The notes below the pieces were generated by a model. That model saw nothing but the letters and a program-made list of their open reading frames with translations. It made no database searches and was not told the origin of the DNA. A stretch of 64,000 nt of DNA. Source: Candidatus Latescibacterota bacterium. GTDB taxonomy: Bacteria > Latescibacterota > UBA2968 > UBA8231. The stretch's first letter is position 1; the number at the start of each line of letters is the position of its first letter. Positions 1 to 64,000 of the stretch are shown in pieces. The DNA lies in the NCBI GenBank assembly GCA_965243025.1, contig CBDETY010000003.1:3648001-3712000 (forward strand), written 5' to 3'. The position numbers and the translations under genes were made by a program.

Positions 1-2190
1 GCCATCACCGTGGGCAACGAAATCCGGACGACACTCACTCCGATGACCTTCTCGAAACCCCTGTTCAACGGCATTCAGTGGGACTTCGCCACCGACAAGT
101 ACGAGGCGACCCTGCTGCTGTCGCGCATCAGCGATCCGGATTCATTCGAGCTCGCCGGAGAAGCGCGGGAGGTCTCGGACAACACCAACCTGTTCGCCAC
201 TCGCGTCGAAGCACAGATAGGGGACTTCGTTACCGTTGGCGGCCATATCGTCAACGCCCATCACAGCAACTCGCGGTCCGAGGCGTTCAGCGGCGACATG
301 TTCAACGGCAACCTTCTCGGCGTGCAGAACGCAGGCCCTGTGAACAGCATCCAGGTGCTGATCAAGGACGACTCCCCGGAGGATGGCGTTTCCGGGGGCG
401 CGCTGTTCGCCAGCGACATTACCATCGTCGACCTGGAAGGCGACGAGACGCGCGGCAGCGAGATTGGATTCCGCGCGCTGACGGAGGGCGGCTTCCTGCG
501 CCGGGGTTTTCTGTCAGCGGACGGATCCGAGGTCATCCGCCTGGTGTTCGACTTCTCCCACGTCACCTACACCGGCCCGGACCCGAGCCGGATAAAAAAA
601 GCCCGGATCGAATTGGTGGTTGCCGACGACTACCTCATCGAGATCTCGTCCGACCGTCAGACCCGTTTCAACGGCGATCCGGCTTTTGTCGAAGTGGCGC
701 GCGCCAGGGGGAACGTGAAAGACGGGTCGAACCAGCGGGTGGTTGCCATCGATTACGGTCTGCCCACGGCGAACCAGATCTCGGGCTTCACCGTCGAGTT
801 GACCGACCTGGCCGGCTTCCGCGGGTACTCCGAATTCAACGTCAACAGGCAGGTTACGAAGTATCCCAACATCCGGCGGCGGCAGCACCGGGCTTCCAGA
901 GAGCAGGTGAGCGCCTGGGTGTTCAACCTCTCGAACACCAGCGGCCCCTGCTTCGCCTTCATCGAGGCGTTCCGGGTCAGTCCCCGTTACCGGACGAGTC
1001 TGATGACGGTCTCCGAGTCGGGCGCCATCGACTATGCGAACCGCCTCAACCTGTACGAGTTCGTCGACGACAACGACGATCAGGACCGGCGGCCGGACTG
1101 GGCAAGGAAAGGGTGGACGCGGGGCGACCAACGGATCTTCCCGGGGTGGGACGAAAACAACGACTTCATCTCCGACTTCAACCAGAACGACAACGATGTA
1201 ATACCGAATCGCGTTCCGGACTACGCCGAACCATTCCTGCGCTTTCACACCGACCACCCCGACTTCCTGTACGGCGTGGACATGAACCACAACCTGACAA
1301 TCGATCGGTTCGAAAACGACGAAGAGGCGGACCTGCCGTACAAGCGGGACCGGGTCGGGTACAACGCGTACGGCGGGGCGCAGATCAACCCGGAGGTTCG
1401 CTTCACCCTGGGCCAGGAACGGTTCCGCCAGATTTCAGACCAGAGGCGGACGTTGGCGACGTATCTGACGGTCCAGGCCGACTGGTATGCAACGGGCAGG
1501 ATCAGGCTGTTCCAGGACCTCCGCAAGGCGAAGGACACGATCGTCGACGACCTGTTGCAGTGGGTACAACTGCCGAATACGAGGGGAGACCTTGTGCCGG
1601 TAGCGGACATCCTGCCGGCGCAGAACACCTGGATCAACACGACGTGGGTCGGATACGAGCGGATACTGGCTCGTGGATTGAAGCTCGACAACAAGGCAAA
1701 GTGGAGCTTCTACCGCCAGCTGGACAGCGAACCCGATCTGATCCTGAGAAACACCCGGCGGCGTGCTTCGTTTCTGGGATTGATCAACAAAGCGGAGTAC
1801 GATCTGCGCGCGGGCGGGGTGTCGATCCGCCCGGCATTCAAGAACGAGTACCGGCGGCAAACTCCGGTTTCGCGTCTTCTGCCCAAACGGTTGGAAATGA
1901 GCCAGCTTGCGATGGCCCTCGGACGCGTGCCGCTCACGCTGCGCAGTTCCGTCGAGGGCGGAGTCGAGTACCACCGCTTCGCACAGCTCCTCGACCCGAC
2001 GCCCCCCGGAGCAGAGGACAGTTTCGGGGAACTCGTGCTGGCGTTGCAGCTTGTCAACCTGAGCCAGTACCTCGGCTACGAGCTCACCACGATCGCCGGT
2101 CTGCAGTTCAGCCGGCGGTCATTCGCGGCGAGAGATACCGAGAAACACACGCGCGGTTTTCTGACGGTTTTCGCGGGGGTGCAGCCGTGA
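1..2190 (+). CDS. Large putative outer-membrane beta-strand protein with acidic Ca-binding-like insert, paralog 1 (5' truncated by window edge)
   Basis: Frame is open from base 1 (AITVGNEIRTTLTPMTFSKP), matching internal AITLGNRIRTTLTPMTFSKP of 54438-57215. Shares DDSPED..GGA.LF, YEFVDDNDDQD..PDW, FPGWDENNDFISDFNQND and a C-terminal F.T.FAGV with both paralogs. Confidence 0.85.
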   Translation, partial: AITVGNEIRTTLTPMTFSKPLFNGIQWDFATDKYEATLLLSRISDPDSFELAGEAREVSDNTNLFATRVEAQIGDFVTVGGHIVNAHHSNSRSEAFSGDMFNGNLLGVQNAGPVNSIQVLIKDDSPEDGVSGGALFASDITIVDLEGDETRGSEIGFRALTEGGFLRRGFLSADGSEVIRLVFDFSHVTYTGPDPSRIKKARIELVVADDYLIEISSDRQTRFNGDPAFVEVARARGNVKDGSNQRVVAIDYGLPTANQISGFTVELTDLAGFRGYSEFNVNRQVTKYPNIRRRQHRASREQVSAWVFNLSNTSGPCFAFIEAFRVSPRYRTSLMTVSESGAIDYANRLNLYEFVDDNDDQDRRPDWARKGWTRGDQRIFPGWDENNDFISDFNQNDNDVIPNRVPDYAEPFLRFHTDHPDFLYGVDMNHNLTIDRFENDEEADLPYKRDRVGYNAYGGAQINPEVRFTLGQERFRQISDQRRTLATYLTVQADWYATGRIRLFQDLRKAKDTIVDDLLQWVQLPNTRGDLVPVADILPAQNTWINTTWVGYERILARGLKLDNKAKWSFYRQLDSEPDLILRNTRRRASFLGLINKAEYDLRAGGVSIRPAFKNEYRRQTPVSRLLPKRLEMSQLAMALGRVPLTLRSSVEGGVEYHRFAQLLDPTPPGAEDSFGELVLALQLVNLSQYLGYELTTIAGLQFSRRSFAARDTEKHTRGFLTVFAGVQP

Positions 2191-4057
2191 CCTTCGCCAA
2201 TCAACAGGTCTGGAGGAGCACTGGGTCAGACCCGGTTCTCGTCGGTTTTCTGTTTGTGTGTGCAGCCGCGATGCTGTCGTGCGGCGACGGCAGAACTCCC
2301 ATCGCGCCGCAAACGGATGCCGGGCCCGGGGCCGCCTTCGCCGACAGTTCCCTCGAAGGGGCGGTCCGGGCGGCCCTCGGCAAGCCGAGAGGCGGCATCG
2401 ACGAGGCCGAGCTGTCCTCGCTGTCCCGGCTGGACGCCGTGGACGGTTCCATCATCGATCTCGGCGGCATCGAGCAGCTGTCCAACCTGGAGGAGTTGCG
2501 ACTGGCTCACAACCAGATTGCCGATATCGCGCTTCTTGGGGGAATCAGTCGGCTTCGCATACTCGATCTCTCGCACAACCGCATCACCGACCTGTCGCCG
2601 CTGTCCGGACTGCCGGAGTTGACGCATCTGAACATGGACTTCAACCGGGTAAAGGACCTGTCGCCCCTCTCAGCGTTGCGGAAGCTGGAGGTGGTGAACC
2701 TCACCGGCAACCTGCTGACCGACGTGAGCGCGCTGGCGGAGCTGCCCGCCCTCGAGAGCGCAGAACTCTCGGGAAACCCCATCGGCAAGGATCTCGTTCT
2801 CCAGCAGCTCGAGTCCCTCTTGAAAAAGGGTGTCAGGATCACCTTCGAAACGCCCCTGAAGTCGGTTTCTTTCAGGGATCCCGCTCTCGAAGCGATCATC
2901 CGAAACGAACTGGACAAAGATCTGGGGGTGGTTACTCGGGAAGATCTGCGGAGCATCCGGTCTCTGCGCATCCCGGAGGGAGCGAAAGTGACCGACCTGA
3001 GCGGTCTCGAGCCATGCACGCACTGAACAGCCTCGCCATAGACAGCAATCCGGTCACCGACCTGGGGCCGCTTTCACAGTCGCTGGAGCTCAACAACCTG
3101 CGAATCGACAACACCCGGGTGGGTGATCTGACACCGCTGCGGGAGCTCGAAAAGCTTCGGGTTCTGCAAGTGAGCCGCAGCCGGGTTGTCAGCCTGTCCG
3201 GACTCGAGGGCCTGACCCGGCTCGGGTACCTTTCGCTGAGGGATAACGAGGTTGTCGACATCTCAACCCTGAGTGAGTTGCGAACTCTTGCCACGATCGA
3301 TCTTGCGGGCAACAGGATCGAAGGCTTGTCCCCGCTTGCCAACCTCTTCGACCTGGAGATCCTCGATCTGTCCCGCAATCGCATCGAGTCCATCGAAGGG
3401 CTCCGGGAAGTGACGGGCCTGCTCGTTCTCGATCTCTCCCATAACTACATCGTCGACATCTCGACGGTGGCCGAACTGGAATCCCTCGGCACCCTCCGTC
3501 TCGGATCGAACAGAATCGAGGACATGAGCCCCTTGAAAGAGAACCTGCCGGCGGTTCTGGACGTGTCCGACAACGACTTGGACAACATCGAGTTTCTCAG
3601 GACACATCCTCAGAGGGATTTGATCGAGCTGGACATCTCGCACAACAGCTTGCGCGACCTGACGCCGCTGCAGGACTTCGCGCAAATACGGAACCTGGAT
3701 TTCAGTCACAACGAAATCAGCGACATAAGCGTACTGGCAACTCTGCGGGTGCCGGCGCGGACCAACAGTTTGCGCTTTACGGGCAACTTCGTGTCGGACT
3801 TGTCGCCGATCGCTCACATGACACGGCTGACAGTACTGGAGTTCTCCTTCAACGAAGTCGCGGACTTGTCCCCCCTTGCCAACCTTGCAAGACTTCGAAG
3901 CATGGTCGCTCAAGGAAACCTCATCGAAGATCTGGCGCCCTTGCTCGGCATCGAGTCGCTCGAGCGCGTAGACGTTGCCCGGAACCCACTGACGAGCGAC
4001 GACGCAAGCAGGCAGATTGCCGCTCTGCGGGAGCAGGGGGTCGAGGTTCTGTTCTGA
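2187..4057 (+). pseudogene. Internalin-like leucine-rich-repeat lipoprotein split by a single-base frameshift near 3020 (real pseudogene or sequencing error)
   Basis: GTG 2187 overlaps the upstream TGA. Hydrophobic leader ends in lipobox-like MLSC. Cap motifs FADSSLEGAVRAAL and FRDPALEAIIRNEL, and LxxLxLxxNxIxDLxPL repeats, run to TGA 3026 and continue in the other frame to 4057. Confidence 0.8.
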
Positions 4058-5955
4058 TGGATGACAAGGTGCGGACCGTGCGAGTCGTTCTCCGAAGGGG
4101 TTGCAAGATGATGGCGGTTTGTAGCTGTCGGACACGGCCGGTGCTGATATCGGCCGCGCTGGGGTTCCCGGCTCTCCTCCAGGCGGCGGAGATTTTCAGT
4201 ATCGGCGACGGGAACCTCGGCTGGTCGCGGGCGCGAGAGAGTTCATCGGGCGTTGCCGTTTCCGCCGATTCCGTCTGGCTCTGGTCCGTGCAGCCGCGCC
4301 AGAACATCGTTCCCACGCTTCAAGCGCGCCGAGGCCGGGTGCTCGCGGAAGTCGAAAGGCAAATCTTTCCTGGACAGTTCGGGCCTGCGCTCGCTGTCCG
4401 GCCCGGATTGTCCAACATGGTCGACGGCGATCCGGCGACCGTGTGGAACCCGGATGACGATGAGGAGGTGAGCCGCAGGGCACGACTTTACGTCGACCTG
4501 GGAGCGAGCTTCGGTGTCAACAGGATGCGCCTTTTCCCCCGCCTCGACGGGGAACATCGATCGCTTTTTCTCGGGCGTTTTCAGATCGGCGTCAATGACG
4601 GCACCGCCCCGGGGGCCATGTTGTCCCTGGCATACGATCCTGTTGCGCGGTTCGGGCAGTTCAGGGCCAACAAATCACCGGTCATCGACGTCAGCTTTCC
4701 GTCCCGCCCGGTCCGCTACATCCTGTTGGCGTCGGATGAGAGCGAGCCGTGGGAGCTCGCCGAGCTCGAAGTCTATTCTGACGGTACCCTGCCGAGAGGT
4801 GAGTTCGTATCGGACCCGTTCTTCATTCGCGGAGCCTTCCCGGTATGGGGGCAGGTGCTGGTCAACGGCGGTGACGCGGCGAGCTCGCCCGTAATCATCC
4901 AGACCCGCACAGGTCCGGATCCTGAGCCCGTCCATTACTTCATCAGACGCGGTGACGAGCACGAGAGAGCCACAAGAGACGGGTACTTCAACATATCGAA
5001 TTCCCCAGGGACCATCGAGATCGAACAGGGCCCTGTCCTTCCCAACCCCGGTTGGAGCCAGTGGGAGACAGTTGCAGACGGCATCATGCGCTCTCCCGGA
5101 CCGAGGCGGTACCTGCAGTTCAGACTGTTCCTCAGCACTCCCGGCTTCAGCGTGCGCCGGCTCGACTTCGAGTACGAATCGCTGCCGATCGCCGACGACC
5201 TGATTGCCGAGGTGAGTCCGGTTTCGGTTGAGGCGGGAGTGGAAACTCGATTTTCACTGTCACTGGAGGTGCAGGTCGACCAGCGCCGCGGAGATACCGG
5301 ATTCAGGCGCATGGAAGTGCTGACTCCGGCGCTCGTTCACCGGATTGCCGAGGTGCGGGTAAACGACCTTCCCGTGGTCCACACCGCGCGCATACGGCCC
5401 CATCGTGGATTCGACATCGACCTCTGGCGGCGCGTTGTCCAGGCCGGCAGCTTTGTGCAGATAGATTTCATGGCGACGGTATTCCGCGACGGCACGCTGT
5501 TCGACGTCCGGGCGAGCGACGTGCGGCCTGGAGCGGACGGCATTGAAGAAGTTTACCAGCCCGCGCGGGCCGGAGATGCCGATCCGGTTTCGCTCGGGGG
5601 TCAACTCCATGTGCGCACCCTTCAGAAAGACGCCGGTCTCGTTCAGCGTGTGTCACCGTTCAACGCCTTGTTTACGCCTGACGGCGATGGCGTGAACGAC
5701 GAATTCGAGGTGTCTTACAACCTGCTGAAAATCAGCCAAGCGCGACCGGTGTTGTTCGAGATTTTCGACCTGTCGGGAAACCTCGTCCGGTCAGGGTACG
5801 CGGGTAACGATGCCAGTGGTCGATTCACGCGAGTCTGGGACGGTCTCGACGAAAATGGGAACCGCGTGCCAGTCGGGGTTTACTATTTTCGGATCGAAGT
5901 CGAGACGGACGCAGTGACGGCGACAACGGGCGGCGTGGTGGGTGTAGCCTACTGA
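4057..5955 (+). CDS. Secreted discoidin-like/FlgD(CHU_C)-tail protein, paralog 1
   Basis: Signal-like segment ending ALLQA-A. Motifs VDGDPATVW, YVDLG, WELAELEVYSDG, IQTRTG, SPGPRRYLQFR, FTPDGDGVND, IFDLSGNLVR, WDGLDENG..VPVGVY; ends VGVAY. ATG overlaps the LRR stop; true start may be 4108/4111. Confidence 0.85.
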   Translation: MDDKVRTVRVVLRRGCKMMAVCSCRTRPVLISAALGFPALLQAAEIFSIGDGNLGWSRARESSSGVAVSADSVWLWSVQPRQNIVPTLQARRGRVLAEVERQIFPGQFGPALAVRPGLSNMVDGDPATVWNPDDDEEVSRRARLYVDLGASFGVNRMRLFPRLDGEHRSLFLGRFQIGVNDGTAPGAMLSLAYDPVARFGQFRANKSPVIDVSFPSRPVRYILLASDESEPWELAELEVYSDGTLPRGEFVSDPFFIRGAFPVWGQVLVNGGDAASSPVIIQTRTGPDPEPVHYFIRRGDEHERATRDGYFNISNSPGTIEIEQGPVLPNPGWSQWETVADGIMRSPGPRRYLQFRLFLSTPGFSVRRLDFEYESLPIADDLIAEVSPVSVEAGVETRFSLSLEVQVDQRRGDTGFRRMEVLTPALVHRIAEVRVNDLPVVHTARIRPHRGFDIDLWRRVVQAGSFVQIDFMATVFRDGTLFDVRASDVRPGADGIEEVYQPARAGDADPVSLGGQLHVRTLQKDAGLVQRVSPFNALFTPDGDGVNDEFEVSYNLLKISQARPVLFEIFDLSGNLVRSGYAGNDASGRFTRVWDGLDENGNRVPVGVYYFRIEVETDAVTATTGGVVGVAY

Positions 5956-6022
5956 TCGATAGTCCAACCTGGTTCGCGGAAAGTTGACCCTGTTGCGGTG
6001 ACCTGGTGGGACTGCCATTCCC

Positions 6023-7657
6023 CTACCCCAGGTCCAGCTCCACCTTCTCGATGCTGATCCCCTCGCCGCCTTCCTCGAGCTTCACCGTCAGCAGGTTCTC
6101 GCCGCTCGCCAGCGCCGCGCCGGCTACCGGATACACCAGCCAGCCCTCGTCGACCGCGGCCAGGCGCAGGCGGATGTTGTTGAAGCGGACCTCCAGGCGC
6201 CCGGCGGTCCCCCTCGACATCGCAACGGTGTAGAGGCCGTCCCCCCAGACGTAGGGATTGCGCCGGATCAGCCCGCTGCCGACCCGGTGTTCCTCCGGGC
6301 CGTCCTCGGCCTCGTCCGATGCCAGCAGGCGCAGCCGCGCCTCGCAACTGCCCAGGCTTTTCGCCGGTTCGCCGACGTACAGCTTGAAATAGGTCGCCCC
6401 CCTGCCGTGCCGCCCCAGCCGCGCCGGCAGCGGAGATAGCGCATTGGCATTCTGGAAGGCGTGGGTGACGGTAATCCCGTCCTCGGGGTAGCCAAACTCC
6501 CAGGGGGCCCCGCCGGAGCGCCGCTGCAGGGCGAAGGTCTTCTTCTTTCCCGCCAGCTTATCCGGATCATCCGCCTCCGACAGGAAGGTCCGGTTCGTGT
6601 CCCAGTCCTGCAGGTGGCAGGGGCTCACCGGCTTCGGGCGCAGTCCGGCCTCTTCCACGGCGCGGTCGTCGGAGCACCGGAAGTTGAAGACGGCGATGCC
6701 ATCGGCCCCCTGGCGCCACCACTTCGAGGCCAGTCCGCGCAGCACGGGCAGCGGCGTGCACTTGTACCCGTCCGACGAATGGTGGTTGTCGTGGCACGGG
6801 TACACCTTCACCCGATCCGAACCGGGGAGCCGCTTGAACGCGGCGATGTCGACGTCGAACGAGCGCGCCCCCGCGATCAGCAGATCGACCAGCCCTTCCC
6901 GCACCCAGGTCTCGATGTCGATGCCGTCGAAGCGGCACCCCTCGATGGACTCGGCGACGCGCGCCGCCAGCAGCAGCGGCCGCCCCCGTTCCACCGCCCA
7001 CCGCCGCATCATCATCTCGCGCACCTCGCGCATGAACCGGGTGAGCTCGCCGCGCAGCTCCCACTGGTGGCCGACCCGCAGGAAAGGGGCGCCCCGGGCG
7101 AAATCGAGCTGCAGCCCGTCGACGTCGTAGCCGGCCAGCTCGCCCAGCACCCCGAGCTGGAAAGCGCGCACCTCGGGGTTGGCGTAGTCGAGCTTCTTCA
7201 TGCTGACCTCGCCGTCCAGCCGCGGCAGCTCGAGCCGCGGCGGCTTCTCCGGATCCTCCTCGAAGTCGACGAGCCACTCCCTGCTGCCGCGCATCGGCGC
7301 CAGGTCGTAATTGGGGTCCTGGCCGGCGTTGACGCGGAACGACAGGAACACTTCGAGCCCGCGCTGCCGCGAAAGGGACACGACGTCCGGCAGGAAGTCG
7401 TTGCCGGCGTCGAGCCACTCCTTCAGGGCCGGGTAGTGGGGCAGGAACCTGCTCGGGTAGCAGGCCATGGCCCCGTCGACGTCCCACATCACCGAGTCGA
7501 AGCGGAACTCCTCCCACCGGGTGAAGTCGAGCACCACCTCGGCGAACTCCCGCGGGGGCAGCAGCGATGGCCGGTAGTTGAAGAAGGCCGGGTCGTTGTG
7601 GTTCAGCAGCCGGCGCGGGCGGGCCACGCAGTCCTCGTGCTCTTTTTCCAGATTCAT
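6023..7657 (-). CDS. Glycoside hydrolase-like TIM-barrel protein (GHL10/DUF187-like)
   Basis: LDYANPEVR, YDVDGLQLDFAR, LAARV, GIDIETWVREGLVD, GADGIAVFNF motifs; high-GC coding pattern. Confidence 0.7.
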   Translation of the reverse strand: MNLEKEHEDCVARPRRLLNHNDPAFFNYRPSLLPPREFAEVVLDFTRWEEFRFDSVMWDVDGAMACYPSRFLPHYPALKEWLDAGNDFLPDVVSLSRQRGLEVFLSFRVNAGQDPNYDLAPMRGSREWLVDFEEDPEKPPRLELPRLDGEVSMKKLDYANPEVRAFQLGVLGELAGYDVDGLQLDFARGAPFLRVGHQWELRGELTRFMREVREMMMRRWAVERGRPLLLAARVAESIEGCRFDGIDIETWVREGLVDLLIAGARSFDVDIAAFKRLPGSDRVKVYPCHDNHHSSDGYKCTPLPVLRGLASKWWRQGADGIAVFNFRCSDDRAVEEAGLRPKPVSPCHLQDWDTNRTFLSEADDPDKLAGKKKTFALQRRSGGAPWEFGYPEDGITVTHAFQNANALSPLPARLGRHGRGATYFKLYVGEPAKSLGSCEARLRLLASDEAEDGPEEHRVGSGLIRRNPYVWGDGLYTVAMSRGTAGRLEVRFNNIRLRLAAVDEGWLVYPVAGAALASGENLLTVKLEEGGEGISIEKVELDLG

Positions 7658-7872
7658 CTTTTTGCCATGTCCTCGTCAGCTGCCGCGGTTGCGGCTCTGC
7701 CCGGGATTCTCCCCCGGTTTTTCATGCTTTCAGGCCTCTTTGCGACCTGGGTGGAAGTTACTGCCGACCTCTTCCGGAGTCTCCCGTTTCGCCGCCAGGA
7801 TGGAATTCAACCGCCGATGATACAACCTTAGTAACCCATGCTGTCCAAAGGGAGACGGATTCTTCCGGGAGA

Positions 7873-8958
7873 ATGAAAATGAAAGTCACCGGGATCGAAC
7901 GGATCGATATCGACATGCCCTACCAGGAGCAGGTCGTCGAGCACCTGCGCAGGGGCTGGGGCCTCGGCAACAGGGCCACGGACGAGGAGTTCGCCTCTGA
8001 GCGGGAGCGCTTCGAACGGGAATTCCGCGGCAGCGTGCCGCCGCGGGTGCGAACGGCGCTGTACCTCGTCCACACCGACGACGGCCTGACCGGACTCGGA
8101 GAAGGGGCGACCCTGGACGCGGATCAGCTCGCCGGGTACGAGGGCCGTTCCCCCTTCGAGTACATCAACGACGACGGCCCCGGCCCGCTGCAGATCGCCT
8201 TCTACGACCTCATGGGGCAGGCAGTCGGGCTGCCGCTGGCCCGTCTCCTCGGACCGGCGCGTGACACCGCCCCGCTCGCCTGGTGGTCGCACTGCTTCCC
8301 ACCCGAGGTGCTGCAGAAGGAGGCGGAGCGCGCCCTGGCCGCCGGCTACCGCGTCCACAAGTTCAAGCGCCGCGCCCACACCGACGTCGTCGAGCAGGTC
8401 GCCGCCATCGCCGAGGTTGCGCCCGAGGAGTACGAAATCACCGTCGACGCCAACCAGACCTTCGGCACTCTCGAGCGCGCCCTCGACATCGGGGGCCGGT
8501 TGCGGCGCTTCCCCCAGGTCCACTGCCTCGAGTCGCCGATCGACCAGGGGGATATCGACGGGTACCGCCGCCTCAAGGCCGAGCTCGGGTTCAAGCTCGC
8601 CCATCACATGGGCTCCCCGGAGGCGGTCGAGGCCCTGCACTCCGGGGCCTACGACTACTTCATCATCGGCGCCCAGGCCGCCGCGACGCAGCGCGACGCC
8701 CACGTCTGCGGGGCCCGCGACAAGCCGTTCTGGATGCAGCTCGGCAACGACGGCACCGGCATCTCGACGCTGTTCATGCTGCACCTTGCCGCGGCGATTC
8801 CCAACGCCGTTCTCGGGCACGTGTCGATGCAGCACCTGCACGAGGCTTCCATCCTGAACGAAGAGATCCTCGTCAGGGACGGGCAGGTGGCGATTCCCGC
8901 TGCTCCGGGACTCGGCGCAACCCTGAACATGGAGGTAGTCGATCGCTACCGGGTGTGA
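7873..8958 (+). CDS. Mandelate racemase/muconate lactonizing (enolase superfamily) enzyme
   Basis: VHTDDGLTGLGE, IAFYDLMGQAVGLP..LLG, KxK (HKFKR), VDANQ, ESP, C-terminal PAAPGLG. Confidence 0.85.
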   Translation: MKMKVTGIERIDIDMPYQEQVVEHLRRGWGLGNRATDEEFASERERFEREFRGSVPPRVRTALYLVHTDDGLTGLGEGATLDADQLAGYEGRSPFEYINDDGPGPLQIAFYDLMGQAVGLPLARLLGPARDTAPLAWWSHCFPPEVLQKEAERALAAGYRVHKFKRRAHTDVVEQVAAIAEVAPEEYEITVDANQTFGTLERALDIGGRLRRFPQVHCLESPIDQGDIDGYRRLKAELGFKLAHHMGSPEAVEALHSGAYDYFIIGAQAAATQRDAHVCGARDKPFWMQLGNDGTGISTLFMLHLAAAIPNAVLGHVSMQHLHEASILNEEILVRDGQVAIPAAPGLGATLNMEVVDRYRV

Positions 8959-9018
8959 TCCGGGGCGGGGATCGTTCGGGGGCACGAAGGAAATTCTCGA
9001 GACCACAGGAGAGAAACG

Positions 9019-10161
9019 ATGAAGCACACCGTAATTCTGAGAGAAGAGGGCCGCTACAACTGCTTCCCGGTGCTGCACCAGCTCGCCGGAGGGCGGCTCG
9101 CCATCGGCTGCATCTCCTCCCCCGTGGGGGATCACATGGCGATGGCGGACTGGCCGGTGTTCGCGTCGTCGGACAACGGCGAGACCTGGGTCCGATCCGA
9201 CGACCCGGCCCTGCCGCCGAACTGGCCCGGCAGCACCCCCCGCGAGCAGTACGACCGCCTCTGCGGAGTCCTGCCGGACGGCACCTGGATGGCGGTCGCC
9301 TCGGTCGGGTACGAGTGCTGGGACCCGTCGCGCCGGGCCGAGGCCGAAGCCCGGGGGCTGGAGATCCACGAGGACGACATCGTGCGCGGGCTGCTCCCGG
9401 GAAAGCTGGTGGTGGCCGGCCACCGCCTGTCGGTGATCCGCTCCCGGGACCGGGGCGCCACCTGGGAGCGGCGCACCTGGACGGTGCCGGGGTACGCCTC
9501 CCTGACCGGCTTTCCGCGCGGCACCGTTCTCGAGGACGGAACCTGGCTGTTTCCGGTCTACACCCAGGGAAGCGACGGCGGGGACGGCCTCGTTTTCCGC
9601 TCGAGCGACAACGGAGAGACCTGGCGCCTGCACCGCTGCGTGCCAGGGGTGGGCAACGAATGGGCCCTGATCGAGGCGGCCCCCGGAAAGGTGCTGGGCC
9701 ACATACGCCACGCCTGCGGCTGGGGCAATCCCCCGCAGACCCGTATCTACTCCCTCGAGGTATGGTCGGAAGACGGCGGCGTCACCTGGACGCACCCGGT
9801 GGAGACCTCCTTCCAGGGGTACCCCAACCACCTGCTCAGGCTGAGGGACGGACGCATCCTCTGCACTTACGGGTACCGGCTGCAACCGATGGGAGTGCGC
9901 GCCCTGATCAGCGAGGACGGAGGCGCCACCTGGGACCTCGAGCACGAGTACGTACTGCGCGACGACGGGGGCACGGTGTCGAACGATTGGCCCGCGGAGA
10001 TGCGCGCCCGACCCGGGTTCGCTGCCGCGGACGTGGGCTACCCGGTCTCGGCCGAGCTCGACGACGGCAGGATCCTCACCGCCTACTACATCACCCCTGC
10101 CGACGGGACCACCCACGTGGCGGTGACCCACTGGCACCCGGACGAGGACCGGCCTGCCTGA
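9019..10161 (+). CDS. Sialidase-family/BNR (Asp-box) repeat protein
   Basis: Five Asp-boxes (SSDNGETW x2, SRDRGATW, SEDGGVTW, SEDGGATW), DVGYP, LDDGRILTAYY; AGGAG RBS. Confidence 0.85.
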   Translation: MKHTVILREEGRYNCFPVLHQLAGGRLAIGCISSPVGDHMAMADWPVFASSDNGETWVRSDDPALPPNWPGSTPREQYDRLCGVLPDGTWMAVASVGYECWDPSRRAEAEARGLEIHEDDIVRGLLPGKLVVAGHRLSVIRSRDRGATWERRTWTVPGYASLTGFPRGTVLEDGTWLFPVYTQGSDGGDGLVFRSSDNGETWRLHRCVPGVGNEWALIEAAPGKVLGHIRHACGWGNPPQTRIYSLEVWSEDGGVTWTHPVETSFQGYPNHLLRLRDGRILCTYGYRLQPMGVRALISEDGGATWDLEHEYVLRDDGGTVSNDWPAEMRARPGFAAADVGYPVSAELDDGRILTAYYITPADGTTHVAVTHWHPDEDRPA

Positions 10162-10292
10162 CCCGAGAGCTCGCCGGCGCCGCCAACTTCTCGATCACTC
10201 CGATTGAGCCTGCTTCGCCTCCCCGCCTCGGTGCGGCCGGAGCCACAGGCTGTCGTGAAGCATCCTGAACCAGTCGTCCAAGGAAAACGACA

Positions 10293-11294
10293 TCAGGGTG
10301 TGACCAGGAGCTCCATGACCCGCTCGGCGTTGGCACCGATATGTGTGATGTCCCCTGCGAGCGACCCGTCCGGGCCTACCAGGAAGTTCCGGGGAAACCC
10401 CCTCACCGTCGAGACGGCCCGCCAACACTCCCTGACATCGTCGTCCGGGGGCACCAGTACCTGAGGCCAGGTCAAACCGTGCTCGGCGGCTGTAGCCACC
10501 CCTTTCTCCGCGTCGTCGTCGAAGTTGACGCCCACCAGCGCGAGGAGATCCGGATACCTTGCGGCGAGTTCCTTCAGCGCTGCAAACTCCGCGATGCATG
10601 GCGAGCAGCCGGTATGCCAGCAATGGAACAGCGCGTTCCTGCCCGAAAAATCCTCTGATCGCAGCCTTCCGCGCGTCGACTCGAGGTCGAACGCGTAGGG
10701 TTCACCAAGGTTGGGGAAGGGCAGCGTGCGGACCTCGGATGTGGCAGTCAGGTCACGAGCCCGCTGTCGCTTTGCAGCGACGGACAATCGTTCGATTCCC
10801 ACGCTCCATTCGCCGGTGAGCTGTAGTGCGGTGTCGGTGGAGTACTCGTTCAAAGACCCGAGCCGATTCCCCCCACCTCGCCTCAATGCGAGTTCGTAGC
10901 GCCTCCCGTCGCCATTGTGCACAACCGGCCTGAAGTCGCTGGTGATCTGCCCTGCCTCGCCGGGTGTAAAGAGGAAGACCCGGACTGCATCCTCCCCCTG
11001 CTGCAGTATGCACATGACACTACCCGACACAAAGGAGCTGGACCTGACCATCGGTCGGACGGCCCATTGCCAGGGGTGTTGAGCCGACCTGCTATCCACC
11101 AGTTCCTCCATATACACCTCTACCGGTCGGAAATTCTGAAGAGATCGCGAATGTGGGGCCAAGACCGCTGGCGAAAAGATGCACGGCCGGCCCAGCGATT
11201 GTTGCTCCGCCCAACATTTTCCCCAAAGCCAAGTCGTTTTCATCGACGAAGAACCGGAGACGCCATGCCTGCCGACTGCGGCTTGCCTGGACAA
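10293..11294 (-). CDS. TlpA-like thioredoxin/redoxin domain protein (start uncertain)
   Basis: C-terminal half has LRSEDFSGR..LFHCWHTGCSPC, LVGVNFD, LTWPQ, VRGFPRNFLVGPDG. N-terminal half not recognised; alternative ATGs at 11243 and 11111. Confidence 0.6.
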   Translation of the reverse strand: MSRQAAVGRHGVSGSSSMKTTWLWGKCWAEQQSLGRPCIFSPAVLAPHSRSLQNFRPVEVYMEELVDSRSAQHPWQWAVRPMVRSSSFVSGSVMCILQQGEDAVRVFLFTPGEAGQITSDFRPVVHNGDGRRYELALRRGGGNRLGSLNEYSTDTALQLTGEWSVGIERLSVAAKRQRARDLTATSEVRTLPFPNLGEPYAFDLESTRGRLRSEDFSGRNALFHCWHTGCSPCIAEFAALKELAARYPDLLALVGVNFDDDAEKGVATAAEHGLTWPQVLVPPDDDVRECWRAVSTVRGFPRNFLVGPDGSLAGDITHIGANAERVMELLVTP

Positions 11295-11373
11295 CGGGAG
11301 CAGGTCGAGGTGTTGAGAAGCGACCTCCCAGCGACAGATCCGGTGCGGCGAATCCGTTGCCCGCGCCGCGCGG

Positions 11374-12681
11374 TCAGCGCAGGTACTCGTCCGGCCTGTC
11401 CGAGTCGGGCGGCCAGTACCCCTCCCGGGACTGGCGCCAGCGCCTGCCGCACATCTCGGTGAGAATCGTCCACTCGGCCGGCCCCGGGTCGGGATCGGGG
11501 TGGAACAGGAAGCGGTTCGCCCCGGCGGTTCGGGTCGCCCTCAGTATGCCCTCGAGGTCGCGCGCCGGCATGGCGTCGCCGGCATGGGGGCCGCGGCCTG
11601 TAGAAACCCAGAAAATCGTCTTGTCGGCATCCCCGATCGCCGCCAGGGCGCGCCTCGTCTCGTCGTGGACGAACTCGCTGAAGAACTCCTCGGGGAATCC
11701 CATCTCCAGGTCGTAGAGGGAACCGACGCCGGGCAGCTCGATTCCGAAGAGGGATTTCATCAGCAGGAAGGCGTCGTTCTCGGTAAGCGACGGGTTCCAC
11801 TCGACGAACTTCTGCACCCAGCGCTGCACCGTGCCGTAGAGCCCGTCGAAGCCGCGGTGCCAGTAGTAGTGCTTGGGGAAGATGTAGTCGAACCAGGGGG
11901 CCATCTGCTGATAATTCTGGCCGGTCAGCGAGGACCAGCTGGTGATGCGGGGAATGCCGCCGAGCTCGACGTGGCGGTCGACCTTGTCGAGGGTCTGGCG
12001 CGCCTGCTTCCAGGAGGCCAGGGATTTCGCCTGCCGGGCGCGCAGCCAGTAGAGCCCGTCCTCGTCGATGTCGAACAGGATCAGGCCTCCGAAGGTGCCG
12101 CCGTCGGCGTGGTAGCGCACCATGTCGGGGGTGAGGTTGTGGAAGCGGTTCCGCATGCCGGCGATGCCGCGCTCGAGCCGGTCGACGTCGAACCCCAGGC
12201 CGGAGAACTGCCCGCGCTCCCCGTCGCGGATCTCGAAGAGCTCGCCGCCGTGGTGCCAGGCGAGCTCGTAGTGGTTCTCGCCGGGGCCGTCGACGATGAC
12301 GCCCTGCACCTGGGGGTAGCGGTTGACGAGGCTCTGCACGTGGGCGGTGGTGCCGCTGTCGAAGACCATGACGTGCCAGCCGCGGGCGCGCGCGTCGTCG
12401 AGCATGGCGCTGAGCCCCTTCTCCTTCTCCTGGTCGCGCGGCGCCGGCTCGGGAGGGTCGAGTCCGAGGCCGGCGTAGGCCTTCGGGTCCTGCGGAAAGG
12501 CGGGGACCGTGGTGCCGTCCTCCTGCATGAAGTACATGCGGCCGACGACGATGCCGCGAACGCCGCCGTCTTCCCAGGCGTCGAAGATCTGCCTGTAGTC
12601 GGCCATGTAGCGCTCGAGCGGGTTGAAGACGAAGATCCAGCATTCCATTGGGGAAGTTTCCTTGTTCCGGGGATCGTCCAT
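11374..12681 (-). CDS. Hypothetical protein, possibly glycoside-hydrolase-like barrel
   Basis: 435-aa ORF with strong GC3 bias. VQGVIVDGPGE and FDYIFPKHYYWH segments; no family recognised. Confidence 0.7.
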   Translation of the reverse strand: MDDPRNKETSPMECWIFVFNPLERYMADYRQIFDAWEDGGVRGIVVGRMYFMQEDGTTVPAFPQDPKAYAGLGLDPPEPAPRDQEKEKGLSAMLDDARARGWHVMVFDSGTTAHVQSLVNRYPQVQGVIVDGPGENHYELAWHHGGELFEIRDGERGQFSGLGFDVDRLERGIAGMRNRFHNLTPDMVRYHADGGTFGGLILFDIDEDGLYWLRARQAKSLASWKQARQTLDKVDRHVELGGIPRITSWSSLTGQNYQQMAPWFDYIFPKHYYWHRGFDGLYGTVQRWVQKFVEWNPSLTENDAFLLMKSLFGIELPGVGSLYDLEMGFPEEFFSEFVHDETRRALAAIGDADKTIFWVSTGRGPHAGDAMPARDLEGILRATRTAGANRFLFHPDPDPGPAEWTILTEMCGRRWRQSREGYWPPDSDRPDEYLR

Positions 12682-12775
12682 AGTCGCCTCGCTTTCGAAG
12701 AATCGGTTTTATGCTTCGTCCCGGGTTGACCGCCGCTATCCCCCCGGGGACGCCGCGGAACGGCGGCGCCTGACA

Positions 12776-12847
12776 GCCCGTTGAAAACCCCATCCGGGCT
12801 GCGGCCAGCCCGGGCGGTCGCCTGGAGAGCAACTAAAATCAACGGGC
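12776..12847. repeat. Small element with 9-bp terminal inverted repeats and an internal hairpin
   Basis: GCCCGTTGA (12776-12784) and TCAACGGGC (12839-12847) flank CCGGGCTG-cggc-CAGCCCGG. Confidence 0.35.
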
Positions 12848-13305
12848 GGCAAGGGATGCCGGGGTCATTCCCCGCCATCCGCCGGGCACCTCATATACTT
12901 TCTGCGGCGGCACTGATCAACCCTCGGCCTCCTTGTCGTCCCGTCGAGAGTTCGCACGACTCGCGAGGGGGAACGGCGCACGGCTCCGGCACCTCCCGCA
13001 TGTGAACGGCTGCCCGGATCCCGCCTCGGCGGCTTTTCCGGGGCGATCCGGGGCGCCTGCCCGGGGCTCGCAAAGAGAGCTGCTGCCCGGACCCCGCCTC
13101 GACAGCAGGACCCTGCGGATTGGATGCGCCCCCCGGGGACGTACGGGGAAATCCCGGGCCGGGAATGGACCCGGTTGCTCCGGTGTCGGAAACGCCGCGG
13201 GGAGGGCTATATTGAGGGCACGAATTCCCTGGCGGAAGGAGCTTTTTTCAGGCGGTGTCCGGGTTCGGGCGCATGGTCCATCCGCAAGGGGTTTCACTCC
13301 CGCCT

Positions 13306-14943
13306 ATGAGATTCGCCTCCTCCATCCCCCCGCCGCTGCTCCTCCTTCTGCCGATCCTCGCATCGACCGCGGCCCCCGCGGCCTCCGTCCCCCAGACCGG
13401 CTCCGCCGCTTCTGAAAGCAGCGAGGTCGTCCTCTCCGGGTTCGGGGAGGGGGGCATCCAGCTGCCGTACGAGGCCGAGTTCGTGGGCTCGGAGCGCTGC
13501 GCCGACTGCCATACAACCGAGGCGGGATTGCAGCCGCGCAGCAACATGTTCCTCACCGGGCAGCTGGTCACCGCCGACAACGTCGACACCTGGTTCTCTG
13601 CCGCGGCCCTCGAGCTTCCGGTCCGGTGGCCCGAGTGGGAGGCCTCCGAGGCTCCCCGTCCCCCGCATTACCGCCGCGACGGGGACGAAGTCCTGCTCGA
13701 GGGGCCGACGAGAGACGGCGGCCTGGCGCGGGCCCCCGTTCACGCCGTCTTCGGCTCGGGGCGCCACGCGATCACCCCGGTCACTCTCGAGCCCGGCAGG
13801 CGGAGCCGCGAGCTGCGGGTGACCTGGTCGTACGTCTTCGACAGCTGGATCATGACCCCGGGATCGACGCAGCACCCCGACCCGGTCGGGTACGTGCGCC
13901 CTCCCGAGGAGACCCGGATCTGCTTCGACTGCCACACCACCCGGGTGGTCTGGGAGGAGGAGGTCGATCCGGCCCGCTCGGTTTTCGGGGTCCACTGCGA
14001 GCGCTGCCACGGGCCCGGCAGCGCCCACGTCGACGCGGTGACGAGCGGCAGCGACTCGCTCTACATACTCAACCCGGGGCGCTTTCCCGCGGCGGCGCAG
14101 ACCGGGTTCTGCTCCCAGTGCCACCGGCGGGCAGGCGACATCGAGCCCCTGACCGCGATGAAGCGGGAAGCCAAACTCGCCCGCCACGCCGGGGCCGGCA
14201 CCATGCTCAGCGACTGCTTCCGCCTGTCGCCGCCCGAGGAGACCCTGAGCTGCCTCGATTGCCACGACCCGCACCGCAACGCCGACCCGGGGCGCGACGA
14301 CTACAACAGTTCCTGCCTGCGCTGCCACGCCGACCCGGAGAGCGACCACACCTCGGAGCCCGTCGACCTCTCCTCCGACTGCGTCTCCTGCCACATGCCG
14401 GTGCAGGAGAACGCCTTCGCCGGCATGGACTTCACCGACCACTGGATCCGGGTGCCGGACTCGCCGCCGCCGCTGGCCTCGCCTGAGAAGCAGGAGTACG
14501 CCGACTACCTCGAGGCGTCGTACCGCGAGGCCATGGCCATGCCCGGGCTCGGGCCGGAGCGCAGCTGCCGCTTCCGCATGCGCCTCGGGGAGCTGCTGTT
14601 CGGGATGGGCCGCCGGGACGAGGGGCTGGTCTGGATCGAGGAGGCCCTGAGCTTCGGACCCCTGCACCGCGACCGCATCGTCGCCGGCGAGCTGTTCGAA
14701 CGGGCGGGCCGGCAGGAGAAGGCGATCCCCATCTTCGCCGAGGCGATCCGCCTGGCCCCCGGCAACAACCGCGCCTACCACCACCTGGCGCGGCTGCACA
14801 TGCGGGCCGGCGACCTCCCCGCGGCCCGCGAGGTGTTCGCCGACTGGGAGAAAGCCCTTCCCGGCGACCCGCTGCTCGCCAGGATGCGCGCCGAGTTGCG
14901 CCGCCGCGCCAGGAACGACCACGGCAAGGCCCCCGGTCCCTAG
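13306..14943 (+). CDS. Secreted heptaheme cytochrome c with C-terminal TPRs
   Basis: Signal peptide (LLLLLPILASTAA). Seven CxxCH: CADCH, CFDCH, CERCH, CSQCH, CLDCH, CLRCH, CVSCH. FTDHWIR motif and TPR-like helical tail. Confidence 0.88.
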   Translation: MRFASSIPPPLLLLLPILASTAAPAASVPQTGSAASESSEVVLSGFGEGGIQLPYEAEFVGSERCADCHTTEAGLQPRSNMFLTGQLVTADNVDTWFSAAALELPVRWPEWEASEAPRPPHYRRDGDEVLLEGPTRDGGLARAPVHAVFGSGRHAITPVTLEPGRRSRELRVTWSYVFDSWIMTPGSTQHPDPVGYVRPPEETRICFDCHTTRVVWEEEVDPARSVFGVHCERCHGPGSAHVDAVTSGSDSLYILNPGRFPAAAQTGFCSQCHRRAGDIEPLTAMKREAKLARHAGAGTMLSDCFRLSPPEETLSCLDCHDPHRNADPGRDDYNSSCLRCHADPESDHTSEPVDLSSDCVSCHMPVQENAFAGMDFTDHWIRVPDSPPPLASPEKQEYADYLEASYREAMAMPGLGPERSCRFRMRLGELLFGMGRRDEGLVWIEEALSFGPLHRDRIVAGELFERAGRQEKAIPIFAEAIRLAPGNNRAYHHLARLHMRAGDLPAAREVFADWEKALPGDPLLARMRAELRRRARNDHGKAPGP

Positions 14944-15107
14944 TGCCCCGTCGCAGAAATATCTCGACATCGGGATGCCGATCCATCCCGGCTCACGGCG
15001 TTGCCTTCGCTCGCCGTACACCCTCGGTACGACTCGCTCAGGCGCCTTGTGAGCCGGGCGCCTCGGCCTCCCGATTTTGTCAATCTATCTCTGCGACGGG
15101 ACACTAG
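14940..15107. mobile_element. MITE-like non-autonomous element bounded by CTAG
   Basis: Left CTAGTGCCCCGTCGCAGAAATA versus reverse complement of right end CTAGTGTCCCGTCGCAGAGATA (20/22). Internal palindromes CCCGGCTCAC..GTGAGCCGGG and CGTAC..GTACG. Confidence 0.7.
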
Positions 15108-15202
15108 TGCCTGCCTGCGCAGTTCCGCGTGAATCCGGCCGCCGCTTCACGACGCGCGCAGGCACCGGCCGACCCCGGCTTCCTTAGCTGACTCGAAGAA
15201 AG

Positions 15203-17203
15203 ATGGCCCGGCTGGACAGGCAGGCGGGAACCGGCCTGCGGCAGCAGCACACGCCCTCCCCGGAGGGGGCCGTCACCTTGCGCGCCGTCCTGGTCGGCCT
15301 GCTCGTGGCCCTCTTCATCGGCCTGGCCACCCCGTACACCAACATGATCATCAAGGGGTCGCTGCTGGCGCACAACGCCAACACCCCGATCGCCCTGTTC
15401 ACCTTCTTCCTGTTCGTCGGGGTGCTCAACGTCGCCCTGCGGCTGGCGCGCAGGAGCTGGGCCTTCGACCCGGGAGAGCTGGCCACCGTATACATCATGG
15501 CCATGCTCGCCACCGCGGTGCCGACCGTCGGTTTCGCCGAGTACCTGCTGCCGATCATCGCCGGGGTCCACTACTACGCCACCCCGGAGAACCAGTGGGC
15601 TGAAATCGTCCACCCCCACCTGCCGGGCTGGCTGATCCCGCAGAGCGAGGAGGCGTCGCGCGGCTTCTACGAAGGCCTGCCCGAGGGCCAGCCGGTGCCC
15701 TGGGCACTCTGGGCGGAGCCGCTGATCGCCTGGTCGATCCTGATCCTGGCGGTCTTCTGGGTCTCGGCCTGCCTGATGACGATCCTGCGCAAGCAGTGGA
15801 TGGAGCACGAGAAGCTGCTGTACCCGCTGGTCCAGGTCGCCGTCGAGATGCTGCGGGACGACGAGCGCCGCTCGGCAATCAAACCGTTCTTCCGCAACCC
15901 GGTGATGTGGGCGGGATTCGCCCTTCCCCTCCTCGTCGGATCGATCCACTCCCTGCACTTCTATTTCCCCGCCCTTCCCGGCATGGGGAACTGGACTACG
16001 CGGCTCGCCATGTTCCGGGGCACCACCGACCTGCTGGTGATGTTCAACATCGGCGTCGTCGGCATCGCCTACCTGCTCAACCGCGACGTGGCCCTGGGGC
16101 TGTGGGTCTTCTTTCTGCTCGCCCACGCCGAGCGCGGCCTGTTCAACATCCTCGGCATCGAGAGCACCGAGAAGCTCAGCCGCTTCACCTTCGAAGGGGG
16201 CCCCTTCCTGGCGCACCAGACCATGGGGGCGATGATCGTCCTCGTGCTGTCGGGGCTGTGGATGGCGCGGGACCACCTGAAGCGGGTGTGGCGGAGGGCG
16301 TTCGCCGGGGGAGACGAGGAGGACGCCGGCGAGGTGATGTCGTACCGGACCGCGGTCACCGGCCTGCTGGCCGGGCTGGCGGTCGTCAGCATCTGGCTGT
16401 GGGCGTCGGGACTGCCCTGGTGGGTGGTGCCGGTCTTCCTGTTCGCCGTCTTCATCGTCTTCATGGCCCTGACCCGGGCCACGGTCGAGGGGGGGATGCC
16501 CCACATCCGCACGCCGCTGACCCCCGGGGACTTCGTCGTTTCCGGGGTCGGCACCCACGCCCTCGGCGTCTCGGGGGGAATCGCCCTCGGCTTCACCTAC
16601 GTGTGGGCGGCGAACCTGAGGATCTTCTTCATGATCTGCTTCGCCAACAGCCTGAGGATCGCCGGCGAGATCAAGGGCAGCAAGAGACCCCTGGTCGGGG
16701 CCGCGGCCCTGGCCGCCGCGGCGGCCCTGGCAGGGTCGGTGTACAGCATCGTCACCCTGGCGTACGCCCACGGAGGCATCAACCTGCAGGAGTTCTACTT
16801 CGTGTACGTGCCGCAGCAGGTGGGCAAGAACATGGCGATCGCGCTCACCAACCCGACCTTCCCCAGCGCCAGCGGCTGGCTCTTCACCGGCTTCGGCGCC
16901 GCGGTCATGGGCCTGCTGACCTGGGTGCGGGTGCGCTTCACCTGGTGGCCCATCCACCCGCTCGGGTTCGCCGTGACCGAGTACCGGCTGATGAGCTTCG
17001 TCTGGTTCAGCGTGCTGGTAGCCTGGGGGATCAAGTCGCTGGTGCTGCGCTACGGAGGTCCGAAGCTCTACAACCGCACCAGGCCGTTCTTCCTCGGCCT
17101 GATCTGCGGCCAGATCTGCGTCACCGGCTTCTGGCTGATCGTCGACTTCTTCACCGGGGCGCAGGGAAACCTGCCGCTCCCCTGGCACTCGTCGTTCGTG
17201 TAG
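15203..17203 (+). CDS. Multi-pass membrane protein, DUF6785/DUF6784 (putative peptide-transporter-like)
   Basis: VTLRAVLVG, YYATPENQW, FYEGLPEG..PW, RKQWMEHEKLLYPL, WWPIHPLGF, LRYGG.KLY....PFFLGLI.G; many hydrophobic helices. Confidence 0.8.
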   Translation: MARLDRQAGTGLRQQHTPSPEGAVTLRAVLVGLLVALFIGLATPYTNMIIKGSLLAHNANTPIALFTFFLFVGVLNVALRLARRSWAFDPGELATVYIMAMLATAVPTVGFAEYLLPIIAGVHYYATPENQWAEIVHPHLPGWLIPQSEEASRGFYEGLPEGQPVPWALWAEPLIAWSILILAVFWVSACLMTILRKQWMEHEKLLYPLVQVAVEMLRDDERRSAIKPFFRNPVMWAGFALPLLVGSIHSLHFYFPALPGMGNWTTRLAMFRGTTDLLVMFNIGVVGIAYLLNRDVALGLWVFFLLAHAERGLFNILGIESTEKLSRFTFEGGPFLAHQTMGAMIVLVLSGLWMARDHLKRVWRRAFAGGDEEDAGEVMSYRTAVTGLLAGLAVVSIWLWASGLPWWVVPVFLFAVFIVFMALTRATVEGGMPHIRTPLTPGDFVVSGVGTHALGVSGGIALGFTYVWAANLRIFFMICFANSLRIAGEIKGSKRPLVGAAALAAAAALAGSVYSIVTLAYAHGGINLQEFYFVYVPQQVGKNMAIALTNPTFPSASGWLFTGFGAAVMGLLTWVRVRFTWWPIHPLGFAVTEYRLMSFVWFSVLVAWGIKSLVLRYGGPKLYNRTRPFFLGLICGQICVTGFWLIVDFFTGAQGNLPLPWHSSFV

Positions 17204-17350
17204 CGCCTCCGCGCAATTCCGCGGGAATCCGGCCTCCGCAACCATCTGCCTTCGCTCGCCGTAACCACCTGCACGACTCGTTCGGGCGCGCCTTGCGAGC
17301 CTGGCGCCCCGACTGCCACGCTGAACCCGGACTTGCCTGCGAAGGCACAA
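17201..17350. mobile_element. Degenerate MITE related to the 14940-15107 element
   Basis: Shares GCCTTCGCTCGCCGTA, ACGACTCG and GCGCCTTG.GAGCC.GGCGCC with 15003-15062. Imperfect terminal IRs; begins at the TAG stop of the upstream gene. Confidence 0.5.
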
Positions 17351-17375
17351 CCTCCCGCCCGGTCCTGACGGCTTT

Positions 17376-19337
17376 CTACTTGTAGTGGACGAGGTGACCC
17401 TGCACCGGGAACCAGATCACGTCGACGAACCCCGACAGGATCACCCCGGCGGCGTAGCCGATGCCGATCCCGTAGAACAGGGGCTTACCCGCCTGGTAGG
17501 CCCTGGCCCCGCCGTAGCGCAGCACCGTCAGCTTGACCAGCCAGACGATGAAGAGGCTGAACCAGTAGCTTTCCGGGCCCGTCGCCTTCTGGAAGGCGAG
17601 GCCTATCGGGTGCAGGGAAAACCAGTGAAAACGGCCGCGCAGGAAGGCCAGGAGCGCGGCCTCGAGGAACCCGGCGGACCAGATCCCCCACTTGCCGATG
17701 TCGAGCACCCGCGGGTTGTTCAGCAGGTTGGCGATCTGCGGGTAGACGTTGAAGGCGTAGGGCAGGTGCACGGCCCCGCCCTGGTCGTAGGCGACCTCGA
17801 TGCTCGACCAGGAGGTCACGAGGCTGCCGGCGGCGAAGGCGGCCAGGACTACGGCGCAGACCCGGAACGGTTGGCGGCGGAGCGAGAAAATCCGCAGGTG
17901 GTGGGGAATCGCCGGCCACGCCGGGATGCGCATGTTGCCGAAGAAGGCGTTGCTCGTGAACAGCTTGAAGGAGACGACGTTCCGGGTCGACAGGTTGGAG
18001 GAGCCGACCAGCTCGGTGATGAAGAAGGTCCCCTTGCAGTTGGCCCAGCTCGCCATCAGGTAGGTGAACCCGGTCGCGGCGATCAGCTTGGAAACCACGA
18101 AGAAGACCACCGTCATCAGCCCCAGGGAGGCGGCGGCGACCGGCACGCTCGCTCCCAGGCTGACCCCGAAGCCGACGACGTAGAGCCCGGAAAGGACCAT
18201 GGCGATCACCGCTGCCCGGTAGATGCGCACCTCGCGGCGGTCGCCGGCCCCGTGGAGAACGCAGGCGGCCACCTCGCGCAGGTGCCGGCGCGCCAGCCAC
18301 AGGGACCAGGCGGCGACCGCGAAAATGGCGCCGTAGCTCTCGAGGTCGAGGATGTCCGCCGAGCCCATGGTCTGCCCGGCCGAGCCGACGGTGAACCCGA
18401 CCTGGTTCATCAGCCCCATCTTGAAAACCGCCAGCCAGTAGAAGAGCACGAGGCTGCCGAGAATGTCCAGGGGGCAGAGCCAGGTCAGGGCCAGGACGAT
18501 CGGCAGCACCCGGAAGGTGACCGCCGGCAGCGGCTGCGGCAGCACGAGCTGGTAGCGCTTCTGGTAGAGCTCGATCAGCGGCAGCCCGGGGCTGAACCAG
18601 GTGCCGATGTTGTAGAGCAGCGGCAGGAAGACTATCCCGAAGCCGACCCAGAACAGGCGGGAGTAGAACAAGTCCGGCATGCGCCGCGGACCGTCGAACC
18701 CCCGGGTGAGGTCGATCGGCATCTGGGCGAGGGGAAAGCTCAGCTTCTCGTGCTCGATCCACTGGCGCTGGAACAGGATCATCAGCCCGAGGCCGAAGAT
18801 CACCATCGCCACCGAGGCCCCGATCCAGCGCGCCATGACCCCGGTCCAGGCGTCCCAGGGAAGCGGGGCCCCCTCGGGGAGACCGAGCCAGAAGGTGTCG
18901 ACGACGCGGGGGGAGTTCTCCGGCATCGCGTTCCAGGGGAGGTAGGGAAGGATGAGGGTCTCCCACTGGTTCTCCGCGGTGGCGTTGAACCCGGGGGCCC
19001 CGAGGATGGCGACCCAGTAGTCGCTCCAGCCCCACATCGGCAGGATGCCGGTGATCCAGGTCACCGAGAAGACGGTGAGCAGCTCGCCGCGGCTGAGGGC
19101 CGCCCACGGGATCAGGCGCTTGAGCAGGACGTTGAGGAAGAGCCACAGCACGAACGGCATGATCGCCATCATCGGGTAGTTCGAAAGCACGTAGGTGCCT
19201 GCCGAACCGGCCGTGATCCCGACGACTATGCTGTGGTACCAGTACCAGCCCGCTATCGTCGCGATGGCGACGACGATGCCGCGGATCGTGATCGAGGCGC
19301 GCTCGTCTTCCCGGGCCGTGGAGCGGGGTTGACTCAT
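17376..19337 (-). CDS. Multi-pass membrane protein, DUF6785/DUF6784 paralog
   Basis: ITIRGIVV, ATAENQW, FWLGLPEG, RQWIEHEKLSFPL, WFSLHPIGLA, LRYGG.RAY...PLFYG. Confidence 0.8.
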   Translation of the reverse strand: MSQPRSTAREDERASITIRGIVVAIATIAGWYWYHSIVVGITAGSAGTYVLSNYPMMAIMPFVLWLFLNVLLKRLIPWAALSRGELLTVFSVTWITGILPMWGWSDYWVAILGAPGFNATAENQWETLILPYLPWNAMPENSPRVVDTFWLGLPEGAPLPWDAWTGVMARWIGASVAMVIFGLGLMILFQRQWIEHEKLSFPLAQMPIDLTRGFDGPRRMPDLFYSRLFWVGFGIVFLPLLYNIGTWFSPGLPLIELYQKRYQLVLPQPLPAVTFRVLPIVLALTWLCPLDILGSLVLFYWLAVFKMGLMNQVGFTVGSAGQTMGSADILDLESYGAIFAVAAWSLWLARRHLREVAACVLHGAGDRREVRIYRAAVIAMVLSGLYVVGFGVSLGASVPVAAASLGLMTVVFFVVSKLIAATGFTYLMASWANCKGTFFITELVGSSNLSTRNVVSFKLFTSNAFFGNMRIPAWPAIPHHLRIFSLRRQPFRVCAVVLAAFAAGSLVTSWSSIEVAYDQGGAVHLPYAFNVYPQIANLLNNPRVLDIGKWGIWSAGFLEAALLAFLRGRFHWFSLHPIGLAFQKATGPESYWFSLFIVWLVKLTVLRYGGARAYQAGKPLFYGIGIGYAAGVILSGFVDVIWFPVQGHLVHYK

Positions 19338-19377
19338 TCCGGGCCGGTGAGATTGCCGCGGATGCCCGCCGCGGGAC

Positions 19378-20241
19378 TCACCATTCCACGTCCATCAGGT
19401 CGCGCCCCCAGAAGACCGGACCGTCGAAGACCCCCTGCACCTCGGCTATCGCCCGGGTGGTCTCTTCCGGGGGCTCGAGGGTGACGGACTGGTGGTTGAT
19501 CACCAGCCTCCTGGCCCCGGCTTCGGCGGCCATGCGGCCGGCGCTCAGGGTGCCGGTCTCGGAGATCGCGCTCGGGTAGGTGCGGATCTTCTCCTCCCGG
19601 TGCACGGCCTCCATCACGAACAGGTCGGCGCCGCGCGCCAGCTCGACGACGGCGTCGGCGGGCGCGGTGTCGCCGCTGAAGGCGACCACCCCCTCGTCGG
19701 TCTCGAAGCGGAACCCGAAACACTCGATCCAAGGCTGCGCGTGCTTTACCGGGCGGGCGTGGCAGGTCCAGCCCTCTCCGTCGGCCACCTTGCCTTCCCC
19801 GTATTCGCCGACCTCGACCACGGGGGCCGGCCGCTCCCCTGAGCCGCCGCGCATGTGGAAGGCGTGGACGCTCATCGGGTGGTTGGTGCGGGCGAGGACG
19901 TCGTACCAGAACACCCCTTTTTCCTCGCTCCAGATCGCCCCGGTGATCTCCCGGATCGGCGGCGGTCCGTGGACGCGGAGGTCCGGCTCCGTGCCGACGC
20001 ACTGGTCGAAGCGGGTCATCAGGAAGCAGAGGTAGTCGGAGACGTGGTCGGAGTGCAGGTGGGTGAAGAAGAGATCGTTTATCGAGGTACAGGGGATTCC
20101 CATCCTGTACATCTTGTAGGTCGAGGCGGGGCCGCAGTCGATCATCAGGCGCTGGCCGCAGATCTCGAGGACGAAGCAGGTCCCCCAGCGGTCGGGGGTC
20201 CAGGTCGGAGTTCCCGCTCCGACGATTCTCAGTTTCGGCAT
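19378..20241 (-). CDS. MBL-fold metallohydrolase (RNase Z/arylsulfatase-like)
   Basis: MPKLRIVGAGTP, IDCG, FTHLHSDH, FSGDT, LVINH; ATG at 20241. Confidence 0.85.
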   Translation of the reverse strand: MPKLRIVGAGTPTWTPDRWGTCFVLEICGQRLMIDCGPASTYKMYRMGIPCTSINDLFFTHLHSDHVSDYLCFLMTRFDQCVGTEPDLRVHGPPPIREITGAIWSEEKGVFWYDVLARTNHPMSVHAFHMRGGSGERPAPVVEVGEYGEGKVADGEGWTCHARPVKHAQPWIECFGFRFETDEGVVAFSGDTAPADAVVELARGADLFVMEAVHREEKIRTYPSAISETGTLSAGRMAAEAGARRLVINHQSVTLEPPEETTRAIAEVQGVFDGPVFWGRDLMDVEW

Positions 20242-20375
20242 TTCCCTGCTCCCTGGAAGGTTCCCCCGGGTGTGGTCGCGGGGAGGGTTCCGGCCGGCGC
20301 GTCCCGGCCTTCGCCGGAGGGCGGTCCCGGGCCGGGGACGGACGCCCTCCCTTCGTCTCGAAACTCGCGGCCCTG

Positions 20376-21287
20376 CTACGGCACGTACGGCTGGCCGGTG
20401 CGGCGCAACTCCTTGGTCACCGCTATCTGGCAGGTCAGGTAGCCGCCCATGTACCCGGTGGCGAACCCGGGGCGGGCGTCGCCGATGGTGCCGACGATGA
20501 GATTGGCGTGCTCGACCGAGATCGAGTAGCGGTCGACGAGCAGGGCCACCATCTCCCGCCACGCCGCTTTCAGCGCCTCTGCCCAGGAATCCGCCTTCGC
20601 CCCGGTCAGCCACTCCTCCGGGGCCTCGACCACCCCGGTGGTCTCGACCACCGGGGTGCTGCAGGGAAAACCGGGTGAGCGGTCGACCTTCAGGGTCACC
20701 GCGGAGTCGATTTCCACGCCGGCCCCGGTCAGCTCGCCGTCCCCCATGCGGGCGTGAACGTCTCCGAGCGACAGCAACCCACCCGGCTTCTGGGCGCGGA
20801 TGTGGACGGTGCTGCCCGGCTGGATGGAGTTGAAGTCCATGTTGCCGCCGTGATCGATGGCGTTCGGGGCCCAGGACTCCAGCTGGATGACGCCGATCAT
20901 CGGCCGCGCCGGCACCACGAGGTCGGGCGGAAAGTGGATGAGACCGTCCCGCACCGGGGCGATGCAGCGCCAGTTGCCCCAGTTGGGTCCGCCGTTGCGG
21001 TAGAAGCCGTATGGAGCGGGCTTGACGTCGATGATCTCGACAGCCACCCAGTCGTCCGGCCCGATCCCCTCTATGGCGAAGGGACCGCCGGGACGCGAGT
21101 GGCGCGGGTGGGTTGCGGCGGCGGTGATCTGGCCTGCCCTGGTCTCCCCGGCAGCCTCGTAGTCGTGGTCGTTGCCGCCGATGGTTTCGATGACCACGGT
21201 TTCCCCGAGCTCGAGGGTTCCCCTCACCTGCCCGATTTCGGGGTCGTCCGGCCCGCTGTAGCAGGGTGTCCGGGTGAAGCGGCGCAT
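20376..21287 (-). CDS. Acetamidase/formamidase family protein
   Basis: GPFAIEG, PMIGVI, HGGNMD, LSLGDVHARMGDGE..GAGVE. Confidence 0.85.
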   Translation of the reverse strand: MRRFTRTPCYSGPDDPEIGQVRGTLELGETVVIETIGGNDHDYEAAGETRAGQITAAATHPRHSRPGGPFAIEGIGPDDWVAVEIIDVKPAPYGFYRNGGPNWGNWRCIAPVRDGLIHFPPDLVVPARPMIGVIQLESWAPNAIDHGGNMDFNSIQPGSTVHIRAQKPGGLLSLGDVHARMGDGELTGAGVEIDSAVTLKVDRSPGFPCSTPVVETTGVVEAPEEWLTGAKADSWAEALKAAWREMVALLVDRYSISVEHANLIVGTIGDARPGFATGYMGGYLTCQIAVTKELRRTGQPYVP

Positions 21288-21450
21288 ACAGGCCTCCCGT
21301 GTCTTAGATTTCCGGTTGCTTCAGGCGATTGACGCGGGGGAATTCTCCGCAAAGCTCACTCAGTGGTCAACCGGAGGAAACCGGCCCGGCCCGTTGGAAA
21401 GTCCGACCGGGCGGGGCCGGGGGAGCAACTTTTTCAGCGAGCTGCCAGGG

Positions 21451-22230
21451 ATGCGCGCCGACCATATCTCCAGCGGCGGAACGGAGGCGGCCATCGTCCC
21501 CGGACGCGGCGGGCTCGTCACCCGGTTCGCGGTCTCCGGACGCGAGATCCTCTTCCTCGACCGCGCCAGCTTCGAGGACCGCGGCCAGCCGGTCCGCGGC
21601 GGCATACCCGTCCTCTTCCCGTTCGCCGGCCGCCTCGCCGACAACCTGCTCCTGGCGACGGGAACCTCGCTCGGCCTGCACGGGTTCGCCCGCGATCTCG
21701 AGTGGACGGTCACCGGGCACGAAGGCGACCGCCACCGGATGGAGCTGGCGCCCGGTCCCGAGGTACTCGAGACCTACCCGTTTCCGCACAGGTTGACGCA
21801 GACGACCTGTGTCGCCGAAGGGGAGCTGTCGCTCTGCCTCGAGATCGAGAACAGGTCGCCGCGGCCGATGCCGGTTGCGCCGGGCTGGCACCCCTACTTC
21901 CGCTGCCCGAGGGAGAGCAAGGCCGCGGTCCGCTACGGCCTGGCGGACTTCCCCCGCCAACAGCTCGGCGACTCCTACGACTTCGGGCTCGAAGCGCCGT
22001 CCGAGGGGAGAATCGGTTTCGACATACCCGGGGAGGGAGCGGTCTCCATGTCCTTTTCCCCGGAATTCCGCCACCTGCAGTTCTGGACCCTGCCGCAGCG
22101 CGGCTTCATCTGCGTCGAGCCCTGGGACGGTCCCCCCGGGGTCATCAACAGCGGCCGCTGCCGCCTCGTCCCGCCCGGGGGGACGCTGGTCTACCGGATG
22201 CGGATTGCCCCGGCTGAGAGGGAGTCCTGA
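21451..22230 (+). CDS. Aldose 1-epimerase/galactose mutarotase-like protein
   Basis: RGGIPVLFPFAGRL, HGFAR, YPF, GWHPYF, FICVEPW. Confidence 0.85.
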   Translation: MRADHISSGGTEAAIVPGRGGLVTRFAVSGREILFLDRASFEDRGQPVRGGIPVLFPFAGRLADNLLLATGTSLGLHGFARDLEWTVTGHEGDRHRMELAPGPEVLETYPFPHRLTQTTCVAEGELSLCLEIENRSPRPMPVAPGWHPYFRCPRESKAAVRYGLADFPRQQLGDSYDFGLEAPSEGRIGFDIPGEGAVSMSFSPEFRHLQFWTLPQRGFICVEPWDGPPGVINSGRCRLVPPGGTLVYRMRIAPAERES

Positions 22231-22235
22231 CCGGC

Positions 22236-23129
22236 ATGCCGCTGCAGGGCCGGATCGGCGAGCTGCTCGACAGGCTCGACGCGAGGACCTCGGCGTACGC
22301 CCGGCACCTGGCCTCCGGCGCCGAGATCGCGGTGCGCGCCGACGAGCCGGTCGACACCCTGAGCGTCATCAAGCTGCCGGTGCTGGTCCTCGCTTTCCGC
22401 GACGCCGAAGCCGGCAGGCTCGACCTCGCAAGCCGCTGCGCCGTCGGCCCGCAGGATCTCCGCAACGGCACCGGGGTCCTTAAACACTTCGAGCCCGGCC
22501 TGCAGCCGACCTGGGGCGATCTGCTGACCCAGATGGTCATCACCAGCGACAACACCGCCACCGATCTCGTCGTCGGCCGGGTCGGCCTGGAGCGCGTCAA
22601 CGGTCTGCTGAGCGAGCTCGGATACACGGAAACCCGCCTCCAGCACACCCTGGCCGACTACTTCCGCCGCCGCTGGGAGCTGCTCGATCCCGCCAACGCC
22701 TCGCTGTCCAACGCCGAGGTGTTCGAGCGCGGGTTCCCGCGCGACCCCGGAGCCCGGGAGCGCGATTTCGCCTTCGAAGGGGAGCAGGAGGAATGGCTCG
22801 GCCGCACCACGGCCCGCGAGACGGCGAACCTGCTGGCGCAGGTCGAGAACGCCGAGCTGGCCGGCCCCGAGTCGAGCCGGCGGATGATCGGGATTCTTCT
22901 GCGGCAGACCTTCGGCTCGCGGCTGCCGCGGTTCGTCGGGGACCGGGTCGCCATCGCCCACAAGACCGGGGACTGGGCTCCGCTTGCCGGCAACGACGCA
23001 GGCATCATCTACGCCGACAGCGGGGCGATCGCCGTCTCGGTGTTCGTCAACCAGAACCGCGGCGACTTCACCGAAGTCGAAGAAACCCACGGCCGCATCG
23101 CCGAGCTGCTGGTCGAGGCCTGGGGTTAG
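22236..23129 (+). CDS. Class A beta-lactamase-related serine hydrolase
   Basis: SxxK (SVIK), SDN and HKTG motifs; no signal peptide. Confidence 0.85.
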   Translation: MPLQGRIGELLDRLDARTSAYARHLASGAEIAVRADEPVDTLSVIKLPVLVLAFRDAEAGRLDLASRCAVGPQDLRNGTGVLKHFEPGLQPTWGDLLTQMVITSDNTATDLVVGRVGLERVNGLLSELGYTETRLQHTLADYFRRRWELLDPANASLSNAEVFERGFPRDPGARERDFAFEGEQEEWLGRTTARETANLLAQVENAELAGPESSRRMIGILLRQTFGSRLPRFVGDRVAIAHKTGDWAPLAGNDAGIIYADSGAIAVSVFVNQNRGDFTEVEETHGRIAELLVEAWG

Positions 23130-23284
23130 CCGGGGAGCACGTTCATCCGCGCGGGTCCCGCAGGGGCATCGTCATTGCTGACCGCGGGAGAACCGCCTGC
23201 AGGGGCCGGGCAGGTCCGGACACCTCGCAGAGAGGTTGCGGGGGAGAGCGACGGCCGCCCCGCATCCCGACGGCCCCTCCCTTC

Positions 23285-24115
23285 TCAGCCTTCGTCGCTC
23301 CAGTCCTCGCAGCGCCTCACCGCGAGGTCGTCGAGGCTTTCCTGCCGTTCCTCGACCATCTCGATCCTCACCGTCGTCTCCAGCAGGTCCCCGGGACCGG
23401 CGTCGCGGCCGAAGAGGTGGAAGTACTGCGAGTTGTGGTAGCCGTTGTACCCCGAGAGCCCGATGCAGTCCCGGCGCCTCGCCATCGAGATGACAGAGGG
23501 ACCGAAGCGGTGCTGCTGCGTCATAAGCGGCAGCGCGTAGTCCGGTCCCAGCATCCAGTTCTGGGACGGCTTCGTCATCCAGCGCCCGTCGAGGAAGATG
23601 CGGCGCGCCCCGTCGTCGCGGGGCCACGCCTCGTCGTTGAACTCCCCGCACCAGGCGGTCTCGTACCAGCGCATCCCGACCGCCGGGTCGACGCTCGCGT
23701 CGCGCAGCGCAAAGCGCGGCTTCAGGTAGGGGTTGAAGTAGCTCGAAACGAACAGCTCGTAGGCCGCGTAGGCCTCCAGGGCTTCGGCCTGAATCCGCAT
23801 CTCGACGGCGAGCTGATCGGGGAAAACGCGGTAGCGCACCGCAAGGCGGACGTTGTTGTCGGGACACGGGGGCCAGCGCACCACCGCGTCCCCCTCTTCG
23901 ACAGACACCTCGGCCTTGCGCTGGCGCACGATATCGATCTGGCGGCCCCCGGCGGCGGCTCGATAGATGCTGAGCCAGGCGAACTCCGGCCCTTCGTCGA
24001 GGTGGAAGTGGGTCCCTTTCGACAGGCGGATTCCGTTGCTGCCGAGAACGGTGACCGACCAGTCTCCCATCGGGGACCGGGTCGTGTCAGGTGGCGCGTA
24101 AGGGGCAAACGACAT
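23285..24115 (-). CDS. Hypothetical protein
   Basis: 276-aa ORF with coding-type GC bias and a GAGG RBS; YELFVSSYF and HNSQYFHLFGRD segments. Confidence 0.65.
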   Translation of the reverse strand: MSFAPYAPPDTTRSPMGDWSVTVLGSNGIRLSKGTHFHLDEGPEFAWLSIYRAAAGGRQIDIVRQRKAEVSVEEGDAVVRWPPCPDNNVRLAVRYRVFPDQLAVEMRIQAEALEAYAAYELFVSSYFNPYLKPRFALRDASVDPAVGMRWYETAWCGEFNDEAWPRDDGARRIFLDGRWMTKPSQNWMLGPDYALPLMTQQHRFGPSVISMARRRDCIGLSGYNGYHNSQYFHLFGRDAGPGDLLETTVRIEMVEERQESLDDLAVRRCEDWSDEG

Positions 24116-24199
24116 GCGTGTTCCTCGCTTTCAATACCGGCCGCCCAGGCCGGAATGGTTGCTCAGTTTTATTTGGCCCGGGGGGAAGACCCGGACCGG

Positions 24200-24652
24200 T
24201 CACTTGTTCCGGCGCAGTCCGGAGGCGGTGAGGGCGAGTCCGGCCAGGAAGCAGAGCGCCCCGACCGGTACCAGTAGAATGCCGATGAACGGGTCGCCGC
24301 CGTGGGTCCAGATTCCCCCGAGAAAGAACCCCAGGGGAAGGAGCACTGCCGCTGCCATAAGCAGCGGGGAGGCTTTCGCCAGGCGCTCGGCCGCGGCGTC
24401 CTCCTGGCTCCCCGAAACCAGGGCGTACAGGATGTTGACGATCGCCAGCAGCCCCCCGTGGGCGTGGGCGAGCCTCCACATCAGCCGCCGCACCTCGTTC
24501 CCGACGTCGAGGTACCACCCGATCTTGAAACCGTGCATCGTCTCCAGGGCGATCCCCAGGGTCGCGAAGAGGAGCAGGGCGAACCATCCGAAGCGCATGT
24601 TGCGGCCGGCAATCCGCCGGGCGTCCCTCGTGGAATCCATCTTTCCCCTCAC
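24200..24652 (-). CDS. Small four-helix membrane protein
   Basis: Four hydrophobic segments; RLAHAHGGLL and LLPLGFFLGG; overlaps the cytochrome stop (alternative ATG 12 nt downstream). Confidence 0.75.
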   Translation of the reverse strand: MRGKMDSTRDARRIAGRNMRFGWFALLLFATLGIALETMHGFKIGWYLDVGNEVRRLMWRLAHAHGGLLAIVNILYALVSGSQEDAAAERLAKASPLLMAAAVLLPLGFFLGGIWTHGGDPFIGILLVPVGALCFLAGLALTASGLRRNK

Positions 24653-26517
24653 TCCTGAAGGTAGACTACCCGGTTGTCGCGGCGGCTGAGGAGCCCCTGC
24701 AGGGCGCCGCTGTCGACGGTCCCGGACCGCATCAGCAGCCCGGGGTCATCGGCCCCGGCCGCGGCGCGGCGCCAGGTTCTCCTGAGCTCGCGCAGGGCCC
24801 TTGCCCGTTGCCGCGGCGGGGAGTCGAACTCGTACGCCAGGTCCTCGTATCCCGGGATCGCCATCAGGGTCCGGTGGGCGCGGTAGCGGACCACGTCGTA
24901 CGAGTCCTGCATCAACAGTCCCAGGAAGGGCGGCATCCACCAGGAGCCGGCCGCCGCCTGCGCCTCTTCCCAGCCGAAGGACCAGGCCATGAGCCCCCGC
25001 TGCCCGGCGTCCCCCCGTATGGCGAGCAGGGGACCTACGGCGACGTCCCGTTCGTCGCCGGGGAGGGCCGGCTGCGGTTGGCCGTACCACTCCTCGAGGT
25101 GAGCCGCGGTCCAGGCGTATGTCCTGTCGAGGTGGCACAGGTTGCAGGCGTCGGGACGCCCGGTCTCCACCGCGGCGGCGACCCCGGGGGAGGTGATGGC
25201 GTGGCTGCGGATCGCCCGCTGCTGTCCCCAGGTTGTGTGCGGCATGTGGCAGTTGATGCACTGGCTGGCGGCCGACTCGGGCGGGTGATGCGTGTGCCCC
25301 TGCAGGCTCTCGGGGTCGTCGAAGCCGGAATGGCACTGAACGCAGGCCGTGGGGCCCTCCATGCGCGGCTTCAACTGGCGGTTCGCCCAGTTCTTCGCCG
25401 GGCGGAGATCGCCGTGATCCTGGTGCATCTCGTGGCAGGAAAGGCAGGTCATGATGCCGCGATCCGGATCGCCGTGGGTGAAACAGGGGGAGAGCATCAG
25501 GTCGTTGTACTCCCTCCCGGTGACGCGCACCAGGCCGTCTGGCCAGAAGTACTGCTCACCCTCGAAACTCACGTCGCGGAGAGGCAGCTCCGCGTCCCCG
25601 GCCCGGAACGGGGAGCCGTTCGTTTTCCAGGCCGTGAAGTCGGCGTCGCTTTTGGGATCGAAGACCGCGTGGCACTGGCCGCAGACCAGGGACTGGGTCG
25701 CCGGCTCCAGACGCTTCGGGTTGACGATGGTCGGGTCCGCCTCGTCACCCCAGTGGAAGGCATAGCGGCTCGCCGGGGAACGGCGCGCCCGCACGTGCGC
25801 CTCCCCGGGGCCGTGGCAGGACTCGCAGGCGATCCCGAACTCCACTGCCTCCGAATCGAAACCCTCGGAAACCAGCCCGGGATTGCCGCCGGTTGTATGG
25901 CAGAGAATGCAGGAGGCGTTCCAGAGTCCGGAGACCCCCGGCATGGGATCGGGGGGCTTGAGAAAGACGGAGCCGATGTACATCCAGCGGTCGGTATCGA
26001 TGACGTAGGCGGCGTCGAGGATGCGCAGGGAGCGGTCGAAATCCCCTGCCTCGTACCAGTAGGCCTGGAAGTGGTGGGATCCGGTGGTCATGACGATCCG
26101 CCGCCTGATCCAGGGGCGGGAACCGGGACCGGGGGCATCCGGATCTTCGAACTCGACCCAGATTTCGCCGTCCTCGACGCTGAAGCGGTACTGTCCGGAT
26201 CCGGTGGTGACGGTGACCCCGTCGAGCGGGGTGGCGACGCTCCGGGGGGTGGCGACCTGCGTCATGGTGCGGTGCCACGACGCCCACCAGGAATCGTACT
26301 CCCCCGGGTGGCAGGAGCGGCAGGCCCTCGAGGAGACGAAATCCCCGGTGGCCGCCTCTATGGGACGGTGTTGCGGTTGCGGCTGCTCCGACAGGGGGTA
26401 GGGCTTCCGGTAACCGGTGGCTACCCCCAGGCAGACGGTTACCGAGCCGAGAAGCGCATATCCGAGCTTCCGCCTGATCCGCCGTCTCGCATCGTCGGGA
26501 ATACGGGCTGAAGCCAC
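24649..26517 (-). CDS. Membrane-anchored octaheme cytochrome c (c554/c552-like)
   Basis: Eight CxxCH: CRSCH, CILCH, CESCH(GPG), CGQCH, CLSCH, CVQCH, CINCH(MP), CNLCH. N-terminal hydrophobic segment after a basic stretch. Confidence 0.88.
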   Translation of the reverse strand: MASARIPDDARRRIRRKLGYALLGSVTVCLGVATGYRKPYPLSEQPQPQHRPIEAATGDFVSSRACRSCHPGEYDSWWASWHRTMTQVATPRSVATPLDGVTVTTGSGQYRFSVEDGEIWVEFEDPDAPGPGSRPWIRRRIVMTTGSHHFQAYWYEAGDFDRSLRILDAAYVIDTDRWMYIGSVFLKPPDPMPGVSGLWNASCILCHTTGGNPGLVSEGFDSEAVEFGIACESCHGPGEAHVRARRSPASRYAFHWGDEADPTIVNPKRLEPATQSLVCGQCHAVFDPKSDADFTAWKTNGSPFRAGDAELPLRDVSFEGEQYFWPDGLVRVTGREYNDLMLSPCFTHGDPDRGIMTCLSCHEMHQDHGDLRPAKNWANRQLKPRMEGPTACVQCHSGFDDPESLQGHTHHPPESAASQCINCHMPHTTWGQQRAIRSHAITSPGVAAAVETGRPDACNLCHLDRTYAWTAAHLEEWYGQPQPALPGDERDVAVGPLLAIRGDAGQRGLMAWSFGWEEAQAAAGSWWMPPFLGLLMQDSYDVVRYRAHRTLMAIPGYEDLAYEFDSPPRQRARALRELRRTWRRAAAGADDPGLLMRSGTVDSGALQGLLSRRDNRVVYLQE

Positions 26518-26528
26518 CCTGGACGGCG

Positions 26529-29201
26529 CTAATAGGTGAGGGCAACCGTGCGCAGCAGCTCCCGGCTGCCGACGCCGGTACCCCCGGTGTCGGAGGCGAG
26601 CTTGAGGCGCACCGCGTACAACCCCGGGGGCACCAGCTCATCCGCTTCGTCGCGGCCGTCCCAGGCGATCGAGTAGCCGCCGGCGCTGACCTCCCTCTGC
26701 TCTTCCAGTCGCCGCACCCGGCGGCCCGTCAGATCGAAGATCTCGGCGGCGACCGCGGTGCTCGCCCCCACCATCATCACCGTGAAATCGAGCCGCAACT
26801 CGTCGTTCACCCCGTCGCCGTTGGGGGAGAAAACCCGCGGCGAGACCGCCAGATCCCTGAACAGCAGCTTGTGCTCCGGCTGCGCCACCAGCTGCAGCGA
26901 ATTGCGCGGAATCTTTTCGTCGACGCGCTGCCAGAAACCCTCCCCCTCCGAGTTCCGCAGGTGCGCCTGCAGGCGGCCTCCCGCGGTCAGCAGGATCCCC
27001 CTGAAATCGACCCGCAACGCCTCCGCTTCCGAAGCAACCTCATCGAAGGCGAGGTGGAGACTGTCGGCGGCGTCGGACAACAGGCGCACGTTCTCCAGGC
27101 GGAAGCCGCCGGGGTCGCCCCCTTCCCCGAAGGCCGAGGCGGGACCGGCGAACACCGCATCGCGGCCGGGGTCGAAACGCACCTCCATTCCGGGAGGCGG
27201 AGTAATCAGAAGCTCGTCGAAGCCCTGCCGGAGGGAGCCGAGCTCCACCAGGAGATTGAAACCGCGCTCCACCCCGAGAGAATCGACGCGGGTCGGGATC
27301 ACCTGCCCCTGCAGGCTTTCGGCCACCGGGTCCGAAAAGTTCACGCGCACCGCGTCCAGGGTGGCGAACGCATTCGGATCGTCGGACAGCAGCCGCGCCC
27401 GGACCTTGAGGTACTTGCGCGGCGACGGCGAGGTGATGGCGGTCCCCGAGGCCACCTCGTACGGCTCGCTCCAGGGCTCCCAGTCGCCTCCCGCCACCTC
27501 CTCGGGAACGATGGGTCCCTTCTGGGTCTTGATGCGGATCTTGTTGTACGCCGCTTCGGAGATCTCCGTCCCGTCTGCCTTGAAGTAGTGAAGCAGGGTG
27601 TCGAGCGAGTTCCCGGTGCGCGTCTGCACCTCGACGCGGGTGCCGGGCTGGTGGTCGGAGTCCCACTCGATGGTGGTAAGGTTGCGGCTGCCCCCGAGCT
27701 GGATGAGGCTGGAGGTCATCTCGACGCGGGGCTGGTACCCCTCTCCGTACAGCTGCAGCTCGCTGAGCAGGGCGTCGCCGAGATTGTCCCGCGGGAGGGC
27801 TTCGAACCCGACGTCCCACTCGATGCGGAAGAACCTTCCGGTCACCGCCCGGAACTCCTCGATGTTCAGGATGATGCGGCTGCGGCCGCCGTTCCTCTCG
27901 GCCACGGTGAGCCACCTGAGACCACCGTCCACCTCCCTGGTGCCGTCGGAAACGTCGAGGCGGTAGTCGAACCACGACCTGGCGCGGGCGGCGCCCCGGC
28001 CGCCGGCCAACCTGAAACCGGAGATCCAGAAAAAGGAACCCAGGTCGATGAACAGCTCGTCGGTCAGCCGGTTCGGATCGGAGTTGCTGAGCCTCATCTT
28101 CTCCTGCGATTCGATGTTGCCGTCGATGAGGTTGAGGGGATTCACCGAAGTGGGGGCGGAGTTGACGATCGAGCCCTTGCGGCGAATCACCCCGCTCGCC
28201 AGGTCGTCGCCGGGACCCCAGACTTCCAGTTCCGCCAGGCGCGGCCGTTCCCGGCGGTAGTAGCGAATGCCCCCTTTCAGATCCTCGTCCAGCCGTTCGT
28301 AATCCCCGGGTTCGAGGGTGACCTCGCCGCCGTTCGAAAGGCGCTTTATGTAATCGATCGCCCCGGCGTCTTCCGGGGATTCCTCGAGAAGGCGATTGTA
28401 TTCTTCCTCGCCGATCTCCCGGCCGCGGTCGAGGTCGCTGCCGTGCACTGCAACCTGGACGAAGCGCACCGACCTTTTTTCCGCGTCCGTCCCGACTCCC
28501 TGGATCTGCGCCAGCAGCGAAGCCGCCTGGGCGGTGGTTCCCCCGGCCACCACCGGGGGATCGGATCCGGAAAGGTCGGCCTCGAAAACACGCTGGCTCT
28601 TGTTGGGCCGCAGCGTCTGGATGACCGGGCGGAAGTCGAGGCTCTTGCTCGCCGGGGCGGTCCCGGGAGCCTGACCGTTGGATACCAGAACGTCGAAAAG
28701 CAGGAACGGATCCCCCATTCCCTCGTCGACGAACTTCAGCACGACCCGGTCGGCAAGCACGATGCGGCCGAGATCGATGGTGAACCACCACTGCGTCGCC
28801 AGGTTGAAATCACCGGACGGGATCTCCGGCTCCCAGTACGTGGTCGGGTCGCCGTCGAACACGTTGACGACATCCTCGCGGTTGGAGACACCCTGGATGG
28901 CGTCCAGCAGGGATATCTCCGCCGGGTCCTTGCGCGCCAGCTCCTCGGGCGGGTTCCAGCGCAGGTGATCGACGATGTCGAGAACGGCGTTGGTCTGCCG
29001 GCGCCAGTGTTGGGGGCGAATCTCCCCGGAAGGGCTGATCTCCAGCGTCCCTTCGGCAAACTCCCAGTTTTGCCAGTGACTTTGCGTGTTGACGACCACC
29101 TGGTTGTCGAGAACGCTGTACCCTTCCTGCGCCGCGGTTCCCGCGGGCAGGAAACTCCCCAGCATGATCGCGCTTCCGGCAAACAGACAGAATCTTTTCA
29201 T
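26529..29201 (-). CDS. Secreted double-discoidin-like/FlgD(CHU_C)-tail protein, paralog A
   Basis: Signal peptide ending TAA-Q. FDGDPTTYWEP, WWFTIDLG, RLAELEVWG, second LIDG..IDLGS domain, QTRTG, SPSPRKYL, FSPNGDGVND, WDGRD..PPGLY; ends VALTY. Confidence 0.88.
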   Translation of the reverse strand: MKRFCLFAGSAIMLGSFLPAGTAAQEGYSVLDNQVVVNTQSHWQNWEFAEGTLEISPSGEIRPQHWRRQTNAVLDIVDHLRWNPPEELARKDPAEISLLDAIQGVSNREDVVNVFDGDPTTYWEPEIPSGDFNLATQWWFTIDLGRIVLADRVVLKFVDEGMGDPFLLFDVLVSNGQAPGTAPASKSLDFRPVIQTLRPNKSQRVFEADLSGSDPPVVAGGTTAQAASLLAQIQGVGTDAEKRSVRFVQVAVHGSDLDRGREIGEEEYNRLLEESPEDAGAIDYIKRLSNGGEVTLEPGDYERLDEDLKGGIRYYRRERPRLAELEVWGPGDDLASGVIRRKGSIVNSAPTSVNPLNLIDGNIESQEKMRLSNSDPNRLTDELFIDLGSFFWISGFRLAGGRGAARARSWFDYRLDVSDGTREVDGGLRWLTVAERNGGRSRIILNIEEFRAVTGRFFRIEWDVGFEALPRDNLGDALLSELQLYGEGYQPRVEMTSSLIQLGGSRNLTTIEWDSDHQPGTRVEVQTRTGNSLDTLLHYFKADGTEISEAAYNKIRIKTQKGPIVPEEVAGGDWEPWSEPYEVASGTAITSPSPRKYLKVRARLLSDDPNAFATLDAVRVNFSDPVAESLQGQVIPTRVDSLGVERGFNLLVELGSLRQGFDELLITPPPGMEVRFDPGRDAVFAGPASAFGEGGDPGGFRLENVRLLSDAADSLHLAFDEVASEAEALRVDFRGILLTAGGRLQAHLRNSEGEGFWQRVDEKIPRNSLQLVAQPEHKLLFRDLAVSPRVFSPNGDGVNDELRLDFTVMMVGASTAVAAEIFDLTGRRVRRLEEQREVSAGGYSIAWDGRDEADELVPPGLYAVRLKLASDTGGTGVGSRELLRTVALTY

Positions 29202-29398
29202 CGGCGCCTGCCCTCCAGATCAATCGTTAGTCCCGGTCTTCCGGTGAAGGTAGCTTTCATGGAGATCCATCCGTAATCGCTCGTACCCACATCCATTGAA
29301 ATTACAAAATCCCCGGTCTGGGAAAAAGCCGGGAGCTTGTATCCTAACAACCTGAATATCAACCAGTTGAAGCCCTGGTCCGGCGCTGCTGTGTCCCG

Positions 29399-32074
29399 CT
29401 AGTAGACGACGGCAAGGGTGCGCAGCAACTCCCGGTTTCCCACGCCTGTATCCGCGGTGTCGACGGCGGGTTTCAGGCGCACCGCGTATACCCCCGGAGG
29501 CACGAGCTCCCCTTCGTCGTCGCGGCCGTCCCAGGCCATCGAGTAAGCGCCCGCGCCTACCTCCCGACGCTCCTCCAGACGCCGCACGCGACGGCCGGCG
29601 AGGTCGAAAATTTCCGCCTGGACCGCGGCGCCGCCCGCCACCATCATCACCGTGAAAACGAGCCGCAGCTCGTCGTTGACACCATCCCCGTTGGGAGAGA
29701 ACACCGGCGGCCTCACGGTCAGGTCGCCCAGCAGCCTCTTGCGCTCCGGCACGGCGACCAGCTGCAGCGAGGTGCGCGGAACCTTTTCGTCGACGGGCTG
29801 CCAGAAACCCTCTCCTTCCGAGTTGCGCAGCTGCGCCCGCAGGCGGCCTCCCGCGGTCAGCAGGACCCCCCTGAAATCGACGCGCAATACCTCCACTTCC
29901 GGATCGACCGCGGCGAACGCCAGGTGAAGACTGTCCGGGGCGTCAGACAGCACCCGCACCCTCTCCAGGCGGAAACCGCCGGGGCCGTCCCCTTCCCCGA
30001 ACGCCGGGGCCGGACCGGCGAACACCGGATCGCCGACAGGGTCGAAGCTCAGCTCCATTCCGGGCGGCGGCGTTATCAGCAGCTCGTCGAACCCCTGCTC
30101 GAGGGGACCGAGCTCGACGAGCAGACTGAAGCTGCGTTCCACTCCGAGGGAATCGACCCGGGTCGGAGTCAGGGCCGCGTGCAGGCTGCCGGCAACCAGT
30201 CCCGAGAAGTTCACGCGCACCGCGTCCAGGGTGGCGAAGGCTTCCGGATCCCCGGACAGCAGCCGCGCCCGGATCTCGAGATACCTGCGCGGAGACGGCG
30301 AGGTGACCGCGCTCCCCGAGGCCGCCTCGTACGGCTCACTCCAGGGCTCCCAGTCGCTGGCCGCCACCGCCTCGGGAACGATGTCTCCCTTCTGCCACGA
30401 GAAGCGGATCTTGTTGTAGGCCGCCTCGGAGACCTCCGTCCCGTTGGCCTTGAAATAGTGCAGCAGCGTATCGAGGCTGTTCCCGGTGCGCGTCTGCACC
30501 TCGACGCGGGTTTCGGGCTGGAGGTCGGAGTCCCACTCGATGGTGGTCAGGTTGCGGCCGCCGCCGAGTTCAATCAGGCCGGATGTCAGCTCGACCCGGG
30601 GTTGGTACCCCTCTCCATACAGCTGCAGCTCGCTGAAAGCGGCGTTGCTGTAATATCCTTGCGACAGGTCCCACTCGATGCGGAAGAACCCCGCGATGAC
30701 GGGTTGAAACTCCTCGATACTCAGTGCTACGCGTCTGCCGAAGCCACTTCCCATGTTCCTCTCGGCCAGCGTCAGCCATTCGAGGCTGCCGTCCACCTTC
30801 CTGGAGCCGTCGGAAACCTCCAGGCGGTACTGGTTCCACAATCTGGCTTCGCGGGCTTCGCCCCGGCCCCCGGCCAATCTCAAACCGCTTATCCAGAAAA
30901 ACGAGCCCAGGTCGAGCAAGATCTCGGCCGTCAGCCTGTCCGGGTCAACCCGGCTGCGGATACCCATGCGCTCCTGCGATTCGATGTTCCCGTCGATGAG
31001 ATTCAGCGGATTCACGGAGTTCCGGGCGGTATTGACCATTGATCCCCCGCGGCGGACGATACCGCTGGCCAGGTCGTCACCCGGACCCCAGACTTCCAGC
31101 TCGGCCAGGCGCGGCCGTTCCCGCCGGTAGTAGCGGACCCCCGCCCGAAGCGGCGCAGGCAGTCTTTCGTAGTCCTCCCGGTCCAGGACGATCTCACCAC
31201 CGGCCGAAAGGCGCTTGAGGTAATCGATCGCCCCGGCCTCTTCCGGGGCATCCTCGAGGAGCTGCTCGTACGCCTCCTCCCCGATCTCCCGGCCGCGGTC
31301 GAAATCGCTGCCGTGCACGACCACCTGGACGAAACGGACCGCCCTTTTGGCCGCCTGCCTTCTCGCCGCTTCGCCGAGTTCCCATTGGTGGAGATCGGAC
31401 CCGCTGCCGAAGTAGCGGGAAACCGCCGCCGGGTCGTATTGGGAAAGGTCGATCTCGAAAAGGCGCTGGTACTTGTTGCGATGCAGGGTCTGCATGACCG
31501 GCCGGAAGTCGAGATTCCCGCTGGCCGGAGCCTCCCCGGGAGCCTGGCCGTTGGAGACCAGAACGTCGAACAGCAGGAAGGGATCCCCAAGGCTCTCGTC
31601 GACGAACTTCAACACGATCCGGTCCGCCAGCACGATGCGGCCGAGGTCGACGATGAACCACCACTGGGTCGCCAGCTCGACCTCGCTCGACAGGAACTCC
31701 GGCTCCCACCAAGTGTTCATGTCGCCGTCGAGGGCGTTGACGACCCCCTCGCGATTGGAGACGCCCTGAACCGCATCGAGCAGGGTGATTCCCGCCGGGT
31801 CCCTGTCAGCCAGCCCTTCCGGCGGAATCCAGCGCAGGTGATCGACGATGTCGAGAACGGCGTTGGCCGGCCGGCGCCAGCGGCGGGGCCGGAGCCCGCC
31901 GGAGGAACCGATCTCCAGTGTCCCTTCGGCGAACTCCCAGTTCTTCCAGTGGCCCGGCGAATTGACAACCACCTGATTTCCGCGAATGCTGTACCCCGGC
32001 TGCGCCGCTGCTTCCCCCGCTGCGAGGTGAGCACAGACGATCGCGGTTCCGGAAAAAAGACAGGACTTTTTCAT
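29399..32074 (-). CDS. Secreted double-discoidin-like/FlgD(CHU_C)-tail protein, paralog B
   Basis: Start MKKSCL at 32074; colinear and highly similar to A; ends LAVVY. Confidence 0.88.
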   Translation of the reverse strand: MKKSCLFSGTAIVCAHLAAGEAAAQPGYSIRGNQVVVNSPGHWKNWEFAEGTLEIGSSGGLRPRRWRRPANAVLDIVDHLRWIPPEGLADRDPAGITLLDAVQGVSNREGVVNALDGDMNTWWEPEFLSSEVELATQWWFIVDLGRIVLADRIVLKFVDESLGDPFLLFDVLVSNGQAPGEAPASGNLDFRPVMQTLHRNKYQRLFEIDLSQYDPAAVSRYFGSGSDLHQWELGEAARRQAAKRAVRFVQVVVHGSDFDRGREIGEEAYEQLLEDAPEEAGAIDYLKRLSAGGEIVLDREDYERLPAPLRAGVRYYRRERPRLAELEVWGPGDDLASGIVRRGGSMVNTARNSVNPLNLIDGNIESQERMGIRSRVDPDRLTAEILLDLGSFFWISGLRLAGGRGEAREARLWNQYRLEVSDGSRKVDGSLEWLTLAERNMGSGFGRRVALSIEEFQPVIAGFFRIEWDLSQGYYSNAAFSELQLYGEGYQPRVELTSGLIELGGGRNLTTIEWDSDLQPETRVEVQTRTGNSLDTLLHYFKANGTEVSEAAYNKIRFSWQKGDIVPEAVAASDWEPWSEPYEAASGSAVTSPSPRRYLEIRARLLSGDPEAFATLDAVRVNFSGLVAGSLHAALTPTRVDSLGVERSFSLLVELGPLEQGFDELLITPPPGMELSFDPVGDPVFAGPAPAFGEGDGPGGFRLERVRVLSDAPDSLHLAFAAVDPEVEVLRVDFRGVLLTAGGRLRAQLRNSEGEGFWQPVDEKVPRTSLQLVAVPERKRLLGDLTVRPPVFSPNGDGVNDELRLVFTVMMVAGGAAVQAEIFDLAGRRVRRLEERREVGAGAYSMAWDGRDDEGELVPPGVYAVRLKPAVDTADTGVGNRELLRTLAVVY

Positions 32075-32252
32075 CCCGGGCCGACTCGGCGGCAGGTGCC
32101 TTTCGATACAGGATCCAGACTGATTTGAGCATACTGTTTTTGCAGGCCCGCCGACAGTCGGACAACGGGTCACGGCCTCCCCTGAACTTCTCGAGGTCGA
32201 AGCCGATTCCCGGTTCCCGGCTGCCCTCCTTCCCCGTCTCCGGACAGGTGAA

Positions 32253-34874
32253 ATGATCCACACCGCCACCGTCCTCGGGGTCTTCTTCCTGTCCGGCGTC
32301 AGCGGCCTCGTCTACCAGGTCCTGTGGGTCCGGCTGTTCGGCAACGTCTTCGGAAACACGGTCCACTCCGCCGCGGCTGTGACCGCGGTGTTCATGTTCG
32401 GGCTGGGCGTCGGAAGCTACCTGATCGGACGCTGGGGGGACCGGCTTTTCCTGTCCGATTCCAGGCGTCCGCTGCGGTTCTACGGGTACGCCGAGTTCCT
32501 GATCGGTCTCTGGTGCCTGCTGGTGGCCATGGTCCTGCCCGAGCTCACCGCTCTCTCCGCCTGGGGGTCGACTTACGTCCCCGGCCGCAATGGCTGGTTC
32601 GAGCTGTCGCCCGCATCCCACCTGCTCCGCTTCGGGGCCGCGGCAATCCTGCTCGCCCCGCCCACCCTGCTGATGGGCGGAACCCTGACGCTGCTGATCC
32701 GCCATCTCGTTGCCCACGAGATCGGCCTTGCCGGCTGGAAGGTCGGGCTGCTGTACGGGTTCAACACCCTCGGAGCCGCGGCAGGCGCCTTTCTCACCGA
32801 CCTCGCACTGGTTCCCCTCATCGGTGTCTTCAACACCGAGCTCGCCGCCGTCGCCCTCAACTGGGGAGCGGGAGCCGTGGCCCTGCTGTGCGCCAGCCGT
32901 ATCTCCAGGCTGGCGGCGCCCGCTCCTGCCGAAGGGAACGACAGCCCAAGTCCGGAATCGTCGGGAACCGATACCCGACTCCTGCGGTTGACCGCCGCGG
33001 CCCTGTTTCTGTCCGGCTTCGCGGCGCTGGGTATGGAGATCGTCTGGTTCAGGTTGCTGATCTCCCTGCTGGGGGGATACCGGGCGGTCTTTTCGATCGT
33101 TCTCACGGTCATCCTGCTGGGGATCTGGCTCGGCGCCCTCCTCGGGGGAGCCGCCCACAGGCGCTGGGGCAGGCCCGCCCTCGCCTACGCCCTGACCCAG
33201 TCGCTGTTCGCCATCGCCACGGTTGGATTCGCCGCGGGGTACGACTCCGGGTTCATCGTGTCGTACGCGAACGCGGTCATGGACAGGTACGAACAGGCCT
33301 CGGAAGCGGGGCGCTGGCTGATGGACGTGTGGGCGAACTTCCGCGTCGCCCTGCTGCTCGTGGGGCTTCCCTCGCTCTGCCTGGGCTTCACCTTCCCGCT
33401 GGCCAACGGCCTGGTGCAGCGTTACCGGGGTTCGGTCGGGGCGCGGGCGGGCGCCCTCTACCTCTCCAACACGGCAGGCAACGTCGCCGGGGCCCTGGCC
33501 GCGGGCTTCCTGCTCCTGCCGCTGTTCGGTGTCCAGAACTGCTTCGCGATCCTCGCATCCCTCTCCGTGGCAGGGATCGCCCCCCTTGTCGCGGTCGCCC
33601 GAAACGACCGCCCCCCATCCCGTTCCGGGTGGGGGCCGTTGCTCGCCGGTCCCGCGGCAGCGGCGGCGGCGGTTGCCGCCTTCTGCTCCCTTCCGGCCGA
33701 CCACCTGCTTCTCCGCTCATTCGACTTCAGCCTCGCTTCGCGGGGGGAGCGCATCCTGACGGCGCACGAGGGGATCAACGAGACCCTGGTGGTCAGCGAA
33801 CGCAGCGGACAGGGAAGGCGGCTGCTCACGAACGGACACCCGATGTCATCGACCCTGCTGCTCAACCAGCGCTACATGAGGGCCGCGGCCCATATTCCGC
33901 TGCTGATGCACGAGGAGCCGGCCAGCGTCCTCAACATCGCCTTCGGGGTCGGCAACACCCTGCACGCCGCCTCGCTGCACCCGAGCGTGGAAAGACTCGA
34001 GGTCGCCGATCTTTCGCGCGGCATTCTCGAGCACGCCGGCTACTTCGAGGTTTCGAACAAAGGGGTGCTGAACGACCCGCGCGCAAGCGTATTCATCAAC
34101 GACGGCAGACAGCACCTGCTGATGCGGGAGGAGGGGGTTTACGACCTCATCGCGCTGGAACCGCCGCCGATCAACATGGCGGGAACCGCTTCTCTGTACA
34201 CGCGGGAATTCTACCGGCTGGCGCGCAGCCGCCTGCGCCCCGGGGGGTTCATGTCGCAGTGGCTGCCGGCCCACCAGCTGCCTGCGGAGGGGACGTTCTC
34301 CCTGATCCGCGCCTTCGTCGACCTCTTCCCCCGGGCGGTGCTGCTGGGATCGCACCGCAACCTGATTCTGCTGGGGATCCGGGGTCCGGCGCTCGAGCTG
34401 GATATCGAAGAAGTTGCCCGGCGTCTCGAGGAGCGCCCGGAAGTCGCAGAGGATCTCGGCTCGATCCTCATGGGGACCCCGACAGAGCTGGCCGGGACGT
34501 TCGTCGCTTCCGGCAGAACCCTGGAACGGCTGTCCGCCCCGGTGCCGGCCCTGGTCGACGACCGTCCGGTCAACGAGTACGCGGCGCGCTCGAACCTGAT
34601 GATCAACGTGCAGCCGCGCGAGCTGTTCGACCTCAGCGACGCGGCCGGCTGGTGCCCGAACTGCTTTTCCCCGCCGCACGCCGCCGGGGCTCTCTTGGAC
34701 CTTCCCGCCTACCTGGAAATCCTGCAGGAGATCTACCGCAGCGAGGCCTTTCTCGTCGATGCGGCACGACAGCCCGCCCCCCTGTTCATCGATCTCGAAC
34801 CGGAGCCGCGGCGCCGCGCCGTCTCGCGCTCACCTTTTCTCAGGATGATGCTTCCGAAGCTTGCCCGCCGCTGA
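32253..34874 (+). CDS. Fused MFS-like/spermidine synthase family membrane protein
   Basis: FFLSG.SGLVYQV.W.R twice, LYGFNTLGA, LYLSNTAG, VLNIAFGVGNT, INDGRQHL, YDLIALEPPP, LYTREFY, SQWLP. Confidence 0.88.
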   Translation: MIHTATVLGVFFLSGVSGLVYQVLWVRLFGNVFGNTVHSAAAVTAVFMFGLGVGSYLIGRWGDRLFLSDSRRPLRFYGYAEFLIGLWCLLVAMVLPELTALSAWGSTYVPGRNGWFELSPASHLLRFGAAAILLAPPTLLMGGTLTLLIRHLVAHEIGLAGWKVGLLYGFNTLGAAAGAFLTDLALVPLIGVFNTELAAVALNWGAGAVALLCASRISRLAAPAPAEGNDSPSPESSGTDTRLLRLTAAALFLSGFAALGMEIVWFRLLISLLGGYRAVFSIVLTVILLGIWLGALLGGAAHRRWGRPALAYALTQSLFAIATVGFAAGYDSGFIVSYANAVMDRYEQASEAGRWLMDVWANFRVALLLVGLPSLCLGFTFPLANGLVQRYRGSVGARAGALYLSNTAGNVAGALAAGFLLLPLFGVQNCFAILASLSVAGIAPLVAVARNDRPPSRSGWGPLLAGPAAAAAAVAAFCSLPADHLLLRSFDFSLASRGERILTAHEGINETLVVSERSGQGRRLLTNGHPMSSTLLLNQRYMRAAAHIPLLMHEEPASVLNIAFGVGNTLHAASLHPSVERLEVADLSRGILEHAGYFEVSNKGVLNDPRASVFINDGRQHLLMREEGVYDLIALEPPPINMAGTASLYTREFYRLARSRLRPGGFMSQWLPAHQLPAEGTFSLIRAFVDLFPRAVLLGSHRNLILLGIRGPALELDIEEVARRLEERPEVAEDLGSILMGTPTELAGTFVASGRTLERLSAPVPALVDDRPVNEYAARSNLMINVQPRELFDLSDAAGWCPNCFSPPHAAGALLDLPAYLEILQEIYRSEAFLVDAARQPAPLFIDLEPEPRRRAVSRSPFLRMMLPKLARR

Positions 34875-34906
34875 AAGCCCGGCAGTTCCGCTTCCGGGAA
34901 GCGGCT

Positions 34907-36844
34907 TTACTCTTCGGTTACCGTCACCAGCTGGCCGGAGGGGAACGGTCCCTCCAGGACCTGGTCCTTCCCAGATGGCCAGCGCACCGATATGCGGTCG
35001 GCCTCGGCCGCTTCCCCGAGTCCGAAATACAGGGGCATGTCGCTTTGCGACAGGTACCCCGACTGTCCGTCGTTGATCTTCCTGTAACTGGTTTCTCCCG
35101 CCGCGACCTCGACTACCGCCCCGATGCCGCTCCTGTTGGACTCGGTCCCCCGGAGCTGGACCGACAGGTAGCGGATCTGCCGTTTCTCGGAGAGGTTGCT
35201 GACCAGAACCATCGGCTCGGAGTTGAACTCGTTGGTGACGATGTCGAGGTCGCCGTCTCCCTCGAGGTCGAAGAAAACCGAGGCGCGCGAGCCGAGAGCC
35301 GCCCAGACCACGAACTCTCCGGTGCGGTCGGCGCAGTGCTCGTGGCCGGCGTTCGCCTCGTCGTCGCAGTCGAGGAGGAACCACGGCCTGGCGGTGCGCC
35401 CTGCGCGCCGCGGCTCGACCCCGAGAATGAACTCGGCATCGAGAAAGCCCTGCCCCGAGTTGTTGACCAGCAAACTGTTGATCCCGTACCGGAAGGGGTA
35501 GTTCATGCTCGATGCAATGAAGACGTCGTCGAAGCCGTCGGCGTTCAGGTCTCCGACGCTGAATCCCCAGGGCCACAGATTCTCGGCTCCGACGGCGTCG
35601 GATACCTCGGTGTACCCGCCTCCGCCGTCGTTGCGGTAGAAGGCGTTGCCGAACACGCTCATGCCTTCGTCGCGCAGGAACTCGGGCGGGTACTTCATGT
35701 TGGCCTTGCGCTTCTCCCTGTCCGGAGGGACATCGTCGCTCATGTCGGAGTGCATGTCGCTGACGAACATGTCGAAATCCCCGTCGTTGTCGAAGTCGAA
35801 GACCTTGGCGCACATCGCTCCCCACGGTGTTCTGGGGAAGACCTCCCGGCTTTTGAGGGCGAAGCGCTCGCCGCCCTGGTTTTCGTAGAGCTCGTCGTGG
35901 CCCTGCATGTCGAGGGTGTAGAGGTCGATCCAGCCGTCCTCGTTCACGTCGACCGGGGTTGCCGCCCCGGACCAGCCGGTGTCGACGAGGGCCATCTGCC
36001 CGGTGACGTCGGCGAAGCGGTTGCCCCCCTCGTTCCGGTACAGGATGCTGCGCTCGGTGCGCTCCGGTTTGAGGTGGCCGGCGAAGGCATCGCCGAAGGC
36101 TGCGAAATACTGGTACGACGCCGAGGAGTCGGGGTCGACGGCGTCGAGGGAGCCGGTGATCACCTCGTCCCTGGTGAAAACGCCGACGTTGCACAGGTAC
36201 AGGTCCAGCAGGCCGTCGCGGTCGTAGTCGAAGAAGACCGCCGCGGAGGAGTGGCCGCTGTAGGAGAGGCCCGCCGGTCCGGTGACGTCGGAGAACAGGC
36301 CGGAACCCCGGTTCTCGAAAAGGAAGTTGCCGCCCCGGACCGTGGTCGCGAACAGGTCGGGGTCGCCGTCGTTGTCGGTGTCCGCGAACGAGGCGGTGAC
36401 CCCGATGGGGGCGCTGATGTCGATACCAGGAGATGCGGCGGTCACATCCTCGAACCGGCCCCCTCCGGCGTTGCGCCACAGCTCGTTGGCACCCGCCTGG
36501 GTCGAGAAATAGATGTCGAGCTGCCCGTCTCCATCGACGTCGGCGACGGCGACGCCGTTGCCGTGGTCGTAATGGGATGGTTTGTACTTCAGACCGGTGT
36601 CGTCGGTGCAGGTGTTTGCGAAGGTGATCCCGCTCTCCTCGTAGCGATCGCTGAATGCGAAATCGACGAAAGCGTCGAAGCGGTCCGCCGTCTCCAGCTG
36701 TTGCAGCCTGCGAGATTCCATCCAGGATGGCTCTATGATCTCGAGCGGGACCGGCAGGGAGCGCGGCATCGATGCCGTCCCGCTCTCCGTGCCCAGCATG
36801 TATGCTCCGACTGCGACTGCGGCTGCGGCTGTTCTTGTATTCAT
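34907..36844 (-). CDS. CRTAC1-like FG-GAP repeat protein with ASPIC/UnbV domain
   Basis: Repeated DxDxDGxxD motifs; C-terminal SNRSGIGAVV, GYLSQS.MPLYFGLG, VRWPSG. Confidence 0.88.
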   Translation of the reverse strand: MNTRTAAAAVAVGAYMLGTESGTASMPRSLPVPLEIIEPSWMESRRLQQLETADRFDAFVDFAFSDRYEESGITFANTCTDDTGLKYKPSHYDHGNGVAVADVDGDGQLDIYFSTQAGANELWRNAGGGRFEDVTAASPGIDISAPIGVTASFADTDNDGDPDLFATTVRGGNFLFENRGSGLFSDVTGPAGLSYSGHSSAAVFFDYDRDGLLDLYLCNVGVFTRDEVITGSLDAVDPDSSASYQYFAAFGDAFAGHLKPERTERSILYRNEGGNRFADVTGQMALVDTGWSGAATPVDVNEDGWIDLYTLDMQGHDELYENQGGERFALKSREVFPRTPWGAMCAKVFDFDNDGDFDMFVSDMHSDMSDDVPPDREKRKANMKYPPEFLRDEGMSVFGNAFYRNDGGGGYTEVSDAVGAENLWPWGFSVGDLNADGFDDVFIASSMNYPFRYGINSLLVNNSGQGFLDAEFILGVEPRRAGRTARPWFLLDCDDEANAGHEHCADRTGEFVVWAALGSRASVFFDLEGDGDLDIVTNEFNSEPMVLVSNLSEKRQIRYLSVQLRGTESNRSGIGAVVEVAAGETSYRKINDGQSGYLSQSDMPLYFGLGEAAEADRISVRWPSGKDQVLEGPFPSGQLVTVTEE

Positions 36845-36943
36845 GCGTGCGTCCTTACCCCACGCGGCTGCTGCTGCGATCCGGTTTCAAAACGGGCATG
36901 CCAGACTCCGGGCCGGTGGACCGGCCCCGGCAGAGTCCGGTTT

Positions 36944-38572
36944 CTATATCTTGGCCAGTTCGTCGTAGAAAACGCGAACCGCGTGCTTCTGGCGAAGCGT
37001 CCGCACGTAGTCGCTGAAGGCGCGCTTGCGTTTGCGGATCTTCACTATGGCCGCGGCGCGCCGGGCCGATTCGGAGTACGGCCGCAATACCGGCGCCTCC
37101 CGGCCGAGGATCTTGCATACCGAGTAGCCGCTGTGCGTCTTGACCGGACCGAACACCGCCCCGTCCTCCAGCCCCTCGGCGGTCTCGTAGAGCTTCCTGT
37201 GCCGGCTGTTCTTCGAAACGGTAATGCGGCCGTCGTGGTGGGCCATCCCCTCGCGGATGGTGTATTCCCGGGCGAGCGCCCCGGCGTCCTCTCCGGCGTC
37301 GAGCTGTTCCCTGATCCACTCCCCTTCCTCGGGGATACCGACGAGGATTTCGATGACTTCGATCTTTTCCTCGGTGTGGAATACCTCGGGGTGGTTGTCG
37401 TAGTAGCCGCGCGCCTCCTGCTCGCTGACAGTCACCAGGCGGTCGACGTTGCGCAGCCGCAGCTCCTGCATCAGTTGATCCTGGCGGTAGAGCTCCAGGG
37501 CGTCCAGGATCTTCTGATCCCGATCGATTCCCGCGGCAGTCGCCTCGGCGATGAACAGCTCCTGGGGAACGACCCCTTCCTCGAGGAAATTCACGAATGA
37601 TTCCGGATCGCTGAACTGCTCCGAATCCCGCTTGGCTTCGGGAACGAACTGCAGGAACTCGTCGAGTGTGATGCTCCCGCCTTTGTAGGTGCAGATCGGA
37701 AGCCGGCGGATGGCCTCCAGGTCCGCATCGAGCGAACCGCGCTCGCGCAGCACGGCCTCCACCGCCTCCATGTTGATTCGGGGCTCGAACACCTTGCTCA
37801 GCGAATCGGCGAGCACCTCCGCCCTCTCGGCCCGTTTCCGTCCGTACACCCCCTCGGCGACGAGGTCGCGGACCTCGTACAAGGGAACGGGGATCTCGTC
37901 GAGGACCTTGATGATGGTATAGCGCCACTTCTTCTCGTAGAGGAACCGCAGCGGCTCCGTGATCTCGCCTGCCTGAAGCTGGAAGATCCTCCGCAAAAAC
38001 TTCGAGGTGTCGTCCAACCTCATGTACTGGGGGACGACCCCGCCCTGGTCGCGCGTCTCCTTGTAGAGAGATCTCTGGCGCGCCAGCTCCCCGAAGTCCG
38101 CCCCGTCCAGTACCTCCTGCCGCGCGGCGAGCGCCTCCTCCTCCGTTTCCAGGAGGATACCGGCGATTCGCACCGCTCGATCGCGGCCTTCCAGCTTCTG
38201 TTGGGCGAGCAGTTCCTCTTCGCTGACCTCGACCTGGCGGTTGATGGCCAGTCGCTTGTACTCGGTCAGCACCTTCTGTCTGTGGAACACTTCGAGTTTC
38301 GCGACGAACCCCGGTTCGGCGCTGATGCCGGATTCTTCGGCCTCTTTGAGAAGCAGCTTCTTGTCGATGAGGCTTTCCAGCATCAGGCTGTCGGGAGCAG
38401 GCTCGGGTTTCCCCGACCTGCGGACATCTTCTACCGCCTCTCTGAAAACCCTGAGATCGTTTGCGGTCACATGCTGTCCCGCGATTTCGGCGAGCACCAC
38501 GTCCGCGGCGGATGCCATGTCGGTCCGGCACAGAACGGCGGCGCACGCCGCAAGAATGAGTTTTACAGGCAT
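36944..38572 (-). CDS. SurA/PrsA-like exported chaperone with two parvulin-type (PpiC) domains
   Basis: Signal peptide; VLAEIAGQHVT, LIDKKLLLKEA, GADFGELARQRS..DQGG, GALAREYT, GPVKTHSGYSV.K. Confidence 0.8.
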   Translation of the reverse strand: MPVKLILAACAAVLCRTDMASAADVVLAEIAGQHVTANDLRVFREAVEDVRRSGKPEPAPDSLMLESLIDKKLLLKEAEESGISAEPGFVAKLEVFHRQKVLTEYKRLAINRQVEVSEEELLAQQKLEGRDRAVRIAGILLETEEEALAARQEVLDGADFGELARQRSLYKETRDQGGVVPQYMRLDDTSKFLRRIFQLQAGEITEPLRFLYEKKWRYTIIKVLDEIPVPLYEVRDLVAEGVYGRKRAERAEVLADSLSKVFEPRINMEAVEAVLRERGSLDADLEAIRRLPICTYKGGSITLDEFLQFVPEAKRDSEQFSDPESFVNFLEEGVVPQELFIAEATAAGIDRDQKILDALELYRQDQLMQELRLRNVDRLVTVSEQEARGYYDNHPEVFHTEEKIEVIEILVGIPEEGEWIREQLDAGEDAGALAREYTIREGMAHHDGRITVSKNSRHRKLYETAEGLEDGAVFGPVKTHSGYSVCKILGREAPVLRPYSESARRAAAIVKIRKRKRAFSDYVRTLRQKHAVRVFYDELAKI

Positions 38573-38600
38573 GGTCCTCGAGTCGTGCAGTTGGGTGTTT

Positions 38601-41225
38601 TCAATAGGTCAGGGCGACGGTGCGCAGGATTTCCCGGTCCTCGATCCCGGATCCATCGGTGTCGCTCCCGAGACGAAGGCGAACGGCGTACATACCTGGC
38701 GGAACGAGGTCTCCGGCTTCGTCCCGGCCATCCCACGGGATCGAGTAAGCGCCGGCGCTGACACTGCGCTGCTCTTCCAGGAGCCTGATCCTGCGGCCCC
38801 CGAGATCGAATATCTCCGCTTCGACCGCGGTGCTCGCACCGACCAGCATGAGCGTGAAATTCAGCGTCATCTCGTCGTTGACGCCATCGCCATTGGGGGA
38901 AAATACCGGCGGACTTACCGCGAGTTCGCCGAACAGCTCCTTGCGCTCCGGTTGGGCAACCACCTGCAGCGAGGTGCGGGTGACCTTCTCGTCGACGCGC
39001 TGCCACAGGCCGTCGCCCGAGCCGCGCAGCAGCGCCTGCAGGCGTCCTCCCGTGGAGTAGAGGGTACCCCGGAAATCGACCCGTACCGCCTCGGTTCCGG
39101 AAGGCACCTCTGGAAAGGAAAGGTGCAAGCTGTCGCCGCTGGCGAGAACCTCGACACCTTCCACCGCATGGCCGCCGGAATCACCACTTTCTTCGAAGGC
39201 GGAAGCGGGTCCGGCGGCCACCGACTCCCTTGCCGGATCGAAGGCCAGATCCATCCCGGCCGGCGGCAGCAGCAGCAGCTGGTTGAACGGATTGCCCTGA
39301 TCCTCGATATCGACCAACAGGAAAAACCCGCGCTCGACGCCCAGCGAATCCACACGGGAAGGGATCACCTGTCCGCGCAGGCTGTTGGCCACCGGATCGG
39401 AGAAGTTGACCCTGATGGATTTCAGCGTTGCCTGAGCGTTCGGATCCTCGGAAAGCAGCCTTGCCCGGATTGTCAGGAACTCGCGCGGCGAAGGGGAGGT
39501 GATCGCGCTTCCCGAGGCCGCTTCGTACGGTTCGCTCCACGGCTCCCAGTCGCTGCCGGCCACCTCCTCGGGAACGATATCCCCCTTCTGCGATTTGATG
39601 CGGATCTTGTTGTAGGCCGCTTCCGTGATTTCGGTTCCGTCCGCCTTGAAATAGTGCAGCAGGGTGTCGAGGGTGTTTCCCGTCCGCGTCTGGAGCTGGA
39701 CCCGCGTTCCCGGCGGCGTGTCGGCGTCCCACTCGATGGTGGTCAGGTTGCGGCTGCCCCCCAGCTGGATCAGGTCGGAAGTGAGCTCCACCTGCGGCTG
39801 GTATCCCTGCCCGATCAGCTGCATGTCGCCCACGTAGGCGACGACGTTGGCGGGGTATTCGTTCTTGCCGGCGCGCCGGTACTGGAGGCGGAAGAAGCGG
39901 GCCTTGACCGGCTCGAAACTGAAGTCGTAGAGATGAATCAGGCCGCTGGTGGCGGTGCGTTGCGGCAGGCCGTCGTTCTCCACCACGCGTTCCCATTTCA
40001 GCGATCCGTCGATTTCACGCGTGCCGTCCGAGAAATCGATCGCGAACCCCCCGAAGGTCCAGGCGTGCTCCCCGGCCCGGAAATTCAGGGACATCCGTTT
40101 TCCCTCTATCCAGAAGTAGGATCCGAGGTCGGCGACGAGGTCGACCAGAAACGAGGCGTCGTGCAGTCCCGAAGCGGCGAGGTTGAAGGCGAGATAGCTT
40201 TCGACCGTCCCGTCGAGGAGGATCTGCGGATTGAGATCCGCGGCGCCGAGAACGTGCGTGGTCGTATGCGAGAAGGAACCGCCACGGGTCAGGGTTTCCT
40301 TGAAAAGGTCGTCGCCGTCGCTCCATACCTCGAGCTCGGCGAGGCGCGGCCGCTCCCTGCGGAAGTACCGGACCGGGCCGCGGCGGCTTTCTTCGAGCTG
40401 GTCGTAGATCGACCTGGTAACGGCGAGCTCCCCGCCCGTTGACAGCAGCTTGGTGTATTCCACCACCCCGGTGTCCCCCGGCGCCTCCTGCCTCAGCAGC
40501 TCGAACTCTTCCCGCGATATCTCGCGTCCCTTCTCCAGGCCGGAGCCGTTTACCACAACCTGAACAAGACGCACGAGGCGCTTGCGGCGCTGCTCGAGGG
40601 GGAGGTTGGCCAGATCGATCTCGATCACCCGTTGGTTCACGTTCGCGTGCAGGGTCTGGTACACGCGCGTGAAGTCGATGGATGTGCCGGCTATCGCCTT
40701 GATCGGTTTCTGCCCGTCGGAGACCATCACGTCGAAGAGCTGGAACGGATCGCCCAGATCCTCATCGACGAAGCGGAGCACGATTTTGCTCGCGATCAGG
40801 GTTCGGCCCATGTCGACGGTGAACCACCACTGCAGACCGAGATTCCGGGCCGAGCCCGAAGTTGGCGCCGGCTCCCAGTAGGTCGTGAGATCGCCGTCGA
40901 ACAGGTTGACGACATCCTCCCGGTTGGTACCCGCGTCGACCGCGTCGAGCAGGACGATCTCTTCGGGGTCCTTCTTGAGGCTGGCCGGAGGGTTGAAGCG
41001 CAGGTTTTCGAGAATGTCATGCACGGCGTTGGTGTTGGTTCGCCAGTATCTCGGCCTGACCCCGTCTTCGTCGATCGCCAGGGTGCCGGTGGAAAATACC
41101 CAGTTGTCCCAGTGGGCCTGGCCGGCGACCACCACGGAACCGGGGCTCACGGTATGGCCGCTTTGCGATCCCGCGCTGCTGGCGAGCAACGCCATGGCCG
41201 AACAGACGACAGCGAGTCTCTTCAT
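38601..41225 (-). CDS. Secreted double-discoidin-like/FlgD(CHU_C)-tail protein, paralog C
   Basis: Signal peptide; same architecture as A and B; FSPNGDGVND; ends VALTY. Confidence 0.88.
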   Translation of the reverse strand: MKRLAVVCSAMALLASSAGSQSGHTVSPGSVVVAGQAHWDNWVFSTGTLAIDEDGVRPRYWRTNTNAVHDILENLRFNPPASLKKDPEEIVLLDAVDAGTNREDVVNLFDGDLTTYWEPAPTSGSARNLGLQWWFTVDMGRTLIASKIVLRFVDEDLGDPFQLFDVMVSDGQKPIKAIAGTSIDFTRVYQTLHANVNQRVIEIDLANLPLEQRRKRLVRLVQVVVNGSGLEKGREISREEFELLRQEAPGDTGVVEYTKLLSTGGELAVTRSIYDQLEESRRGPVRYFRRERPRLAELEVWSDGDDLFKETLTRGGSFSHTTTHVLGAADLNPQILLDGTVESYLAFNLAASGLHDASFLVDLVADLGSYFWIEGKRMSLNFRAGEHAWTFGGFAIDFSDGTREIDGSLKWERVVENDGLPQRTATSGLIHLYDFSFEPVKARFFRLQYRRAGKNEYPANVVAYVGDMQLIGQGYQPQVELTSDLIQLGGSRNLTTIEWDADTPPGTRVQLQTRTGNTLDTLLHYFKADGTEITEAAYNKIRIKSQKGDIVPEEVAGSDWEPWSEPYEAASGSAITSPSPREFLTIRARLLSEDPNAQATLKSIRVNFSDPVANSLRGQVIPSRVDSLGVERGFFLLVDIEDQGNPFNQLLLLPPAGMDLAFDPARESVAAGPASAFEESGDSGGHAVEGVEVLASGDSLHLSFPEVPSGTEAVRVDFRGTLYSTGGRLQALLRGSGDGLWQRVDEKVTRTSLQVVAQPERKELFGELAVSPPVFSPNGDGVNDEMTLNFTLMLVGASTAVEAEIFDLGGRRIRLLEEQRSVSAGAYSIPWDGRDEAGDLVPPGMYAVRLRLGSDTDGSGIEDREILRTVALTY

Positions 41226-41329
41226 CGTGAATTCCTCTCTACTGTGCCAGCTTCATCAGTCGATCCCGGACAGCATTGCGAGATCTTCAATTTGTCCGGG
41301 ACGAATCCATTTTCCCGATCGATAAACTC

Positions 41330-41343
41330 AGTGCCCCGTCGCA
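41330..41343. mobile_element. Isolated MITE terminus
   Basis: AGTGCCCCGTCGCA is identical to 14942-14955, the left end of the MITE. Confidence 0.45.
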
Positions 41344-41355
41344 TATGTAAACCGG

Positions 41356-41396
41356 CGGCGGCGCACGCCGTTCAGAATGGGTATTTCAGGCATGGT
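41356..41396 (-). pseudogene. Decayed remnant of the PPIase 5' end
   Basis: CGGCGGCGCACGCCG..GAATG.GT.TT.CAGGCATGGT aligns with 38536-38575 (start codon and first codons of the PPIase), with an indel. Confidence 0.65.
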
Positions 41397-41398
41397 TT

Positions 41399-44020
41399 TC
41401 AATAGGTCAGGGCGACGGTGCGCAGGACCTCCCGGTCCTCGACTCCCGATCCATCGGTGTCGCTCCCGAGACGAAGGCGAACGGCGTACATACCTGGCGG
41501 AACGAGGTCTCCGGCTTCGTCGCGGCCATCCCACGGGATCGAGTAAGCGCCGGCGCTGACACTGCGCTGCTCTTCCAGGAGCCTGATCCTGCGGCCCCCG
41601 AGATCGAATATCTCCGCTTCGACCGCGGTGCTCGCACCCACCAGCATGAGCGTGAAATCCAGCGTCATCTCGTCGTTGACGCCATCGCCATTGGGAGAAA
41701 ATACCGGCGGACTTACCGCGAGTTCGCCGAACAGCTCCTTGCGCTCCGGTTGGGCAACCACCTGCAGCGAGGTGCGGGTGACCTTCTCGTCGACGCGCTG
41801 CCACAGGCCGTCGCCCGAGCCGCGCAGCAGCGCCTGCAGGCGTCCGCCGGTGGAGTAGAGGGTACCCCGGAAATCGACCCGTACCGCCTCGGTTCCGGAA
41901 GGCACCTCTGGAAATGAAAGGTGCAGACTGTCGCCGCTGGCAACCACCACGACCCCGTCCAGCTCCTGACCCGCTTCGCCACCCCCTTCCAAAAGGGAGG
42001 AGGAGCCGGCGAATACCGATTCGCGCAACGGATCGAAGCTCAGTTGCATCCCCGCCGGGGGCACCAGCAGCAACTCGTTGAACGGATTGTCCTGATCCTC
42101 GATGTCGACCAACAGGAAAAACCCGCGCTCGACGCCCAACGAATCCACACGGGAAGGGATCACCTGTCCGCGCAGGCTGTTGGCCACCGGGTCGGAGAAG
42201 TTGACCTCAATGGATTTCAGGGTGGCGTGAACTCCGGGATCCCCGGACAGCAAGGTCGCCCGAATCTTGAGGAACTCGCGCGGCGAAGGGGAGGTGATCG
42301 CGCTTCCCGAGGCCGCTTCGTACGGTTCGCTCCACGGCTCCCAGTCGCTGCCGGCCACCTCCTCGGGAACGATATCCCCCTTCTGCGATTTGATGCGGAT
42401 CTTGTTGTAGGCCGCTTCCGTGATTTCGGTTCCGTCCGCCTTGAAATAGTGCAGCAGGGTGTCGAGGGTGTTTCCCGTCCGCGTCTGGAGCTGGACCCGC
42501 GTTCCCGGCGGCGTGTCGGCGTCCCACTCGATGGTGGTCAGGTTGCGGCTGCCCCCCAGCTGGATCAGGTCGGAAGTGAGCTCCACCTGCGGCTGGTATC
42601 CCTGCCCGATCAGCTGCATGTCGCCCACGTAGGCGGAAACGTTGGCGGGGTATTCGTTCTTGCCGGCGCGCCGGTACTGGAGGCGGAAGAAGCGGGCCTT
42701 GACCGGCTCGAAATCGAAGTCGTAGAGGTGAACCAGGCCGCTGGTGGCGGTGCGTTGCGGGAGGCCGCCGCTTTCCACCACGCGTTTCCATTTCAGCGAT
42801 CCGTCGATTTCACGCGTGCCGTCCGAAAAATCGACTGCGAACCCCCCGAAGGTCCAGGCGTGCCCTCCGCCCCGGAAATTCAGGGACATCCGTTTTCCCT
42901 CTATCCAGAAGTAGGATCCGAGGTCGGCGACGAGGTCGACCAGAAACGAGGCGTCGTGCAGTCCCGAAGCGGCGAGGTTGAAGGCGAGATAGCTTTCGAT
43001 CGTCCCGTCGAGGAGGATCTGCGGATTGAGGTCCGCGGCGCCGAGAACGTGCGTGGTCGTATGCGAGAAGGAACCGCCACGGGTCAGGGTTTCCTTGAAA
43101 AGGTCGTCGCCGTCGCTCCATACCTCGAGCTCGGCGAGGCGCGGCCGCTCCCTGCGGAAGTACCGGACCGGGCCGCGGCGGCTTTCTTCGAGCTGGTCGT
43201 AGGTTCCCCTGGTAACGGCGAGCTCCCCGCCCGTTGACAGCAGCTTGGTGTATTCCACCACCCCGGTATCCCCAGGCGCCTCCTGCCTCAGCAGCTCGAA
43301 CTCTTCCCGCGATATCTCGCGTCCCTTCTCCAGGCCGGAGCCGTTTACCACAACCTGAACCAGACGTACCAAGCGCTTGCGGCGCTGCTCGAGGGGGAGG
43401 TTGGCCAGATCGATCTCGATCACCCGTTGGTTCACGTTCGGGTGCAGGGTCTGGTACACGCGCGTGAAGTCGATGGATTCACTGGCTATCGCCTTGATCG
43501 GCTTCTGCCCGTCGGAGACCATCACGTCGAAGAGCTGGAACGGATCGCCCAGATCCTCATCGACGAAGCGGAGCACGATTTTGCTCGCGATCAGGGTTCG
43601 GCCCATGTCGACGGTGAACCACCACTGCAGACCGAGATCCCGGGCCGAGCCCGAAGGCGGGGCCGGCTCCCAGTAGGTCGTGAGATCGCCGTCGAACAGG
43701 TTGACGACATCCTCCCGGTCGGTACCCGCTTCGACCGCGTCGAGCAGGACGATCTCTTCGGGGTCCTTCTTGAGGCTGGCCGGAGGGTTGAAGCGCAGGT
43801 TTTCGAGAATGTCATGCACGGCGTTGGTGTTGGTTCGCCAGTATCTCGGCCTGACCCCGTCTTCGTCGATCGCCAGGGTGCCGGTGGAAAACATCCAGCT
43901 CTCCCAGTGGGCCTGGCCGGCGACAACCACGGAACCGGGGCTCACGGTATGGCCGCTTTGCGATCCCGCGCTGCCGGCGAGCAGCGACATGGACAAACAG
44001 ACGACGGGGAGTCTCCTCAT
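41399..44020 (-). CDS. Secreted double-discoidin-like/FlgD(CHU_C)-tail protein, paralog D (near-identical tandem copy of C)
   Basis: Start MRRLPVV at 44020 (or 44041); long stretches identical to C at nucleotide level; ends VALTY. Confidence 0.88.
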   Translation of the reverse strand: MRRLPVVCLSMSLLAGSAGSQSGHTVSPGSVVVAGQAHWESWMFSTGTLAIDEDGVRPRYWRTNTNAVHDILENLRFNPPASLKKDPEEIVLLDAVEAGTDREDVVNLFDGDLTTYWEPAPPSGSARDLGLQWWFTVDMGRTLIASKIVLRFVDEDLGDPFQLFDVMVSDGQKPIKAIASESIDFTRVYQTLHPNVNQRVIEIDLANLPLEQRRKRLVRLVQVVVNGSGLEKGREISREEFELLRQEAPGDTGVVEYTKLLSTGGELAVTRGTYDQLEESRRGPVRYFRRERPRLAELEVWSDGDDLFKETLTRGGSFSHTTTHVLGAADLNPQILLDGTIESYLAFNLAASGLHDASFLVDLVADLGSYFWIEGKRMSLNFRGGGHAWTFGGFAVDFSDGTREIDGSLKWKRVVESGGLPQRTATSGLVHLYDFDFEPVKARFFRLQYRRAGKNEYPANVSAYVGDMQLIGQGYQPQVELTSDLIQLGGSRNLTTIEWDADTPPGTRVQLQTRTGNTLDTLLHYFKADGTEITEAAYNKIRIKSQKGDIVPEEVAGSDWEPWSEPYEAASGSAITSPSPREFLKIRATLLSGDPGVHATLKSIEVNFSDPVANSLRGQVIPSRVDSLGVERGFFLLVDIEDQDNPFNELLLVPPAGMQLSFDPLRESVFAGSSSLLEGGGEAGQELDGVVVVASGDSLHLSFPEVPSGTEAVRVDFRGTLYSTGGRLQALLRGSGDGLWQRVDEKVTRTSLQVVAQPERKELFGELAVSPPVFSPNGDGVNDEMTLDFTLMLVGASTAVEAEIFDLGGRRIRLLEEQRSVSAGAYSIPWDGRDEAGDLVPPGMYAVRLRLGSDTDGSGVEDREVLRTVALTY

Positions 44021-44120
44021 CGCGAATCCCTCATTCTGCATTTCGCCTTGTGTCCATAAAGCCGGTTGGAGCCGTCACTGCGATCTCGCATACCCCAGGA
44101 GGGCAAGTCCAGTTCCCGGT

Positions 44121-46049
44121 TCAATAAACCAGGGCAAGGGCGGCAACCTCGGCATCGGGCTCATCATCCGCCTCGACTTCCAGCCGCAACAGGTACAAGC
44201 CGGGGGACAGCAGCCTGGCCTGTTCGTCCCGGCCGTCCCAGGTCGCCGAAAAACGGCCGCTGGTCCCGGCATCCACCGCAATATCCGCCACCCGCGCCCC
44301 CGCCAGATCGAACACCGCCAGCGAAACCGGAGCTCCCCCCACCAGGTTAACCAGATCGTATTCAACCGTCAGGAGGTCGTTGATCCCGTCGGCATTGGGG
44401 GTGAACGCCGACACTTCGAACGACCGGATGGTGCGAGTTCCTTCCATGACCGGGTTCACGCTGAGCGCGTTTCCCTCCACCAGAGGGTCGGCGTCTCCGG
44501 GGGTAACGCGCTGGCGGACTTCCGCCGGACGCTCGCTGTCGTAAATCCTGCCCGCGAACACCGTGCCCACCTGAAACACTTCGCTCCGAAACACCACCTC
44601 CATGAGCTCGCCCGAGGTCTCCAGGTCCACCCGGGGAATGTGCACGGAAAAGCTCTCGCCGTCCCACGGGGTCACGGAAAACTCCCCGGGGGACAGGACC
44701 GCCTGCCCGATGCGCACTTCGTCGACGTTTGCCGGAGACGCGGTGTATATCTGAACGCTGTCGAAACCGAGGTCGTCTCCCTGTATCCTCGGAAGCAGCT
44801 TGTAAGTGAACGACGTGGCCTCTCCGGGCCTGACCTCGTTGGGGTAAACCTCCGCCGCCACTTCGCTCGCCGAGGGCGGAGCCGACACCTCGAATTGCAG
44901 ATAGTCCAGGGCGGCCCCGGAAGATCCCTTTGAAGAGATGAAGTCCGCCTTTGTCTGCAGGAACCGACGGGGCTTGCCGTCCACATCCCCGCTCCGGCCT
45001 GCCCCGAAGTCGAAGGGTCCCCTCCAGAACCCCCAGTTCTCCCTGTCAGGCTTGATGCCCGCTTTCTCCCCTCCCTCCAAGCGGCTGTAGCTGCCCCGGT
45101 CCAGCAGGTTGCCGTCCCGGTCGAAGCGGGTCCGCTCATCGCCGCGGAAGGTGCGGCGCCAGTAGCTGTTGGGATCCTCGTCATCCCCGGTTCGCATGCT
45201 GAGCTCGATGGCAGCGCCCGGATCCTCGCTGCCGGACCAGGTGAGGTCGCCGAGAACGGAACGCCCACCCAGATCGAGGACATTCGAAAGGTAACCGGCT
45301 CTGGAAACAAAGCCGTCGCCGTAGATCTCGAACTCCGCTATCTCCCAGTCTCCTCTGGGAGACTCGAACAGCATCTCGGCGATCGGAACGTCGGGAAGCT
45401 CGATGTCGACGATCGGATCCCTGTTCCCGATCACGTTGTAGACCGGGTCGAAGTCGATAACCTCGAATCTTCCGGTGTGCTTGTAGGCCCGGGTTCCGCG
45501 TTTCCGGATGTCGCCGTCGTTGGTGCCAATGAAAAAATCCCTGACGAACCGTCTTTTCAGGAACTCCGGCCTCGGCTGGAATACGACCCGGCGGATGGGA
45601 TACAGATCGGCGAAATCGATCCAGATCGCCCACAAGAAACCGTCCTCTGAAAACCGCGAGGACCAGTTGTAAAAACCAAGAAAGGCGGTTCTCAAGTTCC
45701 CGTCCACGAGCCCCCCGACCCAGCGATCATCTTCCCAACCCTCAAGCGGATCGTAGAACCGCACATGGCCGCCGCGCTCGAGGATCCCGGGGGCAATGTT
45801 GACTTCGGGATCGAGACGGACCGGCGTCAGCGATTCGTTGATTTCGATATGGCGATGATTCCCGGAAAGTTCCTCGTCGACGTCAGCCCAGGAAAGCTGA
45901 ACGAAATCGATTCCCTCCTGGCTGGCCTTGTCCGGGACCGGAAGTTTCTCACCGCCGAGGCGGTAGACCGTGAGTGTGTCTACAGGGCCGGCTCCAAAAG
46001 CGCAGGCCACCAGGGCTCCAAGCGTACAGCGGAGGGAGTGAGGTTTCAT
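44121..46049 (-). CDS. Secreted single-discoidin-like/FlgD(CHU_C)-tail protein, paralog E
   Basis: Start MKPHSL at 46049; LTVYRLGG, IWIDF, WEIAEFEIYGDG, MRTGDD, FTPNADGIND, WDGRD; ends LALVY. Confidence 0.87.
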   Translation of the reverse strand: MKPHSLRCTLGALVACAFGAGPVDTLTVYRLGGEKLPVPDKASQEGIDFVQLSWADVDEELSGNHRHIEINESLTPVRLDPEVNIAPGILERGGHVRFYDPLEGWEDDRWVGGLVDGNLRTAFLGFYNWSSRFSEDGFLWAIWIDFADLYPIRRVVFQPRPEFLKRRFVRDFFIGTNDGDIRKRGTRAYKHTGRFEVIDFDPVYNVIGNRDPIVDIELPDVPIAEMLFESPRGDWEIAEFEIYGDGFVSRAGYLSNVLDLGGRSVLGDLTWSGSEDPGAAIELSMRTGDDEDPNSYWRRTFRGDERTRFDRDGNLLDRGSYSRLEGGEKAGIKPDRENWGFWRGPFDFGAGRSGDVDGKPRRFLQTKADFISSKGSSGAALDYLQFEVSAPPSASEVAAEVYPNEVRPGEATSFTYKLLPRIQGDDLGFDSVQIYTASPANVDEVRIGQAVLSPGEFSVTPWDGESFSVHIPRVDLETSGELMEVVFRSEVFQVGTVFAGRIYDSERPAEVRQRVTPGDADPLVEGNALSVNPVMEGTRTIRSFEVSAFTPNADGINDLLTVEYDLVNLVGGAPVSLAVFDLAGARVADIAVDAGTSGRFSATWDGRDEQARLLSPGLYLLRLEVEADDEPDAEVAALALVY

Positions 46050-46228
46050 GCGGCCTTCAAGTGCCTGCAGGGTGACGGGTCGACCTGGCGTCAACGCGCG
46101 ACCGGCAGGGGAATCGTCGCCGTTCACTTTCGGAAGAAACCTGAAGCAGGGAGGAGCAACTCCACAAAAGGCTCGCTCCCCCTTTCCTTCAGAAGTATTC
46201 CCAAGGGCCCGGTTCGCTGCCCGGCGCT

Positions 46229-48211
46229 TCAGTAGGCGATGGGAATTACGGCAACTTCGATATCGGTCTCTTCGTCCGCCTCGACCTCCAGCTTCAGCAG
46301 GTACAAGCCGGGAGAAAGCAGGCCGGCCTGGTCGTCGCGGCCATCCCAGGTCGCCGAAAAACGACCGCTGATCCCCGCATCCACCGCAATATCCGCAACC
46401 CGCACGCCCGCCAGATTGAACACCTCGAGCGCCACGGGAACACCCCCTGCCAGGTTCACCAGGTCGTATTCCACCTTCAGCAGGTCGTTTATCCCGTCGG
46501 CGTTCGGGGTGAAAGCGGACACCTCGAGCGCCTGGATGGTCCGTGTACCCACCATTCCCGGCGATACGCTGAGCGTATTCCCTTCCACCAGCGGATCCGC
46601 ATCACCCGCCGTAACCCGCTGGCGCACCTCCATCGGGCGGGTTGTGTCGAAAACACGGCCCGTAAACACGGTACCCACCTTGAACACCTCACCTTTGAAC
46701 ACCACTTCGATGAGCTCACCCGAGGACTGCAGGTCGACCCGGGGAATGTGCACGGAAAAGCTCTCGCCATCCCATGGCGTGACCGAGAACTCCCCCGGAG
46801 ACAGAACCGCGGACCCGATTCGCACCTCGTCGACGCTTGCCGGGGCCACCGGCGTCTGGATTTGAATGCTGTCGAAACCGAGGTCGTTCTCCTGCATCTC
46901 CGGGAGCAGCTTGTAGGTGAAGGAGGTCACCTGCCCCAGTTCCGATACCGTCGGCTCGATTTCGGCGAGTACCTGGCTGGCAACCGGCGGCGTCGACACC
47001 TCGAATTCAACAAAATCCAGCTTGCTTCCCGCCGAGCCGATTGTCGAGGAAAAATCCGCTTTGATCTGCACGAATTGCCTGGGCCTGTCGCTGACCAGGT
47101 CGCCGCGTCCGGCATCGAAATTCAGCAGGGTCGTCCAGAAACCCCAGTTCTCCCTGTCCGGGGTTATCGGCAACCTCTCGCCTCCTTCGAGCCGCTGGTA
47201 GGATGACCGGGTGAGTTCGTTCCCGCTGGCATCGAAGCGGGATTTCTCATCGCCGCGAAATGTCAGCCGCCAGTAGAAGTTCGGGTCTTCGTCGTCTCCT
47301 GTGCGCACGCTCAGGTCCACGGCCGCCCCTTCGTCAACCGAACCCGACCAGGTCAGGGTGCCGAGGCTCGAGCGCGCCCCGAGGTCGATGATGTTGGAAA
47401 TGTAGGCCGCCTGTGACACGAAACCGTCCCCGTAGATCTCGAGTTCAGCGAGTTCCCAGTTCCCCTCTCCGGCGGCCAGTACGAGCTCGGAAACAGGCTC
47501 GTCCGGCAGCTCGAGGTCGAGAACGGCTGTGGTGTTTTCCCTGATGTCGATCTTTACGTCGAAGTCGACGAAACGGTTCCCGCGCCAGGTCAGCCTGCCA
47601 TCCCGGGTGCCGTGCAAAGGGTCGAGAGCGAGGGTGGCAGGAGTTCTGTTGACCGGTGCGTTATTTGTACCGACCTGCAGGTTGGGCATGAAGCGGTCGA
47701 CATGGTGGTCGGGGGTAGGCTGCAGGACGAGCCGGCGGATCGGGAAGAAGCCCCGGAACTGAATCCACACGGTCTTGCAGCGCCGCGTCGCCGTGAAGGT
47801 ACCGCAATGGAGCCCGAAATCGGATCTCAGGCCGGTGTAGGCGGTTTCGTAATCGCCGTCAAAAGCCAGGTCGAGCAGTGGTTCGTCCTGCCAGCCGTAC
47901 CCATTGGAGGACTTGATTTCCGCACCGCGCGACCTGAGCAGCGGAGTGAGGTTTTCGGTCGGGTCGAGGCGTTGGGGTTGCAGAGGCCCGTCGGTCTCGA
48001 CGAGGAAAGCAGATCCGAACTTCTCCTCGTCCGCGTCGGCCCAGTTCAACTGAATGAACTCCACGCCGGGCTCGGAGGAGATTTCGGGAGGCGGGATCTC
48101 GGTCCCACCGATCCGGTAAATGGTCAGGGCATTGCCGTTCCTCGATCCCCCCGGGTTGAGAATCAGCAGGGCCGCAAGGGCCAGCGCATGACGGGCCGGA
48201 AAGGCGGTCAT
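46229..48211 (-). CDS. Secreted single-discoidin-like/FlgD(CHU_C)-tail protein, paralog F
   Basis: LTIYRIGG, FDGDYETA, WELAELEIYGDG, VRTGDD, FTPNADGIND; ends IPIAY. Confidence 0.87.
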   Translation of the reverse strand: MTAFPARHALALAALLILNPGGSRNGNALTIYRIGGTEIPPPEISSEPGVEFIQLNWADADEEKFGSAFLVETDGPLQPQRLDPTENLTPLLRSRGAEIKSSNGYGWQDEPLLDLAFDGDYETAYTGLRSDFGLHCGTFTATRRCKTVWIQFRGFFPIRRLVLQPTPDHHVDRFMPNLQVGTNNAPVNRTPATLALDPLHGTRDGRLTWRGNRFVDFDVKIDIRENTTAVLDLELPDEPVSELVLAAGEGNWELAELEIYGDGFVSQAAYISNIIDLGARSSLGTLTWSGSVDEGAAVDLSVRTGDDEDPNFYWRLTFRGDEKSRFDASGNELTRSSYQRLEGGERLPITPDRENWGFWTTLLNFDAGRGDLVSDRPRQFVQIKADFSSTIGSAGSKLDFVEFEVSTPPVASQVLAEIEPTVSELGQVTSFTYKLLPEMQENDLGFDSIQIQTPVAPASVDEVRIGSAVLSPGEFSVTPWDGESFSVHIPRVDLQSSGELIEVVFKGEVFKVGTVFTGRVFDTTRPMEVRQRVTAGDADPLVEGNTLSVSPGMVGTRTIQALEVSAFTPNADGINDLLKVEYDLVNLAGGVPVALEVFNLAGVRVADIAVDAGISGRFSATWDGRDDQAGLLSPGLYLLKLEVEADEETDIEVAVIPIAY

Positions 48212-48238
48212 GTCATCCCCTCTCGATTGTTTGGAGAC

Positions 48239-50167
48239 TCAGTAAACGAGGGGCACCGACGCCACCGCGATATCGGTCTCCTCGTCCGCTTCAACTTTCA
48301 GTCTGATGAGGTATATACCCGGGGGCTGCAGCTGGTTTCCCTCTCTGCCGTCCCAGGTTGCGGTGAAACGGCCGCTTTCACCGGTGCCGGTTTCGTCTAT
48401 CTCGATGGCCGCGACGCGTTCGCCGGCAAGATTGTACACGCCAAGTTCGACAGGAACTGCCCCGGAGAGATTGACGAGATCGTACTCGATCTCGAGAACA
48501 TCGTTGACGCTGTCGCCATTCGGCGAGAATGGAGACACGATCAGGGCCTGAATCGCGCGGCCGCCGACCGTGGTCGGGGAAACGCTGAGCGAATTCCCTT
48601 CCACGAGCGGGTCAGCGTCCCCTTCAGTGACGCGTTGGCGAACTTCCAACGGCTTCTCGCTGTCGAACACTCTGCCGGAAAACACGGTGCCCACCTTGAA
48701 CACCTCGCTCCGGAACACTACCTCGATAAGCTCTCCCGACGACTGCAGGTCGACGCGGGGAATATGGACCGAGAAACTTTCGCCGTCGTATGGACTGACG
48801 TCGAACTCCCCCGGGGACAGAACCGCCGACCCGATGCGTACTTCGTCGACGCTGGCAGGGGCAAGGGGCGCCGAGATCTGGATACTGTCGAAACCGAGGT
48901 CGTCTCCCTGTATCCGGGGAAGCAGTTTGTAGGTAAAGGCCGTAGTCTCCCCGAGTTGGGCCTCCGGGGGGAAGATCTCGGCCATCACCTCACTCGCTAC
49001 CGGAGGCGTCGACACCTCGAATTGCAGAACGTCCAGAGAACTGCCGGCTGACCCTCTGGTCGAGAAAAAATCCGCCTTGACCTGCACGAACCGGCGAGGC
49101 TTCCCACCTACGAGGCCACTTCTGCCAAGAGCGAATTCCAGCGGCGCTGTCCAGAATTCCCAATTCTCGCTGTCCGGTGCGATGCCTCCCTTCTCACCAC
49201 CTTCCAACCGGTTGTAGCTGCGGCGATCCAGGGGTTTGCCCTCATGGTCGAAGCTGCTGCGCTCCTCACCCCGGAAGGTGAGGCGCCAGTACGAGTTGGG
49301 ATCCTCGTCATCCCCGGTGCGCATGCTGAGCTCGATACCGGCCCCGGGATCTTCGCTTCCCGACCAGGTGAGGTCGCCGAGGCTCGAGCGCCCGCCGAGG
49401 TCGACGATGTTCGAAACGTAATTCGCCCGGGCAGCATATCCGTCTCCATAGATCTCGAGCTCCGCAATTTCCCAATCTCCGGACGGGGACTCCACCAGCA
49501 TTTCGGCAATCGGAATATCAGGCAGTTCAAGATCGAGGATCGGGGTCCGATTCTCGGTAACGTTGTATACGACATCGAAGTCGAAGAACTTTCCGCCTCT
49601 CCAGGAGTGCCTGTACTCCCGGGTTCCCCGCTTGCGAATGTCGCCGTCGTTGGTCCCGATGACGTAGTCCTTGACGAAGCGCTCGTTCAGGAACTTTGGC
49701 GAAGGCTGAAAAACGACCCGGCGAATGGGAAACAGGCCGGCGAAATCGATCCAGATTCCCTTGTAGTACTGGCTTCCTGTCTGATCGCCTCTCACACCCT
49801 GAAAGGCGGTGTCGTAATCCCCGTCGAACAGGAAATCGAGGTCCGGCTGATCCTGCCAGCCGTAAGAATTGTTCAACTGGATCCGACCCCCGCGCTCCCG
49901 GATCAACGGCGTCAGATTGACGCTGGGATCGAGGCGGACAGGAGTCAGCGACCCGCTCGTCTCGAGCTGGTGAGAGCTTCCGAACAGATCGTCGTCGACA
50001 TCCGCCCAGAACAGCTGGACGAAATCGACTCCCTCCTCGTTTGCGGCTTCGGGAACGGACAGATCCTCCCCGCCAAGCCGGTAGATGGTGAGTGAATCCC
50101 CGGGCTCCGCCAGGATCAGGGCAAGACCTGGAAGGAATCTCCTAAGAATGGCAATCGTTGTCTTCAT
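48239..50167 (-). CDS. Secreted single-discoidin-like/FlgD(CHU_C)-tail protein, paralog G
   Basis: Start MKTTIA at 50167; LTIYRLGG, FDGDYDTA, WEIAELEIYGDG, FSPNGDSVND; ends VPLVY. Confidence 0.87.
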   Translation of the reverse strand: MKTTIAILRRFLPGLALILAEPGDSLTIYRLGGEDLSVPEAANEEGVDFVQLFWADVDDDLFGSSHQLETSGSLTPVRLDPSVNLTPLIRERGGRIQLNNSYGWQDQPDLDFLFDGDYDTAFQGVRGDQTGSQYYKGIWIDFAGLFPIRRVVFQPSPKFLNERFVKDYVIGTNDGDIRKRGTREYRHSWRGGKFFDFDVVYNVTENRTPILDLELPDIPIAEMLVESPSGDWEIAELEIYGDGYAARANYVSNIVDLGGRSSLGDLTWSGSEDPGAGIELSMRTGDDEDPNSYWRLTFRGEERSSFDHEGKPLDRRSYNRLEGGEKGGIAPDSENWEFWTAPLEFALGRSGLVGGKPRRFVQVKADFFSTRGSAGSSLDVLQFEVSTPPVASEVMAEIFPPEAQLGETTAFTYKLLPRIQGDDLGFDSIQISAPLAPASVDEVRIGSAVLSPGEFDVSPYDGESFSVHIPRVDLQSSGELIEVVFRSEVFKVGTVFSGRVFDSEKPLEVRQRVTEGDADPLVEGNSLSVSPTTVGGRAIQALIVSPFSPNGDSVNDVLEIEYDLVNLSGAVPVELGVYNLAGERVAAIEIDETGTGESGRFTATWDGREGNQLQPPGIYLIRLKVEADEETDIAVASVPLVY

Positions 50168-50250
50168 CGAAATCCCCCGCTTTTCTCCAGCTGCCGGGCC
50201 GGAATCGAATTCCATCCAACGGGTTTCACGAAGAATGGCTGACTTCGGGA

Positions 50251-50287
50251 AATAAAAAAAGGGATGGACCCGTTTCGAGCCCATCCC
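50251..50287 (-). terminator. Intrinsic (Rho-independent) terminator
   Basis: Minus strand reads GGGATGGGCTCG-AAA-CGGGTCCATCCC followed by TTTTTTTATT, 21 nt after the stop of 50309-51211. Confidence 0.85.
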
Positions 50288-50308
50288 CGTACTTCAGAGA
50301 AACAAACC

Positions 50309-51211
50309 TTACCTGGAAACGGAGGCCTTGATCCGTCCCCAGCTGTCTTCTTCTACCGCTGTATCTGTGAAGTCTACAGTCTCATCGATCGGCAGAAGGA
50401 GGAAGTCAGCGAGGAAATCGGCGTCGCCGAAACTTTCCACGTTGGGTCCGATCGTCCAGCGGCCCCAACAGTTGCAGTCGTCGGTGAACTCGGCATCGCC
50501 GTCGTGAACCTGAACGCTCACGCCTATGATCTGGTCGGCCTCGAAGTCGTGAAGGATGCTCTCTTCAGCGGAGGTCCAGTTGTAGTCATCCCAGTAAAGC
50601 TGCCACCACTCGGCGTAGGTGCGCGCTTCCTGGTTGGAACCTGGAGTCCCGTCGACCCGGTGCGCCTGTTGCGACCACTCGGGGTCGCGGTACCAATCGC
50701 CCTGAGTCATCCAGAACCAGGTCCAGTTCTCGGAGAAACCTTCGTCGAATGCCCAGTGGTGGGTTTGGGCGTGACGGCCTTTCTGCCGCTGGGCTTCTTC
50801 GTCCGTCATGCCTTCGATGCTCCAGAAAGTCCCACCGCTGTGGTCGGCATCGATCACACCTTCGATGGTTTCGCCGCCGATGTGGATGTCGTCGAATTTT
50901 TCGAAGACATAGTAGATGCGGTCAGTTTCATCGTTGTAGGCTAGGGCCCAACGGAACGACAGGGAGGACGGATCGAGATCGCCCACGTAGTTCCAGGGAC
51001 GCTCGTCGCTCTGGACGACATCGACTTCGGTGATGAAGAACTCGGGCGGGAGGATATCCCACTCACCGAGATCGCCGTCGAGAACCGGCAGGGCGTTTTC
51101 GGGCCAGGCCCAGACAGCGCCCAGAAAATCCGGCGGATCGTGTGCCGTTGCAGTGCCGCTCAACGAGAAAACGAGAGCGCCGGCAAGCAGCAATGAGGAA
51201 AGCTTCTTCAC
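50309..51211 (-). CDS. Secreted acidic Trp-rich protein, CBM9/DOMON-like, with C-terminal TAVEEDSWGRIKA motif
   Basis: GAAGGAG RBS and GTG start; clean signal peptide ending ATA-H; VLDGDLGEW, LAYNDETDRIY, VSVQVHDGD. Confidence 0.85.
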   Translation of the reverse strand: MKKLSSLLLAGALVFSLSGTATAHDPPDFLGAVWAWPENALPVLDGDLGEWDILPPEFFITEVDVVQSDERPWNYVGDLDPSSLSFRWALAYNDETDRIYYVFEKFDDIHIGGETIEGVIDADHSGGTFWSIEGMTDEEAQRQKGRHAQTHHWAFDEGFSENWTWFWMTQGDWYRDPEWSQQAHRVDGTPGSNQEARTYAEWWQLYWDDYNWTSAEESILHDFEADQIIGVSVQVHDGDAEFTDDCNCWGRWTIGPNVESFGDADFLADFLLLPIDETVDFTDTAVEEDSWGRIKASVSR

Positions 51212-51363
51212 AGTCAGACTCCTTCAGCTAAGGGATGGAGGGGGTTGATTCATGCAAATACAGGAACAACGAAAGTCCGATTCAAGCCTTTTGACTGACC
51301 GGTCAACCTCCTTGCCGCTGTCCCCTCTCGACCGGGACTCGGAGGTATCCGCCTGAGTCAAGA

Positions 51364-51398
51364 TGCTAATAACTACGTAATCGACCATCGAATGTCAA
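51364..51398 (-). promoter_or_regulatory. Possible sigma70-type promoter for the 300-aa gene
   Basis: Perfect TTGACA on the minus strand (51393-51398) in an AT-rich gap, followed 17 nt later by TAGTTATTAGCAT (imperfect -10). Confidence 0.35.
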
Positions 51399-51474
51399 GG
51401 ATTAAGTTGAGGGCCGGCGGGGTTTCCGCGCCGGAGTTGATCAGCCTTAACTTCATATTTTGCAATAGGTTGTA

Positions 51475-54435
51475 CTAATCCAGTCCCGCGAATATCGACA
51501 CGAAGGTCAACCCGGCCGTCTCGGTCTTCCGCGACCCGTCCACCACTTCGAGGGAACGCCGGTCGATGCGGATACCCCCCTGCAGGGTCAGGCCGTAGCC
51601 GAGATACTCGCTCCTGTTGGTAAGCTGGAGGGCGAGGACGGAGCCCAGGAAATCACCGGTGAACCGGCCTGCTGCAATGTCGTCCTCGTCCTCTATCAGA
51701 CTGTAGTAGAACCGCTGCTCGTAGCCGAGTTGAAGCCGGGTATGGCGCAGCAGGGGAAAACTGGCCTGCAGAAATATCAGTCCATCCCACGTGCGCCTCT
51801 CGACCAGGTCTCTCCCGAATGGCGTCTCTCGCAGGAACTCGCTCTTGACCCGGGGGTCGAGCTGGAACATTCCCAGGTCGAAAACGTAATCCGCCTTGTT
51901 GATGATCCCGAAAAACCCGGAACTCTCACGCCCGTTGCGCCCCTCCGGTCCCAGTGGGTCGAACAGCACGACAGGTGCCCCGTCCCCGTCCAGCAGCCTT
52001 TCGCCGTTTTCATCGAGTGCGAATTCGACTTCTGCGTTGCGCTGGCGCCAGCGGTCCCACTTGAACCTGTGCATGGTTGCCCAGCCGCGGGAGCTGGCAT
52101 AGCTCCATTCGGCGTAGAGGGTGTTTATCCATGTGTCCCGCGCCGCCAGTCGGTCTTCAATCGGCGTCAGCCGCCCCGCGCTCTCCGAAGCCAGGCCGAA
52201 GTCGGCTCTTGGTATGACCCACTGGACCAGGTGGTCGGGTATGTCGTCCCTGGCAAGCTTCAGCATGTCGAACAGACGGACCCGCCCCCAGCCGGGGTTG
52301 TCGTGATCGAGAGCGAACATCGCGTACGAGGTGACGTTCTCGCGCTCGCTCTTCCGCAGTTCCTGCCGAAGCTGCCCGAGGCGCACCTTGGCATCCGGGC
52401 CGAACTGCAGGCCGCCGTAGGCGTTGTAACCGTGATGGTCCTTCTTGTACGGGTAGTCCGGGTCGTCGTCGTTCTCGAAACGCTCAACCCAGCCGTTGTT
52501 GTTGAGATCGATTCCGTAGAGGAATTCGGGACGGTCACTCCGGTAGCGGAGAAACGGCTCGTCGTAGTCCGGGAAGAGGTTGCGGCGGTCGAATATGTTG
52601 TTCTGGTTGAAATCGGAGATGAAATCCCCGTTCTCGTCGTACCCGGGGAACACTTCCGGATCGGCCCGACCCCTGGGTTCGGTCGTGGTCGCCTGGAGTC
52701 CCTCCTGGGGTATCAGGCTGCCTTCACCGATTCGCAGCTGGTCGGGGTGTCTGTCGTTGTCGTCGTTGTCGTCGACGAAGTCGTAGAGCTCGTTGGTGGC
52801 CTCGGGCGAGTAATCGGTGTTGCCCGCCTCGCGCAGCGGCAGCACGCTGGTCGAATACTCGTCATCCATGCCGAATCCCTCGACGAACAGGGACGCCGGC
52901 CCGCTGCGCCACGAAAGATTGGCCAGCCAGCCGAGTGCGTGTCTGTCCCCCTGGATGCCGGATATTGCGCGGTGCTCCTTGCGGTTGATTGCCGGGTACT
53001 TGCGGTACTGGGTGTTCAAATTGGCCTCGCCGTAGAAGTCGAAACCGTGAAAATCCCTGATTTCGGTTGTCAAACCGACGATCTGCGTCGCCGTGGGAAT
53101 TCCGTAATCGAACACCACCTCGCGCTGGTTCAGCTGATTCTTGATGTTGCCTTCGGCGCGCGCCGCGACGCGGAATTGAGGCACTCCGAAGCGGTCGGTC
53201 TGACGGTTGGAGCTCATCTCCACGCGGTAGTCGTTGGCGAGCACCAGCCGCACCCGCACGTTGCGGATATTGTCGATCGCCGCCTCGGCTTCGTCTGTCG
53301 TGAGGTCGAGTTGCTGCTGCAGCCTTGCGCGCAGCGTCCCCGATTCATCGTCGCCTTCCCCGGGAGCCAGCACGTACCGCAACAGGATGTCCTCGGGGCC
53401 GTCGGCGGTCAGGAATCCCTGCAGAACCTTGCCCCCTTCGATTGACGGACGAAATCCGAGATCGTTGGCAGAGAAAGTGGTGTCTGTCGCCACCATCATC
53501 TCCTCGCCTTCGATGAGGGTTTCGCGCAGGAGAGTGGTCGTGATTTCGATGTCATCGCTGAACAGGACCGCTCCCCCCTCGTTGTCTTCCGGGGAATCGT
53601 CAGCCAGGCGGAGTACCAGCAGATCGAGGCGTTGACCGAGCTGTTCGCTGTTCAGCCTGCCCGTGAAGGCGTTGCCCTCGAACGCACCGGCGGCGCCTGT
53701 TCCGTTGTGGCTGTTGACGAAGGTCATTCCCAGGGTCAGAAAATCGCTGACGTCAGCGGTGGTCCTGACCGCGGCGAGGTTCGTGAAATGCTGAAAAGTG
53801 GATGAACCCGCCCCGAGCATGGGGAAGGAGATGCGCGAGAAAAGGCCGGTGGTGTGAAATCGCTCCGCCGTGTACTCGGTCACAACCCCGTTGAAACCCG
53901 CCTTGCGGAAGGTCATCGGGGTCAGGGTCATGTTGATCTCGTCTCCGACCATGACGGTGAAACCGCGGCCGCGGCTGATGTCCGATGCGATTACCAGGCG
54001 GTTGAACCAGTTGTGGTAGCGGCTTGCCGAAACGATGCGCGACGAACTGGAAATCACCGGCTGCACCTGCTGCCAGCTGTACACCACCCACCCCCGGGTG
54101 ACCAGGTCCCCGAAGAAATCGTAGTAGTAGTCACCCTCGAGGCCGGCATTTACATAGCGCTGCTGCCGGCGCTTTGCCCAGTTGGTGTACGACCACTGCT
54201 GGCGCCCGTACTCGCTGAAATGCGCCGGACCGAGATACCACCTCTGAATGGCGGGATCGAGGGCGTCCATGTAGTTGGAAACCCCCGGTGTGCGGTACAA
54301 CAGGCGGCCACCCACCCGGTCGCCCAGCCTGCCGCCATAATCGGCAGCTTGCCCTCGCAGTGGAGATTGCCCGAGCAGGAGCAGACAGAACGCCCCCGCC
54401 AGAGCGGCCGTCACATGACCGTTGCGCGGGTTCAT
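51475..54435 (-). CDS. Large putative outer-membrane beta-strand protein with acidic insert, paralog 2
   Basis: Signal peptide; DYGGRLG, ALDP..QRWY, LTPMTF, DDSPEDNEGGA, YDFVDDNDDND, FPGYDENGDFISDFNQN; amphipathic strands; ends FVSIFAGLD. Confidence 0.85.
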   Translation of the reverse strand: MNPRNGHVTAALAGAFCLLLLGQSPLRGQAADYGGRLGDRVGGRLLYRTPGVSNYMDALDPAIQRWYLGPAHFSEYGRQQWSYTNWAKRRQQRYVNAGLEGDYYYDFFGDLVTRGWVVYSWQQVQPVISSSSRIVSASRYHNWFNRLVIASDISRGRGFTVMVGDEINMTLTPMTFRKAGFNGVVTEYTAERFHTTGLFSRISFPMLGAGSSTFQHFTNLAAVRTTADVSDFLTLGMTFVNSHNGTGAAGAFEGNAFTGRLNSEQLGQRLDLLVLRLADDSPEDNEGGAVLFSDDIEITTTLLRETLIEGEEMMVATDTTFSANDLGFRPSIEGGKVLQGFLTADGPEDILLRYVLAPGEGDDESGTLRARLQQQLDLTTDEAEAAIDNIRNVRVRLVLANDYRVEMSSNRQTDRFGVPQFRVAARAEGNIKNQLNQREVVFDYGIPTATQIVGLTTEIRDFHGFDFYGEANLNTQYRKYPAINRKEHRAISGIQGDRHALGWLANLSWRSGPASLFVEGFGMDDEYSTSVLPLREAGNTDYSPEATNELYDFVDDNDDNDRHPDQLRIGEGSLIPQEGLQATTTEPRGRADPEVFPGYDENGDFISDFNQNNIFDRRNLFPDYDEPFLRYRSDRPEFLYGIDLNNNGWVERFENDDDPDYPYKKDHHGYNAYGGLQFGPDAKVRLGQLRQELRKSERENVTSYAMFALDHDNPGWGRVRLFDMLKLARDDIPDHLVQWVIPRADFGLASESAGRLTPIEDRLAARDTWINTLYAEWSYASSRGWATMHRFKWDRWRQRNAEVEFALDENGERLLDGDGAPVVLFDPLGPEGRNGRESSGFFGIINKADYVFDLGMFQLDPRVKSEFLRETPFGRDLVERRTWDGLIFLQASFPLLRHTRLQLGYEQRFYYSLIEDEDDIAAGRFTGDFLGSVLALQLTNRSEYLGYGLTLQGGIRIDRRSLEVVDGSRKTETAGLTFVSIFAGLD

Positions 54436-54437
54436 TT

Positions 54438-57215
54438 CTACTCCACTCCAGCGTAGATCGTCATGAAGCTCGTGGTTTCCGTTCTGCCTTCGGACATCTT
54501 TTCGAACACACCCGGCGAACTCTGTTCCACGGCCTCCGAAAGGATACGGCCGACCCGGAAACCGATCTGGGTGGTCAGCCGGTAGCCCAGGTATTGCGAG
54601 TTGTTGGTCAGTTGCAGGGCGAAGATCGCCGAGCGTTGATCACCCGTCGGCCCGGTGATCCCCAGGTCGACCATCTCGTCTTCATCCGTCTCCTGGTCGG
54701 CAAACTGAGCCAGCTCGACGCCTCCTGTAACGACGCTCCTGCTGAGCACCGGAAACTGGGCGAGGAGGATCGCCAGGCCCGTCCATTCCTTCCGGTCGTC
54801 CATCTCCTTCAGAAATGCATCCTGCCGCAGGAGTTCGCTCTTCAGCTTCGGCTGCAGGTCGAGGTTCCCGATGGAGTAGTCAGCCTCGATCTTGTTGATA
54901 ATCCCGATGAAGTTGGTCGTGCCGTTCAGCTCGCGCCCCTCGATGTCCTGCGCTTCTTTCGAAACCTGATTGTAAAACTCGTACTTCATCTTGTTGACCA
55001 ACTTCAGCCGCGGAATCGCCGTATAGTCGAACCCCAGCCAGGCTGTGTTTATCCACGTGTCCGGCGCGTTGAGGAGATCCTCGACGAGCGGTTGGGGGGG
55101 AGCACTGCGGAAGGGGGACGGTGCCCTGCGGTCGTCGGGGATGGTATCGGCGGCCCGCTTGAGCATGTCGAACACCCGCACTCGGCCCAGCCGGGCAAAA
55201 TCCTTGTCGAAGGTGAACATCCCGTAGGTCGTGCGGTTGTCGCGTTTGTCCGAGAGCATGCGCTCGTCAAGGCGTCCCACGAACACGCGCGTCTCCGGGG
55301 TCAGGTGGGTGCCTGCAAAGAAGTTGTAGCCGCGGCGGTCCGCTTTGTACGGATAGTCGGGCAACTCATCGTCCTCGAAGCGATCGATCCAGCCGTTGTT
55401 GTTCAGGTCGATCCCGAACAGGTACTCCGGGCGGTCGACGTGGTGGCGCAGGAAAGGCTCTTCATAGTCGGCGATGATGTTGGGAACCGAGGTGTTGTCG
55501 TTCTGGTTGAAGTCGGAGATGAAGTCGTTGTTCTCGTCCCAACCGGGAAAGACATTGAAGTCCGCGGCCTGGCTGCCGACTCGAGCCCAGTCGGGCCTGC
55601 TGTCCTGATCGTCGTTGTCCTCGACGAACTCGTAAACCGAATTCAGGGGAAAGTCGTAGGTGAAATCTCCCTCGTCGTCGGTCACGTAAGCACTTGTCGA
55701 GTAGTCGTGATCTATTGTATACAGCTCGGCGAACCCGAAGTAGGGATATTCCTGTTTGGACAACGTGAAGATGCCCGCATCCGCTTGCTCGGACGAAATT
55801 TCATGGCCCTCGTCCGCCGCAAAAAGCGCCGCGTTCGGATACTGCGCATAGCGGATATTGCGGTCCCACTCGCCGTAGAAATCAAACCCGGCTATATCCG
55901 TCCCCTCGATGGTGAATCCCCCGACGAGGTTGGCGGTCGGCAATCCGTAGTTGAACTTCACGACCTGGACATTCGAGATGTCCCTGATGTTTCCCGCCGC
56001 CCGCTTGACGTTGAGCAGCACCGGCTCGGACTCGTCGATGACCGTGGCGGTCAAAGGCGCCGCCGGAACCGGGCGGCGCCCCGTCTGCCGGTTGGACCAC
56101 ATGTCGATCCGGTAGTCGTTGGCGAGGAGGTACTCGAACTCTACGTCGACGATGCTGGTCAGGTCCGGGCCGACGTACGCCGGATCGGTGAAGTCGTAGT
56201 TGATCACGATCCGTTCGCTGCCGTCGGCGGCAAGGAATCCTTCGCGCTCGAGACCGCCGAAAATGGTCGGCCACTCCGTTCCGGAACGGACCACCTCCTC
56301 GAGGGTGAAGACAGTTTCCATACCGGTCTCGAAGTCCCTGCTGCGGATGCGGATGTCGTGGCTGAAAAGCGCCGCTCCGCCCTCGTTGTCGTCAGGGCTG
56401 TCGTCGCTGAGAACGATGGCCACCGCAGAGACCGGGGTGCTGCTCTGTCCCGCGGTCAGGTTTCCGGCGACGAAGTTCCCGGTGAACATGTCGAGGGAGG
56501 TGTTGGCTCCGCGGGCGTCTACCAACGTACCTCCCAGGGTGATGAAATCGCCGACCTGCACCGTGGCGCGGCCACCGACGAGGCTGGTGGAGTTGGTCCG
56601 CTTGCGGGGGGTATTGGTGGTTCCCGCGGCCGGGTCGCTGATGCGGGAAGCGATGACCGTGGCGGCGTATTTGTCCGCCGCGAAATCGATCTGGAGACCG
56701 TTGAAGTCCGGCTTGGAGAAGGTCATCGGCGTGAGGGTCGTGCGGATCCGGTTGCCCAGGGTGATCGCGTAGGCGTACTGGCCCTTGGCGTCGCTGCTGA
56801 CAGCGAGGCTGCTGAAGAAGTTGTCGAACCTGCTGCCCTTGAAGATTCCCGAGCCCTCCTGCTGCGGCTGGTCCTGGCGCCAGTCGTAGATCAGCCAGCC
56901 CCTGCTGACGTAGTCTCCGAAGAAATCGTAGAAGTAATCTCCCTCCAGGGCTGTATTGACATAGCGCTGATAATGAGTGCGCGCGTAGTTGGAGTATTCC
57001 CACTGGCGCCAGCGGTATTCATTATACAGTTCCTGAGGCACGTACCATCTCTTTACCGTCGGATCCAAAGCTCCGAAGACCACTCCCGGCCCCTTGGGCT
57101 CGAACGACACAGCACCCCCCCGTTGGACCCCGAGGCGGCTGCCGTAATCCTGTGCCAAAGTCGCCGTCGCGGTCACGGCCAGGAACGCAATTACCGATCC
57201 TGCACGGATATTCAA
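54438..57215 (-). CDS. Large putative outer-membrane beta-strand protein with acidic insert, paralog 3
   Basis: GGAGGAG RBS and TTG start; signal peptide ending TLA-Q; same motif series as paralog 2; ends FMTIYAGVE; 2-nt gap to the next gene. Confidence 0.85.
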   Translation of the reverse strand: MNIRAGSVIAFLAVTATATLAQDYGSRLGVQRGGAVSFEPKGPGVVFGALDPTVKRWYVPQELYNEYRWRQWEYSNYARTHYQRYVNTALEGDYFYDFFGDYVSRGWLIYDWRQDQPQQEGSGIFKGSRFDNFFSSLAVSSDAKGQYAYAITLGNRIRTTLTPMTFSKPDFNGLQIDFAADKYAATVIASRISDPAAGTTNTPRKRTNSTSLVGGRATVQVGDFITLGGTLVDARGANTSLDMFTGNFVAGNLTAGQSSTPVSAVAIVLSDDSPDDNEGGAALFSHDIRIRSRDFETGMETVFTLEEVVRSGTEWPTIFGGLEREGFLAADGSERIVINYDFTDPAYVGPDLTSIVDVEFEYLLANDYRIDMWSNRQTGRRPVPAAPLTATVIDESEPVLLNVKRAAGNIRDISNVQVVKFNYGLPTANLVGGFTIEGTDIAGFDFYGEWDRNIRYAQYPNAALFAADEGHEISSEQADAGIFTLSKQEYPYFGFAELYTIDHDYSTSAYVTDDEGDFTYDFPLNSVYEFVEDNDDQDSRPDWARVGSQAADFNVFPGWDENNDFISDFNQNDNTSVPNIIADYEEPFLRHHVDRPEYLFGIDLNNNGWIDRFEDDELPDYPYKADRRGYNFFAGTHLTPETRVFVGRLDERMLSDKRDNRTTYGMFTFDKDFARLGRVRVFDMLKRAADTIPDDRRAPSPFRSAPPQPLVEDLLNAPDTWINTAWLGFDYTAIPRLKLVNKMKYEFYNQVSKEAQDIEGRELNGTTNFIGIINKIEADYSIGNLDLQPKLKSELLRQDAFLKEMDDRKEWTGLAILLAQFPVLSRSVVTGGVELAQFADQETDEDEMVDLGITGPTGDQRSAIFALQLTNNSQYLGYRLTTQIGFRVGRILSEAVEQSSPGVFEKMSEGRTETTSFMTIYAGVE

Positions 57216-57261
57216 GGCTGACTCCTCCCTTGGTTACAGCTGAAACTCTGGTAGTCCCGGC

Positions 57262-59502
57262 TCAGAAAGCCAGGCTGACTATACCTGGTATCTTTTCCAC
57301 CCCGGTTCCGGCGTCGAGGGTGACGACGAAGATGTAGTTTCCAGGAGGCATCAGATCTCCCGCTTCGTTGCGACCGTCCCAATGCTGGGTGAAACGGCCG
57401 CTGGACTTGAGCCCGCTGTAGATTCTGATGCGCCTCCCCGACAGGTCGTAGATTGCGAAATCGAGCTGGGTGGGTCTGGCGATGTTGGTGATATCACAGG
57501 CTATCGACACGGATTCGTTGATGCCGTCCCCGTTTGGTGAAAACGCCGCCGGGGTCGCCGTGACGTTGACCAGCAGCTTGTCGATGACCGGTACATCGAC
57601 GAACAGGTTGCGCAACACCGGTGTTCCGATCGGGTCGGTGTCGGGGTCGGTTTGCCCTGAACGGCTCAGGTCCGCTGCATTTCCCGGCTCGAGTGGCTGA
57701 CCGAAGACCGGATCCTGCTCGTTCAGGGCCTCCCCGCTGAAGCGGGTTCCGACCCGCAGGACGGTGCTGTGAAAATCGACCCGCAACAGGGTGCCGGTTT
57801 CATCGATGTGCGGGAATTCCAGTGTGAAGCCGCTGGTGTCGTTTTCCACGACGGTGAAATCGCCTGCGGCCGCGGGAGTATCGGTTACCGACATGCCGGT
57901 GAAATCGCTCTCGTGGCGAACCGCACCGTCAGCTGAAAAGATCTGCACCGAGCCGATGTTCCGGGTCTGCAGCGGAGTGGTGATGCGCAGGCTGCCGAAC
58001 CCGAGATCCAGACCCTTGCTCGTGTAGAGGACGGCGTAGGTGAAAGCGGTTTCCTCTCCGAGAATCGCCGAACGGGGAAAGATCTCCGCAAGAAGTGAAT
58101 CGGCAAACACCGGACGCGAAACGTCGAAACCCAGCCCCCCGATGCCGGTTGCCGAATCGAAGGTTTCGTTGGCGAAGCCGATCCTGAACTGGAAGTAGCG
58201 CCTTGTACCGCTGGTGACGATGGGAACGCCCGCGGTCGCCTCCTCGAGAGCTGCCTCGTCCACGACCCCGTTCATAGTGTAAGGGGGGGACCAGGCGCTC
58301 CAGTTGGTCAGGTCGTCCCTGATCGCGGACCTGGCGTCCTGGTCCAGGCCGAAATAGGAGGCGTTGTCGAGGGTGATCGATTGCCGCTCCTCGAGGGAAA
58401 GGTTGTTGAAGGTCAGCAGCGATTCGCGGCCGTCCCCGTCGGGATTGTCGAGCACGGTCTCGATCAAGGCTGCCAGGTCGGCGTCCTCGACCTCGGATGC
58501 AGGCTTCCAGGGGGCGTCGATCGGGATATCCTCCACGGTCGCCCCGCGGCGCACGACCCTGCCGGAGGGCTGCACGCCGATGCGGGTGTACTCGACCGGA
58601 TCGGGATCGTTGCCCGAACGAGTCTGGATGAATACCTGGGAACGATCCGGGTCTCCGAGCTGTTCCTGGGTCCAACGGATGTTTCCGAGAATGGCGCGCT
58701 CACCGAAGTCGAAAACGTTCGAGACGTAGGTGGCCTGGGGTACGAAGCCATCGCTGAAAACCTGCATCTCCGCGATCTCGAAGCCAACGGAGGACAGGGA
58801 TTTCAGCCGGATGTGGCGGACGAACTGGGTCGGTATTCTCAGGTCGACGACAGCCTCCTCGTTCTGTCCTTCGAGGGCGATCGTTTCCCAGATCAGGGCC
58901 CCGTCTCGCACCGATTCCGGGGCGCCGTCGTTGACGAACAGTTCGTAACCCTTGATGAACTCGCGCTGGTTGGGAAATGCCGGGGCCGGGTAATCCTCGG
59001 CGGCGTTGCGCGGAAAGAAACGGAAGCGGTTGACGCCGAATACCGACCCGAGATCGAACTGCATGATCAACCCGAACGCGCCGGCGCTCGATCCGGCCGA
59101 CAGCGCCTTAACCTCGAGAGCGGTGTTGCCGTCGCCGTCGTACATGTTGGGAAAGTTGCCCTCGAGCGTGCGAAAAGAAGGCAGCGGCGTGAAAACCTGC
59201 CCGCCTCGATCGACAACTCCCAGGAGAATGTTGTCGGAGGTGTCGGCCTGCTGCGGAAAGATCCAGCCAGGTCTGTCGAGCAGGTCAAAGTCGATAACCC
59301 CACCCGGGGTGTTGGTTTCATCGACGTTCCTGTCGTCGAGAATCACGGTGGCAGGAATATCCCCTCCACCGCTTTCCCAAGGCAGGCCGGTAACCCCGAC
59401 GACCATGGATTCGGTCGTGGCATCTGAAACTCCGGCCGAGAGGAGGGCAAACGCACAGATTGCTGCAAAAACCGGGGCTCGGGCAGCGTCGAGTTTGGTC
59501 AT
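57262..59502 (-). CDS. Secreted discoidin-like/FlgD(CHU_C)-tail protein, paralog H
   Basis: Signal peptide; YDGDGNT, FDLGSVFGVNRFRFFPR, FEIAEMQVFSDG, IQTRSG, WSAWSPPY, RRYFQFR, FSPNGDGINE, WDGRNEAG.LMPPGNY; ends VSLAF. Confidence 0.87.
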   Translation of the reverse strand: MTKLDAARAPVFAAICAFALLSAGVSDATTESMVVGVTGLPWESGGGDIPATVILDDRNVDETNTPGGVIDFDLLDRPGWIFPQQADTSDNILLGVVDRGGQVFTPLPSFRTLEGNFPNMYDGDGNTALEVKALSAGSSAGAFGLIMQFDLGSVFGVNRFRFFPRNAAEDYPAPAFPNQREFIKGYELFVNDGAPESVRDGALIWETIALEGQNEEAVVDLRIPTQFVRHIRLKSLSSVGFEIAEMQVFSDGFVPQATYVSNVFDFGERAILGNIRWTQEQLGDPDRSQVFIQTRSGNDPDPVEYTRIGVQPSGRVVRRGATVEDIPIDAPWKPASEVEDADLAALIETVLDNPDGDGRESLLTFNNLSLEERQSITLDNASYFGLDQDARSAIRDDLTNWSAWSPPYTMNGVVDEAALEEATAGVPIVTSGTRRYFQFRIGFANETFDSATGIGGLGFDVSRPVFADSLLAEIFPRSAILGEETAFTYAVLYTSKGLDLGFGSLRITTPLQTRNIGSVQIFSADGAVRHESDFTGMSVTDTPAAAGDFTVVENDTSGFTLEFPHIDETGTLLRVDFHSTVLRVGTRFSGEALNEQDPVFGQPLEPGNAADLSRSGQTDPDTDPIGTPVLRNLFVDVPVIDKLLVNVTATPAAFSPNGDGINESVSIACDITNIARPTQLDFAIYDLSGRRIRIYSGLKSSGRFTQHWDGRNEAGDLMPPGNYIFVVTLDAGTGVEKIPGIVSLAF

Positions 59503-59659
59503 ATTCGATGGCTTCTCCGGGCAGGTGGAGACCGGATCGATTATGATTTATGGGAAGGGTGAGTGTAGTTTGTATGGCAACCGGGACATGCGCCCACGGG
59601 AACGAGCGTGGTGCAAATGAACAGCGAAAAAGTCGGGTGGTCAAGTAATTAAATGTATC

Positions 59660-61561
59660 GTGACAACGTTCCGGTCGTCTGGGGAGGATCTGCCGACAGG
59701 TATGTCAACACCCTTTCCTGAATGGCCTTCGGTCCGCGGCGACAAAAAGCCTCAAGTGCCTGTAAAGACACGTCTTGCATCGATTTTTCGGGTCCTGTCC
59801 GCGGCTCTTGGAATCCTGGCCTGCTCCCCGGAACCCGAGGATTCCGCAGATGATGGCCTCGATCCTGCGGCGCGCAGCGCCCTGGCGCAGCACTCCGAGG
59901 CGGCGGTGCAGAATCCCGGCCAGCCGCAGGCCCATTACAACCTCGGGGTTGCCCTTGCCCGCGCCGGCCGTCACGAGGAAGCCGAAGCGAGTTACCGGCG
60001 GGCGCTTGAACTCGAACCGGAGTACGCCCTCAGCTATCAGGGGCTGGGCCAGCTCGCCTTCCGCCGCGGCGCCAACGATATCGCCGCCAGTTACTTTCGC
60101 CGCGCCGTCGCCGTCGACAGCACACTCGCCGTGGCCCACAACAACCTCGGCCACATACACCACCGCAAGGGAGATGTAGAGGTTGCGGTCCGACACTACG
60201 AACGCGCCGTCCGCCACGAACCCGGACATGCCCAGTACCTGCTGAACCTCGGTCTCGCCTATCGCGCCCTCGGCCGCTTCGACCGCTCCCTGGCGATGGT
60301 GGAGCGCGCCGCCTCCCTCGACAGCACCCTGCAGAACCTCGAGGTCATTCTCGCTTCTCTGTACCTCGCCGACCAGCGCCTTCCCGAGGCCCTCTCCTCG
60401 TACCGGGACCTGGTCGACAAGGGCGGCGGCGCCGGCGCGCACACGGGCCTCGGCGACGTGTACGCCATGCTGTCCGACCTCGACAAGTCCGCGGCCCAGT
60501 ACCGAAGGGTGCTGCAGCTCGATCCGGACAATCCGGAGGTGCATCACAAGCTGGCCAGGGTGCTCGACTTCCAGGGGAACCTGCCCGAGGCGATCCAACT
60601 GCTCGAGAAGGCGGTGCGCCTCGATGAAACCTCGGTTCCCGCCCTGCAGTCCCTGGCCCTGCTCTACGGAAAGGAATCGCGCACCGAGGACGCGGAACGC
60701 GCCCTGTCGAAGGCCAGGGCCCTCGACGGAGACAACGTCGACACTCTGCTGCTTCTGGGAGAGCTGTACACGCGCCAGGGGCGCTACGACGAAGCCGAAC
60801 CGGCCCTCGCCGCGGCGCGCGACCGCGAGCCCTCCCGGGGGGAATGCTGGCGCCTGCTGGGGCTGCTTTACAATGACTGGGGCCGCGGCCCGGAGGCCGA
60901 GAGCGCCCTGCGCAAGGCGGTGGAGCTCGACCCGGCGGCAGCTCCAACGCATTTCAACCTCGCCGCGGCGCTGCGCGGCCTCGGAAAGGGAGCCGCGGCC
61001 GACAGCAGCATGCGGCGCTTCGAGATGCTGCGCGGGATCTCGGAGGAGGTCGCCGAGAGGAAGGGGACGCTGCACCAGACTCCCGGCGACATCCAGAAAC
61101 GGCTGACCCTGGCGCGACATCACCTGATGCTCGGTCAGAGGGAGCAGGCCCGGGTGCAGTACCAGGCCGTCCTCGCTTTGGACCCGTCCCGTGCCGAGGC
61201 CCGACTGGCGCTGGTTCGCATGTACGTCGAGCTGGGCCGGACTCCAACCGCCCTCAGGCTCTGCATGGAGGGGATCGAGCGCTATCCCGACCACCCCGAT
61301 CTCGACCGGCTTTATTTCGCCGCCGGGCAGGTGTATTTCACCGCGGGCCGCCCGAGCGAGGCAGAAGCTGCCTGGAAGCGGGCGCTCGAGCTCGACCCCG
61401 GGTACGACGAGGTGCATTTCGTGCTCGGGGCCCTGTACGAAAGCACGGGGCGCGAAGACCTTGCCGGGGATGCCTACCGTTCGTTCCTGCAGCGTTGGGA
61501 TTCCGATTCGCCCAAGGCGGCCGCCGCCCGGAAAGGCCTGGAGCGCCTCGCCTCCCGCTGA
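59660..61561 (+). CDS. TPR-repeat lipoprotein (start may be downstream)
   Basis: Lipobox-like LGILAC followed by many TPRs (AHYNLGVAL, AHNNLG, ALELDP). Confidence 0.88.
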   Translation: MTTFRSSGEDLPTGMSTPFPEWPSVRGDKKPQVPVKTRLASIFRVLSAALGILACSPEPEDSADDGLDPAARSALAQHSEAAVQNPGQPQAHYNLGVALARAGRHEEAEASYRRALELEPEYALSYQGLGQLAFRRGANDIAASYFRRAVAVDSTLAVAHNNLGHIHHRKGDVEVAVRHYERAVRHEPGHAQYLLNLGLAYRALGRFDRSLAMVERAASLDSTLQNLEVILASLYLADQRLPEALSSYRDLVDKGGGAGAHTGLGDVYAMLSDLDKSAAQYRRVLQLDPDNPEVHHKLARVLDFQGNLPEAIQLLEKAVRLDETSVPALQSLALLYGKESRTEDAERALSKARALDGDNVDTLLLLGELYTRQGRYDEAEPALAAARDREPSRGECWRLLGLLYNDWGRGPEAESALRKAVELDPAAAPTHFNLAAALRGLGKGAAADSSMRRFEMLRGISEEVAERKGTLHQTPGDIQKRLTLARHHLMLGQREQARVQYQAVLALDPSRAEARLALVRMYVELGRTPTALRLCMEGIERYPDHPDLDRLYFAAGQVYFTAGRPSEAEAAWKRALELDPGYDEVHFVLGALYESTGREDLAGDAYRSFLQRWDSDSPKAAAARKGLERLASR

Positions 61562-63357
61562 TGGCGGTCGCGCGCACGGCTGCGGTTCTCGCTGTCTTCG
61601 CAGCGACAGGCTGCCAGGAGGCCACCCCGCCGCACAGCCCGCCCCCCGCGGACGGCGCCGAGGCCGCCGGATCTCCCGTGAGGTTTGTCGACATCGCCGC
61701 CGAATCCGGCCTCGCCTTCCGGCACACCAACGGGGCGACCCCGCACAAGTACTTCCCGGAAACCGCAGGCGGAGGGGGCATGTTGTGGGATTTCGACGAC
61801 GACGGCCTCCTCGACATCTACCTCGTCAACAGCGGCTGGGTCGTGGAGGAAGACCGGGGGGAACCGGTGTACAACGCACTCTACCACAACACCGGCGCCG
61901 GAAGACTCGCGGAGGTAGCTGCCCGCGCCGGGGTCGATGACGCCGGCTACGGCATGGGCTGCGCCGCCGGCGATTACGACAACGACGGCGACCCGGATCT
62001 CTTCGTCACCAACTACGGACCGAACAGCTTCTTCAGGAACGACGGCGCCAGCCAACCTTCCGGGCACGTTTCGTTCGCCGAGGTATCGCAGCGTCTCGAG
62101 GTCGCCGACGGTCGCTGGGGAACGGGCAGCGCCTTCGCCGACTACGACCGCGACGGGGATCTCGATCTCTACGTCGCCAACTACGTCGACTACGTACCGA
62201 AACGGGATGTCGGGGCCTCGGTTCCGAACCTGCCGGCTCAGGATCTCGCCGGCTACGAAGGAGACATCCCGGCCTACCCACATCCGGGTGCCTTCCGCGG
62301 CAGCGCCGACATACTGTACCGCAACGACGGAGACCCGGGATTCCGCCAGGTGACGCGCGAAGCCGGCGTCCACGACGATAGCGGCAAGGGGCTCGGGGTG
62401 ATCTTCGGGGACTGCAACGGCGACGGCTGGCCCGATCTCTACGTCGCCAACGACCTGGTCCGCAACTTCCTGTTCATCAACAACGGGGACGGCACCTTCG
62501 AGGAGGCGGCCCTGCGCGCCGGGACCTCCTTCGGGCAGGACGGGAAAGTCGAGGCCGGCATGGGCGCGGACTTCGGCGACTACGACAACGACGGGGACCT
62601 CGACATTACCGTGACCAACTTCCAGAAGGAGCCGAACAGCCTCTACCGCAACGAGGGCAACGGCTTCTTCGCCAACGAGACCTTCGCCTCGGGAATCGGA
62701 CTGATCTCGCTGCCCCCCCTGGGTTTCGGGACCGGCTTTTTCGATTTCGACAACGACGGGCTTCTCGACCTTTTCGCTGCCAACGGACACGTCCTCGACA
62801 ACGTCGAGCTGTTCGACCGGTCGACGACCTACCCCCAGGCCAACCAGCTGCTGCGCAACCTCGGGCCCGGCAGGTACGGCAAGTTCACCTTCGCCGACGT
62901 CACGGCCGCTTCGGGGCCGGGGATGCAGCTGGTGCAACCGAGCCGGGGCAGCGCCTCCGGGGACTTCGACAACGACGGGGACGTCGACCTGCTGGTCGTC
63001 AATCTCGGGGAACCCGCGGTGCTGCTGCGCAACGACGGCGGCAACCGCGGCAACTGGCTTGCGATCGAAGCGGAGGGCGTGGCCAGCAACCGCGACGGCA
63101 TCGGCGCCCGCATCCGCGTCGTGTCCGGCGGCCTCGCCCAGACCAGGGAAGTGCGGGGAAGCCGCAGCTACCTTTCGCAGAGCGACCTGCGCGTGCACTT
63201 CGGGCTTGGCGAACGCACCCTCGCCGACAGCATCCTCATCTCCTGGCCGGCCGGCGGAAGCGACCTGGTTACCGGGGTTCGCGCCAACCAGTTCCTGGTG
63301 ATTCGCGAGGGCTCCGGCAGTAGCGGCCGCGACCGGGCGCAGGCGGGCTCGCTTTGA
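61561..63357 (+). CDS. CRTAC1-like FG-GAP/ASPIC-UnbV lipoprotein
   Basis: ATG overlaps the TPR stop; AATGC lipobox-like; DYDNDGDxD repeats, AGMG, SNRDGIGARI, SYLSQSDLRVHFGLG. Confidence 0.88.
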   Translation: MAVARTAAVLAVFAATGCQEATPPHSPPPADGAEAAGSPVRFVDIAAESGLAFRHTNGATPHKYFPETAGGGGMLWDFDDDGLLDIYLVNSGWVVEEDRGEPVYNALYHNTGAGRLAEVAARAGVDDAGYGMGCAAGDYDNDGDPDLFVTNYGPNSFFRNDGASQPSGHVSFAEVSQRLEVADGRWGTGSAFADYDRDGDLDLYVANYVDYVPKRDVGASVPNLPAQDLAGYEGDIPAYPHPGAFRGSADILYRNDGDPGFRQVTREAGVHDDSGKGLGVIFGDCNGDGWPDLYVANDLVRNFLFINNGDGTFEEAALRAGTSFGQDGKVEAGMGADFGDYDNDGDLDITVTNFQKEPNSLYRNEGNGFFANETFASGIGLISLPPLGFGTGFFDFDNDGLLDLFAANGHVLDNVELFDRSTTYPQANQLLRNLGPGRYGKFTFADVTAASGPGMQLVQPSRGSASGDFDNDGDVDLLVVNLGEPAVLLRNDGGNRGNWLAIEAEGVASNRDGIGARIRVVSGGLAQTREVRGSRSYLSQSDLRVHFGLGERTLADSILISWPAGGSDLVTGVRANQFLVIREGSGSSGRDRAQAGSL

Positions 63358-63522
63358 CCCCGGAACCGGACCGCGGCGACCTGCCGTCCGCTGGCACTGA
63401 CAAGCTCCCGGCGCAAAGCCTCCCGCGGTGAGTCGGGCGCAAATGACACCGATGAAGGGGCGGTGCATCCGGTGAAGCTTCCCCATCTGCAACGACCCCG
63501 CGACCGCGGAAGGGGGTGAACC

Positions 63523-64000
63523 CTGCCCGGGCAGCGATTTCCCTTCCGGGCCGTCGGCGTCGGCGCCCTGATGGCCTTTGTCATAGCCACTTTGTTCCCC
63601 TACGGCGTCCTCGTCAGGGGCACCTCCATCGGCCCCACCGATTTCATCACCTCGGAGTCGCTGTTACTGCTGTTCCTCCTGGTCGTCGTCAACACCCCGG
63701 CGAGGTTGCTGCTGCCGCGGTTTGCCTTCTCGGCTCAGGAGCTGGTCGTCATCTACGCGATGATGATCGCCGCTTCCGCGGTCCCCATCATCGGCGTTAC
63801 CGCCCAGCTGATTCCCTTTCTGCCGGGCGTCTACTACTTCGCCACCCCCGAGAACCACTGGGACGAGCTGATCCACCCCTACGTGAAATCCTGGCTGGTC
63901 CCCCAGGACGAGGCCGCAATCCGCTACTTCTTCGAGGGCCTGCCGAAAGGTCTTTCCATCCCGTGGGAAGCGTGGATGGTCCCGCTGCTGATGTGGGGGT
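63523..64000 (+). CDS. DUF6785-type membrane protein, third paralog (3' truncated; start uncertain)
   Basis: Manual translation FPFRAVGVGAL...AFSAQELVVIY...GVYYFATPENHW...FFEGLPKG..IPW matches the N-terminus of 15203-17203. Absent from the ORF track because it runs off the window. Confidence 0.8.
   Translation, partial: MPGQRFPFRAVGVGALMAFVIATLFPYGVLVRGTSIGPTDFITSESLLLLFLLVVVNTPARLLLPRFAFSAQELVVIYAMMIAASAVPIIGVTAQLIPFLPGVYYFATPENHWDELIHPYVKSWLVPQDEAAIRYFFEGLPKGLSIPWEAWMVPLLMWG

Follow-up and report, generated by a model that had tools for sequence, protein, structure and literature searches.

A conserved, many-copy gene cluster of Latescibacterota encoding predicted outer-membrane barrels beside putative lectin-like proteins with CHU_C- and FlgD_ig-like tails

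Ten adjoining genes of an uncultured bacterium of the Latescibacterota, a phylum of the FCB group, raised the question of whether they encode an undescribed system for export or assembly at the cell surface, and if so, of what kind. The genes lie in a 64-kb stretch of DNA that was analyzed as a whole (the window). As the original prediction had it, the array spans positions 36944-59502, with all ten open reading frames (ORFs) on the minus strand at the predicted positions, and high third-position GC marks the reading frame of every one. Their order also agrees with that prediction: an H-type tail protein (H), large barrels L1 and L2, a 300-aa protein, tail proteins G, F, E, D, and C, and a peptidyl-prolyl isomerase (PPIase). 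Hydrophobic N-terminal leaders are legible in the sequences of all ten proteins; those of E and G lie behind an internal Met, which places the likely translation starts near 46049 (E) and 50167 (G). Reading of the sequences revealed no evident lipoprotein signal in any array protein, and Pfam scans of the ten proteins detected no catalytic domains, glycoside hydrolases, lyases, and peptidases included. A terminator-like hairpin (50260..50288, minus strand) with a 13-bp stem followed by a T-run lies directly 3' of the gene for the 300-aa protein and may split the array into one transcription unit from H through the 300-aa gene and another from G through the PPIase gene; it was found by a consensus scan for which the regional total of such sites was not above that in shuffled sequences.

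The two large proteins, L1 (925 aa; 54438..57215) and L2 (986 aa; 51475..54435), are paralogs of approximately 930-990 aa that are 37% identical to each other. An AlphaFold2 (AF2) model of L1 (pLDDT, 71; pTM, 0.67) shows 22-23 long antiparallel β-strands, and the large proteins are predicted to be barrels of about 22 to 24 strands. L1 consists of a leader, an aromatic-rich conserved N-terminal region of about 110 residues that is modeled at a pLDDT below 50, the strands, and two inserts. One insert (residues 239-424) is β-rich and follows the first five or six strands in the model; the other (residues 502-626) is acidic with EF-hand-like loops. The best Foldseek matches to L1 were all outer-membrane barrels, and the similarity was generic, extending to LptD, SlpA, MtrB, and FimD with TM scores of no more than 0.24. 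Sequence comparisons identified no Pfam, NCBIfam, or PDB match for L1 or L2, and barrel-family profiles matched no PDB sequence at an E value of ≤10. SlpA chains of Deinococcus were among the top five fold matches, and 4 of 25 distant family members gave weak matches to SlpA_C (PF21620); these matches all fell under the cut-off (16.5-19.8 bits versus 35), and the barrels, unlike SlpA, have no SLH or coiled-coil part. Together, these analyses support the large proteins as predicted outer-membrane β-barrels of an unannotated family rather than a known soluble or TonB-dependent fold, in line with the proposal that they are of outer-membrane type.

Tail proteins H (746 aa; 57262..59502), G (48239..50284), F (46229..48211), E (44121..46127), D (41399..44041), and C (38601..41225) were proposed to end in a domain resembling CHU_C/TIGR04131 and FlgD_ig, and profile searches largely confirmed this. 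Against a Pfam cut-off of 27 bits for both families, FlgD_ig scored 28-32.4 bits in C, D, E, F, and H (F, 28; E, 28.6; H, 30.3; D, 31.6) and 18.2 bits, under cut-off, in G. CHU_C reached cut-off in H (34.2 bits) and G (27.2 bits) and fell under it in C, D, E, and F (21.7-25.8 bits; E, 24.9; F, 25.8), and TIGR04131 scored 24.9 bits on H, under its cut-off of 35. Across related loci, CHU_C matched at an E value of ≤0.01 in 24/24 H-type, 24/25 EFG-type, and 19/19 CD-type members, and PDB sequences matched by tail-family profiles include the Ig domains of FlgD and the C-terminal domain of PorU. The motif F(S/T)PNGDGxND...WDGR...PPG.Y is present in all nine tails within the window. Since CHU_C in four tails (C, D, E, and F) and TIGR04131 in H fall under the curated cut-offs, the domain may instead be an ordinary Ig-like one.

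N-terminal to these tails, CBM32/discoidin-like domains were detected in all tail proteins of the array. H comprises a leader, a CBM32-like region, a β-rich middle, and the tail domain. The N-terminal part of G, an EFG-type protein like E and F, is 65% identical to E and 60% to F. C carries two CBM32-like regions and D a discoidin domain (F5_F8_type_C, 34.1 bits), each followed by the tail. F5_F8_type_C matched 19/19 CD-type members, the CD-family profile matched CBM32 modules in two places, and such modules were matched by both the EFG and CD profiles. With 96% mean DNA column identity between the two genes, flanks included, D arose from C by a recent tandem duplication. These domain matches support the predicted lectin-like character of the tail proteins.

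The 300-aa protein (50309..51211) was modeled at a pLDDT of 85 as a β-sandwich like those of family 9 carbohydrate-binding modules (CBM9) and DOMON domains, examples of which are the CBM9 of Thermotoga maritima Xyn10A, EbdC, and NxrC. Foldseek matched the model to CBM9 structure 1i82 (E value, 2.9e-8; TM score on the target, 0.73), whereas Pfam gave no CBM9 match. Also unlike these domains, the protein stands alone and appears to be secreted: its leader ends in ATA, and the mature protein begins with an invariant His and carries a DADHSGG motif and a C-terminal TAVE..SWGRIKA peptide (the terminus reads SWGRIKASVSR). Among ORFs of related loci, the terminal SWGxIK motif is exclusive to this family, in which 49 of 58 members carry it. 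The PPIase (542 aa; 36944..38572) has a leader and two parvulin domains (Rotamase, 61.3 bits across two stretches). Of its initial description as SurA-like, the parvulin part stands, whereas Pfam and NCBIfam scans found no SurA N-terminal domain and all NCBIfam PPIase families scored under cut-off.

The array is one of two clusters in the window. The other, at positions 1-5955 on the plus strand, is cut by the window edge and contains the 3' portion of a third barrel gene (1..2190; 729 aa visible; 43% identity with L1 across 781 columns), a leucine-rich repeat (LRR) protein (2258..4057; LRR_4, 127.5 bits; the listed ORF start is doubtful), and an X-type tail protein (4057..5955; CHU_C, 41.8 bits; FlgD_ig, 40.5 bits). 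The association of barrel with tail thus recurs here as originally noted, but the pairing of barrels does not, as a single barrel is visible owing to the cut. The same barrel-LRR-tail order was observed in a related locus (L075). CD-type tail genes also lie at 26529-29201 and 29399-32269 (minus strand; 51-54% identical to C and D); neither adjoins a barrel gene, indicating that tail proteins need not all neighbor one. Beyond H, a divergent TPR protein (59660-61561, plus strand) and a CRTAC1-like FG-GAP/ASPIC protein (61495-63357, plus strand) have relatives in 32 and 20, respectively, of the 80 best related loci; these are recurrent neighbors of the cluster whose membership in the module is uncertain.

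Comparison with the best 80 of at least 346 confirmed related stretches, mostly titled Latescibacterota, demonstrated that the cluster is real, conserved, and present in many copies in this uncultured phylum. In 72 of the 80 loci, no more than 400 bp separate a tail gene from a barrel gene, an association beyond chance, and the barrel, tail, 300-aa, and PPIase families occur together in 30 of the 42 loci of at least 20 kb. PPIase homologs were found in 46 of the 80 loci and in 32 of those 42. For 67 of 110 full-length barrel genes, a co-oriented tail gene ends less than 400 bp upstream, the remainder being mostly second barrels of a pair, and in most loci the gene directly upstream is of the H type. 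The 80 loci are spread over 41 assemblies, each of which contributes at most five. In the barrel tree, first (45), second (42), single (32), and CD-preceded (9) barrels form separate clades; L1 is closest to first barrels of pairs and L2 groups with barrels downstream of another barrel. Locus groupings in the first-barrel clade are mirrored in the second-barrel clade, so that the two barrels of a pair co-diverge. The flanks are mixed. Among 114 representatives of flank ORFs, about 12 are similar to sugar-catabolic enzymes, parts of sugar ABC transporters, or sugar-responsive regulators, mostly under curated cut-offs, and DUF6785 polytopic membrane proteins occur in 15 of the 80 loci, along with housekeeping, restriction-modification, and transposase genes. 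The one flank match to GldK fell short of its cut-off (89.5 bits versus 350), and PvdO scored higher on that ORF. Literature keyword searches found no published description of the cluster.

We tentatively favor, at a probability of roughly 45%, a modular surface complex comparable to those of polysaccharide utilization loci (PULs), whose non-catalytic lectin-like proteins would be held, and perhaps also exported, by cognate barrels. The original prediction had offered both an export system and a glycan capture complex not of the SusC/SusD kind; the latter appears at least as well supported, given how often the cluster recurs within a genome, the presence of carbohydrate-binding-like parts without catalytic domains, and sugar-catabolic and transporter genes at various places in the flanks. 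With SusC/SusD PULs of Bacteroidota, the cluster shares the multiplicity of paralogous loci within a genome, an outer-membrane barrel encoded beside non-catalytic carbohydrate-binding-like proteins that would lie at the surface, and sugar-related genes and regulators near some loci. The DUF6785 proteins also fit the module that we favor. Unlike most PULs, the core cluster has no Pfam glycoside hydrolase, lyase, or peptidase. The missing lipoprotein signal, the tails under cut-off, the mixed flanks, and the CD-type genes without a barrel also count against a PUL-like module. These likenesses could go further if the barrel were itself an uptake channel analogous to SusC, with the N-terminal 110 or so residues as its plug and with tail and CBM9-like proteins that feed it after arriving at the surface by a separate route. 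About 22 long strands and a conserved N-terminal region resemble the layout of TonB-dependent receptors, which were among the weaker fold matches to L1 (E values, 4e-4 to 1.5e-3); the nearest named Atlas cluster is the TonB-receptor-like DUF6029 (score, 0.89), a lead only; and the number of loci per genome, the DUF6785 proteins, and the sugar-related flank genes would fit. We nonetheless consider such a channel improbable. Plug and TonB_dep_Rec were absent from 20/20 barrel-family members even at an E value of ≤10, neither a SusD-like nor a lipoprotein partner was detected, and ExbD/TolR appeared once among the 114 flank representatives, under cut-off. In addition, CTD-type tails on the putative surface proteins set the cluster apart from SusC/SusD loci, and the strict tail-then-barrel gene order with co-diverging barrel clades suggests physical partnership rather than independent delivery.

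Two other alternatives concern how the tail proteins would cross the outer membrane. If a full type IX secretion system (T9SS) is encoded elsewhere, the tails would pass through SprA/Sov, the barrels would replace only PorP/SprF as cognate collectors or anchors, and the cluster would be a lineage-specific accessory. Several features are shared with T9SS type B cargo (SprB-SprF, PG1035-PorP): a Sec leader, a C-terminal Ig-like domain matching CHU_C, TIGR04131, and the PorU C-terminal domain, and adjoining, co-oriented cargo and barrel genes in many cognate pairs per genome. Excerpted text of one paper on the Bacteroidota system describes type B CTD proteins as binding cognate, co-expressed PorP-like barrels, ten PorP-like proteins in F. 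johnsoniae, and a Flavobacterium PPIase pulled down with SprB and SprA (PMC9143113), and a passage of a review allows for T9SS in FCB phyla beyond the described ones (PMC11285876). Even so, we regard this arrangement as unlikely. Scans of 37 window ORFs gave no match to PorK/L/M/N, SprA, or any other T9SS family, nor to ushers or TonB-dependent receptors, in agreement with the original prediction, and no T9SS family reached cut-off among the 114 flank representatives. Keyword searches retrieved no paper joining Latescibacter with T9SS. The barrels, at about 930 aa and 22 to 24 predicted strands with no PorP_SprF match, are also unlike PorP/SprF, as had been proposed, the latter being 14-stranded FadL-type barrels in that excerpted text (PMC9143113). 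Often they form co-diverging pairs, and the CBM9-like SWGxIK protein and dedicated PPIase are extra fixed parts.

The T9SS genes not seen nearby would instead suit a self-contained pathway resembling the chaperone-usher systems (FimD/PapC with FimC/PapD), in which the PPIase would hold the tail proteins in the periplasm and the barrel would serve as both translocon and platform for display. One cluster combines a barrel large enough for a translocon, a chaperone-type gene in 32 of 42 loci of at least 20 kb, and several paralogous putative subunits, some with lectin domains and all with one common kind of C-terminal Ig-like domain. The β-rich insert of L1 occupies a place comparable to that of the usher plug, and FimD was matched with a probability of 1.00. 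However, this similarity is no better than that to LptD, SlpA, and MtrB, and no usher or PapD-like family matched the array proteins or barrel family in Pfam. A parvulin PPIase also stands in place of a PapD-like Ig chaperone, the tail proteins are multidomain proteins of 650-880 aa that do not seem to have incomplete folds of the donor-strand type, and an energy source is not evident. We consider such a pathway improbable.

For the PUL-like surface module that we favor, the membrane core would consist of one or two large barrels of the unannotated family. Three to six non-catalytic proteins with Sec leaders would reach the cell surface, each combining CBM32/discoidin-like lectin domains with an Ig-like domain of the T9SS type B/FlgD_ig kind that would hold it on its cognate barrel; the type B CTD proteins of Bacteroidota, with their PorP-like barrels, offer a precedent (PMC9143113). 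The H-type protein, encoded directly upstream, may be the fixed partner of the barrel, and the CBM9-like protein may join via its SWGxIK peptide, while the dedicated periplasmic PPIase may chaperone the barrel or its cargo. For these bacteria, such a complex would likely serve to capture glycans or glycoconjugates at the surface, and the captured molecules might then pass through the barrel.

The window has a G+C content of about 65%, and within it we found ten consecutive minus-strand ORFs running from 59502 down to 36944, each coinciding with the frame of high third-position G+C and lying 2 to 263 bases from its neighbor. From upstream to downstream, they encode the tail protein H (57262-59502, 746 aa), two large predicted barrels with 37% identity to each other, L1 (54438-57215, 925 aa) and L2 (51475-54435, 986 aa), a 300-aa protein (50309-51211), the tail proteins G (48239-50284, 681 aa), F (46229-48211, 660 aa), E (44121-46127, 668 aa), D (41399-44041, 880 aa), and C (38601-41225, 874 aa), and a peptidyl-prolyl isomerase (PPIase; 36944-38572, 542 aa). 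All ten proteins begin with a hydrophobic leader as read from the sequence. The ORFs of E and G as listed are probably too long because the leader comes after an internal Met. By consensus match only, a strong terminator-like hairpin lies directly 3' of the 300-aa gene. The regions of this cluster and of a second cluster at the left edge of the window (36000-60000 and 1-6000) have G+C contents of 0.58 to 0.64, compared with 0.65 to 0.70 elsewhere in the window.

A genome scan with one genome per species returned at least 388 matching stretches, of which at least 346 were confirmed. We analyzed the best 80 of these at least 346 loci, each with up to 10 kb of flank per side, and mapped four families in them with HMMs made from the window proteins. 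These 80 loci are spread over 41 assemblies, no one of which contributed more than five. Tail genes were present in 75 of these best 80 loci, the 300-aa family in 52, and the PPIase in 46; 54 contained two or more barrels, and in 72 no more than 400 bp separated a tail gene from a barrel gene. Among the 42 of these loci that were at least 20 kb long, all had a tail gene, 36 had the 300-aa family, 32 had the PPIase, and 30 had all four families. Four types of tail protein can be told apart (H, EFG, CD, and X), and the most frequent gene orders were H-barrel-barrel-300aa-EFG-EFG, optionally with a TPR gene before the 300-aa gene; H-barrel-300aa-EFG-PPIase-CD; and CD-barrel-H-barrel-300aa or the same order with an LRR-X ending. 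The second cluster of the window, comprising a barrel (1-2190), an LRR protein (2258-4057), and an X-type tail protein (4057-5955), corresponds to the end of this last order. A tree of 128 full-length barrels resolved four clades: first barrels (45), second barrels (42), single barrels (32), and CD-preceded barrels (9), with L1 in the first-barrel clade and L2 in the second-barrel clade. Since first and second barrels form separate clades inside which the same locus groupings recur, the barrel pair is old and has been kept as a pair. On the basis of conserved synteny and these co-diverging clades, we rejected the reading that the genes are unrelated neighbors. The ten-gene cluster of the original prediction is confirmed as real and conserved, and the related loci extend the observation.

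Record titles of the loci named mostly Candidatus Latescibacterota, many Gemmatimonadota, and a few other phyla. Near-identical cluster architectures occurred under the titles Latescibacterota, Gemmatimonadota, Planctomycetota, Myxococcales, and Handelsmanbacteria (for example, loci L002, L012, L048, and L061), and the phylum labels of those assemblies are probably inconsistent.

Neither L1 nor L2 matched any Pfam or NCBIfam family, and 20 diverse members of the barrel family gave only scattered Pfam hits at E≤10, with no consistent family. Two barrel-family profiles (A1 and A8) found no match among PDB sequences, and every cluster that the ESM Atlas returned was unnamed and belonged to the family itself. 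A word-indexed search yielded 697 relatives at E≤0.001; among the 120 of these that were listed, none carried a Pfam domain and the few names were "hypothetical." A full profile search of public data recovered 1102 clusters at 50% identity with E≤0.001, 393 of them at E≤1e-30. By these comparisons, no existing annotation covers the predicted barrel family.

From 67 sequences, AlphaFold2 gave a model of L1 (pLDDT 71, pTM 0.67) containing 22 to 23 long antiparallel strands, as counted from the secondary-structure string alone, and a confident beta-rich insert at residues 239-424. An acidic insert at residues 502-626 was modeled poorly. This insert (about 523-626) holds the most conserved residues of the whole barrel superfamily, in loops resembling those of EF-hand or thrombospondin type 3 repeats (such as D-L-N-N-N-G-W-I-D-R-F-E), making calcium binding a likely, if putative, property of the segment. 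Foldseek searches of the PDB with the L1 model returned only outer-membrane barrels, including LptD, SlpA, MtrB, Occ porins, FimD, and some TonB-dependent receptors, at E values down to 9e-7, yet with query TM scores no higher than 0.24. The model therefore supports a large outer-membrane barrel without pointing to any particular kind. Kinship with SlpA was considered and rejected as unproven, leaving no more than a lead: SlpA_C matched weakly in 4 of 25 distant barrel members, each time below its cut-off, the fold hits were generic, and no PDB sequence matched.

Pfam FlgD_ig and CHU_C matches were found at the C terminus of H, G, F, E, D, and C, all of which carry a Sec leader, and ended 10 to 25 residues before the last residue. 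Against the curated cut-off of 27 bits for CHU_C (PF13585), H (34.2), G (27.2), the protein at 4057-5955 (41.8), and another at 26529-29201 (28.1) scored above, and C, D, E, and F scored below (21.7 to 25.8). TIGR04131 matched only H among the tail proteins, at 24.9 bits versus a cut-off of 35 bits. The same domain was found at E≤0.01 in nearly all family members sampled from the related loci (CHU_C in 67 of 68: 24/24 H type, 24/25 EFG type, and 19/19 CD type), and all nine aligned tails of the window share the motif F(S/T)PNGDGxND...WDGR...PPG.Y. The bodies are also related, with 27% identity between E and H over 548 residues and 25% between C and G over 286. D and C additionally contain an F5/8 type C domain, as do all 19 sampled CD-type proteins of the related loci. 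Compared with solved structures, tail-family profiles matched FlgD Ig domains (best E, 6.6e-9), CBM32 modules of clostridial glycosidases, and, weakly, the C-terminal domain of PorU. A search of the ESM Atlas with the H body found its own family only, and none of the tail proteins has a catalytic domain according to Pfam. From these matches, the tail proteins look like noncatalytic, lectin-like proteins with a tail resembling that of T9SS type B cargo.

C and D (38601-44041, minus strand) arose by a recent tandem duplication; their mean DNA column identity is 96%. The differences between them concentrate at alignment columns of about 1930 to 2260 and upstream of the start codons, a pattern that suggests local diversification or gene conversion.

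The 300-aa window protein had no Pfam match, and a precomputed Pfam list contained PF06452 for 1 of its 46 homologs. Its structure model (pLDDT 85) matched 1i82, 7nwo, and 7nwn in Foldseek at E values of 1.5e-8 to 2.9e-8 and target TM scores of 0.63 to 0.73, with the CBM9 module 1i82 at TM 0.73 and E 2.9e-8; heme-binding DOMON-like subunits matched more weakly. The protein is thus predicted to have the CBM9 beta-sandwich fold. In 43 of 43 homologs, with identity down to 24%, His is the first residue after the predicted AxA cleavage site (residue 24). A DADHSGG segment (residues 121-127) is nearly invariant, and a C-terminal TAVE..SWGxIK peptide is conserved across the same homologs. Among 3660 ORFs of the related loci, this peptide occurred in 49 of 58 members of the 300-aa family and in no other family. 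A mature N-terminal His paired with a second His is reminiscent of copper "histidine brace" sites; the fold, however, is CBM9/DOMON-like. When we looked for fusions, P0171 (974 aa) was the sole long protein in which this family turned up. FlgD_ig, dockerin, and cohesin are among the entries of its precomputed Pfam list, and its length would fit a fusion to a neighboring EFG-type tail protein, although a single case cannot carry an argument.

The last gene of the cluster (36944-38572) encodes a predicted periplasmic PPIase, with Rotamase matching two stretches at 61.3 bits and Rotamase_3 matching residues 146-209. The earlier description of a SurA-like chaperone holds for these two parvulin domains but not for the rest of the protein: Pfam at E≤0.01 reported Rotamase families only and no SurA N-terminal domain, and all eight NCBIfam PPIase matches fell far below their cut-offs, so that no equivalog cut-off was reached. 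"SurA-like" thus describes a possible mode of working and does not establish family membership.

Several other genes accompany the cluster. TPR proteins were found near it in 32, CRTAC1-like FG-GAP/ASPIC proteins in 20, and DUF6785/DUF6784 proteins in 15 of the best 80 loci, and all three kinds are present in the window. TPR and CRTAC1-like pairs flank the window cluster at 59660-63357 (plus strand) and 34907-36844 (minus strand), and in 11 loci a TPR gene follows the second barrel and precedes the 300-aa gene. Three DUF6785/DUF6784 genes of the window, at 15203-17203 (plus), 17376-19337 (minus), and 63571-63999 (plus), encode proteins with at least ten hydrophobic segments; hydropathy marks the DUF6785 family as polytopic in the membrane, and keyword searches found no mention of either family in the literature covered. 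About a dozen of 114 flank-ORF representatives resembled sugar-catabolic enzymes, parts of sugar ABC transporters, sulfatases, or sugar-responsive regulators, mostly under curated cut-offs, and the remainder were unrelated or had no assignment. The window also contains two multiheme c-type cytochrome genes (13255-14943, plus; 24649-26517, minus), one fused to TPR repeats; a gene with a strong class A beta-lactamase family match (22236-23129, plus; Beta-lactamase2, 181 bits); and, near the cluster, a fused multipass membrane and spermidine-synthase-like protein (32253-34874, plus), which recurs in the closest related locus (L001, 2579-5266) with 29% identity over 790 residues.

We favor a module at the cell surface whose barrels would grip the lectin-like proteins by the tail, because the kind of tail known from Bacteroidota adjoins a cognate barrel here, in many copies per genome. 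In Bacteroidota, type B CTD proteins are exported through the T9SS, after which coexpressed cognate PorP/SprF-like barrels retain them at the surface (PMC9143113). Type B domains sometimes carry the label FlgD_ig (review PMC11611037). The cluster likewise pairs such a tail with a cognate barrel, whereas its barrel comes from a different and much larger family. PorP/SprF is a 14-stranded FadL-type barrel (PMC9143113) of roughly 300 to 400 aa, in contrast to 925 and 986 aa and 22 to 23 long modeled strands here, and none of 20 barrel members matched the PorP/SprF family at E≤10. Size, strand number, and family model thus all agree with the original prediction that the large proteins are unlike PorP. 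A rival reading, which we consider unlikely, takes the tail proteins as ordinary T9SS cargo whose anchor is unusual; it shares the type B-like tails. No T9SS core gene (SprA/Sov, PorV, PorU, or GldK/L/M/N) was found in the 64-kb window or the 10-kb flanks of related loci, and no T9SS family reached its cut-off among the 114 flank-ORF representatives. A GldK match in one flank ORF was rejected because its 89.5 bits fell short of the 350-bit cut-off and PvdO scored higher in the same ORF.

Conversely, a self-contained export route of chaperone plus barrel would draw on the PPIase and the barrels alone; we regard it as quite improbable. These two alternatives differ in one fact, whether the genomes encode a T9SS or lack it. 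In a fuller and unlikely form, the parvulin would deliver CTD-tagged lectin-like proteins to barrels that both translocate and retain them, giving a so far unrecognized, self-sufficient outer-membrane export-and-display pathway with no T9SS, in which the new family of barrels of about 930 aa would often form an obligate heteropair. It is similarly doubtful that the barrels are an uptake channel whose binding proteins are delivered independently. TonB-dependent receptors and SusC have 22 strands and an N-terminal plug; the strand count of L1 is compatible, and its N-terminal region (15-134) is conserved, but this region has a pLDDT below 50 in the model. No Plug or TonB_dep_Rec match was found in 20 barrel members at E≤10, nor any PDB sequence match. 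Regarding chaperone-usher systems, no usher or PapD-like chaperone family of Pfam was found in any cluster protein, and L1 resembles FimD only as a generic fold hit (TM 0.21 to 0.24). Complex prediction of L1 (22-925) with the H tail domain (652-746) scored 0.00 in both runs, which had no controls, and weighs neither way.

For the favored surface module, we infer the mechanism by analogy. The barrels would retain the lectin-like proteins at the surface via their C-terminal tails, with the H-type protein as a fixed barrel partner, the CBM9-like 300-aa protein attached through its C-terminal peptide, and the PPIase acting as a dedicated periplasmic chaperone. The task may be capture of glycans or glycoconjugates, perhaps with import through the barrel, given the noncatalytic sugar-binding-like parts and the PUL-like multiplicity.

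As far as keyword searches of non-subscription literature go, the cluster is undescribed. Searches combining Latescibacter with T9SS or type IX secretion, or FlgD Ig-like domains with T9SS, and searches for DUF6785, DUF6784, and DUF5916 returned no description of it. Neither did the literature on Latescibacter secretion systems and outer membranes, including the available part of PMC4454575, or on Latescibacter PULs and SusC, including that of PMC12993501.

These findings place an unannotated barrel family at the center of a six-family module that genomes of a widespread uncultured phylum carry in several copies. If the tails dock on the barrels, the rule of a type B CTD plus a cognate barrel would reach a different barrel architecture, perhaps beyond the T9SS, and if the self-sufficient pathway were true, the CTD-to-barrel principle would predate the Bacteroidota T9SS and reach more widely. 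If the module captures glycans, it would represent a non-SusCD solution for polymer foraging and would alter predictions of carbohydrate use made from FCB-group metagenomes. Either way, it offers concrete targets for paired-alignment structure prediction, glycan arrays, and outer-membrane proteomics.
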